Below the pieces are notes generated by a model, which was given only the letters and a program-made list of their open reading frames with translations, was not told where the DNA came from and did not search any database. Both the position numbers and the translations under genes were made by a program. Source: Nemertoderma westbladi (Eukaryota > Animalia > Xenacoelomorpha). Taken from it: DNA of 64,000 bases. Shown here one piece after another: positions 1 to 64,000 of the stretch; positions within the stretch are counted from its first letter, which is position 1, and each line of letters opens with the position of its first letter. The stretch is taken from assembly GCA_032718475.1 (NCBI GenBank), contig JAUCBJ010007751.1, positions 9,156 through 73,155 on the forward strand, in the 5' to 3' direction.

Positions 1-670
1 ACCCAACCAAGGACAACTCTACTACCCAACGTAAAACCCAACAAAGGACAACTCTACTACCCAACGTAAAACCCAACCAAGGACAACTCTACTACCCAAC
101 GTAAAACCCAACCAAGGAGAACTCTACTACCCAACGTAAAACCCAACCAAGGACAACTCTACTACCCAACGTAAAACCCAACCAAGGACAACTCTACTAC
201 CCAACGTAAAACCCAACCAAGGACAACTCTACTACCCAACGTAAAACCCAACCAAGGACAACTCTACTACCCAACATAAAACCCAACCAAGGACAACTCT
301 ACTACCCAACGTAAAACCCAACCAAGGACAACTCTACTACCCAACGTAAAACCCAACCAAGGACAACTCTACTACCCAACGTAAAACCCAACCAAGGACA
401 ACTCTACTACCCAACGTAAAACCCAACCAAGGACAACTCTACTACCCAACGTAAAACCCAACCAAGGACAACTCTACTACCCAACGTAAAACCCAACCAA
501 GGAGAACTCTACTACCCAACGTAAAACCCAACCAAGGACAACTCTACTACCCAACGTAAAACCCAACCAAGGACAACTCTACTACCCAACGTAAAACCCA
601 ACCAAGGACAACTCTACTACCCAACGTAAAACCCAACCAAGGACAACTCTACTACCCAACGTAAAACCCA
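1..670. repeat. 35-bp tandem repeat (ACCCAACCAAGGACAACTCTACTACCCAACGTAAA), ~19 copies, runs off the window start
   Basis: Unit read directly; copies are near-identical. Confidence 0.97.
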
Positions 671-1457
671 TTAATAACACTCGATTGCGTTATTGTGGAT
701 CCGTAAGTAACTTTGGCTACCGCCGTTACTTAATGAAACAAAACATTTTCTATAATTCAGTTGAAAATATGAGATGCAGTGACTACGATTTTATGTATAT
801 TATACATAATATGTCATGGAATCAAAATAATCGCTGAGATGGGAGATGCGTCAAGTCCCCCCCCCCCCCCCTTCCCCCAACCCTGTCTCCTGTATTCGGC
901 CAAAGAATTTTTGAAAAAGTCAGGGAAATTTGAAAACGAATGGAGTGGCAACCATGGTACCATGCCTGGTAATCAGCATTCCGAACCAAAGAACCCCTCG
1001 CATATTCATAAAAAAACTCGACATACTTCAATAAGTTATTGACATTTTCACTGTATATGTTCCTTTTCCAGTGTCATCACTTTTACTTTGTGAAAATATC
1101 TCCGATTGAGATATGTTACATAATAAGCTAAATGTGCTAATTATCACCCTCGCAAATATTGTGTTATGTAGTACGTACAGTACAAAAAATTGAAATTAAC
1201 TAAAATTAAATACATATATAATTAAATAGTAAAACAATAATAGACATCAGAAACAAAACATTTTTAAGATTTAGAAGAGAAAAATAAAGTTATCGATTCA
1301 CCTCCATAAATTCAAAATGAAAACAGAATCACATTGACCAATCGGCGACTAATGTTTAATACTGTGGTTGATTATTTTTATGGTAACTTAATGTTTAAAA
1401 TCCCAAAAAAAAAACAATATTAAGAGTAAGTAGACTAGCTAATACTAAAAGTCGATA

Positions 1458-1698
1458 TCAGATAGTTGTATTTGTAGAGAGTTCCCCTGTGTGCATTGCG
1501 TGTCTGTGTCTCATATGTCGCATGAAGCTGTCTTTTCTACCGAATGACGCATTACAATACAGACATACACAGACCTTGACTCTCGTGTGGGTGTTTAAAT
1601 GACGTCGCATATCATTGTTGGATTTGAACCGCCATTTGCACCGCGGCCAACTGCAAGCAAATCGTTTACGTTCAATCCAAACCGATTCCAATTCAAAA
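1458..1698 (-). CDS. Alternative terminal exon V6: two C2H2 zinc fingers
   Basis: FACSWPRCKWRFKSNNDMRRHLNTH and CLYCNASFGRKDSFMRHMRHRH. Acceptor tttattctttgaatatttgcag| at 1698 is phase 2, matching the donor at 35637. Confidence 0.8.
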
Positions 1699-1786
1699 CT
1701 GCAAATATTCAAAGAATAAATTTCACGTGAAAAACAACCACCAAAATTGCAACAACGTTAAATAGTAGAAAATCTTTAAATTTTAT

Positions 1787-2070
1787 GTGGGGCGTAGTAA
1801 GCGAGCTAGCCAAACGGAGCGTACAACTGTTCAGCAGTTGTCTATCGGTCAGTTGGTCTGTCTACCGGTCAGTCGGTCTGTCGGCCTGTAGTTCTGTCTG
1901 TCGGCAAAAGTTTGAAGGATAATAACTCAGTCCATCTTTCAAGAAAGAAAACCAATCTTGGCAGACATTTCTGTGTAGAGTCTGATATCGAATTTGCGTC
2001 GTGGGGCCACAGCAGTTCTCCAGTCTTCCGCTGGAGGGCTGGAGGCACCGATTGATATAGTGGTACCCAT
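1787..2070 (+). mobile_element. Helentron-associated (HINE/DINE-1-like) interspersed repeat copy
   Basis: GTGGGGCG start, GTCT/GTC microsatellite tract and AATAACTC...ACCAA(T/A)CTTGG core, shared with copies at ~9513, ~10935 and ~63485. Confidence 0.55.
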
Positions 2071-2071
2071 A

Positions 2072-3313
2072 GACAAGCTTGCTTACTTCATTCTGCCTAA
2101 AGGTCCCACCAACGTGTTTATGGTTTTGGTTGTTACCCGTATGACAAGCTTGCTTACTTCATTCTACCTAAAGGTCCCACGAACGTGTTTATGGTTTTGG
2201 TTGTTACCTGTATGACAAGCTTGCTTACTTCATTCTACCTAAAGGTCCCACGAACGTGTTTATGGTTTTGGTTGTTACCGGTATGACAAGCTTGCTTACT
2301 TCATTCTACCTAAAGGTCCCACGAACGTGTTTATGGTTTTGGTTGTTACCCGTATGACAAGGTTGCTTACTTCATTCTACCTAAAGGTCCCACGAACGTG
2401 TTTATGGTTTTGGTTGTTACCGGTATGACAAGGTTGCTTACTTCATTCTACCTAAAGGTCCCACGAACGTGTTTATGGTTTTGGTTGTTACCTGTATGAC
2501 AAGCTTGCTTACTTCATTCTACCTAAAGGTCCCACGAACGTGTTTATGGTTTTGGTTGTTATCGGTATGACAAGCTTGCTTACTTCATTCTACCTAAAGG
2601 TCCCACGAACGTGTTTATGGTTTTGGTTGTTACCGGTATGACAAGCTTGCTTACTTCATTCTACCTAAAGGTCCCACGAACGTGTTTATGGTTTTGGTTG
2701 TTACCCGTATTACAAGGTTGCTTACTTCATTCTACCTAAAGGTCCCACGAACGTGTTTATGGTTTTGGTTGTTACCGGTATGACAAGCTTGCTTACTTCA
2801 TTCTACCTAAAGGTCCCACGAACGTGTTTATGGTTTTGGTTGTTACCGGTATGACAAGCTTGCTTACTTCATTCTACCTAAAGGTCCCACGAACGTGTTT
2901 ATGGTTTTGGTTGTTACCGGTATGACAAGCTTGCTTACTTCATTCTACCTAAAGGTCCCACGAACGTGTTTATGGTTTTGGTTGTTACCGGTATGACAAG
3001 CTTGCTTACTTCATTCTACCTAAAGGTCCCACAAACGTGTTTATGGTTTTGGTTGTTACCCGTATGACAAGCTTGCTTACTTCATTCTACCTAAAGGTCC
3101 CACGAACGTGTTTATGGTTTTGGTTGTTACCGGTATGACAAGCTTGCTTACTTCATTCTACCTAAAGGTCCCACGAACGTGTTTATGGTTTTGGTTGTTA
3201 TCGGTATGACAAGCTTGCTTACTTCATTCTACCTAAAGGTCCCACGAACGTGTTTATGGTTTTGGTTGTTACCCGTATGACAAGCTCGCTTACTTCATTC
3301 TAACTAAAGGTCC
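2072..3313. repeat. 71-bp tandem repeat, ~17 copies
   Basis: Unit ATGACAAGCTTGCTTACTTCATTCTACCTAAAGGTCCCACGAACGTGTTTATGGTTTTGGTTGTTACCGGT; period 2141->2212. Confidence 0.97.
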
Positions 3314-3509
3314 CGGTAGTGGTTGATTTAGTTTATTAAGTTTCTTTATATGTTTCCCAGGAGTTTTTGCTATATCCGATACACAAAGTAGGGAACGTTG
3401 TTACATTGCTAATTTTCTCTTTAAAATGGAATCAACATTTTGCCAAAAATATCACTAAAATATATCTCTCTCATAAAATGTTTTGCTAGCGGTTGCCGGA
3501 CTGCCTTGG

Positions 3510-6500
3510 TACAAATGTATCGTTACTTAAGTACTGTTACAGATGTACAGTTACAGATGTACCATTACAGATGTACCGTTAATATTACAGAAGTACCGTT
3601 ACCATTACAGATGTACCGTTACCGTTGCAGATGTAGCGTTACAGATGTACAGTTACAGATATACCGTTACAGATGTACCATTACCGTTACAGATGTACCA
3701 TTACAGATGTACCGTTACAGATGTACCGTTATAGATGTACCGTTACAGATGTACCGTTACAGATGTACCATTACAGATGTACCGTTACAGATGTACCTTT
3801 ACAGATGTACCATTACAGATGTACCGTTACCGTTACAGATGTACCGACCGTTACAGATGTACCGTTACAGATGTACCGTTACAGATGTACCGTTACAGAT
3901 GTACCGTTACAGATGTACAGTTACAGATGTACCGTTACAGATGTACCATTACCGTTACAGATGTACCATTACAGATGTACCGTTACAGATGTACCGTTAT
4001 AGATGTACCGTTACAGATGTACCGTTACAGATGTACCATTACAGATGTACCGTTACAGATGTACCTTTACAGATGTACCATTACAGATGTACCGTTACCG
4101 TTACAGATGTACCGACCGTTACAGATGTACCGTTACAGATGTACCGTTACCGATGTACAGTTACAGATGTACCGCTACAGATGTACCGTTACCGATGTAC
4201 AGTTACAGATGTACCGTTACAGATGTACCGTTACAGATGTACCGTTACAGATGTATAGTTACAGATGTACAGTTACAGATGTACCATTGCCGTTACAGAT
4301 GTACCGTTACAGATGTACCATTACAGATGTACCGTTACAGATGTACTGTTACAGATGTACCGTTATAGATATACCGTTACAGATGTACCGTTACAGATGT
4401 ACAGTTACAGATGTACCATTACAGATGTACCGTTACCATTACAGATGTACCGTTACCATTACAGATGTACCGTTACCGTTACAGATGTACCGTTACAGAT
4501 GTACAGTTACAGATGTACCGTTACAGATGTACCGTTACCATTACAGATGTACCGTTACCATTACAGATGTACCGTTACCGTTACAGATGTACCGTTACAG
4601 ATGTACAGTTACATATGTACCATTACAGATGTACCATTACAGATGTACCGTTACAGATGTACCGTTACAGATGTACCGTTATAGATGTACCGTTACAGAT
4701 GTACCGTTACAGATGTACCGGTACAGATGTACCGTTACAGATGTACCGTTACAGATGTACCGTTACCGTTACAGATGTACCGTTACCGTTATAGATGTAC
4801 TGTTACCGTTACAGATGTACCGTTACCGTTACAGATGTACCGTTACAGATGTACAGTTACATATGTACCATTACAGATGTACCGTTACAGAAGTACCATT
4901 ACAGATGTACCGTTATAGATGTACCGTTACAGATGTACCGTTACAGATGTACCGTTACAGATGTACCGTTACAGATGTACCGTTACCATTACAGATGTAC
5001 CGTTTCCGTTACAGATGTACCGTTACCGTTACAGATGTACCGTTACCTTTACAGATGTACCTTTACAGATGTATCTTTACAGATGTACCATTACATATGT
5101 ACCGTTACAGATGTACCGTTACCGTTACAGATGTACCTTTACAGATGTACCTTTACAGATGTACCATTACATATGTACCGTTACAGATGTACCGTTACCG
5201 TTACAGATGTACCGTTACCGTTACAGATGTACCGTTACCGTTACAGATGTACCGTTGTCGTTACAGATGTACCGTTACCGTTACAGATGTACCGTTACCG
5301 TTACATATGTACCGTTACCTTTACAGATGTACCTTTACAGATGTACCTTTACAGATGTACCATTACATATGTACCGTTACAGATGTACCGTTACCATTAC
5401 AGATGTACCGTTTCCGTTACAGATGTACCGTTACCGTTACAGATATACCGTTACCCTTACAGATGTACCTTTACAGATGTACCTTTAGAGATGTACCATT
5501 ACATATGTACCGTTACAGATGTACCGTTACCGTTACAGATGTACCGTTACAGATGTACAGTTACATATGTACCATTACAGATGTACCATTACAGATGTAC
5601 CGTTACAGATGTACCGTTACAGATGTACCGTTATAGATGTACCGTTACAGATGTACCGTTACAGATGTACCGGTACAGATGTACCGTTACAGATGTACCG
5701 TTACAGATGTACCGTTACCGTTACAGATGTACCGTTACCGTTATAGATGTACTGTTACCGTTACAGATGTACCGTTACCGTTACAGATGTACCGTTACAG
5801 ATGTACAGTTACATATGTACCATTACAGATGTACCGTTACAGAAGTACCATTACAGATGTACCGTTATAGATGTACCGTTACAGATGTACCGTTACAGAT
5901 GTACCGTTACAGATGTACCGTTACAGATGTACCGTTACCATTACAGATGTACCGTTTCCGTTACAGATGTACCGTTACCGTTACAGATGTACCGTTACCT
6001 TTACAGATGTACCTTTACAGATGTATCTTTACAGATGTACCATTACATATGTACCGTTACAGATGTACCGTTACCGTTACAGATGTACCTTTACAGATGT
6101 ACCTTTACAGATGTACCATTACATATGTACCGTTACAGATGTACCGTTACCGTTACAGATGTACCGTTACCGTTACAGATGTACCGTTACCGTTACAGAT
6201 GTACCGTTGTCGTTACAGATGTACCGTTACCGTTACAGATGTACCGTTACCGTTACATATGTACCGTTACCTTTACAGATGTACCTTTACAGATGTACCT
6301 TTACAGATGTACCATTACATATGTACCGTTACAGATGTACCGTTACCATTACAGATGTACCGTTTCCGTTACAGATGTACCGTTACCGTTACAGATATAC
6401 CGTTACCCTTACAGATGTACCTTTACAGATGTACCTTTAGAGATGTACCATTACATATGTACCGTTACAGATGTACCGTTACCGTTACAGATGTACCTTT

Positions 6501-7715
6501 ACAGATGTACCTTTACAGATGTACCATTACATATGTACCGTTACAGATGTACCGTTACCGTTACAGATGTACCGTTACCGTTACAGATGTACCGTTGCCG
6601 TTACAGATGTACCGTTACCGTTACAGATGTACCGTTACCGTTACAGATGAACCGTTACCGTTACAGATGTACCGTTTCCGTTACAGATGTACCGTTACCG
6701 TTACAGATGTACCGTTACCTTTACAGATGTACCTTTACAGATGTACCTTTACAGATGTACCATTACATATGTACCGTTACAGATGTACCGTTACCGTTAC
6801 AGATGTACCTTTACAGATGTACCTTTACAGATGTACCATTACATATGTACCGTTACAGATGTACCGTTACCGTTACAGATGTACCGTTACCGTTACAGAT
6901 GTACCGTTGCCGTTACAGATGTACCGTTACCGTTACAGATGTACCGTTACCGTTACATATGTACCATTACAGATGTACCTTTACAGATGTTCCTTTACAG
7001 ATGTACCTTTACAGATGTACCATTACAGATGTACCTTTACAGATGTACCGTTACAGATGTACCTTTACAGATGTACCGTTACAGATGTACCGTTACCGTT
7101 ACAGATGTACCTTTACAGATATACCATTACAGGTGTACCATTACAGATCATTACCATTACTGATGTTCCGTTACAGATGTATCGTTACCATTACATATGT
7201 ACCATTGCAGATGTACCATTGCAGATGACCGTTACAGATGTACCATTACAGATGTATCATTATCGTTACAGATGTACTGTACAGTTACCGTTACAAATGT
7301 ACCATTCCAGATGTACCATTACCGTTACAGATGTACCGTTACTGTTACAGATGCATCGTTACAGATGTACAGTTACAGATGTACCGTTACCGTTACAGAT
7401 GTACCGTTACAGATGTACCCTTACAGATGTACCTTTATAGATGTACTGTTACAGATGTATCGTTACCCTTACAGATGTACTGTTACCATTACAGATGTAC
7501 CGTTACCGTTGCAGATGTACCATTACCGTTACAAATGTCCTGTTACCGTTACAGATGTACCGTTACAGGAGTACCGATACCGAGGTACCGTTACCGTTAC
7601 AAATGTACCGTTACCGTTACAGATGTACCGGTACCGTTACAGATGTACCGTTACCGTTACAGATGTACCGCTACCGTTACAAATGTACCGTTACAGGTGT
7701 ACAGTTTCAGATGTC
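3510..7715. repeat. 14-bp satellite (ACAGATGTACCGTT) with 20-bp variants and a 952-bp higher-order duplication
   Basis: Unit read directly. Identical ORF-track translations are offset by 952 bp (4685/5637, 4919/5871). Confidence 0.97.
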
Positions 7716-8540
7716 TTGTTATAATAATAATTAATAATATTTATATTATACGCGTTAGTTGAAGCATAAGTTTGTAGTTGTAATTGAATTATTTATACAA
7801 AATTGCAATATTTGGCAAAATAACTATGACAACGGAAAATAAAGAAAGTACATTATTTCATGCACAGTTTCATTGTAAAGTACTTTTCTAGAGATATAAA
7901 GAGTACAGTAAAGCTATAATGTGATACGCCTCGCAGTTTATAGTAACAGCGTTAAGTAATTCAGCTTATAATAATAATAATAAAAAATGTACAATACAGA
8001 CAGACGTTATTACATTGTTGTAAATAATGACGTCACCATCACACAATACGGTCTGGGGCAGAGATTAGTTATAGGGTTATTATTATTTATATAATATTAT
8101 CTGACATCGGGTTTAATGTAATACATAATTAATAAAACAAATTCATTGGGATAATGATCAAACATATAAATTATGTACAATACAGTACAATACACCAATT
8201 TAATTATATACTGTAAAATTGAGTTTGCTGCTTGTTTGTTATACAACAAAAACTGTACCTGAAAAAACTCTAAAAATCTCTACCTGGAATGATCATATGA
8301 TCATTGCAGGTGCTACGCATATGCCCTGTATAGCCCATAACAGACAGACCCGTGGATTATATACCCAATACTAATAACAGTATACAATCACAGTGAAAAA
8401 AATAATTACATTTTGGAATAGGAATAACTAATAATATTGATAAGGATGAAATGAGCCTGAAAAAGTTGAAGTTTGTGGGCGCAAACATTTATCCTAATGC
8501 GAATTTGTTGAGTAATAAATAAAACATCCGACATCCCTAA

Positions 8541-8850
8541 AGGCCCATTCACATCCAACGGACGGTACACCGCGCGGTGTACCGCAGGGCCAGCGGTACA
8601 CCGCTGACTGTGAACGACCCAACAGGTAGTTGTGCGCTAAACCGCGCGGTTTACCACAGCCCATTTAAACAATGTTAAAACAATTAATGTAATTTCCTGT
8701 TGAATTCCCAGTCGACAGATAGACAATCAGTTACCGCAACCAACGGTACCGTTGGGTGTGAACGGGCTCCGGGTAGTGTGCCGCTGGCTTACCGCTTCAA
8801 TACCGCTAGACTACTTTACCGCTCACGCACCGTTGGATGTGAACGGGGCT
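8541..8850. mobile_element. MITE, PIF/Harbinger-like
   Basis: TIRs AGGCCCATTCACATCCAACGG ... CCGTTGGATGTGAACGGGGCT, flanked by TAA and TTA. Confidence 0.7.
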
Positions 8851-8994
8851 TTAGACCAATGTTAATACACGCTGAAGGTTCGCAGTACACTCGGACTCGG
8901 CCAATACATCACATAATTCCATCTTGTGTTTGAGTATATAAATATAAGAATATTTAACGCCGTTACTACTATTAATTATTAGTATTAACAGAGG

Positions 8995-9262
8995 CTAGTT
9001 GTTATTCATCTTATGTATAAAGTTATTTTCCATGCGAGGGATATTCAGTGATTGGCCGGAATGTTTATCTGCTACATGTTCACGCCAACGGTACCTCCTA
9101 GAGAACTGTAAGTCGCAATGAGGACAGACGAATGGTTTATCTTTACTGTGAGTCACGAGATGACGGTTAAGGGCTCCTTGAAGCTTGAATCGCCATGGAC
9201 ACCAAGGACATCTGTGCGGTCTAAACGGGTCGCCATGGTAACCGGTGGCTCGTTGCCATTCG
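8995..9262 (-). CDS. Alternative terminal exon V5: two C2H2 zinc fingers
   Basis: HRCPWCPWRFKLQGALNRHLVTH-SKDKPF-VCPHCDLQFSRRYRWREHVADKH. Acceptor gtttgttatgttgcag| at 9262 is phase 2. Confidence 0.85.
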
Positions 9263-9757
9263 CTGCAACATAACAAACGCGTGTGTTGGTTGATATTCCC
9301 GGGAGTTACACATACAGCACATGCTCAGATGGAAAGAGTTTTTTAAGGTAAACATTAAAAGTTTGATTCACCCACATAAAAATGGATGCTAAACTAGGTT
9401 ATAAACAAATGTATTCAAATATTATTCATATATTAACATGTTATTGAGATAACTATGTACACAACCTATGTAAAGTGCTAATTTACACAAGTAAAAATAT
9501 TGCGAATAAGGTGTGGGGCGAGCCACGTAAGTCTAGGTGAGCCGTAGGGGTATAATTAGTGGACTCGTCTGTCGTTGTCGTCGTTTTCGTTGTCGGAAAT
9601 GTTTGAACGCTAATAACTCAGTCAATCTTTGATGAAATGGAACCAAACCTGGTACACATGTAGTCTATCAAAAGTTTAGAAATTCTACAGAGAAACAGAA
9701 TTCTGTAGTTCATCTGTCTGCCACAAAGGGGTGAATGACTAGTTCCACTAATTGTAC

Positions 9758-10861
9758 TATTGTTGCAACGGGATCCCGATGGAAAATCCCGATCCCGTCC
9801 CGATCCCGATGGAAACATATCGGGATTTGCTATTACTAAATTTATATGCCTTGCAGCTTAAAATTTGTAAAATTGTATAAAAATGTACAATTTTTGCCAA
9901 TAACAAAAACAATAATTTTTGTTAAATACAACAATTTTAGAGGATTTTCATTGGATGATTGATAAGATGATTGATAGGGATGTAAGTCAAGAAATGTAAG
10001 GAAATTATTTCCTAAATATTTTTCCCAAAATTTCCTATTTTATTAATTGATTATAAAAAGATTACTGTTAATAGTAAATATTTGCAGAAATATCCTCATC
10101 TTAGCATAAAATAGTAATAATACGACTGGAACTAAAAAAAAGATTGTGACTTTGTGTTTTGGAAATTTCATTACTGTATTAACTAGATGTTTTATATTGA
10201 ACGCAATTTCGGAAATTGAAACATTTTCAATTTTAAATCTTTCACAATTTTACCTCTGCTATTTTCTCGGTTTTATACACATTCTGAATCTGAAAACACA
10301 TAGGAAAAAACAAGTAGAGTAAGAAATGGAAACAAGTGATTCCTGCGTAGATGTGTTGAGGTGGTTCGTTGTCTTGGCTCTTAACTACGGGTGAAGTATA
10401 CTTTTCCGGAAATTTCCTTAAAAAAACATATTTCCGGAAAACTCACATCCCTAATGATTGATGAATGATTGATTGATTTACATGATTTATAACTGATTTC
10501 TGAATTTGAATTTATATCTGAAATTCATTCATTAAAATGTACATGAAAGTCTATATTATAAATAATTATTATTATATTATAATTATATTAAAAATGAAAT
10601 ACGTACGTGGGAAATAAACTACGCCAGTGGTGAACCATTTGAAAACAAAGTCAGTGGATATTTTTACATATCTTGGTATTTTTTAGTACATGACATTTCT
10701 CGAAAGATTGATTTACTCCTATAAAGAGGGCAGGGCAGATAGCCAGTTTAAGCTTTGAACGAGTCGCAATAAAATAAAAAATCCCGATCCCAAAAATCGG
10801 GACCCCGGCGGTTGCAATTCCGATCCCGAAAATTGTGGATCCCGATCCCGCTGCAACACTA
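9758..10861. mobile_element. Non-autonomous hAT-type element
   Basis: TIR TATTGTTGCAACGGGATC / GATCCCGCTGCAACACTA. 8-bp TSD AATTGTAC at 9750-9757 and 10862-10869. Confidence 0.85.
9975..10453. mobile_element. Second hAT-type MITE nested in the previous one
   Basis: TIR TAGGGATGTAAGT / ACTCACATCCCTA. 8-bp TSD ATGATTGA at 9967-9974 and 10454-10461. Confidence 0.85.
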
Positions 10862-10934
10862 AATTGTACCTCTACGCAAAGGCTCATATGGACTTACGCG
10901 CTGCGCGAAGTCCCCACGTACGTGTATATAGATA

Positions 10935-11240
10935 GGGGAGCGAAGCGAAGCCTTAGTAAATGGGAACCATTGACGAGTTGTCTGTCGTCGTCGACGTCTA
11001 ATTTTTAATCGCTAATAACTCGTTCATTCCTTGATAAAATTAAACCAAACTTGGTACGTATGTAGTCCGTCAAAAGTTTAGAAAGAATCTGAAGTTTGGT
11101 CCAAAAATCAGACAATCTGTCAGTCGGTAGCGGTAGTTTCAGGCTTTTTATAAAAAGTCGGACAATCATTGATGAAATTATAAATTAAACCAAACTTGGT
11201 AGATTTTCAATCTCGTGCTGCGCGAAGGCCCCACGAAAGT
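10935..11240 (+). mobile_element. HINE-like repeat copy
   Basis: GTC tract, GCTAATAACTCG, ACCAAACTTGGT, ending GCGCGAAGGCCCCACGAA. Confidence 0.5.
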
Positions 11241-11367
11241 ATCCTAATTACAAACGCCACTGATCACGTACAGTAAAACTGCTGTGATAAATAATCATCA
11301 TATGTGCGCACAATAAATTTCCAGTTATTTAGCATTAGAAAGTGAAAGTAAATGTACTAGTAAACGA

Positions 11368-12109
11368 TCATAATCTTCGCAATATCTCAGGACAGTGGCG
11401 ATTAACATTATCGTAGAGAGTTCGAAGAGGAATACCAAAATGGACTGAAGCCTCGCGTATAGTCATTGTTCTAGAGGACAGATTCTCTAGCGCCATCTGG
11501 AGGTCATTCTGTGAATATGATTTCACTCGATACTCCCTCAGAACGCCTCTGGAGGTATCCCGTGTGGTAGTCTCGGGTGCATTAACGGAGGAGACACCGT
11601 CTATAGAGACAGACGCAGCGCTCAAAACCGGCGGTAATGTTGCCTCTTCCTTAACTTGGTTTAATGGCATCCACGACTCCCCCCTTGAGTACAATCCTCC
11701 CTCAGTTCCTCCCTGTTCTGCCCCTACTGCGCCCCTCCCCCGTCCATCCACTGCTCCCACCCCTCCGCCCTCCACTGCCCCCAGCCCCCTTCCACCCACT
11801 CCACCCTCTATACTCCCCACTACACCAACCCCTCGCTCTTCCATTAAACCCACCCCTTCACCCACAGCGTCCGCTTCTTTCCGACGACCGAGCGTCGCGC
11901 CCACCCCGACCACACACCGTTTCTTCCTACGAGCGTCGGGTAACGGTAGACCGTGTTTCTGCACGTGGAAGTACAGCGTTCTGGATGGGATCTTATATCT
12001 GGCCGCGGCCGAAGGAACTGATAGTAACCCGGACTCAAGGGATCTCAACGCCATTACTAAATCCTCAAAGGTATACCGGTTCTTCCGACGCCGAAGTCGT
12101 ATCTTCAGC
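11368..12109 (-). CDS. Alternative terminal exon V4: two Pipsqueak-type HTH domains separated by a Gly-rich linker
   Basis: RYTFEDLVMALRSLESGLLSVPSAAARYKIPSRTLYFHV and SYSQNDLQMALENLSSRTMTIREASVHFGIPLRTLYDNV. Acceptor cctgttttgtctgtgcag| at 12109 is phase 2. Confidence 0.85.
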
Positions 12110-12914
12110 CTGCACAGACAAAACAGGCGGAATGGAATGAGTCTCTGAGTGAGGCTGACACCGTGACCAAGTAAAATCTTAATCGATATAAGTTACAAAT
12201 ATCATTCTACCTTTACCACTTGGAAATCACGGAGAAAAAAACAATAAATATAATTGTAAAGCGAAGGCAGATAAATAAATTAAAGATGAAGATGGAGTAA
12301 TTGAAATTACAAAAAAATTCTAGAAGAAGCAAAAAATGTAAATAAAATAAAATAAGATAATATAAAATAAAATTTCCTCGCATAGGTCCCAACCCTTCAA
12401 CTTTTGAACGATCGTATCTCCGCTATTTTATGATAAAATTTAGATTGCGTTACATTTTTGGAATCCATAAAGTCATTCATTCACTGAGAGTCTCATTTAT
12501 TAGATTGAAGTGAAGTATTAGAAAAAATAAGCACGCATTACCAGCTTTTACTGAGTAGGGGAAAATGTTACAGTGGATAATTCAAAAAATTATTTAACCA
12601 AATTGCGGCAAAATTATATTCTAGATCCTCTAGTCGACCAGTATTGATTGACTGAAGAAGATAGGCAATGTGTATCTCATTGCGCGTCGTAGTAGCCTCT
12701 CGTCAACAAGTCAACCCAACCGACTAGCGGCACTGGCTGTTTCAGCTGACAGGGATCTTTCTTATTTGCTAGCTTGTAATGACCATTAGCAATAAATACC
12801 AATACAATAAATACCAATACCAATACTGTAATAAGATACTAACTACCCGCCATAATACTGGTCCTGTGTAATTAGATTACATCATGTACTGGAATATAGT
12901 GTCGTTATTCAGGT

Positions 12915-12946
<32 letters not shown>

Positions 12947-13979
12947 ATAAAATAAAACATAAAAAAAAACTTTGAGATAAATGTTTCATTTTAGTTTACT
13001 GTTTTTTTAATGAGGTTCAGTAATAGACCAATGAGCTCCTTCTGTAGACCCCCTCCGGCCCTCCCCTGACCAGCAACCAACCGATTCCCAATAAAGAGCC
13101 AATTCATCCTAGTTTTGAAGACGCAGGGCAAATTGAAATGGATATCATAAGTTTTCGAATAAGTATCATAAACTTTCGTTAAAATTTCATAATTAAAAAT
13201 TAACGATCAATCAGTGGATACCACCCAATATTATGTAAAATACGTTAATTTAATTAAAGGTATAAGTAATTTAAATACGTAAATCATTAAAGAAATCATT
13301 AGAGCCGTTACTGTCTATCAATATGAACTAGATGCAACTGTTGTCTTTGGTGTAACCTGCTTTTGTATTATAATAGCATAGCTACTCGTGAAAAAATATA
13401 ATTTTCCAGAAGCTTGGGTTAATTGTTAAATAAAATAAAATAGCCTCGCGCAGATGAAAAACCATGCAACATCAACATGCAACAAATCGACGCAAATAAC
13501 AGTTGACTACTCCCAAAAATAAAACTGTAACCTGTTATATTGACTTTCGTTTATTTTTTTATGGTTATAATAATGTGCCACTGTAACCTGCTCCTTTCCC
13601 TAAATTGAGAATTTAGCATTAAGACGGGATATTAATTCGCCGAGATGGGATTTGCGTTCAATTTCCCCCCTTGTCTCCTGAGCCCATATCGGCAGTACCA
13701 TATCTGGGTATAGAGAACGTGTATACATTGCATATTGGCAGGAGACAATCTGTTCTTTACATGACACAATACCATGGATGACTGACATCGATATTATGCT
13801 TTAAACTACCCTATAGAGTTTTATTGATTGCACAGCTCAATGTTGTAGGAGAAGACTTAACTCTATCTTAACTTAACTCTTTATCTATTCTTTACATTGT
13901 ACACAGCTTACACATCAAACTTTTAATATTCACCATCCATTTAATTTTTCTCACAGGTGTGGCCTGATGATATATACTA

Positions 13980-14400
13980 TATACATTATGACCCGTAATA
14001 TACTGTAGTGTAGTTTTATGACAACACGCCCCCCCCCCCAAATTTTTTCTACAAATCTTTATCATATTGTTTGAAATTTGAAACGCAACTAGTTTAACTC
14101 ACCGTGGTTGTTACCATGAATGTGGAATTTTCGATTATGCCTTTAATTTTTTTTTTGTGTATTTATGAAATAGAATAAATGGCCTGTAGCGAACGATAAT
14201 TCTTGCAATCTTTGAACGCCTATATCTCCGCTGTTTCTAAACGAAATTCAGATATTGTTACATATTTGGAATCCTTGTAACGCAAGCTTTCTATTGATGT
14301 GAAAAAAGCAAATTGGGGGGAAACTGGACGCAATAAAAATTCATCCCTCTAAAGGGGAAATTCGACGCAAATAACAGCTGATTACTCTCAAAAATAAAAC
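13980..14400. mobile_element. Dispersed non-autonomous DNA-transposon remnant (related copy at ~38980-39390, partly inverted)
   Basis: Shared CCCC...TTCTACAAATCTTTAT(C/T)ATATTG(T/C)TTGAAATTTGA block and reverse-complement GCGAACGATAATTCTTGCAATCTTTGAAC block. Confidence 0.5.
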
Positions 14401-14449
14401 GGTAACCTGTTCTATTGTGTTTAGTTTGTTGTTTTGGTTAAAATGAGGT

Positions 14450-15830
14450 TCATTGGATATTTAGGAGCCTAGGTTTTTCAGTTTTGATGGTGATACTTTC
14501 CTTAATTAGAAGGTTGTAATCAGTGGTAGCTCTACCTATAATTTTGAAATCTTTTTAAGAAATTTTGTGATCATGTACGATTGCATGATCACATGCCGTG
14601 GAATGACGAAGGCAGGCAACGGTTTTCCAGTTCGGGAAGACCTACCCAAGTGTTCTGAGTCTCTAACCACTTAAATTTATAGAGGGTGAGGGGTCTCATC
14701 TCAGCGGAAGTCTGTCCTTAAACGGGAAAATAGTAGCTAGTCTCTTCGTTTGAATATTATCTAAGTCTACTTGTGGATAAGCGTGGGATAGAATTTGGAG
14801 ACGTTGTGGGAGTTGGAAAGATAAGTTACGTAAGTATGGCAGAATTAGAAAGATGGGCTTCTTTCTAACAGTATGCACTGCAGGCCTTGGAGGTCCAGCT
14901 AGTGTAACCTAATTTTGTGAAAAATAGTCCAAAGTAGTTTACTGGGATATTAGGACCAGGAAGTCATGTAGTTTCTGTGAAACTGACACCATGTGGAGCA
15001 AATTGAGAAACTGAGGAAAATTAAGGTGGCAATATGGGCAATATTAAACTTATGAGGAATAAATCTTGCATAGTTAGTGTATAGGCCTTTGAATGTTGCT
15101 TTGCGGTATACAGACGTAAGAAAGAGTTGTTGCACCTAGAAATTGTGACATCGAGAAAGGAGATGCTATTGTCATGTTCATAATCCGCTGTAAATTCGAA
15201 ATTCCTTATGTTGATTATTCCAGTTTAGGAAAGCAGTGGGATGTTGGTGGTCTCGAAATAAAATGAAACTTTCATCTACGCACCGTCTGTAGAAAAGTGA
15301 TTTAATGTTTGTGGGACAGTTGCTAGGCCATTTCGTCTCATAGTCGCAAAGGAACGCGTTAGCGAATGTAGGTCCAAGGGGGGCTTCCCGTAGATACACC
15401 GTCAATTTGGGCCACTCGAATTGCATTCGTTGAAAACAAACTCAATATTTTTGGCAGCATAGCTTTATACTGCGTCCTCGTTAAGACATCTACGATTTTC
15501 TTACTTTTAAATATTTCTAGTAACATTACAATAGTTTCGTTCACAGGTATATTTGTAAAGAGACTTTTGACACGAAGCTAGCCATGTATACATTTTGGTT
15601 AACTTTGATATTTCTCTTTTACAAAAGAGAAGGTGTCCTTGATTGTAAACTCATTACAAGTCTGTGGGGACTGTTTTGGAAAAAGTAAATTTGCATGGTT
15701 ATATTGGGGAGTACCAATAGCTGAGAGTACAGGCCGGTGTGGCATCCCTGTTTATGTTCTATGGGGAGACCTGCATGCAAATACATAACAGTGGTGATGG
15801 TATCCACAGGTTACTTAATATCGATACTAT
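14450..15830 (-). mobile_element. Decayed Penelope-like retroelement (RT plus GIY-YIG remnant)
   Basis: Frameshifted motifs KSLFTNIPVNETI, QIDGVSTGSP/LGPTFANAFL, YRRCVDESF (YVDD-like), SVYRKATFKGLYTNY and LILPYL. Confidence 0.75.
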
Positions 15831-16009
15831 TATAATATCATAATAGGTCTTACATTACCTGTTTACTATTTCACTTTTGCTGTAGTCATTTCACCTGGGA
15901 AAAGCTTCAATGGAAGATATTTAATATTATATATAGGAATTATAGGATTGTCTTCGGGAAATGATTGTTTTATCATGATGACACGGACAAGCTTTGCCAC
16001 AACGATAAT

Positions 16010-17308
16010 ATGATTAAGTATCATTACTACTTCATTGGGGTTGTCTTTATCAGTACCATTATTTTATGTGTTTATGTGTATTTCGTTCAAACGGTCTTCA
16101 CAAAGTTTACCATTCAGCAGGTAGGAAGGTACAATCAGCTGTTACAGTCAGATGGAAACAACTGCCCAAACAATGTCGAGGTTTTCGAACTTTTGGATTC
16201 TGATGAATTTCTCCTTAAACAAATCGATAGTGATTACAGTTGTCTGAAGGAAGCTACATACTTCCCGCACAGTCTGTCTATAGGAAAATGCGTGTGTCGG
16301 CCTGGTTGGAACGGACACCAGTGCAACATACCAGACATCATACTCAGCTCTACACTGCCAACCACAATCAAGCCTATTTTACGCAAAGTTCCCCGTCGTA
16401 TTATCAATGCGTTCCCTATAAACATTGAATTCGAATTACTACAAGCGAGATTTCACGAACTTTCAGGATTAGTGGACGTCTATGTTATTCTAGAATCGAA
16501 CAATACAATGAATGGATCGGCTAAACTGTTGTTTCTACGTGACAAACTCAGAGAAGGTGTTTTCGGAAAAGAAGCCAAGAAGATATTATACGTTTGTTTG
16601 GATTATTTCCCCAAAGGTGCGGACAAAAATGGTTGGATTTCTGTTGACTTGCACCGAAATTACATCGGGGAGGCAGGATTGGCTGAACGACTACGCGGAT
16701 GGCGTCATGATGATTGGTTTATTCTAAACGACGCGGACGAGATTCCGCGTCGTGAATTAGTTATGTTTCTTCGTAGTCATGACAATATTCCCTTTCCCGT
16801 CAGCATCCGCTACCAGACGACAAGCTTTGGATTCTTTTGGGGTAACAAACGGGCTTCAGAACTACAAACTGCCGCTCCTATGGCCTATATGCGCGACATT
16901 ATAAACTATAGATGTAATGAATTGAGGGGTTTAAATAAACAAAGTTTGAAAACTGCGGCATTAACGTCCTTCAAGAAGTCATTCCCTGAACTACCTGTAT
17001 CGGCGTGGACCGCAGGAACTGGTCGCAGCTACGGCGGATGGCATTGCTCCTGGTGTTATAGAATAGAGGGAATACTATGGAAACTAGTGTCTGCACCTAA
17101 CTGTGACTACCCCCGATGGGGAGATTACCCGGAGAAGCAGGACTTGGGATATATTCGCGGTTTGGTCGCTAAGGGCATGTGGTTCACTGGGGATCAGCAG
17201 GCCTATGTGGCCAGGGATCATACGGCTACCGATTATGCACCCAAATACATTATGGAGCACAAAATAGAGTTATCCTACTTACTTTACAATCCATATACTA
17301 ACACATAA
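16010..17308 (+). CDS. Intronless glycosyltransferase family 17 protein (MGAT3/GnT-III-like beta-1,4-GlcNAc transferase), type II membrane protein
   Basis: ATG at 16010. N-terminal TM segment YYFIGVVFISTIILCVYVYFV, EGF-like CVCRPGWNGHQC, PRRIINAFPINIEFELL..RF.EL...VD..VILESN, DDWFILNDADEIP and GWHCSWC. Confidence 0.88.
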   Translation: MIKYHYYFIGVVFISTIILCVYVYFVQTVFTKFTIQQVGRYNQLLQSDGNNCPNNVEVFELLDSDEFLLKQIDSDYSCLKEATYFPHSLSIGKCVCRPGWNGHQCNIPDIILSSTLPTTIKPILRKVPRRIINAFPINIEFELLQARFHELSGLVDVYVILESNNTMNGSAKLLFLRDKLREGVFGKEAKKILYVCLDYFPKGADKNGWISVDLHRNYIGEAGLAERLRGWRHDDWFILNDADEIPRRELVMFLRSHDNIPFPVSIRYQTTSFGFFWGNKRASELQTAAPMAYMRDIINYRCNELRGLNKQSLKTAALTSFKKSFPELPVSAWTAGTGRSYGGWHCSWCYRIEGILWKLVSAPNCDYPRWGDYPEKQDLGYIRGLVAKGMWFTGDQQAYVARDHTATDYAPKYIMEHKIELSYLLYNPYTNT

Positions 17309-17414
17309 AAATTATGTTATTTTATGATTGAACACAAGGAAGTACAAACATGAATAGTTCTGGGCACTACTACAGCCCATCCATTTTTACCAACTTTGAT
17401 GAATCAATTAGTTA

Positions 17415-19000
17415 TTAAGTTTAAGTTTAATGTTTCCTCAGAACAAGCACCCAAAATACAAAAAAAAAAAAATGTTATAACAAAGGAACATGGTTTGGCT
17501 ATAGCAAAGCTAGTGTAGCCTTACCATATTCCTATAAGAGGAGGAAACGCGGAGAACAGGTGAGATACGGGTGATGCAGGCGTATGGAGTAAGATATAGC
17601 TGGGATTAAACTATTAGTTTGTTTACCTTTACTGTAGATTGTCATGATAAATTTCTAACTGAAAGAATGCTTTGGTTTTTCCCAGATCCAAATTTTGCAT
17701 AATTGCAAATGCACTGAGATATATATCTTATGAGATACTGAATACTCAAGTGATTAAGAGCGGAAAACATTATAGACAATTAACATTATTAACATTAACA
17801 TTATAATTTTTCAACCTTTGCATTATAAGAAATTTCCAGATTCAAAAATTTTCTTGCGAAAAATTTGTTAAAAAGAAAAAGATAGAAAATAGTTATTATT
17901 ATCACGACCCAGAAAGAAGATTGATTTTTACTTGTTTTTTGAAATGCACCTTATTACTGCTATCGCGGATATCTCTCGAGAGGGAATTCCAGAGAAGAGG
18001 GCCCTGCATTGAAAGGGACTGATGCCGGACTTCCGTGTGCGTACTGGGTAAATGAAAAAGACCAGCGGAGGCAGAGCGAGTATTGTATGTGTGAACAGAT
18101 GATGCTTTAGTGAATAAGTGAGAAAGAGGATGAGAAGGATTGTGGTAAATTTCATACATTAGTATGAGGACCTGGTATTTATACAGACGATCTAGTGGTA
18201 AAATGCGTAGCTGCTGATAAATAGAAAAAGATGAGGACTGATAGTGGCTGAAGGTAATACATCGGACAATTTTATTGAGTTTGGTTTTGAGGGGACGAGT
18301 AATAGATTTGAATGTATTTCCCCATACTATCAACCCGTAAAAAATATAGGGGTAGGTAGACTAACGTATAGAATAGAGTTCGCATTATATGAGCTGGGAC
18401 AATATGGCGTAGTTTATAGAATAATCCTCCACTCTTGGATATTTTTTTCAAGATATGGCTGATGTGTTCCCTATATGATAAATTGGAATCTATTAATATA
18501 CCTAGATATTTAGATGTTGTTGTGGATCTAATTGTTTTGTTATTAATGATTATAGGTGGTGGCGGTATTTCTGACTTTGATTTTGAGAATATTGTATATT
18601 CAGTCTTGTCAGTATTTAGAGTTAGTTTGTTTTCAGTTAGCCATTCGGATAACAGTTTGAGTTCAGAATTCATATAGTCGATTAGTGGAGAGATATTTCG
18701 ATTGTTGCACATCAGTGAAGTGTCATCGGCAAATAAGGTTACTAATAGGGATGTGCAGTTTGGGAGGTCATTGATGTACAGTAGAAATAAAATCGGCCCG
18801 AGGACCGAACCCTGCGGGATACCACAGATTATAGACCTAGAAGATGATAAAACATTATCTACTGAAACGAATTGATGTCTATTACATAGATAACTAGAAA
18901 TGAGTGCTAGAGGACTTCCGCGGATACCATATATTGGGAGCTTCTTTAATAGAATCGAATGGTCGAGGGTATCAAACGCCTTTTTTAGGTCTAGATACAG
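17415..19000 (-). mobile_element. 5'-truncated CR1/L2-group LINE (RT, one frameshift, 3' UTR)
   Basis: YLDLKKAFDTLDH, GIPQGSVLGPILFLLYINDL, LFADDT, KYLGILID; minus-strand tail ATTAAACTTAAACTT. Confidence 0.85.
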
Positions 19001-19104
19001 TACAGTATTTTTCTCTGATAATTTGAAAAATGTAAAATTTTCCCTTATGGTTACACATAATAACGAAAATATGATAGCCCAATCCATAGCGAATAAATCT
19101 TCTA

Positions 19105-19210
19105 CCGTCCTGGTAGCTCAGAGGTCTTAGGACACACACTCGGCTGATGATAACCGGAAGTTTGAAACCTAGGTACCGTGTTCGAGCCCCAATAGGGGCC
19201 GTTAATATTT
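19105..19210 (+). mobile_element. tRNA-derived SINE head
   Basis: A-box TAGCTCAGAGG and B-box GTTCGAGCC, with no clean cloverleaf. Confidence 0.5.
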
Positions 19211-20880
19211 TTCGCTTGTACTATAACATAAATATTTATAATAACGAAAACTAACGAAATATGACGAAATTTATGGGAAAGAAATCAATGGGAAAGGTGG
19301 TGTGAAGTAGTAAGTAGGCTTAGCCTAGTTCATTAGTTCCCTATTGGAATAATGACCCTGAACCAATGGCTAGTCTTTATTTTGATTAACAGTGCTTATA
19401 ACTCAATTAATCTTAATTAAATATGGATTAGAATTTGCAGGGTTAGAATTTAAAAAATTGTTATATTCCTCCCTCATACATAAACTGATGATTTCTTATT
19501 TCGCTATTATTCTTGCAAGTTAGTTAGTATTACCACCAATATTCCTATAACATTTATTCTACCCTCACATTTTCATTAGAATATCTTTTAAATAAAAAAT
19601 AAATGAACAGGTTACTGTAGCAGGCTATTCTTCTAACCAAAACAACAAAGGATAATGAATGTGCAGGTTTCACATGTCACTTGGGTAGATTTGGTCAGTA
19701 TAAAAGTATCCAACTAAAGAGATACACATACTTTGGCAATAACAGTTTGTCAGTTTGCTCTCTTTGAGAGGTAATGCAAATGTATTTTTGGTAAATATTC
19801 CTAAATTCCAAAGTTGCGAACATTCAAGATTTACGCATATGTATCCAAATACATATATTTCATTGGATATACATGTTTGTCCGTTTCCAACCTAAAGACT
19901 CACTTTTACGTCTCCAGCGGCGATATTCAAAAATAGAGATCAAATACAATATGCATCACTACTGTAAATAAAATTAATTACACAACACAATAAACTGACC
20001 TAGAATGGGGTAAGGTAAAATAAGTAAAATTATTCGCATTATGGGAATAAACTGAAAATAGGTGCATATAGTCAAGCATGCACTAACTATTAATTATTGA
20101 CAATCTTGGGTAGATCACTAAAATATAGTTATAGACACAATCATTAATTAAAATCTAAATAAAATTCTTTAAAATTAAATTATCAATTTAAAAATTAGCG
20201 GCACTTTAACATCGGTAATTGTCACATTTGGATGATATAAAGTTACACAAGATATTTATTGAAAAGTTAAGGAATTCTAGTAAGACTTCCCTTCTATTAT
20301 CAGAGTTACCTACGTCGCGGTTGTGATATCACAAATTAATTATCTTACAAACTATATAACTTGTAAAGCCATACTTCGATGATTAAAATGTTCTAAATAA
20401 AAATTTGCTAAATCAATGGTATATGTTTATAGAAAAGCTTGCCAGTTGCCAGCCAGATAGGTATGTACTGGTAATGTGTGCCAACGACACGGTGGGATAG
20501 ACAGACAACAATATCGCTAAACTCCCGAGCTGAACTGTATCTTACTGACTTCATGGCTCGCCCCTCACTTTTTCGTAATTTACAGAACAAGTTGGTTTAC
20601 AAAGATACATTGGTAGCACTATACTGAAATGTCAATAATTGAAGAATGAATCAGACCTGACTCTGACAGTCATTAAAGGCCTAAGTCCTGAAGTGTGAAT
20701 GAATATGATAATAGGGTTAAAAAACAGATACAAATCGACAGATTCAATTCCGAGAAGTAGTACACAAGCAGTCATACATTTAATAGTTCTAATAAATGTT
20801 TCAGACACCGGGATTATTATGAATTAGCGAAAAAACATCATTCTGCATTCGATCATATAAATTTAACATATGCAGTGAAT

Positions 20881-21178
20881 TCATTTGTTTTTCGATATAA
20901 ATCGATGACTTAGATAGGCCCAGGTTTCATCATCCAGACTATCGTTATGGGTGACCCAGGCGTGTTTAACAATATTAGTGGTCCCGGATCCCCAATAGAG
21001 TGACTTGTTGCAGACCAGACATCGAACTCGGCGTGAATCCTCGGCCATCAGCGTGTAATACTTCCAGACCAGGTTGGTAGCCTTCAGCGGTATAGTTTGG
21101 CCGCTAGCACGAATGCCGTCCAACACAGATATCACTCGGTGTTCTGAGACAACCCCAATTGGCCTTGTACGCACCGTA
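20881..21178 (-). CDS. Alternative terminal exon V3: BED zinc finger
   Basis: TNLVWKYYTL...VRCLVCNKSLYWGSGTTNIVKHAWVTH. Acceptor ctcgttttcgtattgttttag| at 21178 is phase 2. Confidence 0.85.
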
Positions 21179-21784
21179 CTAAAACAATACGAAAACGAGA
21201 CTCCTTAACTTAGATATCCTCTGTAACGCCACTCGATTCACATCCCTTATATTCAATTGTTTCTAGCCCAACAATTTTTCGAGCACCAACCCTTTGTACC
21301 CCTGTGACTTATGCTTTATAAGTATAATAAAATAATATTTAATTATAGACACTTCACAAATAAAGGACCAGTATATTTTACTAATAGATGTAACTGCAAT
21401 AATCGATATAACACGACTGTGAACATACATTTAATACTGCACAAAATAAAAATAACTAACACTAATACAGTTAATAAATATAGAACCAATTAAATAAATA
21501 TGTATAACTATAATATAGAATGCATTACAATCAAACAATTAATACTACAAGACTTAATTACTTAATATTACTAAATTTATTAATTCTATTTAGGATATTT
21601 ATAGTTAGTCTACCTACCGATGGCACTTAATACAGTCAGTATGGTGTCATTATAAAATTAAGTGCAATTTTTTCATATGTTAAAGTTGTGACGATCGGAT
21701 ATATCGGACTTATTTTCTCACAACAGAGTTTCATAATAATTCAGTTTTATAAAATTAATTAGTTTAGTAATTAGTTATTAGTTA

Positions 21785-22185
21785 CGAGGGTGTCTGGACC
21801 GCAAGGGCCGGGTGGTAGGGGGAGTGCGAGCAGACCTGGTCGCTCGGGGAGTCTGGGCCAATCAACGGGTGGCGTCGTTTGATATATCGTTAATAAACGC
21901 TGACGCCACCTCGTATGCCCAGGCAAACCGTTCGACTGAGTCACTGTTCGACTGGAGCGGTGCAGGCTCAAGAAGCGCCACTACCGCACCGTCTGCGAGG
22001 ACAGGAGGATGTCATGCGCGAAAGGGGCCTCGCATGTGTCCTGGGGGGTGTTCGCCGGAGGCTGCAGTTTGCGCTCCTCGGGTCCAGCTCCCTCTGCTTC
22101 CGTGGCGGACGGCGGTCTTGGCGAGGGTTAGGGTTCGGGGATGGGGCGGGGATCCGTGAGATGGGTTTGGCGGGGAATTATTGAA
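21785..22185 (+). mobile_element. Fragment of the C-terminal restriction-like endonuclease region of a non-LTR retroelement (CRE-like)
   Basis: GC-rich island translating to RADLVARGVWANQRVASFDISLINADATSY; frameshifted. Confidence 0.55.
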
Positions 22186-22280
22186 TTCGGGGCGTTATAC
22201 TTGTACATATCCACATATAATTAAATATAATTAATAAAAAATATAATTATTGGTGCTGGTATATTATCTATATGGCATAT

Positions 22281-22560
22281 CAAATTATTTGTATTTAATT
22301 TAAAATTAATTATTTGTATTTAATTTTAAATTAATTATTTGTATTTAATTTTAAATTAATTATTTGTATTTAATTTTAAATTAATTATTTGTATTTAATT
22401 TTAAATTAATTATTTGTATTTAATTTTAAATTAATTATTTGTATTTAATTTTAAATTAATTATTTGTATTTAATTTTAAATTAATTATTTGTATTTAATT
22501 TTAAATTAATTATTTGTATTTAATTTTAAATTAATTATTTGTATTTAATTTTAAATTAAA
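22281..22560. repeat. 25-bp AT-rich tandem repeat (TTAATTATTTGTATTTAATTTTAAA), ~11 copies
   Basis: Unit read directly. Confidence 0.95.
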
Positions 22561-22868
22561 AAATTAGTGGATTTAAATAAAGTTTAATAAACATTTGGGT
22601 TATATGTACCGCCGCTGTATTAGTTTCGTAATATTATAATTTTTGGAAACAAACTACATACATACACAACATACATTTTTTTAAAAGCGTTCTAAACCTC
22701 GTATAATAATTTCACTCACTCATTACGTTCTCCACGTATACGAAACCACTCGACTCGAATCAGTAAAGCGCTACTTTACACGTAGGTATGTAAACAGTTT
22801 TTACTCGAATTGATAATACACTGTTGCAAATATTAGCTCCCATGTTATCTGTAACCAGACATCAGTAA

Positions 22869-23088
22869 CTAAAAGTTTGACTTCTTAATGAATACTGAGT
22901 GCTGCGACTTTAGGTGTTTAACCAGATGGGAAGTGTGGCCATTCAACACTTTCTGACAGAGAAGACAACGTGCCGGCCCATCAGCTGTACCCCGAGGTGC
23001 ATCCAACAGCGTGAAGTACATCCAGGCGCCACTTCGCGCGCGCGTAGGAACCACATGATGGCTGCCATTCCCAGCAATCGCGTCGTAA
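22869..23088 (-). CDS. Alternative terminal exon V2: BED zinc finger
   Basis: RSGAWMYFTL...ARCLLCQKVLNGHTSHLVKHLKSQH. Acceptor ttgtttccgtttctatag| at 23088 is phase 2. Confidence 0.85.
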
Positions 23089-23549
23089 CTATAGAAACGG
23101 AAACAATATGATGGATATCATCGGGGATTCGAACCAATTAGCACCAATACTTAGTGGATATACCAGCAGCTGTACAACCGCCGCCATAGCGGTACTAGCA
23201 TCGATCATATGCGCGAAGCCCTCACCAAATGGCCACACAAGCATCACCCTGCAGACACAACATCTTCGTTTCGATGGGCAATATAGCGCAGCCCGTGAAT
23301 CAGTAAAAATCAGGTAAATAGCAAATCATAAAAACCATATGTGGCTTCTCAGAGACACAAAGTCTGGAGAATGGCTAATTGTATGTCTAAGTAGCAGGAT
23401 ATCGTTTCTACGAATTACCGGTGTTGAGTCTTAAACGCGAATATATATACGTAAATATCCCTTACTGCATAATAGAGTTTCATTTCGCAGCACAATGCCC
23501 CCATAAAATATTGATTAACTCCCCAAATAACATCCAATCATAACCACCA

Positions 23550-23856
23550 TCAATCATTCGATACAGACTTCAATCCGCAATAATGAACACTATTCTTCGG
23601 GCGCGCGGCCTCTATTGTTATAGAGTGCCGATATCTCAGATGGGCAGTAAGGTTGGAGGTGTGGCGACCATAGGCTATGTATTTATTGCACATCAGACAG
23701 ACAACACGTTCGCTTTGGTCTGGCGACGTGAGCGTAAAATAATTCCATACCGAACTGACGGCCCTCGGTGGTACTAAATGTGGGGTTGATGATTGGTTCC
23801 CGGTAAACATCGCATCCGCATTGTCATGGTTACTACGAATCGGCGTCACAAGGCAT
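23550..23856 (-). CDS. Alternative terminal exon V1: BED zinc finger
   Basis: SSVWNYFTL...VVCLMCNKYIAYGRHTSNLTAHLRYRH. Acceptor cccaattcctccctgtag| at 23856 is phase 2. Confidence 0.85.
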
Positions 23857-26800
23857 CTACAGGGAGGAATTGGGAAGCATGCAGCGCATCACTAAGGCCC
23901 GCATCGACATAAAAATTAATAAATATATACCGGTAGTAAATCGAGAAGTTATATTTCGTCATGTGGCAATAAAAAGGCTCCATCTCAAATTTTAAGATTT
24001 CAAAAATTAAGTTATTCATATTCATTTCATATAAAATTCTGCATCAGATGATATAATTTTTGATAGTGGGTTCGGGTTGTTATTCAAATTATCCCATTTA
24101 AATCATTTGATTTAAATGAAATGTAGAAAATTCAATAAAACTGTAAATTAGAATATTGACGAATTCCAAGATAGCTCCTTATTAACGAATTCATTAAAAA
24201 GGCTCTATCTTAGAACTTATATATAGTATCCTAAGATAGCCCCTTTCCAATGAATTTATTAGAAGTATGCTATCTCTCTCTATACAGTTTCTGAGATAGC
24301 TCATTTTTAATGAATTCTTTAGAAAGGCGCTATCTTAGTTATTCTTATACAGTTTTAGAGATAGCGCCTTTTTAATGAAATTCATTAGAAAGGCGCTATC
24401 TTAGAAATGTGTTGACCAATTACATAAGTTCAATTTCCACAGTTTGTAAAGAAACTGAGATAGCGTCTATTTATTACCACATGACGATATGTCGGTTAAT
24501 TTATATATATGTCGGGTTTGTTAGTTTGTGTGTCAATTTATTCTACAGCTAGGCGAGAGTTAATAGTGCAATGCCAGAAAAATATTACATTATATATTAT
24601 ATTATACCATGCAACAATGCATTGGGGCAGTGGGTACCTCGCAAACTTTCAAACTATAAATCAACTAAGTACTCCCTAAATTTACAACTCAGCAATAATA
24701 TCACGGGAGATAGAGTAAATGTTAATACAGGACAGAACTTACTAATGGGGCTGGGGTGGGGTGGGGCGGGGTGGGGTGGGGTGGGGTGGGGTGGGGTGGG
24801 GTGGGGGTGGGGGGGGTAGTCCTTGATGCAAGTAAAATTAAACAGATAACAGGTTGAAAATCGAGGTTGCCTCATTAACAATTCCAATCATTGCCATTGC
24901 CGAAATAATTAGAAATAATAAACATAATAGGTGAAAAGGTACCCGGACAAATCGTTCCAGGACAAATAGTGCTAGGAAAAGACGTCCACTCACAAAACTA
25001 GTATATAGGTACATCAACACCATCATTTCTTAGGTACCCTGTATGTATACGGGATCATTTATCAGGATACATTTTGCCATGCTTCAAAAATATAATATAT
25101 TAGGTGGATACAAGGATATATACAAAGTTAATGAGAGGGCACTTAAAACAACCTTGGTCAGAGTCAGAGCGAGTGATTGCCGCACACAATAAACAAACAT
25201 AGAAGCATAACATAGAAGGGGGATTATACATTATAACAGCGCGCCGTGTTGTTTCCGTAGCAACTACACATCGCGCTGTTATTATAATATACATGCCGAA
25301 CCGCCCACCTTAATAACCAATTAACCAATAAAACTAACCAAACAATTAACCAATATTTCTTTTTTCTTTAGAATAAACATAATATTATATTAATTCTGTT
25401 ATTGACATAACATTAAAACATAAAACACAACGTTTCGTTCTACACACTGTACAGCAGCATCAGGGCACAAATACACAACTCAGAACCGAATAATACAGGT
25501 ATAATACAACACAGTACTAACAGTAAAAAAAACAACAGGTAGGCCAAACCAAATCATGTGGGGCGAGCCACGAATCCGATGGAGCCAGTAGCGAAGGGCG
25601 ACTAGACTATTTAAATAAGAACAATGTGTATAATTTTTCTTGCTTATTATGTGTTGGATTGTAATGTTGGATACATAAATTTCTTTAACATAATATTATT
25701 GATTTGCATTGCTAGTCATTGTTCCAGGCTCAGAAATATACAGGCTCAGAAACTCGAGCTAGATAGATTTATTTATACATTATGTAAAAACAATAACAAA
25801 TACACCAAACAATGTACCGGTATAAAGGTATTGTCCAACATAAAATATAGGATTACCCCTAAAGCTTTGCAGCTTATTTCCAAGGGGGTCCTTGAGCGTC
25901 AAGAGCGTCAAGGGTGAGATCAGTTCATTCAATACAAGGTTTGTATTTTTATGATTTTTCGTTCTCACGGACCGCACGATTTCAATCCAAATTATATAAT
26001 ACGTCATTGAGGAACAATGTTGGTTGGTTTAAATAAATGTTGGTAAGGTGAGGAATACCGGATCCGAGTTATTAAATCCTGCATCATTAGGTCTGTGGTG
26101 TGATATCATAGTGTCGTTGAGAGAAAGGAGCAGATTACTGTGCTATGTCATTCTAACCAAAACAATTTAAAACTACTGTATTTACGCATGAACTAACGAC
26201 ACAGGACCTAATGTCGCAGGACCCTAATGGCGAAAGTCCTAAATACGCAGGAAAGAACGACCAAATAAGGGCCTAACGGTACAGGACCTCATACGACCAA
26301 ATAAGGGCCTAACGAAACGATCACAAGAACAGGACCTATTTTTGAAAATTATTATTATTTGAAAATTTAATAAAATTATATTACAAAATAAAATAAAATT
26401 ACAAAAATTCATTTTTGTAAAGTTTTACAACTAAAATATTTTACTCTTGTTCTTCTTATATCAACTTTCTTCTCAGACGGCCGATTTTAATATTTTCTAT
26501 GACTAAATTACAATATACCTTTTAAATTTTTTTAAACTCAATTCTCATTAAACTTGTGTGAAAATTTCCGAAATTGCATAGCTGCAATTTGGTCTATTGG
26601 AATTACAATACCTGGTCATGTGTATGTTTTAGAATTGTTATATTTATATAAGAATATATTTTTTTTGTTTTGTAGTTTACTAAATAAAACAGTTTTTTGG
26701 ATTTTTTTTATGCAAAATATAAACATCACCACACCCTCTCATCTGCCGATACAGGTATCCGTAATTCTGTAATATCCCACTAAAATAAATATAAGTATAA

Positions 26801-27057
26801 CTAATCATAGAGTGAACTGCATATACCTTATATCCTTCTTACATACTTTAAGTCCTTAAAAAATATACGTAAACAACAAAAAATATAGATAACAAAACAC
26901 AAAAAACTATTTTGTTTTGTAGTTTTTGAACAAAAAATGACGTTTTTTTTTTCAAGCCCTGTCATATTCAAGGTACCTTATGAGTCTTCCGAGGTAGTTA
27001 AGTTTGCTCGAATGGTTGATAGTGAGACAAAGTAATCTATACCTATAAAAATCAAAT

Positions 27058-27090
<33 letters not shown>

Positions 27091-27399
27091 GTGTTCGAAC
27101 TCCTCCAAAACAGGCAGAGGGATTGCGCTGGAACTTGGCATGTGTGTAACATTAACCAGCGGTCGTTATAGGTCACTTTTCGAAAAGTTTAATTCACGTT
27201 CGGTACCGGTACTGGGTACCGGTACGTCAGTAGGCCTATACCGGTACCAGTACGCCAGTAGGCCTATGCCGGTAGCAGGAAATACCGGGTAACATGCCTC
27301 GGGTATTGCCTGCTAGTACCCCAATAAAGCCACAACAGTCGGCCAAAGCTGGAGGTAACCGGAAGGATCCTCTTTCAATAGCTGCTACTTACTATAATC

Positions 27400-27615
27400 G
27401 GCCCTGCTGCATTGAAACTGCACATTGAGATGCTATGCCGGCTTAACAAAAAACATTTTGCCACCACCATGCAATCCACAATTGGCAAACCCAATGCAAC
27501 GTGCATTAAGAATGATAGGCCTGCTTCTCAACAAATTTGCACCACCTGAGGGCTACTCCTTATCACCCATGACTTTCGCAAGATTATCCGCACCTTCATG
27601 GCCAGTGTCCTTTAC
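27400..27615 (-). mobile_element. Old, diverged 3' end of the RTE-family LINE
   Basis: Resembles 42140-42270 (TATCACCCATGAC...GGCCAGTGTCCTTTA); translates KDTGHEGADNLAKVMGDKE versus KDTGLKDADDLANVMGDRE. Confidence 0.6.
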
Positions 27616-28143
27616 GGGGGGGGGGGGGGGTACCCCCTCAGGAGATTTGTTTTTAACAGCTCTAACTTCGTGTTGCAGGTCAATATCACTGATGTGGTGT
27701 TCAGCCAACATGGGGAAGGCCAAAGAGCAACAAAAATTGAAATTTTAAATTTTTTTGTGTCCCTCTAGTCTAGTCTACTAGTCGCTTAATATTTATACAA
27801 ATTTTTGAAACCAACATTTTTTGGACTCAGCACCTTCGAATCTACAAAAATTATCCAGACGATTTTATAAATTATTAATTTTTAAATTAATTAATTAAAA
27901 TTAATAAAATCAATTAAATTTCAAAAAAAATTGAAAGAAAAGTTTCCAAAAAGTGCTGGAAAATTTTTCAAGATGTCCAGAAAACCTTTCAAACGAGTCA
28001 TAAATTATCGAATTTGGGTGTAAAACGGCGGAGGAGTAGTATTTTGAAAAATTGAAATATCGTGAAATGTAATTCCGAGATAATTTGCTTTCAAGTTTGA
28101 ACCTTCCCGCTCAAACCTGACTGTCTGTAGTCTGTTAATCGGT

Positions 28144-29535
28144 CAGTTCCCAAGAAGGGCAACCTAACACTCTATGGTTCTTTTCGGGGAATCTCATTGA
28201 TCTCGATTGCTGCAAAGCTATACAATAGAATTCTATTAAATCGCATCAGGGATCCCATTGAGAGACTGCTCCTTGGAAATCAGAATGGGTTCCGTAAAGG
28301 TCGTGGGACAATGGAGCCCATTTTGGCACTTATAAGGATAATTGAAGAGTTATCAAAAAAGAAAGACATACTGGCTGTTATCTTTGTTGACTTCTTCAAG
28401 GCCTTTGATTCAGTTTCTCGCTCACGTATGTTAAGCATACTTTCATTATATGGGATTCCTGATGAAATTATTGCAGCAATCAGATCAGTATACGATGGTT
28501 CGACAACATTTGTGTCTACTGTTGACGGTGACACAGAACCATTTGAAGTGTTATGGGGCGTCCTCCAGGGAGACACACTTGCACCATTCTTGTTCATAAT
28601 TGTGGTTGACTATGTTCTACGCATGTCCTTAGATCATTATAATGATGATGGGGTGTTGATAACTACACCTACTGGCTCCAGAAGTCGAGGAAATCCTGCC
28701 AAGTACCTCACTGATCTAGACTTTGCTGATGACTTAGGAGTACTCTCAGAATCACTAGAGGGAGCCCAACGGCTCCTCAGCTCATTAGAACATGCTGCTT
28801 CTAGTGTTGGTCTTTTTATTAACTCCAGAAAGACCAAAATTTTGACAGTTAACTTTGAAAGTCCTCAGCAAGTCTCTGATCGGATGAGCATAAGCTCAAA
28901 AGATGGTATGCTTGAGCATGTGGATGACTTCTGTTACCTGGGATCATGGATCCGGAAGTCAGGTGAGGACCTTCGAATACGTAAGGGAAAGGCATGGGCA
29001 GCCTTGAATAGGCTCTCCAAGATTTGGAAGTCAACGAGAATTAATCGGAAACTTAAGGTCCGATTATTTAGAGCAGCAGTAGTTCCAGTACTCCTCTATG
29101 GGAGTCCATGCTGGGCTCTAACTGCTGAGGACACCAAATCTCTGGATGGCACATTCACAAGAATGCTACGCCGGGTTCATTGTGTCAAGTACAATGCACA
29201 CATCTCCAACCAGACACTATATAACATTGGAGGTGTCTCATTGGTTCCCCCAAGCTTGACACTAGAACAAAATCGCCTCCGCTTTGCAGGACATTGCTTT
29301 CGCCGTGAGGACCAGCCAGTGCATAATCGTGTACTTTGGCAGCCTCATGGAGTGAATAAGCATGGTGGACAGCCCATGACTTTCTTGAGACGCATCTTAA
29401 AGGTAGATGGCATCTTGTAGATGCGGATGATCTAGCAAATGTCATGGGTGATACAGAGTTGTGGCGGTGCAATTTTGTCGATAAGCCGGCACAGCATTCT
29501 TAAAAATGCAGCTGCAATGCAGCATGCCGATCCTG
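28144..29535 (+). mobile_element. 5'-truncated RTE-clade LINE (RT)
   Basis: QNGFRKGR, FVDFFKAFDSV, GVLQGDTLAPFLF, DFADDL, YLGS; near-identical to 48757-50273. Confidence 0.92.
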
Positions 29536-29539
29536 GTAG

Positions 29540-29990
29540 AGAACCGTTATGTGTAGCTGGACTGCGGCGGAAGTAATGGATTATTACAAAATAAATTCTA
29601 CTCCAGTTTATGGCTGTTTGTTAGACGTAGTCGAATGGAAGAAGCTATTCATAGAGCGAATTAGAAAAGGTTTTCGTGGTGCATTTTTAGGTGACTTTTG
29701 TATATTGCGAGCAATCCTGTTGTGTTCATTGAGGTCACGGTTCCTTTTTCTGTAAGAACCGGAGTTAGACAAGGGTCGGTTTGTTCACCGTTACTTTGTT
29801 TTGTATTGTGCTAGGCGTTTTAATTATTAGATAGCTGATAGCTGATAGCTAGGTAGCTGGTGTAGGATGTTCGCGATAGGGCCTCTATTTTATAGTTGCC
29901 TTGCCTACGCCGATGATGTGATCTTACTAACTATGCCCTAGTATCGTGGGACTTCAGTATATGATAAAGATTTGCAAGACATTCTGTATG
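29540..29990 (+). mobile_element. Decayed LINE RT fragment
   Basis: GVRQGSVCSPLL and CLAYADDVILL motifs in broken frames. Confidence 0.6.
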
Positions 29991-30011
29991 AGTGTATAGA
30001 TTTTAAATACC

Positions 30012-33000
30012 GGTACTATAGGACAAGGGAACGAGGTACTATAGGACAAGGGAACGAGGTACTATAGGACAAGGGAACGAGGTACTATAGGATAAGGGAA
30101 CGAGGTACTATATGACAAGGGAACGAGGTACTATAGAACAAGGGAACGACGTACTATAGGACAAGGGAACGACGTACTATAGGACAAGGGAACGACGTAC
30201 TATAGGACAACGGAACGAGGTAATATAGGACAAGGGAACGAGGTACTATAAGACAAGGGAACGAGGTACTATAGGACAAGGGAACGAGGTATTATAGGAC
30301 AAGGGAACGAGGTACTATAGGATAAGGGAACGAGGTACTATATGACAAGGGAACGAGGTACTATAGAACAAGGGAACGACGTACTATAGGACAAGGGAAA
30401 GACGTACTATAGGACAACGGAACGAGGTACTATAGGACAAGGGAACGAGGTACTATAGGACAAGGGAACGAGGTACTATAGGATAAGGGAACGAGGTACT
30501 ATAGGACAAGGGAACGACGTACTATAGGACAACGGAACGAGGTACTATAGGACAAGGGAACGAGGTACTATAGGACAACGGAACGAGGTACTATAGGACA
30601 AGGGAACGAGGTACTATAGGACAAGGGAACGAGGTACTATAGGACAAGGGAACGAGGTACTATAGGACAAGGGAACGAGGTACTATAGGACAAGGGAACG
30701 AGGTACTATAGGACAAGGGAACGAGGTACTATAGGACAACGGAACGAGGTACTATAGGACAAGGGAACGAGGTACTATAGGACAAGGGAACGACGTACTA
30801 TAGGACAAGGGAAAGAGGTACTATGGGACAAGGGAACGAGGTACTATAGGACAAGGGAACGAGGTACTATAGGACAAGGGAACGACGTACTATAGGACAA
30901 GGGAACGAGGTACTATAGGACAAGGGAACGAGGTACTATAGGACAAGGGGACGACGTACTATAGGACAACGGAACGAGGTACTATAGGACAAGGGAACGA
31001 GGTACTATAGGACAACGGAACGAGGTACTATAGGACAAGGGAACGACGTACTATAGGACAAGGGAACGAGGTACTATAGGACAAGGGAACGAGGTACTAT
31101 AGGACAAGGGAACGAGGTACTATAGGACAAGGGAACGACGTACTATAGGACAAGGGAACGACGTACTATAGGACAAGGGAACGAGGTACTATAGGACAAG
31201 GGAACGAGGTACTATAGGACAACGGAACGAGGTACTATAGGACAAGGGAACGAGGTACTATAGGACAAGGGAACGAGGTACTATAGGACAAGGGAACGAG
31301 GTACTATAGGACAAGGGAACGAGGTACTATAGGACAAGGGAACGAGGTACTATAGGACAAGGGAACGAGGTACTATAGGACAAGGGAACGAGGTACTATA
31401 GGACAACGGAACGAGGTACTATAGGACAAGGGAACGAGGTACTATAGGACAAGGGAACGAGGTACTATGGGACAAGGGAACGAGGTACTATAGGACAAGG
31501 GAACGAGGTACTATAGGACAACGGAACGAGGTACTATAGGACAAGGGAACGAGGTACTATAGGACAAGGGAACGAGGTACTATAGGACAACGGAACGAGG
31601 TACTATAGGACAAGGGAACGAGGTACTATAGGACAAGGGAACGAGGTACTATAGGACAAGGGAACGAGGTACTATAGGACAAGGGAACGAGGTACTATAG
31701 GACAAGGGAACGAGGTACTATAGGACAAGGGAACGAGGTACTATAGGACAAGGGAACGAGGTACTATAGGACAAGGGAACGAGGTACTATAGGACAAGGG
31801 AACGAGGTACTATAGGACAAGGGAACGAGGTACTATAGGACAAGGGAACGAGGTACTATAGGACAAGGGAACGAGGTACTATAGGACAAGGGAACGAGGT
31901 ACTATAGGACAAGGGAACGAGGTACTATAGGACAAGGGAACGAGGTACTATAGGACAAGGGAACGAGGTACTATAGGACAAGGGAACGAGGTACTATAGG
32001 ACAAGGGAACGAGGTACTATAGGACAAGGGAACGAGGTACTATAGGACAAGGGAACGACGTACTATAGGACAAGGGAACGAGGTACTATAGGACAAGGGA
32101 ACGAGGTAGTATAGGACACGGGAACGAGGTACTATAGGACAAGGGAACGAGGTAGTATAGGACACGGGAACGAGGTACTATAGGACAACGGAACGAGGTA
32201 GTATAGGACACGGGAACGAGGTACTATAGGACAAGGGAACGAGGTACTATAGGACAAGGGAACGAGGTACTATAGGACAAGGGAACGAGGTACTATAGGA
32301 CAAGGGAACGAGGTACTATAGGACAAGGGAACGAGGTACTATAGGACAAGGGAACGAGGTACTATAGGACAAGGGAACGAGGTAGTATAGGACACGGGAA
32401 CGAGGTACTATAGGACAAGGGAACGAGGTACTATAGGACAAGGGAACGAGGTACTATAGGACAACGGAACGAGGTACTATAGGACAAGGGAACGACGTAC
32501 TATAGGACAAGGGAACGAGGTACTATAGGACAAGGGAACGAGGTACTATAGGACAAGGGAACGAGGTACTATAGGACAAGGGAACGAGGTACTATAGGAC
32601 AAGGGAACGAGGTACTATAGGACAAGGGAACGAGGTACTATAGGACAAGGGAACGAGGTACTATAGGACAAGGGAACGAGGTACTATAGGACAAGGGAAC
32701 GAGGTACTATAGGACAAGGGAACGAGGTACTATAGGACAAGGGAACGAGGTACTATATGACAAGGGAACGAGGTACTATAGGACAAGGGAACGACGTACT
32801 ATAGGACAAGGGAACGACGTACTATAGGACAAGGGAACGACGTACTATAGGACAACGGAACGAGGTACTATAGGACAAGGGAACGAGGTACTATAGGACA
32901 AGGGAACGAGGTATTATAGGACAAGGCAACGAGGTACTATAGGGCAAGGGAACGACGTACTATAGGACAACGGAACGACGTACTATAGGACAAGGGAACG

Positions 33001-35266
33001 ACGTACTATAGGACAAGGGAACGACGTACTATAGGACAACGGAACGAGGTACTATAGGACAAGGGAACGACGTACTATAGGACAAGGGAACGACGTACTA
33101 TAGGACAAGGGAACGAGGTACTATAGGACAAGGGAACGAGGTACTATAGGACAAGGGAACGAGGTACTATAGGACAAGGGAACGAGGTACTATAGGACAA
33201 GGGAACGAGGTACTATAGGATAAGGGAACGAGGTACTATATGACAAGGGAACGAGGTACTATAGAACAAGGGAACGACGTACTATAGGACAAGGGAACGA
33301 CGTACTATAGGACAAGGGAACGACGTACTATAGGACAAGGGAACGACGTACTATAGGACAACGGAACGAGGTACTATAGGACAAGGGAACGAGGTACTAT
33401 AGGACAAGGGAACGAGGTATTATAGGACAAGGCAACGAGGTACTATAGGACAAGGGAACGAGGTACTATAGGACAAGGGAACGAGGTACTATAGGACAAG
33501 GGAACGAGGTACTATAGGACAAGGGAACGAGGTACTATAGGACAAGGGAACGAGGTACTATAGGACAAGGGAACGAGGTACTATAGGACAAGGGAACGAG
33601 GTACTATAGGACAACGGAACGAGGTACTATAGGACAAGGGAACGAGGTACTATAGGGCAAGGGAACGAGGTACTATAGGACAAGGGAACGAGGTACTATA
33701 GGACAAGGGAACGAGGTACTATAGGACAAGGGAACGAGGTACTATAGGACAAGGGAACGAGGTACTATAGGACAAGGGAACGAGGTACTATAGGACAAGG
33801 GAACGAGGTATTATAGGACAAGGGAACGAGGTACTATAGGATAAGGGAACGAGGTACTATATGACAAGGGAACGAGGTACTATAGAACAAGGGAACGACG
33901 TACTATAGGACAAGGGAACGACGTACTATAGGACAACGGAACGAGGTACTACAGGACAAGGGAACGAGGTACTATAGGACAAGGGAACGAGGTACTATAG
34001 GATAAGGGAACGAGGTACTATAGGACAAGGGAACGACGTACTATAGGACAACGGAACGAGGTACTATAGGACAAGGGAACGAGGTACTATAGGACAACGG
34101 AACGAGGTACTATAGGACAAGGGAACGAGGTACTATGGGACAAGGGAACGAGGTACTATAGGACAAGGGAAAGAGGTACTATAGGACAACGGAACGAGGT
34201 ACTATAGGACAAGGGAACGAGGTACTATAGGACAAGGGAACGAGGTACTATATGACAAGGGAACGAGGTACTATAGGACAAGGGAACGACGTACTATAGG
34301 ACAAGGGAACGACGTACTATAGGACAAGGGAACGACGTACTATAGGACAAGGGAACGAGGTACTATAGGACAACGGAACGAGGTACTATAGGACAAGGGA
34401 ACGAGGTACTATAGGACAACGGAACGAGGTACTATAGGACAACGGAACGAGGTACTATAGGACAAGGGAACGAGGTACTATAGGACAAGGGAACGAGGTA
34501 CTATAGGACACGGGAACGAGGTACTATAGGACAAGGGAACGAGGTACTATAGGACAAGGGAACGAGGTACTATAGGACAAGGGAACGACGTACTATAGGA
34601 CAAGGGAACGACGTACTATAGGACAAGGGGACGAGGTACTATAGGACACGGGAACGAGGTACTATAGGACAAGGGAACGAGGTACTATAGGACAAGGGAA
34701 CGACGTACTATAGGACAAGGGGACGAGGTACTATAGGACAAGGGAACGAGGTACTATAGGACAAGGGAACGACGTACTATAGGACAAGGGGACGAGGTAC
34801 TATAGGACACGGGAACGAGGTACTATAGGACAACGGAACGAGGTACTATAGGACAAGGGAACGAGGTACTATAGGACAAGGGAACGAGGTACTATAGGAC
34901 AAGGGAACGAGGTACTATAGGATAAGGGAACGAGGTACTATATGACAAGGGAACGAGGTACTATATGACACGGGAACGAGGTAGTATAGGACACGGGAAC
35001 GAGGTACTATAGGACAAGGGAACGAGGTACTATAGGACAAGGGAACGAGGTACTATAGGACAACGGAACGAGGTAGTATAGGACACGGGAACGAGGTACT
35101 ATAGGACAAGGGAACGAGGTACTATAGGACAAGGGAACGAGGTACTATAGGACAAGGGAACGAGGTACTATAGGATAAGGGAACGAGGTACTATATGACA
35201 AGGGAACGAGGTACTATAGAACAAGGGAACGACGTACTATAGGACAAGGGAACGAGGTACTATAGG
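30012..35266. repeat. 23-bp satellite (GGTACTATAGGACAAGGGAACGA), ~228 copies
   Basis: Period 30012->30035; homogeneous with recurring variants. Confidence 0.98.
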
Positions 35267-35636
35267 TATTTAACATATCTGAAATATGGAAATTATGAGA
35301 ATTGGTTTAAATTTTCTTTTTCATATCCTTAGGTATTTGTACTGTGCAATTTTTTTTGTTCATGTACGAAAATAATAATAATAAAGGTGCGCAGCAAAGA
35401 GGGGGAATAATGCAAGGGAAAATAAAAATTATCAGACACCCAAAGCGAATCCGCGTAAAAGGCAGCTCGGCACCAGGTAGTGGCGTTAAACCGTATCCAT
35501 ATACGGAATGGGGATAGCTCGATGAAACTCAGTGAGACTTTATATAACGTGCTAAACCTAAACATGGAGTGAGTCGGTACGCTAGTACTAGTAGTAAACT
35601 AGTAGTGAATGCCGCTACAATGAATATATAACTTAC

Positions 35637-35727
35637 CCGCCAATGTTGCTCCCGTCCAATGTATTTGTCTCCCTAGACGTCCCTTGTAAGACAGACTGGT
35701 CCAGGTTGGACTCATCCAAAGTGAAAT
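35637..35727 (-). CDS. Constant exon 3 of the multi-isoform DNA-binding protein gene
   Basis: Acceptor cgattttatcag| (phase 1), open frame DFTLDESNLDQSVLQGTSRETNTLDGSNIG, perfect donor GG|GTAAGT (phase 2). Confidence 0.8.
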
Positions 35728-36218
35728 CTGATAAAATCGATAAGAAAATAGTCAATAAGAGTAAATACAACGCGATACGGAACAAGTGAATTTCAATATT
35801 TGGTTCCGGTAGATATTCTCTGTTGAGATTCTGTCACATTCGGGATCCCCATATTGTTCTACAAATCTTTAACAATATTGTTTCATAGTGCTAAGTTATA
35901 GTTTTAGAGGATAAAGGTTAAGGGATAGGAGCAGGCTACAGTGGCACACGGCACGTTAGTCTAACCAAAACAATAAACGATAGCCAAAAGAACAGGTTAT
36001 ATTTAAATTCTTGACAAGACGACCCCTGATGGCCTGGCCCCTTTAGGACCAACGTGATAGAATATTTGGAATCCTCGGAACGCAAGCTTTCTAATGATAA
36101 TTAAATAACGACGAGTCAAGAATGGCGGCGAATAATCAGATCGCGAAGTCAACAGCAAATCTTTAAATACCGACACTATTCCGTTACTCTAGAACTACCT
36201 TAGTATATCACCGCTAAC

Positions 36219-36553
36219 CTTGAATGCCACTACTGTTCGGTAAATCTTGGTTTATTCCACTCAGACGAACTGCGGAATCGTTATAGACTGGATCCATCGT
36301 AGAGGAATCCAGGTCCTCACTCGGCGACATAAACTGTTCGACTCCCGTCTCTCCGCCAACGCAATCCATCGGGGATTCCGATTTAATCATGAGAACCTCG
36401 CCGGGTTGGGTTCCGAGTAGATTCCCTTCCAGTGGATTCGGATCACCTTTAGTCGGGTCGGGGGTCAGCTCCTCTTGGGTAGACACCATGGAGACGGACT
36501 GCTGGCGTCTCAGCTGTAAACTCGGCGTCTTTCGACCACGGTGTATACGGAAT
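36219..36553 (-). CDS. Constant exon 2 (acidic, low-complexity linker with IKSE motif)
   Basis: Acceptor ctattatcttctag| (phase 2), open frame FRIHRGRKTP...VLMIKSESP...SSGIQ, donor G|GTTAGC (phase 1). Confidence 0.8.
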
Positions 36554-37313
36554 CTAGAAGATAATAGAGTATAAAACCGATTTCGGACAATATTAGGCCT
36601 ATACAGGGTGTCTCTCGTAATTTTGGAATAACTCTGGTAAATAAACCAAAACTAATTGATTGTATGTTAATCGGAAGATGATCTCAATTTAAAGCTAAAT
36701 AATTCCAGAGATGCATATTGTTTTTGGCAGCCTTTCTCCAGGATATACTACCGGCACCTCATACATTACTTGGAATTATTTTAACTCTGTGGTGCCTTAT
36801 AGCATAGAGGAGTGCACATGCACACTTTTAACATACCGGTACTGTATAAAGCAATAATTACCTGATTACACGAACTATAACTAACCTACCAGACCAGTAT
36901 CCTATGAAGTTTAATGTTCATTTTAAGGTCTACCTATGTCATTATACTCAAATTCAATTAAATTCAACCAAATTATGTATGGAAATCATTAGAGTTCATT
37001 GGAGTCTAGGGAACTATAGAACAAGACCATACCGATAGAACCTGCTAATTAAAATATTGAAAATAACTAGGTATTAGTATAGGTAAAGGTACCGCACATT
37101 GTTAGGAATTATAATAAATGTTTCAGTTATCCGCGTAGCGGAAATCGTTTACCCGGCTTTGAGCTTTACCACGTCCCGCACTGCAGCATACCAATATGAT
37201 ATTATAAACAGTAACACAAACCTTAGTCAAGTTTTACTAACACCAAACATTAGGGCCTGGTGCCTGGCCTACTATATACTATAGACATAAACCACAAAAG
37301 TGAAATAGCTAAC

Positions 37314-37861
37314 CTCGATCTATTATGCATAGAGTATATATTTCGCGTGTTGGTTTGTCGACCAGCGGCACCGAATCTAAGATTAGGGGAGTTTCCCCCG
37401 GTAAGTGAAGGGCTCCTTAAGCGGGGATGGGAAAAGGCCAGATTGTCCGGGATTCCGGGATGTGAAGAATGGACTGGTGGGGGATCCAATGGAAACTCCT
37501 GGTCTTGGGACGTAAACGAAGTCGACATACCGGGATCGTCATTAAGGAAAGAATATGATTGGTCGTAATGTTCTTGCGATATTTGTTCATTGTGAATGAC
37601 CTCTCCGGATACATTAGTATCGGAATTACTCGCAATGTTCTCTGAGTCACTAGTCAACAATTTCTGTAGCCAGGATGTGATACGCCCGGCATTGCAACTG
37701 GATGTCACGTATTCATCGAGGAAGGCCGGGTCGTTATTAAGGTAATCCCTTAAAAAGCTACGCATAAACAAACCATTCTCTAGACAGAGGTTGATGAAAG
37801 ATGTCTTTGGGATCAAAAACGATGACTCAAAATCAAGAGTATCTGCATGCCCTTGTATCAT
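37314..37861 (-). CDS. Constant exon 1 (putative start; unknown N-terminal domain)
   Basis: ATG at 37861, 182-codon open frame, donor AG|GTTAGC (phase 2) in frame with exon 2. Confidence 0.7.
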
Positions 37862-39540
37862 GATTACAGCTTCAGTATCAGTATATATATATAGGTATAC
37901 ACTATACAGGTATACTGACTTATGCAGTTACAGTTATGTTGAATGCCGTCCGTGTGCCGTGAAAACTGTGAGGCTGGCAGGAGCAAGACTGCAAGAGCAG
38001 AAGATGGAAGAGGTAGGCATAAATCCACAGGTCAGGTGTTACTGTTAGGCTATACACCTACCGGTAGGCTAGCCTGCTAGCTGCCTAGACACTATACTGC
38101 TATATACAGTCAGACTGAACACCGGGTCAATTCGCCCCTCGACCTATTCGATACAAGTCTATTCGCCCCAGATGCCAGATTTCAGGAGTATAGTTTAATA
38201 GTTTAAAGGGTGATGAGGAAAGTATAGGCTGATAGGCCTATGGACTTGGGGCGAAAGGACTTTGACAGTTAACCGATTCACCCCAACTTTCAGACTTTAA
38301 GCAGTTAAGTCCGTAGGTATAAGTATATAAAGGACTTTATAAGGGACTTTATAAAGGACTTTATAAATATAAAGGACTTTATAAAGGACTTATACTGTTA
38401 TAAAAGGACTTTGTTATATATAAAGGACTTTGACAGTTAACCGATTCACCCCAACTTTCAGACTTTAAGCAGTTAAGTTCGTTCGCACCAGACAGCCAGG
38501 TGACTTTATTTAAGGGTCCTACGAATTACCCAAAAAAACACAATATTACCCAAAAAAAACACAAAAATACACAAAAAAACACAAAAAAATACAAAAAATT
38601 ACACAAAAAAAACACAAAAATACACTAAAAAACACAATATTACCCAAAAAAACTACCCAAAAAGACAAAAAAAAAATGTTTTTCATAAACAATGTACCGG
38701 TACCGCTACCGGTAGGGTAAGATACCCCTATTCCGGACATTGCAAATTCCGGACAACCGACTCAAATTCCGGACAAACCACTTATTCAACACAAATTATA
38801 CCACGAAAATTAAGAATTCTGCGGTTTTTCTGTAACCTGTCTTCTGGTCTGTCTGTATTGCATTGCGTTACTTTTATTACTGAATTGAGTAGTAGATTAT
38901 TCCTAAATGTATAAAGGGCCCTCAGAATAGGATAGTCAGTTACATAAGGCCTGACTTTTGCTATACAGCTATTGCTATGCTATACACCATGTCCCGTAAT
39001 ATAGTGTCATTTTCTGATGACCCCCCCCCCCCCCCAGATTATTCTACAAATCTTTATTATATTGCTTGAAATTTGACACACCACTAGTTCCACTCACCCT
39101 CGATTAACCCCATGAAACAGGAATTTTCGATTTTGTCTTTAAATTTTTTTTATAAGCGTTTTAAAAAAGTGTCTTTTGCGAAATCGCACCCTCCGTATCG
39201 TGGACATTCTTCACATTAGTCGTAATTTTTTTAATATAATTAGAAAGCTTGCCTTGCAAGGATTCGAAATATGTAACAATATCTAAATTTCGTTGAGAAA
39301 CAACTGAGATATAGGAGTTCAAAGATTGCAAGAATTATCGTTCGCTGGAGGCGGAGGCCATTTATTCAATGTAATAAATACACAATGTTCTGGAACATTT
39401 CTACGCAATATATATATATTGTAGGGCTCGATCGGAGTTGGGATTTGGCCGGAGCCGGAGCCGGAGTTGGACAATTTGGCCGGAGCCGGAGCAGGAGCCG
39501 GAGTTTTTCAAAAATTTTAAAAATTTAATTATTTATTTAA

Positions 39541-40608
39541 CCCTGCCCCGGTATGGTAAAAAATTATCCTTCACCGGTAACATGGGGTATTTTTATACCC
39601 CAAATTGATAAGACATTTTAAGTAACATTAAACAGAAAAACACTTGCAATCCCCCTCCCAGAATTTGCCAAATGGTGAAAAAATAAGTTGTGAATTTTTT
39701 TTTTCAATTTGGTTGAAGTCTACCCAACGCTCAATGCCACAAAAGTTATCCCACTACAATCGCGATCATCGTTAACGTCGCGATGGGGCGTTTTGCAACA
39801 AGATACTATCATAGCGAAGCATTAGCTGTGAGAGTGTTTCTCATTTTAGGTTTTTTAGTGGTGTTATGGGTCAAGTACACCCTGAAGTATACCATTGCAG
39901 TTCCAATAAGCATAAAATGAGTCAAATACCGCCACTAAAAGTCAACAAAGTGATATATATATACAGATATATCACCTCGCAATAGCACAAGATCTTGAAT
40001 TGTAATATGAAATATACACCATGACTGCAAAAGTACTGATGATTTGGTCATAATATGTGATTATTGTCCAACTAAATTACACATTGCAGTTTCAATGAAC
40101 CCAAAATGAGACCCAAAAGGCCAGAACACCTCTAAGAAAGCCTACACAATAAGAATTATTCACATATACTTAGCAATCTATCGCATCGCGATTAGGCCGA
40201 AGTCTTGGCTTGTGAAATACAGGCCATACACAATACAGTAGCTTCATAATACTGATAATTTGGTCTTAAAAGACAAAGTTAAAACATGCCTCTAGCTGTC
40301 TAGTACAACTAAATCGACCATTGTGGTTCCAATGAAACCAAAATGAGTCACAAAGCACCACTAAACGAGCACCATAACGTTATGGGGTATTTTTATACCC
40401 CATCTTACCTAACTAAGTTGTTTTCAAATTAAGGGCCCATAACATTTTTCATAAACAAAATTTTATGGGTTTGACCCCCACAATTGTTAGATTACAAGTT
40501 TTTTGGAAGATACTATGAAGTTGGACATACATAATATGAGAGATTTTCGAAAAATATCAAAAGTAATCCCCTTGGGGTATTATTTTACCCCACGTTACCG
40601 GGGGAGGG
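39541..40608. mobile_element. Non-autonomous piggyBac-like element
   Basis: TTAA|CCCTGCCCCGGTA ... TACCGGGGGAGGG|TTAA, with subterminal GGGGTAT..TACCCC palindromes. Confidence 0.75.
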
Positions 40609-41470
40609 TTAAAAAAAATAAAGTATGGTTATCGTTCACCAATCGCTCATAATCAATCATACTGCTGTACTGTAGGTCTAATTAATTTCATAATTTATAG
40701 ATTTACGAATTTTCAATTTAAAATTTAAGTAGGCCTAATTAATTTATCATGGACAGACGGCCTGACGCTGACGGCGACGGCCTGATGCTGACGGCGACGG
40801 CCTGACGCTGACGGCTAAAAATTACCTACAGTACCTTCCTCGCTAACTGTCTAACTGTGGTAGAGGTGTGTACTGTAGGTCTGTAGGTAGCCTACCGTAC
40901 GTGTACCAGTACTGCAGTAGGCCTACAGTATGCTGGCATGACAGCAGTAAATGGCTGCAGTGGTAGGCCTACAGTCTGACAGTGTACAATCATAGCATTT
41001 ACAATTTTTTAAAGTAGGGCCTATCTGTAATAGTCCTCTAGTCAGCCAGCTGGCCAGTACCAGTACTGCCTGACTGCAGTACAGTCAGTCAGTCATTGAC
41101 TTTAAGTAAATACTGCAGTATTATCAGATTATATTTGATATTGAAGCTGTACTACAGTAGGCTAATTATAGTGTTAAATAATTGTTCAGATTAGAATATG
41201 CACGAATTATAATACTTTATTAAAAAATTAACTCCGGCAATATTTTTACCGGAGCCGGAGTAGGAGCCGGATATATCTGTAGCGACCCTAAAAGAGTAAA
41301 GGTTGTCTGTGAGGTGAATAAGCCTGCTAATCGTCAGACTGCAGGTCCCAGTAGAGAGAATACCACCATCCTGGCTTGTGGTGATGCAACTGGGAAATTG
41401 ATGGCTCCAATGATACTATTCCAAGGCAGAGTTTTTGGACCAGTTGGATCCCTGAGCAATCCAAGTTATA

Positions 41471-43006
41471 TGTTCGCGCTTTTAAGACCTTTGGCAGTTT
41501 AACCCGCCAAATCTATATGTCTTCTAGGTTATAAATCGACTTTAGCCTATGACAAGTATTTGACACAAATAAATCCAACATTAGCCGAAGCCAGTCTATG
41601 CGCGACCATTCACCCGCTGGATATACCCGGGAGACTGGATTCGGATGCTTTAATTTGATTGCGGTGCAGGCCTACCGTACTATTCGATTGATCGTTAATA
41701 TATAATCCCTGACAAATATCATTCACTTTCGGGAAATATTAGCAGTTCCTTTAGGACGTGGCGCTCTATCTATATAAACAGAGCTATGGCTTACACTAAA
41801 CACAACGGAATGGATTATAAGTTACACATAAGGCGCATTCTTTAGGAGATGCTTTGTTACGCGGACAAGCACATACAGACTATTGCACACCGCTGCACAC
41901 TGAATTGACGATAGTCACTGATTTTAATCATATATAAAGAGAATAGCAACCGACATTTGTAGGGCCTATAAAATAGCATTCAATTCACTACAAACCACGA
42001 TAATATAAGTCGCAATTGCTATATGTAACCGGTCTCTCTAACCTTAGTGTATCAAGAAGATCGGGGTTTCTGATCGTTTATCGTTATTCTCCAAATAACA
42101 ATATGTAAACAACTGATACAATTAATACTACTAGGATCGGCATGCTGCATTGCAGCTGCATTTTTAAGAATGCTGTGCCGGCTTGTCAACAAAATTGCAC
42201 CGCCACAACTCCCTATCACCCATGACATTTGCTAGATCATCCGCATCTTTAAGGCCAGTGTCCTTTAAGATGCGTCTCAAGAAAGTCATGGGCTGTCCAC
42301 CATGCTTATTCACTCCATGAGGCTGCCAAAGTACAAGATTATGCACTGGCTGGTCCTCACGGCGAAAGCAATGTCCTGCAAAGCGGAGGCGATTTTGTTC
42401 TAGTGTCAAGCTTGGAGGAACCAATGAGACACCTCCAATGTTATATAGTGTCTGGTTGGAGATGTGTGCATTGCACTTGACACAATGAATGACAATACAA
42501 TTAATAACAAACAGTAAATAGCAGTAAATAATGTGCAATACAGCAGTAGGTACCGTACCGTACCGGTAACAGTTATGTGTTCTTATAATTAAAGCCGTTC
42601 TAATGTTGGAATAATTCAGAATAATTCCATAGCCGATGTTCTAGGCTCTGGAAAAACCAACACACTGAACCCTGTGAGCTGTTGCAGGTAGCTTTCAACA
42701 CAAAGAGGAAAAGCTCTCATTGGCAGAGCTCCATATTCCACAGATTCTACGAATGTCTAAATGCTGAACTATTCGGGTTTTTGCAGCCCTTAGCCAACAC
42801 ACAGGATGAATCACTCTGCTTGGTTGACCTTGCTCTGGTTGGTTGATCGAACAGAACAAAGAGGCCATACGTACAGCAAATCAGCCAATCAGCCGGTAGC
42901 TTGCATCATTTGAGTTAGGGAGTTTTTCTTTAGAGTATTTGAGCGCATTGAGGGAAACTGGATTGCGAAGCAAAAGGGCCAGTTATATCCCACAAAAGCT
43001 TTTACA
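41471..43006 (-). repeat. 3' LTR (1157 bp plus a 379-bp LINE insertion including TSD)
   Basis: Direct repeat of 55720-56876. Confidence 0.95.
42128..42494 (-). mobile_element. Short 3' fragment of the RTE LINE inserted in the 3' LTR
   Basis: 12-bp TSD ATACAATTAATA at 42116-42127 and 42495-42506; absent from the other LTR; short TAG tail. Confidence 0.93.
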
Positions 43007-43032
43007 CCGTTCCCAGAAAATGGGATTTAATT

Positions 43033-44535
43033 CTATAAAATATAAAACATCACAGTTTCTAAAATATAAAAATACTCTAAACAGTTAGTCTTTCTTGCGT
43101 GGACGGCGTTTACGCAGTTTTTTAAAGCTAGCAAGAGTCCTTTTCTCTTTGGGGGGAGCCACTTTACTAGGAGGGCTATAACTCCTGGGTGAAGGGTGCA
43201 ATATGATTGCATCAGAAGGTGTAGGATTATGGTCGGGGTATCCGCCGTTTCGATATGCTTCTCCTCGAGCTGATTTTCCTCCGCTCGTAGCTGGATACGT
43301 TCATCCAAAAACTCTCGCAGAGAATAGGGTCGTCCAAGTTCGATAACTTCCTAGAGATTCTGGATTTCCCGATCGAACTGAGATAAAGTTACTTTGTTTA
43401 CCGCTTGGACTTACTAGTGCAATTTACGTTTATCTGAACAAGCGTAAGTTCCTTTTCTGATCTTTGTAGAATAGCGTCTAACTCATTTGGTACAACGCTC
43501 TCCGCCACTTTGGTGACAGGTTATATCGTGTTAAGCCGGGACGATGGTAAGGGTTAAACGGCGATATTAAATGTCCGCGTCCCAATCCGGCTAGGTAGGA
43601 TGGGCTAATATCTAGGAAGCCCACAACCGGGGTGCCACCGACTAATTGTTCAGGTAACACTAGATCTTTGAACAGTGAGTACAGCTCGGGAGGATCCGTC
43701 ATACTAATAGGATCAAGAGTCTGAGGTCTCACTAGGGAATGAGGAGGTCTGATCGAGTATTCCGAAACTCTGATCATTGGTTTATTTAAGGATCGTCTGA
43801 GTCGAACGAGCGTAGGTGATACGTCAAACAAATTTCGCTCGAAACTCCCGCAAGTATAGCGAGTAAAACCGTGTTTAGTGCAACGTCTCCGCGGATGTTT
43901 AGGTCTTTCCGTTTGTTGGTTGGGTCTAGGGCATTCATCGCAATAATACCAAAGACGCACGTCTTGTAGGGGAAACGCAAGTGATCTTTCTCCAGCTTAC
44001 AATATTCCTCCATCTGTTCGAAGCTATCCGGTACAACAGGTAGCGGTCGATCGGCGGTAAGATACATCATAGTGGAATAGAGGCGTTTGAGTTCTACAAT
44101 GCGGTCATGATGTATACCTTGAGGATATCGAGTTTCTAGATTCTGTTGACTGGTAATATCGAGATAGGTTTCTCTCAAGAATTCCAGATATTTGGTGAAG
44201 TCGCTGCGTTTATCCGGCTCTTCAACATCTTCACTTTCGAGTCGGTTTCGAATAGAATTTTCGTGTTCGAGTCTCAGTTTATCATTCCGCTTCCGCTGGG
44301 TATGATATTTAAATAAAACCATTTCCCTTTTGGTGTCTATATCGTTCGTATCGTGTAGGTCGATAGGATGACCAGTAGTTAAGAAGTCCATATACGTACC
44401 ATTTACGACGCGCACAGCGAGCGGTGAATTTTCTACAGTCCAACCCACGCGCAAGTTGTCTCCCGGGACATTGGCGGTTAGATATAACGACCATCGTCCT
44501 CCGTAGTAGTTGGACCAGCGTCGCCGCGTATCAAG
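43033..44535 (-). pseudogene. Unknown accessory ORF(s) between the pol remnant and the 3' LTR, frameshifted
   Basis: Overlapping or consecutive frames 43786-44454, 43478-43960 and 43033-43308 with protein-like composition; no motif recognised. Confidence 0.5.
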
Positions 44536-46249
44536 CTATCAACAAACGCTTGTAAAGGTAGAGTATATCGCTCCCTGATACCAAGATCATCTTCTATCAA
44601 CTCAATCATATCTGCTATATAAGTTTATCCATATTATAATGAGTTTATATTTAGGCGAGCGGGCGTCGCTGCCTACCACTCTCTGCCCCCGGACAGTGCG
44701 AGATCCTCAGCGCTGGTGTACTTTCGCCGATGTGCCTATCGCCAACGTCGTAGCTGTACAACGACTACAACAACCAGCACGAGTCACTCCACCGTCCGTC
44801 CCAAAGGCTTAGATATACTTCAGGTTCTTACTGGAGAGTTAGGGCTACTTTCACAATTGCGACTCGCTACTGTAAACACACCTTAGTAGTAACATTCACC
44901 TACAAACGCACAAATTCCACGTAACTGTCACAAATTGTACACATTCTATCACACATTCGGGTTATTTGTCCGTTAGTCAAGGGCCTTACAGAATGTCACG
45001 TTGTTATTGGGTATCCTGGGATACTAGCAGTGTGCTATTTATTCCTTATGCTATTCAATGGGCAAGCTTTATTGTTCTTTTAACTCACTTCTAATTCTAG
45101 CGTGGTTTTTGCCATGGTGACATTATGGAAAGCTAGCGGTAGAATTAGGGTAATTCCCATGCATACAGATCTGGGATGCTATTTAATAGTAAGTCTTTAA
45201 TGGTCAATATCATCTTTATATATGATTTTATGAATTTTATCGGCTATTGACTCTATATTGGAGATTCTCGCACACTAATACACTTAATAGGTGAATCTCC
45301 GCTCCCATGATCTATTAATTAATGGAATTTTGGGAATATTATAAATTGTATAAAATAACAATTTATCAAATTCATTAAAAGATGAATTTAAATTTATTCC
45401 CACAATTTCATTATTTAATATTAAAATAGACACAATTTTATTCCAGAACAAGTCTGGGGACTGGGATCCTTGATTCTAGGAATTTTGTCTTTTTAAGAGT
45501 ATCGGTAAGTGCTACGATATCTTAATCGACTAGAATGTTAAAGGATCTGAAATTTGACAGATTTTATAAATATTAATAGTTAATATTTAGGATGGGCACC
45601 GGTTTATTCCAGAACATGTCTGGGGACATTAACCACTGATTCTATAATTTTGTCTTTCAAGTATATCGGTGGGTGCCGCGATATCTTAATCGACTAGAAT
45701 TGCAGATGGTCAAAGGGTTTAACAGATTTATTTTGCGTTTTACGCTACTGTTAAAGGGACATCACACTACTATATGTATTATTTAATATACGGTATGAGA
45801 GCAATATCGCACGAAGCAATGTCAGTGTGAAGAGGCAAGTCGTTTCCAAGGTCTACCCAGAGCTTGGTTTAGCCGAGACACGAGGATCTGAACTTTGCAT
45901 TCCTAATACTCTGCTTACCAATAATACTTAAATATAGTAGGAGCTTTATTGTACTTTAATAAGTACGGATATTTCATCTTACTGTAGTCACGTATTTATA
46001 ATATGATACGGACAGTAAGGAAAGAGAAAAATAATTATTTCTCGCCGTCGCACTAAATATAATATATAAGTAATTAAGTAATAAACACTAATATATTGCA
46101 CTAATCTACTAAATAATCGCTAAATAACATTTGACTAAATAAAATTAAAGAAAACGATTATAATAAAATTACATAATAATACATACATAATATAAAATAA
46201 TAAAAATAAATATAAAATAATATAGTCACACACCCACTCCATATGTTGT

Positions 46250-49200
46250 TACGTTATGGAGTCCCTAGATATTTGTCGGATTAGGGAAGTGGTCGTAGGA
46301 AGAGTATCTTGCCTTCCATAGTTTCCGGACAGTTTTCGGTCTCTTTCCAGTAAATATAAACGACCAGCTGGGCGATTGAGTTGTTGTGTTACTTTCTCCG
46401 CTCCCTTGGCCTGTCTAATCTCAGCCGGGTTAAGGTGGGGAGGCCATTCATCTTCTTTACTTAGGAAGTCGGGTTCACCTAACCAGTCTGGAGTATCTGT
46501 CAGTTCTTGCGTCCTCTGGCTCCTCTGGAGGCGATGTCGGCTAGATTAATCGTCTCGGGGCAATGTCTCCATTGATCTACATTGGAGTTGATGTCGTCAT
46601 TATCTGAGGAGTATGGTCTTCCCTCAGTTGGATCGTCTAACTCACTGCTCTCATCTTCCCATTCTCTTACTTGATATACCTGATCTTTCGGTAATCTTTC
46701 CATGAGAGTTCTACGGGAAGGGCCAGTAAAGTACCAACCCACTCTAGTTCTTCCCGCATAAGCTTGTAGTGGTTGCGGTTGAGCAGGCCGTTTCTCCAAT
46801 GTCTCGAGCGCTTTATGCGCATTTTGACCGATGAGTATTTGGACTCCAGGGTAATCGGTGTTGAATCTAGGTATTTCAAGCTGCTGGGTGAAATCGTCCT
46901 CATCCCAGTTATAAGGTTCCACTTGGCTGGTAGCGAAGTTCTTTATCGCTACCATTTTTACTGACCTTATGCTGTGTTCTCCTAGTTCATCCTGGGGGGT
47001 GGACAACGCGCCTACATAATAATCCGCTATTACGGTAGATTTCCAAACCTGCATAATTCCTGACATGTTTAGCTTAGTTCGGAACTTGGGTTGCCCAGCA
47101 AAGATGTCTTCGGCTAGTTCTTTGTCGATGAATGTGCCTGTGCTACCGGAGTCAAGGAGGGCGTTCACTATATAACTCCTTTTAGGTCCGTGGACCCTTA
47201 ACTGTACTACAGGAAATTCTCGGATTCCTACATTGGAAGTTGGCGCTTTCCAAGATGGTTGTCGATCAGAAGTAGTTAGGGGGAGCTCACTGTCGGTTTC
47301 CTTCTCATACGTAAGTGCTCGATACACTGCGGTATTTATTAAGTAACAGGATTCGTTTTCGTCCGTATAGAATCCTTCCATTTCAGAACTTTGGTCGGAG
47401 AATTCGTCCGTATAGAATCCTTCCATCTCAGAACCTCGGCCAGTGCCGTTCACATCACTGAATTGGACATGTAGTTCGGACTCACTTACCTGACTCGGGC
47501 TGTTTCTTTCGAATTCGGTTTGCAACAAAATATGATGTTTCGCGCCGCACTTCGCACACCTTGCGTCGGAGTAACAGGTTCGCCGTTGGTGTCCTCGTCT
47601 GAGACAATTATAACACAACCGCTTATCCCACATGACTTCACGTCTATCCTTTAATGATTTCTTTAGGAATTCATTACACACATTTAAACGGTGGGGCCCG
47701 TCGCACAACACACATTTGGGCTTGATGTTACTTACTTTAACATGTGCTGTGTGGTGCACGCTCGTTCTTTTCTCGGGCTTTCTTCCGTGAATTCTTTTAG
47801 GAGACGTGGGAGGAGTTTTTCTTACCTGTTCTCTCCTGTCATTGGTTCGAGACTTGAATTTACTTACGTCCTTAGGCGTTGTGTTGTCATAGTAAGATCT
47901 TTCAGTGTCTTTCCCGCTGTCTTCCTCTCGAGAAGCCTGGCTTTCGCCGTCGTCTGTATAACACACTGGTATTACCTTTCTCCTAGAAACGGGTTTCTCA
48001 CTTACCTTATTTTCTGGTAGGGTCTCGTCGTTGTTGCTCCATCATATATAATACTTTCTTGTCCCAGCGTTTACCTACTCCACCCTTTGGCAGAGTTGAT
48101 GCTAAGGCTCCTACAACCATAGAATTCTGGTATTCATGAGACTTACCTAACCAATCTAGCTGTCTACAGATCTCCTGAATTTTGTCGGAAAACTCTATAA
48201 TCCCGCTGCTAAGAAACTTTCGGGGCGCCATTAATTTTGCATACAAATACCTAGCTATGTTATTCCTATTACCATACCTGATGTTTAATGTATCCCAAAC
48301 TTGTCTTAATCCATCTGGATGTCCAATAAACTTTAACGCCATTAACTTGGGAGATCCTTCCAAGCACTCGATGAGGAATCTAAGTTTTTCTCCATTAGAT
48401 AGCACAGAGTTCTGTATGTTATCTTTGTAATATTCATTAAAAGGTAACCATTTCATCTCATCTCCATTGAACTTGACGATCTCTCCCACTTTTACCGCTT
48501 GCCGGGCTTCGGTTCTAGCCATTTGATGCGTAAAACTTTCTTGGGCCATCGTATTATTTAATATCGAGTTATCGGTATATAAATTTCTCGGATTATGATC
48601 AAGTCTATATGGAATATCACTGTCAACAGGTTTATAATTACCCTTAATAGGGTTTACTATAGGAGTTTCTACTTCACTAGCAGTATAGATGCATGTAGGC
48701 TCCACACCTTGCGCATGAAATACTTCAGACCTAACAGGTTGACACATTGTTACAGAAGGTCTTTAAAATACCTGAGTGTTTAAAGCTCATCTATCCCATC
48801 ATAGTAGACATGTACCGAACAACAAGAGTCCCACAAGAAATGAAAACAAATAAGTTGGTGCCAGTTCCCAAGAAGGGCAACCTAACACTCTATGGTTCTT
48901 TTCGGGGAATCTCATTGATCTCGATTGCTGCAAAGTTATACAATAGGATTCTATTAAATCGCATCAGGGATCCCATTGAGAGACTGCTACGTGGAAATCA
49001 GAATGGGTTCCGCAAAGGTCGTGGGACCATGGAGCCCATTTTGGCACTTAGAAGGATAATTGAAGAATTATCAAAAAAGAAAGACAGGCATCTGGCTGTT
49101 ATCTTTGTTGACTTCTTCAAGGCTTTTGATTCAGTCTCTCGGTCACGTATGTTCAGCATACTTTCATTATATGGGATTCCTGATGAAATTATTGCAGCAA

Positions 49201-51470
49201 TCAGATCAGTATACGATGGTTCGACAACATTTGTGTCTACTGTTGACGGTGACACAGAACCATTTGAAGTGTTATGGGGCGTCCTCCAAGGAGACACACT
49301 TGCACCATTCTTGTTCATTATTGTGGTTGACTATGTTCTACGCATGTCCTTAGATCATCATAATGATGATGGGGTGATGATAACTCCACCTACTGGCTCC
49401 AGAAGTCGAGGAAATCCTGCCAAGTACCTAACTGATCTAGACTTTGCTGATGACTTAGGAGTACTCTCAGAATCATTAGAGGGAGCCCAACGGCTCCTCA
49501 GCTCATTAGAACATGCTGCTTCTAGTGTTGGTCTTTTTATTAACTCCAGAAAGACCAAAATTCTGACAGTTAACTTTGAAAGTCCTCAGCAAGTCTCTGA
49601 TCGGATGAGCATAAGCTCAAAGGATGGTATGCTTGAGCATGTGGACGACTTCTGTTACCTGGGATCATGGATCCGGAAGTCAGGTGAGGACCTTCGAATA
49701 CGTAAGGGAAAGGCATGGGCAGCCTTGAATAGGCTTTCCAGGATTTGGAAGTCACCTAGAATTAATCGGAAACTTAAGGTCCGATTATTTAGAGCAGCAG
49801 TAGTTCCAGTACTCCTCTACGGGAGTCCATGCTGGGCTCTAACTGCTGAGGACACCAAATCTCTGGATGGCACATTCACAAGAATGCTACGCCGGGTTCA
49901 TTGTGTCAAGTACAATGCACACATCTCCAACCAGACACTATATAACATTGGAGGTGTCTCATTGGCTCCCCCAAGCTTGACACTAGAACAAAATCGCCTC
50001 CGCTTTGCAGGACATTGCTTTCGCCGTGAGGACCAGCCAGTGCATAATCTTGTACTTTGGCAGCCTCATGGAGTGAATAAGCATGGTGGACAGCCCATGA
50101 CTTTCTTGAGACGCATCTTAAAGGACACTGGCCTTAAAGATGCGGATGATCTAGCAAATGTCATGGGTGATAGGGAGTTGTGGCGGTGCAATTTTGTTGA
50201 CAAGCCGGCACAGCATTCTTAAAAATGCAGCTGCAATGCAGCATGCCGATCATAGTAGTAGTAGTAGTAGTAGTACAGAGGGTGGTGGTATACCCTTTTG
50301 TGTATTTACTAATTTATCGCGTTCTAACGCGATACTTTGCTGCACTTCTTGCAACTCTAACCTACTCTCTCTAATTGTTCCCTTTAACTGCTGCACAGTT
50401 CCCTCCATCTCCTGGGCCTGCTGAGAGGAGCGAGAATGTTGTTCCCTCAGCTGTCCGAGCAGGAGACCCATCTCCCGTCGTCCCTCATCTACCCACTCGA
50501 CCGCCGAAGCGGGAGGCGCCAACGTTGTAGTGGGCGGACGAGGGACAACGGGCGACAAGTCATGAATATTTCGCTCGGAGTCCAGGACATGAACAATTTC
50601 AGGGGTGGTTCTGTGGGGCACAGGTAGCTTCGTGCTGTGCAGAGGGAATTTAGAGGTAGGTTCAGGGAGTACAGGTGTCTCTATCACCGAAGGGGTGGCT
50701 TCGAGAACAGGCCTAATTATTTCAGGCTCATCTACTATAGTAGGGAGTCTTTCTATGTTAATTATTTGGTCTGTGGGTTCTATACTACCTAAGTTTGTGT
50801 TATTTAGTTTCCTTCTAACAGCTGGGGGCAAATCAGGCAATTTCTGACGGTGGACATTCTTCTACGTCTGCTTAGACGAGATCTATTTCCTCCGCCTTCA
50901 GGATCGGTGGTATCGCCTTCCTCAGATGATGTATATCCCTGTCTTTTGGGAGTTGATCGACCCATCATCTGCATTTGACTAGCTGTTAACTGTTTATTTA
51001 TGCAGTCTTGATTCTCCTGAATGTTTTCCAATTCTAGTTGGGTGGTTTCTTCAGAGGCTCTCCGTTCTGCTTCTGCCACTGCCTCTGCCGCTGCCACTGC
51101 CGCCTTTCTTTCCGCTTCGGCCGCTGCCACTGCCGCCTTTCTTTCCACTTCTACTGCCTTTCTTTCCACTTCTACCGCCTTTCTTTCCGCTTCTACTTCT
51201 GCCGCTGCCGCTGCCGCTGCTGCTGCCGCTTTTCTTTCCGCTTCTGCCGCTGCCACTGCTGCTGCCACTGCCACTGTCTTTCTGTCTGCTATACGTTTTT
51301 TCTTTACTTGTTCTTCTTGGACCCTAGTGATGCGGAGGCGTTCATCAAATGTAGCTTGGTTCGCAGCTATCCTATCCGCATCTATTGCGTCCAACACAAG
51401 CTTGGCTCCTTCACTATTAGGGCTAAGTCCCGCTTGCGTCCTTTTGGGCTCCTCCCCGAGGCGCACCCAT
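46250..51470 (-). pseudogene. BEL/Pao gag-protease with RT, most RNase H and the integrase core deleted
   Basis: KFNGDEMKWLPF...LSNGEKLRFLIECLEG (BEL gag); CVLCDGPHRLNVC, CYNCLRRGHQRRTC, CAKCGAKHH; ALLDSGS; then directly QWRHCPETINLADIASRG and LNRPAGRLYLLE. Confidence 0.85.
48757..50273 (+). mobile_element. 5'-truncated RTE LINE inserted in gag
   Basis: Open RT ORF to 50222, (TAG)n tail, TSD TACAGA at 48751-48756 and 50274-50279. Confidence 0.93.
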
Positions 51471-52729
51471 GAGGCGGACGCTGTCCCACCACCCTTGGGG
51501 CCAGTCTGACTGATGTTATTATCAGGCCGGGCCGGAGGGTAGCCCGATGCTTCCCGGGTTCAATTTTCAATCCCCCGATCACACCGGCACAGCTCGTCGG
51601 TGTAGCCAGATGGTCGGCTACTGTCAACTTACTGTGGCCTGACTGTACATTGAGCCAACTCAGAGAGTCAACCAGCGGGTGGACCAGTCGATAGCGATCG
51701 AGCATCAAGGTCGCCCTTGAGCCAAACCGACGGTCTTGTCCCATGTGGGCTTGTGCTACCCAACATGGAATATTGACACGTTTTCACCCGCCTCGCCGGC
51801 AGTATTGAGGGGAAGTCGGTTCCGCAAACAATACTGACTAGCTCGAAAGCTAGGAACAAGTAACCACTTACCAGTCACTGTACACGTGTACTCAACAGAT
51901 GTTCACAATATCAAGTACACTACGGTAAACACAAAATCTGACACATACCATGCACACACAGAGGACATAATCGGGAAAGACAAAATTGGGGACAAAATCA
52001 GAGGGGACAAAATTGTATCGACTGTTAAAAGAGTCGAGAGTACCTTATTTTGCCGTCAGGGCAAAATAACTTTGTGTGCACAAAGTATGCTGGGGCGCAG
52101 TAAAGATATGGTCCTACTAATACCAGCGGCGACTGAACCAACCGGCAAGGGTTCCCACACTCACTCGCAGTGGCCATACATACACTCACGTATACCACGT
52201 ACCCACAGCAACAGAAAGCTTAAGCAAACTGCCACTGATCGTCCACACACAAACCACAGATTCCAGAGTATCATTCACTCGGACCATACTACAACACCAA
52301 CCCCTCCTTGCAGCCGATATTCCGGGTGCCACCTCCATTCCAATAGTAGTACCAACAGAATCATCAGAAACCTGCCCATTCCGATGCAACACCTCCATTC
52401 CAATAGTGCTACCCTGGGAAAAGACACGTTTTGGCAACCGATCGGAGACAGTAAAGAGTCTGGTCAACTCATACATACCAAACATAGACCTACCACATAG
52501 ACCACATAAACCACAGATCACACTAAGCCACCACCCCTACTGTGTACAGGACTGGCAGTACGGCAACAGGCCGACTAGACGGTACCACGGCACCATGTTG
52601 ATTCATGGTTCGTAAGACACGAGGGCCTTCAGTAACTCCCTTGCACTATAGAAGAGATTTAGCGTGCCCCCAGACCCTCACGAGTCCGCCGCCGCCTGTT
52701 CTAGACACACTTATAGAGACCTCACCTCC

Positions 52730-53758
52730 TTATGCATCTAGCCTTCTCCTCAACTCTTCATCTCCTACAAAACGTTGATAGTCCGACAGATAGATGTCAA
52801 TGGCATCCCTCTTATGCGGTTTCTCTGCCGTCACTTCACTTTCCACTTGGGAAAATGTAGCGTCTGTTGATTCTCCATGGGTTGAGCGCTCATCCAGCTG
52901 AGCTTTCCACTGAGCCGTTCCTTGAACCTGGAGACTCACCCGTTGAAACCAAGTCTTTACGGCAACTTGCAACGAAGTGTCTTGTCTTCTTTTAGAAGCC
53001 TCCTCAAAGGCCGATAAGATTAGCCTGATTCGTAGAATTATTTCTCTAACTTGATAAAGCAGCTGTCCCTGCTCTTGAGGTCCTTGGGGTTGTTGAAACA
53101 GTTGTTCTTTTAATCGCTCCATAGAGCTGAAGAATCCCTGTACGTATCCTGCTGCTGACCTCTTCCACACAACTGGATCGATGGTTTCCTTGTTTACTCC
53201 CATCCTGTGTATGTCTTCCCAGGCAGCTTCCGATAAATCAAACGGGAGTCTGGGTCCGGGGAAGTTCCCTTGCGACTCGACCATAGGCTTCAGTTCTTCC
53301 CTTGTGTATCCCGCATAACTATCCTTAGTCGATCGCTTATTTCTCGCCCAATCAATCTGGTGTTCCTCCACCGCAATCAATAACCTCGTGAGTACGGCTG
53401 CAGGAAGGATGAGAAGGGGATCCGAATAAACCGCATCTGTCATCTTTGCTCCGTGCTCGGGTGTCAGCTCTACGGTATCCGCACTACTGGAGCTGTCGGG
53501 CTGCTGAGAAATAAGTTCTCGGCTCGCGGGTAGTTGCTGTTCTGGTGCTTCTTGGTCCCGCTTGACCTGAGCTCAAGTGCCTATGATAGACCTACGATGT
53601 TGGACTAGCCTAGGGTCTGATATTACTACGGGAGGGATGATCTTTCTTACAGTAGGAGGTGAGTTGAACTTCGGTCCTACACATTCCACACTCCTGTCTG
53701 GGTCACATATGGTTGTATCTAGGAGACTGTCTGACAGGTTTTGCTTTGTGTCAGACAT
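52730..53758 (-). pseudogene. Unknown ORF upstream of gag (~342 codons) with one in-frame TGA
   Basis: ORFs 53573-53758 and 52730-53443 share a frame, and the 43 codons between them are stop-free. Confidence 0.55.
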
Positions 53759-55719
53759 GTTGGATTGTACAGTTGAATGCCTACTGCTATATTACAGTTT
53801 AAGCAAGTCTAGTAATTCAGTATCACCGTTAGCCTAGTAATTAATTACCGATACTGCTACTCAGTGTAGCGTGATATATATATAATATATTAGAATACCG
53901 GTATGCTTATAGTATATATAAGTATTATTACAGACTAGGTTTGTCACAGAATACCGGTAGGTAATTTCAGCACAAATATATATAAATATATAATAGGCCT
54001 ATCGTGAATACCGGTATGCAGCTTACACTTATAGTATATATAAGTATAATTATGAACTAGAATTAATTACAGAATACCGGTATGATTTCAGCCTAAATTT
54101 ATAGAAACAAATATAATAAGCCTATGGTAAATACCGGTATGTCAATTATTTTAGAATAATTGAATTTCTGAAATTTTAGGGGTTACTTGGTTATTATGCT
54201 TTACTTGATTACCGTTATTTAAGAAGTAGTCCAACTGATATTTAGACCTAATTGTTGTATGACAGGCCTACTATTTTATAAATCGGTTTGAGTTGATTTA
54301 AAATATATATACCCCTATAATGGGTTTTGTCAATATTTGAAATAAATGTTATTATTTCTGGGGGGAGTCACTACACAGAAGCTGTGCGCTCTCAGTGAAG
54401 TGCTACTTGTTGGACACTAAAACAAATAATTCTAATTTACCTAAGTTACTTAATACTACAAATTATGTACAATTCGGGGTGAGATTACAATCTCTAAATA
54501 AACACAAAAATTACACGTACGAAATTTTAGGGTAATTTTATAAGAAGTCTACAAACCAGCCTAACAAAGGGTTAGAATATCTGGTTATTACAACGAACAG
54601 GGTACTACGGTATTTGAAAATAATAAGTAGTAGTAAATATACTGCGTTGTCCAGGTAGGAAAATACCACCGTCTGACAACTTATAGCCGTATCGCTATAA
54701 GTACTACGTTATGTATCACGGAGTATTCCTACCTAGAAGTTAATTACCGCGGTCTACCAGAACCAACGTGCCTATTAACCACTTTACAACACAAATATAC
54801 TGCCTACACACTAATCACCTTCGGAAAGCACTGTACACTAAACCTTAAATTAGGTACAAGTACTTATATAACAAATAATCAGTAGTTAAAAATACTTGAA
54901 CAGCCAAAAGAACCACGGTATCTGCTGGAGTGACCAGGGCACAAAATCACCAGTCTTTACCTACGCCAAGCAGCCCTGATGTAGTACCGGGGTTAGTTTA
55001 ACTATAACGGTATATATAACAAGCACAATTACTGTAGGAATAAACTTGGGGATATGAATGTTGCGAATAATCGCATAAACTCTGAATAATAAATATTACG
55101 CTACGCGTACAGACTACTCAAACAAAATGCAGACCAAATACTGACAGACTACTATCAAGCCTAAACAAACTACGGTATATGCAGACTCCGAAATGGTTAG
55201 TTAGTATGCGTTCTAACCGAGTAGTACGACTTATTCTTTCGAGGGGGTTCACCTCACAGCACTGGCAGCCCCTACTTTCCTAACTAGTACTTTTTCGGAC
55301 ATACGCTCTACACACACTACAGTCCCTTCAGACTTAACAACAGTCAGACAACAGTCCAGCCTACAAATTGTCTGTACAATCTGAGCAGGCTTACACGCCT
55401 TCTGCTCAATATTAGCCTACAAATAAATAAAACTGACAGAAATAGGCCTAAGTAAAATCCCAATAAAAACCAGGCGTCCCCGATTAATTATTAAGACCTA
55501 CCGGTATATAATAATCAAAATCGAATAATACTGCTGTACCTGTACTGCTGTAGGTACCGGTCCGGGTGGTTAGGTAGTCAGGCCTACTGGGTACCGGTTG
55601 GCCGGTACTTCAGCTTTATTGCCTACTGCAATACAGAAGCTATATCTGTTATTGTTCTTACCAGAACAATAGTAAACTGTATTTATTGCCTACACTGCAA
55701 TCAGAAAAATAACCGTTAC

Positions 55720-56876
55720 TGTTCGCGCTTTTAAGACCTTTGGCAGTTTAACCCGCCAAATCTATATGTCTTCTAGGTTATAAATCGACTTTAGCCTATG
55801 ACAAGTATTTGACACAAATAAATCCAACATTAGCCGAAGCCAGTCTATGCGCGACCATTCACCCGCTGGATATACCCGGGAGACTGGATTCGGATGCTTT
55901 AATTTGATTGCGGTGCAGGCCTACCGTACTATTCGATTGATCGTTAATATATAATCCCTGACAAATATCATTCACTTTCGGGAAATATTAGCAGTTCCTT
56001 TAGGACGTGGCGCTCTATCTATATAAACAGAGCTATGGCTTACACTAAACACAACGGAATGGATTATAAGTTACACATAAGGCGCATTCTTTAGGAGATG
56101 CTTTGTTACGCGGACAAGCACATACAGACTATTGCACACCGCTGCACACTGAATTGACAATAGTCACTGATTTTAATCATATATAAAGAGAATAGCAACC
56201 AACATTTGTAGGGCCTATAAAATAGCATTCAATTCACTACAAACCACGATACTATAAGTCGCAATTGCTATATGTAACCGGTCTCTCTAACCTTAGTGTA
56301 TCAAGAAGATCGGGGTTTCTGATCGTTTATCGTTATTCTCCAAATAACAATATGTAAACAACTGATACAATTAATAACAAACAGTAAATAGCAGTAAATA
56401 ATGTGCAATACAGCAGTAGGTACCGTACCGTACCGGTAACAGTTATGTGTTCTTATAATTAAAGCCGTTCTAATGTTGGAATAATTCAGAATAATTCCAT
56501 AGCCGATGTTCTAGGCTCTGGAAAAACCAACACACTGAACCCTGTGAGCTGTTGCAGGTAGCTTTCAACACAAAGAGGAAAAGCTCTCATTGGCAGAGCT
56601 CCATATTCCACAGATTCCACGAATGTCTAAATGCCGAACTATTCGGGTTTTTGCAGCCCTTAGCCAACACACAGGATGAATCACTCTGCTTGGTTGACCT
56701 TGCTCTGGTTGGTTGATCGAACAGAACAAAGAGGCCATACGTACAGCAAATCAGCCAATCAGCCGGTAGCTTGCATCATTTGAGTTAGGGAGTTTTTCTT
56801 TAGAGTATTTGAGCGCATTGAGGGAAACTGGATTGCGAAGCAAAAGGGCCAGTTATATCCCACAAAAGCTTTTACA
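55720..56876 (-). repeat. 5' LTR, 1157 bp
   Basis: TGTTCGCG...TTTACA, followed by TSD TTATA. Confidence 0.95.
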
Positions 56877-56881
56877 TTATA

Positions 56882-58186
56882 TCCTCCAGATACTGCTTTT
56901 GGTTATTCGGAATCAGGATGGATGACATCTGTACTATTCCACAGATGGTTTCAGAAAAACTTTATTGCTAAGTTCCCAAAGGATCGTGATTATTGGATTT
57001 TATTAATTTTTGATGGACACTCATCGCATGTTCAACTACCAACTATAATCTTAGCGGTGACCTCAAAGATCATTCTGCTTCTTTTACCACCCCATCTGTC
57101 ACATAAATTACAGCCGTTGGATGTTGGATTCTTCTCATCATTTAAATATATCTGGAACTTGAAAGTTGTTGCTTGGCAACGTGCACATTATGGAGTGAAG
57201 ATTGATAAACACAACTTAGCATGTCTATTAAGCGAATGTTGGAAAATACTAGACACAAAGGAAGTTAACCTCGCTGCTGGTTTTTCGAAATCAGGAATTT
57301 TTCCGTGTGATCGTACTAAAATACCAGTTGAACAATTAGACAAACTCAAATTACAGAAGTACAATGCACAGAAACTTGATGAACAATCCCAACTCAAATC
57401 AATTCAATCTGTTCAACCTGAAAATATTAATATGACTCCTCCAATTGACGTATCTGTTGATATTTCAAGTAGACCTCTGATCACTGTTAATGTTGGTAAT
57501 TCTATGAATCAAAATCCTGCAACTCCAACACCATCAACAAGCGCCACCAGTGAAATATCGCGAGTCTCATTTGAAGAATTGCTTCTTTCGAAGCTGCACC
57601 AAATGAACAAAACTAAACAGAAGCGGAAAAAAATCAATAAGGATGCTCGAATAATTACAAGGGAGCTACTGGACAGGACGTCAGATATGAATTCTAGCTT
57701 CGAGTCTGATGATGAAATACAAATATTAAATACAAAGATTTGGAACTGGAATGCTTGGAATAATAATCAGCCCACCAGCAAAAAAAGACAATGAGGCCCA
57801 TTAAGAAAACCAACAAACGAATTTGTTCAAAAAAACCCGAATCAAAGAGAGGCAAAAGGAATGATGATACAAGTAGTGATACAATGAGTGATATGGATTA
57901 TTGTAGTGATACCACTGATACACCGGTAGTTAATGATGATAGTGGTGAGGAAACCATTGTTGGTGATGAAGAAAGTCTAGAAAGTTGGATTAATATAAAC
58001 ATTTGCGGTGAATGCAACGAACGGTTCCTCCCAAAAGACTATGACCTTGTTGTTGGTTGTGACAGCTGTGAGAGATGGTACCACAAGGGGTGTACAGTTC
58101 CATTTAAAAATTATGGGAACAGATCAATTCCGAAGAATATCAAATTCTTCTGTAAATGTTGTCCTTCACAAGATATAGACAGATAG
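56882..58186 (+). pseudogene. DDE_1 transposase C-terminal part plus PHD finger (frameshifted)
   Basis: SGWMT, DGHSSH, QPLDVG, GFSKSGIFP; ICGEC...VGCDSCERWYHKGC...FFCKCC. Confidence 0.85.
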
Positions 58187-60806
58187 ATGATATATATGTA
58201 TAGGAGATTTATAGGAGATATATATATCATATATAATGATGAAATATAAATATGATAGAGATACTGATACTGTCAGACTGTAGACAGACTGATAGAGTTA
58301 TCAGTGTTGAGCAGGGAGTGGCTTTACAAAAGTATTAGAAGTGTAGAACTCATTTAGTGGTGTTTTTTATGGCTAATTTTAGAACTTGTTGTGCTTTTAT
58401 GGCTAATTTGAGAAATTTTTTATAAATCTACTACCATGTGCACTTACCCCATGATGTGGGGTAAGTGCACATTTAGCGGAATTTTTAAAAAATTATGCTA
58501 GGCCGAACAAATATACATGGGAGCAGCTTACAATGACATTCACATGAAAGCTAATTAGTTACTTAACCTAATTTAAGCAAGTTTCATATTTCAAATGAGT
58601 TGCAAGAGTGAATAATTTGTAGTCAAAGTCTAACTTTTTCAAAACATTGTGCATGTGCACTTCCCCCACTCTACCCTAGGCCTAGTACCAGTATCTTTCT
58701 TGGTCTTATTGTCGGCAGGCCTACAGCTGGTACCAATTTGTGAGCACGCGCACACACCCATTATTTTACCACGCACAATGCGATTTAATTTTTGCAAACA
58801 TTTTCCAGATTAATTCGAATAAATGCAAAACTGTACTATCCGATAAACTAATCTGTACTGGCGGGTGTTGGCTGTGGGGATGTCTAAGAGCGAGGTTATC
58901 ATTCGCAGTATTGACTGAGTCTATGTCTGATTAGTGCCTCCCCCCAGATCATGCAGAATACGGTGGATAGCCTACTGTAGCAGACTAGCGTCTACCAGCT
59001 CTGCTAATTAGCTAACCTGCATTTCCGTTTCCTTTCCCTGATCCTGACTCTTAAGATCTACCTACGTTACATTTCATTGTAAGTACTTATGTGGTGTTAG
59101 GGTTTCCCAGTGAGATCGGTATTATTAGAAGGCACATTTGTTCACAAATATACCAGCTGTTATGTAATAAACACTAAATACACAGTACTGCAGTAATTAC
59201 TGGCTGTAACCGGGATTGAAATATAACTAAAATTATTATTATTGTATGGTTGGGGTACTAGAACTAAGTGCACCCAACCTCCTTAGCAGCAGCAGACATA
59301 ACCCCAGTTTCTGCTACCAATCGCATTTGTCGGTCAGTCTTATGTCTGCGGGAGCCTTTTAGGCACATTAGGTGTGACGGGATCAGAGGATCCCGACCGG
59401 TTAATTTAAGTTACGCGTCACCGCACGATCGAGAAAGAATAGTTGATTGTTGTCGTCCCAGTATTGTTAATAAGGTTGAAATATAATATACGATATAGAA
59501 TATGATAGCACAGTTTAGATACCGGTAAATATAATATATGATTGGTGACGGCGGTGACGGTACTAAAGTGTCACCGATCTGCCCTACGTGACTGAGATAA
59601 CTGATAAAATGATAATGAAAATAAAATGAGATAACCGGTAAAATGGGCTATGCTGATAATATATACATTGGTTATTTCTACACTACCTTGGCCACTGTAC
59701 CTAGCGGATGCTCTCCTCTCCCATTGGTTGATATACCAATTCTCGGCTCCCACCTCTGTGGGAGTGCTTCCCCCCCCCCCCCTGCTGCTGTTACTTTCCC
59801 TCTCCAGGAGGTTTAACCTCTGACCTCCCTTTGTGTGGCCCTTTGGGGTTTGTTGTCCCCGTTATTGGTTGTGTGATACGAGGTTAATTGGGATTAACCT
59901 CGTATCCCCAATATTGCTAAAAGGGCGCCGTTTCCCAACTTTATGGGGTGGTGGGCGGAATTGAATCCGCTCACACTCCCCCCCATGCTATCTTCCCGGT
60001 GAGAAGATAGCATCACCAACGAGTGCGCTTCAATTCCGCTGGAACCCGATCTACTATCGGGTGTGGGGTGGAGTTCTCTTACTTGGAGTCGGCTTTCCAG
60101 GCCGCTCCCTCTGGGTATGATGTTACTACCCTCTCTTGGTGCAACTCCAACCTATGTTGCACCCAAGACATCTGGCGTCTCGGTTCGAGACAATTGTGGA
60201 TTTCTCTCATACAATTTTATCTCCCCACTACTCTTTCCACTCTAACTCCACTCTGACTGACTCTAACTTCTCCACTCTCACCCTGATTCTCCTCTACTTC
60301 TCTTCTACTTTCACTCTAACTTTCGGACCCCCTGTCCCTCACTCTGTCTCTTACCCCCCCCCCCCCCCCCCCCCACACTTGAATTGCACTCGCATTCTCT
60401 CCACGCGCCTCACTTAACCCATTCACTCCCGACGAGCCTCACCCTCCCCTTCCGTGACGTCGCACCTAAGAAGCGTCAAGTGTGTAGTGCTACGTTTAGT
60501 CTCCCGTCCTCCTGTCATAGTCAATTGGCCCCCAGTCCCAGTAGCTAATTGGAAAAAAGGTTACATGACTATAGTACTTACTTTGGTTATATTGGTTATG
60601 GTTATATGATTATATTCTTATTCTAATGATTATTACATATGTACATACTAATTGCACTTTTAATAAAATTTGCACTTAGGAGTTCGTATTACTTCACATG
60701 TGGTGCCTTCCAGGCATCCCCACATCTCCCCTTCCAAGTTCTAGTTCGCTCCTCCTGACTTTGGGAACCATCTCAATTCCTTCCCTCTGTCGTCCTCCTC
60801 TCTTGG

Positions 60807-61790
60807 TCACTTCCTGGTCGTCGCCGCTGCCTTGTTCTTGTCCCCTTTAAGGTTCCTGATCCTTGAGGTCACTTCTCTACTGATTCCCGTTGTCGACTCC
60901 TTGGGCGCTGGTGTTATTAGCACCCGGTATCGCTTCGCGGGTGGCCCCTCCGAATGGCCCTGTTGCTTCCCCCTAGTGGCGTCCCATAGGATCACCTTCA
61001 TAGCCCGCGGCACATGCTCCGCCAAGAAATCTCTGAACTCTCCCCGGTTCTCTGGCGTCCACCTGTCTAAATACCTCTGCGTATTTATCACTCCGGCATA
61101 CGACGCCACCGTTGATACTTCCTGATAAGTAAACGGAAATCTCCGTTTGATGATTTCCAGGTGGGCCTCCTGGTTGATATTAAAGAAGCCCCACCGGAAT
61201 TCCTGGGCCTTCATCCGCTGCCGCGTCATGGCGCCGACATCGGCCCACTCCTCGAAGATCCTAAACTTCTCCTCGTCGTCCATCCAGTCGCACTGGCGTC
61301 CGTAGTGCCCCCGGAAGTTGCACTTAGAACACCGGTTGTGCCACCGTGGACACGCCCCCATCCTATGACTCGACTTGCGGCAGTAGAGGCAACTCGTCCC
61401 CTTCTGGAATCGGTACAAGCAGCTCCTTTCCTGGTGAGTTTGCCTCCCGCAGTAATCGCAGCCGAGTACCAATGCCTCCCGCCCCACGTCGTCTTTCGTC
61501 CCAAGCGATCTCCTCGGTCTATGGAGTCGCTGGTAAGCGAACTTCTGGACGTTACGTCCTGTCCATTCTATCTCCTCGCCTCGCCTGGGCATCGTCTCTC
61601 CGAATACTACCCGTGGTGCCGTTCCCGGTTGCTCGCCCAACCTGATGGTGCTCCCCGCGAAATCCATCGCCGGCTCCTCATGCACCCAGGCCCGCTTGCC
61701 GGGTCTATCCCAGAAGGTCCTCGCCCCGCTGGCCGTCACCACTCTCCCGCCAACCCAGTCCGTGTGGCCGATTCTCCCGATGGGCGGCAT
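60807..61790 (-). CDS. Unknown protein with three CCHC zinc knuckles (possibly retroelement gag-like or accessory)
   Basis: 327-aa GC-rich ORF with CDYCGRQTHQERSC, CLYCRKSSHRMGAC and CSKCNFRGHYGRQC. Confidence 0.6.
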   Translation of the reverse strand: MPPIGRIGHTDWVGGRVVTASGARTFWDRPGKRAWVHEEPAMDFAGSTIRLGEQPGTAPRVVFGETMPRRGEEIEWTGRNVQKFAYQRLHRPRRSLGTKDDVGREALVLGCDYCGRQTHQERSCLYRFQKGTSCLYCRKSSHRMGACPRWHNRCSKCNFRGHYGRQCDWMDDEEKFRIFEEWADVGAMTRQRMKAQEFRWGFFNINQEAHLEIIKRRFPFTYQEVSTVASYAGVINTQRYLDRWTPENRGEFRDFLAEHVPRAMKVILWDATRGKQQGHSEGPPAKRYRVLITPAPKESTTGISREVTSRIRNLKGDKNKAAATTRK

Positions 61791-62068
61791 CTCTCCGAAC
61801 TCGTCGTCGTCCTCGTCCTCTCTGGGAGTGGCTCCAAACCCGGTAAAGGGAGAGGAGCTAGTTAAACTGCTACGTTATTCTAACCAAAACAATAAACTAA
61901 TGTCAATCGAACATGGTTAAGGTTATTAGTTTTGGAAGTAATCAGTTGTTATTTCTGTAAATATCGTTTGTATCGAAATTCCCCCCTATTTAAAGTACTG
62001 TATACTTAGTTATTGAAATAAAAAGTATTTATTGTTGGGGGTTGTAGTTAAAGTTGCCGCCCTCTGGA

Positions 62069-62310
62069 AACAATCGCCACAACAGATGATATAGTTGCCA
62101 CAACGGAGGAAACAATCGCCACTACGGGGGTTATATTTGCCACAACGGTGGAAACAATCGCCACAACAGATGCTATAGTTGCCACACGGAGTAAATAATC
62201 GCCCCAACAGATGCTATAGTTGCCACAACGGAGTAAATATTTGCCACAACAGATGCTATAGTTGCCACAACGGAGTAAATAATTGCCACAACAGATGCTG
62301 TAGTTGCCAT
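62069..62310. repeat. ~40-bp degenerate minisatellite (GCCACAAC core)
   Basis: Repeated ATAGTTGCCACAACGGAGTAAATAATCGCCACAACAGATGCT. Confidence 0.8.
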
Positions 62311-62747
62311 AACGGGTGACATCTTTATGTATAAAGTAGCGCTTTATATCTACGTTGCCCATATTTAATATTGTACATGTACAGTACATACTGTAGTTAT
62401 AATTAAGACATTTTTTCGTTTTTTTTTCATTTATTGTGAATGATTGTTATTTAATAAATATGTGGTGTTCAGATTTTATACAGTAATTAATTGAATTATT
62501 CCAAGGGGGGTGAGAGGGGGGGGGGGGGGGGGGGGGGGGCTGGAAGCAAATTCCATTCTTGGCGAATTATTGAAATAACAAAATTGAATCGAAAAATTTA
62601 TTGAAGTATTTATTAATGGATGTTGTACAGTTAGTTAACATTTATGTAGTTATTTTTAGCATTACGATGCTACTGTATAATTAATTATATAATTGCAAAT
62701 AAAAGTGAATAACAATGGGGGTGAACAAGAAATGCAAGATTACTGAG

Positions 62748-63485
62748 TTAACGAGAAATGCACCGAACCGCTCGTTTTCTCCTACGCTGTCCTGGCTTCT
62801 TTCCTGCAGAAGGTTTGGGGTCAACAGTTGCTAACTTTCCATCCATTGAGGTGACGATCTGAGTTTTTCGAAGTTTATAGGTATGCATTTTAATTAAATG
62901 ATTAGTTCTTGTTACCCCATCCATTCCTTCCCACTTGGACTTTCCCACTGCAAACTTTTTAAAACGTCCCGAGAGTCGATATTGTCCGTTTCCAATAACC
63001 GCCCTTTCAACATCTTTTTGTTTGGTTCTAACTACATCTATCAAAAGCTTGACAATTTCAGTCAGGGGCCGAGGCTTCCAATCGAACGCCTGTTTGAAGA
63101 CGTGATTGGCTGATTCGTTATTATTATTATCCCAGAATTTATCAACTACCCCGGACTGTTTCGGTTCCCATACATAATTTGATAACATCGGAAGTACTTT
63201 ACTTCTCATGTATTTTTTGAATGTTGCTGGTAGTTTTTTCGATAACAAAGTGTCAGAACGTTCCTGAAAGGTTATATCATCCTGAGAATCAAGTATCCCG
63301 TCTGTATCAAATATCAATTTAATAATCTCTATGCGAGTGATTTTATCAACACCGCAATCTATCAGATATTTCGTTACATTTTTCCTTACATGCAACACGC
63401 ATATTAGTGTGGGAGTTAAGGAAATGCAATACGGATTGCTTTTCTTAAAGCTGCTTCTTCATCTGAACCAAGACACAGTTTTTCT
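62748..63485 (-). pseudogene. Mutator/MULE-like transposase fragment
   Basis: LGSDEEAALRKAIRIAFP, then CVLHVRKN (CxxH) and WDNNNNESANHVFK; frameshifted. Confidence 0.6.
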
Positions 63486-63760
63486 TCAGTCGTCGTCGTC
63501 GTCGTAGTAAATTTTTGATCGCTAATAACTCGGTTATTCCTTGATGAAATTAAACGAAACTTGGTATGTATGTAGTCTGGCAAAAGTTTAGAAAGAATCT
63601 CAAGTTTGGTCAAAAACGAACGAACGCAACGAGGCACAAGAGGATGACGAGTATTGTGTTGAAGACTTCTGACTAACGGCAGACAACTCGTTAATGGTAC
63701 CCATTTGCTAAAGGCTTTGCTCACTTCGTGCTGCGCCAAGACCCCACGAACGTGTACTTA
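63485..63760 (+). mobile_element. HINE-like repeat copy abutting the MULE fragment
   Basis: GTC tract, GCTAATAACTCGG, AAACTTGGT, ending CCCCACGAACGTGTACTT. Confidence 0.55.
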
Positions 63761-64000
63761 CTGTATAATTATAAGATAGCCGTGTATTACGAATATATAG
63801 TCGGAACAAATTACAAATATAAATACTCTATAATATTTATGAATAAAATCTTAAAAGTTTGAAAAAGGTGTCTCCATCGATTTTACACCACTTACACTGT
63901 AAAAGCTTTTGCGGATATAACAAGCCATTTTTTTCCGCAATATACTGTGTAGGTGTTTTAGCGGACATAACAAGCCATTTTTACCCGCTATGTCTGCATG

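Follow-up and report, generated by a model that had tools for sequence, protein, structure and literature searches.

A putative array of six DNA-binding terminal exons of lola-like design behind a probable orphan front domain in Nemertoderma westbladi

Contig JAUCBJ010007751.1 of Nemertoderma westbladi carries a set of constant coding exons and six terminal exons, all on the minus strand and spread over positions 1458..37861 of the 64,000-nt stretch analysed (the window, to which all positions refer), which raises the question whether they form a single gene that joins one N-terminal region to six interchangeable DNA-binding ends. From the sequence this appears likely: the last constant exon would be spliced to one of the six ends, and we infer the production of six transcription factor isoforms. 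The layout is the design known from fly lola, but probably built on a front domain without known relatives. The features on which this reading rests are as follows.

38062..38116, minus strand: putative non-coding first exon of 55 nt, starting at TCAGTC, which we take to be an initiator-like motif, with donor CCG/GTAGGT followed by a 73-nt intron
37314..37988, minus strand: constant exon 1, with acceptor 37988, ATG 37861 and donor GAG/GTTAGC (phase 2)
37634..37834, minus strand: orphan head, residues ~10-76, with four predicted helices; not a BTB domain
36219..36553, minus strand: constant exon 2, 335 nt, a low-complexity acidic/Pro/Ser/Gly linker
35637..35727, minus strand: constant exon 3, 91 nt, ending at the common phase-2 donor CGG/GTAAGT
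23550..23856, minus strand: terminal exon 1, BED zinc finger (Pfam); predicted isoform of 426 aa
22869..23088, minus strand: terminal exon 2, BED zinc finger (Pfam); predicted isoform of 397 aa
20881..21178, minus strand: terminal exon 3, BED zinc finger (Pfam); predicted isoform of 423 aa
11368..12109, minus strand: terminal exon 4, two Pipsqueak helix-turn-helix domains with a Gly-rich spacer between them (Pfam); predicted isoform of 571 aa
8995..9262, minus strand: terminal exon 5, two C2H2 fingers, behind the weakest of the six acceptors; predicted isoform of 413 aa
1458..1698, minus strand: terminal exon 6, two C2H2 fingers (Pfam); predicted isoform of 404 aa

The constant coding sequence (37861-37314, 36553-36219 and 35727-35637, minus strand) comprises segments of 548, 335 and 91 nt (phases 2, 1 and 2, cumulatively), which join in frame into an open stretch of 324 residues plus GG and end at the phase-2 donor at 35637, common to the whole array. 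This agrees with the initial annotation, which had proposed just such a splicing of three minus-strand exons. The exon 2 linker is likely disordered and likely carries a SUMO site, with one IKSE at residue 239 that presumably represents a SUMO-type motif.

The six terminal acceptors (23856, 23088, 21178, 12109, 9262, and 1698) are all YAG sites with a pyrimidine tract, and in each case the frame is open only if read as phase 2. Pfam identifies zf-BED in three of the exons (E 8.5e-12, 2.1e-8, and 7.5e-7), two HTH_psq domains in the 12109 exon (E 2.4e-11), and two zf-C2H2 fingers in each of the remaining two (E 3.1e-9 and 5.6e-8), every module being intact and then followed by a stop. In 6/6 exons, no AG from which the frame stays open as far as the domain scores higher than the named acceptor; the score of the one at 9262 is equalled by an AG at 9393 that is out of frame and closed. 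Pfam and the frame checks thus bear out the earlier description of six phase-2 acceptors, each leading to a DNA-binding module and a stop, and the sequence supports a layout of one constant donor, six in-phase terminal exons and three folds; the description of all six reading frames as short does not fit the 12109 exon, which encodes 246 aa with two Psq domains.

The acceptor score is our own, and the cut-off of 14 for a strong acceptor was chosen after the six scores (14.4-18.0) were known. As a control, 29 of 104 other minus-strand ORFs of at least 60 aa carry a strong acceptor within their first 35 codons, 11 of the 29 in phase 2 (11/104 overall), and a six-of-six match would arise by chance with a frequency of ~0.38^6 = 0.003, phase alone being considered. 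The initial annotation had put the chance at about (1/3)^6 for independent acceptors. Scanned without preselection, 110 strong acceptors yielded phase-2 frames of at least 60 aa at the six exons, at four LINE-ORF sites and at one other, the last being a featureless ORF at 35557. The terminal exons have a GC content of 0.44-0.54, higher than both flanks in five of the six. The array may continue left of the window, as the initial annotation supposed, but within the window no seventh DNA-binding exon was detected: the search covered 124 of the 182 other minus-strand ORFs, and none of the 111 plus-strand ORFs scanned below 38,100, a set free of repeats and of overlaps with MGAT3 or the LINE, encodes a DNA-binding domain. 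The MGAT3 gene itself is nested in the array on the plus strand, and its best matches are mostly to fish, at ~42%.

It seems quite improbable that the gene includes only some of the six exons, the rest being final exons of adjacent or degenerate genes or being reached via small linker exons. The distal exons do lie 23-34 kb from the donor, and the exon search covered frames of at least 35 codons, with smaller linker exons falling below this limit; on the other hand, all six match the phase of the donor, which would be needless for separate genes, and the window holds no other 5' coding exon and no paralog of exon 1. Less probable still is that these BED and Pipsqueak exons have no function and are remnants of hAT and pogo transposons that lie in an intron by chance. 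Transposases of the hAT and pogo types do carry such domains N-terminally, and the region is rich in mobile DNA, including a DDE_1 element at 56784-58183, but no transposase core follows any module, the stop comes soon after the domain, each exon has a strong in-phase acceptor, three of the four BED/Psq exons have no start codon before the domain, and the frames are intact despite deep divergence. The neighbouring ORFs contain no transposase family and no other coding domain beside the terminal exons, and intact hAT or pogo transposases enclosing the exons, a case raised in the initial annotation, were not seen. Five of the six domains lack a preceding Met and no transposase core follows any of the exons, so that the terminal exons need an upstream exon. 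A transposon origin of the modules followed by capture is nonetheless plausible. Identity to BED exon 1 is 43% for BED exon 2 and 33% for BED exon 3, and the two C2H2 exons are 38% identical to each other; this deep divergence (33-43% identity) suggests that the array is old, and the persistence of six intact frames amid broken transposons implies selection.

The BTB domain is the defining feature of lola and mod(mdg4), and the initial annotation overlooked its absence from the constant region. Pfam identifies no BTB or other family in constant exons 1-3, none of the 172/172 minus-strand ORFs of at least 35 aa from 37,900 to 64,000 encodes a BTB domain, and a six-frame motif scan found none in the upstream part of the window (26 kb). 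The likening of the locus to lola and mod(mdg4) is thus sound as to design but appears not to extend to membership, no BTB having been found in the constant region or upstream in the window. An ordinary Tramtrack-group BTB gene of the lola/broad type might still underlie the array, with BTB exons located over 26 kb upstream, past an intron full of transposons, that enter exon 1 at alternative acceptors and leave the "constant region" as linker alone. We regard this as unlikely. Two such acceptors exist, at 37804 (phase 0, score 14.1) and 37779 (phase 1, score 16.1), and might draw coding exons from beyond its borders into the gene, which counts against the preferred reading. The upstream 26 kb is mainly mobile DNA, and the linkers of lola/broad-like genes are often without homologs. 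Ends with a short run of one or two fingers, or with a helix-turn-helix, are also typical of TTK-type BTB factors (PMC11426971). Against this, the 37988 acceptor scores higher than both alternatives and is the strongest (18.4); it is followed by 127 nt with no ATG and stops in all three frames and then by the ATG at 37861 in good context, and is preceded by a putative small upstream exon with an initiator-like site. In addition, the first 75 residues of exon 1 are hydrophobic and predicted to be helical, unlike a linker. A weaker point is that TTK-BTB proteins are described as arthropod-specific (PMC11426971), and the nested MGAT3 gene has no named arthropod protein in the best 120 of 203 matches. 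The 5' end near 38116 appears self-contained in the sequence.

In the preferred reading, a single gene with a self-contained 5' end, the N-terminal head of exon 1 would take the position of the BTB domain. Exon 1 has 0 matches among 1.84 billion proteins of all lengths and no homolog among proteins of lengths 100-321, in metagenome contigs or in the PDB; exon 2 has no homolog in a search of longer proteins only, and six proteins of the window have no exact match in a look-up. Helices are predicted at 19-29, 34-42, 45-54, and 58-76 by two single-sequence models of low confidence (pLDDT 59 and 64). Feature matches from a protein language model (Atlas) place SAM_NCD1, SAM_1/2, and SAM_TNK near the head (0.80-0.84), with 8/10 and 9/10 of the head matches falling in one clan. 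Pfam gives no SAM match for the head at E 10, and a narrow profile of 74 bacterial SAM sequences (from 77 loci, three being dropped as short or with stops; one confirmed SAM) scores 1.9 bits out of register, a value reached by 16 of 500 shuffles, with a z of -0.02 when aligned end to end. Fold searches with the two head models return no match at E 0.001 or better and no Z of at least 5, the best Z values (4.5 and 4.9) being to unrelated helical proteins, and no SAM entry appears among the 50 matches listed for either model; a SAM search of one plasmid likewise found nothing. The SAM-like character of the head is thus a lead only, unconfirmed by Pfam, fold searches or the SAM profile. It is conceivable, if somewhat doubtful, that the locus represents a lola-like system of independent origin, with a highly diverged, self-assembling SAM-type head standing in for BTB and with BED, Pipsqueak and C2H2 modules, some captured from transposases, swapped behind it; isoforms would then co-assemble via the head into mixed complexes that read combined DNA sites. 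A literature search, limited as to subscription papers, found no SAM or non-BTB version, nor an annelid or crustacean one.

A transcript starting near 38116 would use the sole donor at 35637 and one acceptor 11.8-33.9 kb downstream, with only one module per protein because every terminal exon ends in a stop. Trans-splicing is known for Drosophila mod(mdg4) and lola, and 3' transcripts without a 5' splice site are reported to favour it (PMC4387717). It is possible, albeit on the unlikely side, that the same parts are joined here partly or wholly in this manner, with the constant exons forming their own transcript and the ends arising from separate promoters, a reading compatible with that of a single gene. 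Donor and acceptors are separated by LINEs, a minisatellite of 5.25 kb and a gene on the other strand, the 800 nt ahead of each of the six acceptors contain no strong donor, and cis transcripts, if long, must cross the plus-strand gene inside the array. Conversely, the six exons are all on the strand of the donor and in order, with none in the 111 plus-strand ORFs. Scans revealed no TSA-like pseudo-donor with a U1-pairing score of at least 8.5/11 between 35636 and 20311, no pairing between donor and acceptor introns above shuffles, and no 8-mer common to four or more upstream regions, negatives that are weak because the mod(mdg4) trans-splicing motifs are described as redundant (PMC13490949). 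Nor was Dscam-type docking/selector pairing detected: in 6/6 cases the match between the opening 377 nt of the last common intron and the 300 nt upstream of the acceptor stayed within the range of 12 shuffles. Judged by strand, order and the U1-site scan, nothing found appears to point to trans-splicing.

Exon choice would most likely be made in cis, with acceptors competing and coupled to the transcript end point. Only 461 nt separate the end of terminal exon 1 from the exon 2 acceptor, and no AATAAA lies within 1.5 kb of terminal exons 1, 5, and 6. This poly(A) arrangement counts against the single-gene reading. By analogy, the head would act as BTB does in lola, as a shared protein-interaction module, and the isoforms would direct one set of partners to distinct DNA sites.

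It is common to regard lola and mod(mdg4) as special cases within a BTB family that is specific to arthropods. If an unrelated head carried this layout, the principle of one interaction head with many DNA readers would have arisen more than once. The mixture of BED, Psq and C2H2 ends would make a phase-2 acceptor the sole entry requirement, and the array would then act as an entry point for new DNA-binding modules, perhaps of transposon origin. The locus also offers a small six-way system for testing exon choice and isoform-specific binding.

Among known systems, lola combines constant 5' exons with alternative 3' exons to give 20 isoforms, 17 of them with different C2H2 ends (PMC11426971), a layout shared by the present array, and its short two-finger ends resemble exons 5 and 6 here. 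However, the head of lola is a TTK-type BTB domain and part of its splicing occurs in trans, whereas the locus here has an orphan head with no detectable BTB, BED fingers in half of its ends and a double Psq in another. In mod(mdg4), common exons are likewise joined to one of at least 30 variable 3' exons with DNA-binding-type domains (PMC4387717; PMC13490949), but behind a BTB head, with mostly FLYWCH ends, from both strands and exclusively by trans-splicing, while the array here has no FLYWCH, no BTB and one strand only. The pipsqueak-type BTB-Psq factors carry Psq domains behind a BTB head (PMC11426971), and BEAF-32 has two isoforms and a BED finger (PMC4208683). In these systems, as far as the same sources extend, the folds belong to separate genes, whereas here BED, Psq and C2H2 stand as alternatives in one array.

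The gene under study lies on the minus strand, and its shared part is made of three constant exons, which as initially annotated splice in frame (phases 2, 1 and 2) up to a phase-2 donor at 35637; joined, they read open through 324 residues and leave two bases over.

Constant exons (donors with a slash at the exon end)
37861-37314, minus: constant exon 1, 548 nt, phase 2, donor GAG/GTTAGC
36553-36219, minus: constant exon 2, 335 nt, phase 1, donor AAG/GTTAGC
35727-35637, minus: constant exon 3, 91 nt, phase 2, donor CGG/GTAAGT

Within intron 1, the top match to the donor consensus in the gene region (10/11) stands at 36862 on the minus strand, immediately 3' of an AG, and is a candidate for a recursive splice site or a pseudo-site.

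Joining the shared donor to each of the six acceptors yields open frames that all end in a stop, and Pfam identifies a DNA-binding module in every terminal exon, bearing out the proposed mixture of BED, Pipsqueak and C2H2 domains in one array of phase-2 exons.

Terminal exons (minus strand, by acceptor)
23856: exon 1, BED finger, 426-residue isoform frame
23088: exon 2, BED finger, 397-residue isoform frame
21178: exon 3, BED finger, 423-residue isoform frame
12109: exon 4, two Pipsqueak domains, 571-residue isoform frame
9262: exon 5, two C2H2 fingers, 413-residue isoform frame
1698: exon 6, two C2H2 fingers, 404-residue isoform frame

These exons do not appear to be self-sufficient, as five of the six have no methionine upstream of the domain. 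No transposase core comes after any of them, which speaks against the possibility, raised at the outset, that they lie within intact transposases. BED exon 1 has 43% identity with BED exon 2 and 33% with BED exon 3, the two C2H2 exons are 38% identical to each other, and the DNA of the terminal exons shares no match longer than ~30 bases; by this divergence the exons are old. Inside the Pipsqueak exon, a strong phase-1 acceptor at 11600 (minus) is in frame with the second Pipsqueak domain but cannot be joined straight to the phase-2 donor in frame.

The array is set among a nested gene, tandem repeats and mobile DNA.

Other features of the window
1-670: tandem array, 35 bp
2072-3314: tandem array, 71 bp
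3510-7714: tandem array, 14/20 bp
16010-17308, plus: MGAT3-like glycosyltransferase family 17 gene, intronless, 432 residues
17905-19117, minus: older LINE
22283-22559: tandem array, 25 bp
28131-29539, plus: LINE reverse transcriptase copy (RVT_1, DUF6451)
30012-35266: 23-bp minisatellite, 228 copies, 96% matches, beginning ~370 nt past the shared donor
42128-42489: LINE reverse transcriptase copy (RVT_1, DUF6451)
46503-48762, minus: LTR-retrotransposon gag/protease remains (DUF1759, zinc knuckle, aspartyl protease)
48735-50258, plus: LINE reverse transcriptase copy (RVT_1, DUF6451)
56784-58183, plus: DDE_1 transposase fragment, then a PHD finger
43481-44535, 50253-51559, 52733-53572, 60810-61874 (Cys/His-rich, resembling zinc-knuckle gag) and 62751-63458, all minus: long open frames with no significant Pfam match

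The MGAT3-like gene sits inside the array, on the opposite strand and between BED exon 3 and the Pipsqueak exon; its best matches are mostly fish proteins (~42% identity), with no named arthropod protein in the top 120 of 203. Together with the introns, LINEs and LTR-element remains, this gene marks the host as an animal. Depletion of CpG is slight (o/e 0.92). The three LINE copies are 96-98% identical, indicating recent activity, and the one at 48735 is inserted at the front of the LTR-retrotransposon remains. About 1.2 kb of the left part of the DDE_1 element recurs at 41471-43006 with 99.5% identity, in a copy split by a LINE piece. The five frames lacking a Pfam match, of 170-355 residues each, are probably pieces of unclassified mobile elements. 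The intact frames of the terminal exons amid broken retroelements suggest selection on them.

By a simple acceptor score of our own, whose cut-off was chosen after the scores of the six exons were known, the named AG scores highest among the frame-preserving acceptors at all six. Among 104 control minus-strand ORFs of at least 60 residues (a set without the nine ORFs of the gene and two large repeats), a strong acceptor lies near the start in 29 and is phase 2 in 11 of these, so that the six-of-six match would arise by chance with a probability of ~0.003 on phase alone, under a post hoc cut-off, in keeping with the original view of it as unlikely by chance. In the reverse direction, a scan that took its start from every strong acceptor (110 in positions 700 to 35600) recovered phase-2 frames of at least 60 residues at all six exons and otherwise only at four sites in a LINE ORF and at 35557 (75 residues, no Pfam match). 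A search for more DNA-binding exons returned none, either in 124 of the 182 minus-strand ORFs below 37,900 (those left out being mostly the exons themselves or ORFs that overlap LINEs, the MGAT3 gene or exons already known) or, on the plus strand, in 111 ORFs below 38,100.

We infer every donor-acceptor junction from sequence, and the locus is most simply read as choosing among alternative last exons in cis: the one donor would pair with one of six acceptors, at distances of 11.8 to 33.9 kb, and each protein would receive a single DNA-binding module. Poly(A) signals are not clear at three of the six terminal exons. Trans-splicing of the constant part to the terminal exons, for which signals are described in PMC4387717 and PMC13490949, is unsupported: pairing between donor-intron and acceptor-intron RNA did not exceed shuffles, the regions upstream of the acceptors yielded no common motif, and the last common intron no strong U1-pairing site. 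Redundancy of the mod(mdg4) signals (PMC13490949) makes these negatives weak, and trans-splicing stays a less likely but plausible mechanism.

The N-terminal part that the isoforms would share is, in the exons identified, not a BTB domain. Constant exons 1-3 match no Pfam family, searches found no relative for exon 1 among 1.84 billion representatives or for exon 2 in the longer proteins, and a six-frame scan with BTB motifs returned no coherent match. The 5' end appears self-contained.

Features at the 5' end
38118, minus: initiator-like word
38062, minus: upstream donor, then a 73-nt intron
37988, minus: strongest local acceptor, opening the constant exon 1 region

The 127 nt between this acceptor and the ATG at 37861 contain no earlier ATG and are closed by stops in every frame. 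No BTB match was found in any of the 172 upstream minus-strand ORFs of at least 35 residues. Coding exons from outside the window could nevertheless enter through acceptors at 37779 and 37804, and a BTB-coding exon far beyond it, joined to exon 1, is therefore retained as an unlikely but not negligible alternative; the closed appearance of the 5' end counts against it.

The head, residues 1-75, is richer in hydrophobic residues than the remainder of the constant part, and AlphaFold predicted four helices for it in both of two single-sequence runs (pLDDT 59 and 64). An ESM Atlas feature search placed it with SAM-family clusters at 0.80-0.84, scores also attained by one third of shuffled proteins, with 8/10 and 9/10 of the best family-bearing matches in one clan. 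Since a SAM domain was not confirmed by Pfam at E 10, by Foldseek or wide structural searches (two of each), or by a profile built from 74 bacterial SAM domains (z about 0), a SAM-like head is a lead only.

The locus is real and well-formed at the DNA level. Of the known systems, lola has 20 isoforms, 17 with differing C2H2 ends, mod(mdg4) has at least 30 with mostly FLYWCH ends, and both carry an arthropod-specific TTK-type BTB head (PMC11426971); BEAF-32 comes in two isoforms and carries a BED finger (PMC4208683). Supplementary file 7 of PMC11426971, which gives domain architectures, may include BTB loci mixing BED, Pipsqueak and C2H2 ends, and no relevant account of a SAM-headed or non-arthropod counterpart was found in the literature searched. 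The likeness to lola and mod(mdg4) claimed in the initial annotation stands for the layout, which works as in lola with one donor and alternative DNA-binding last exons, but fails for the head, as Pfam finds no BTB in the exons identified whereas lola has one. The locus is a novel version of an already known design.
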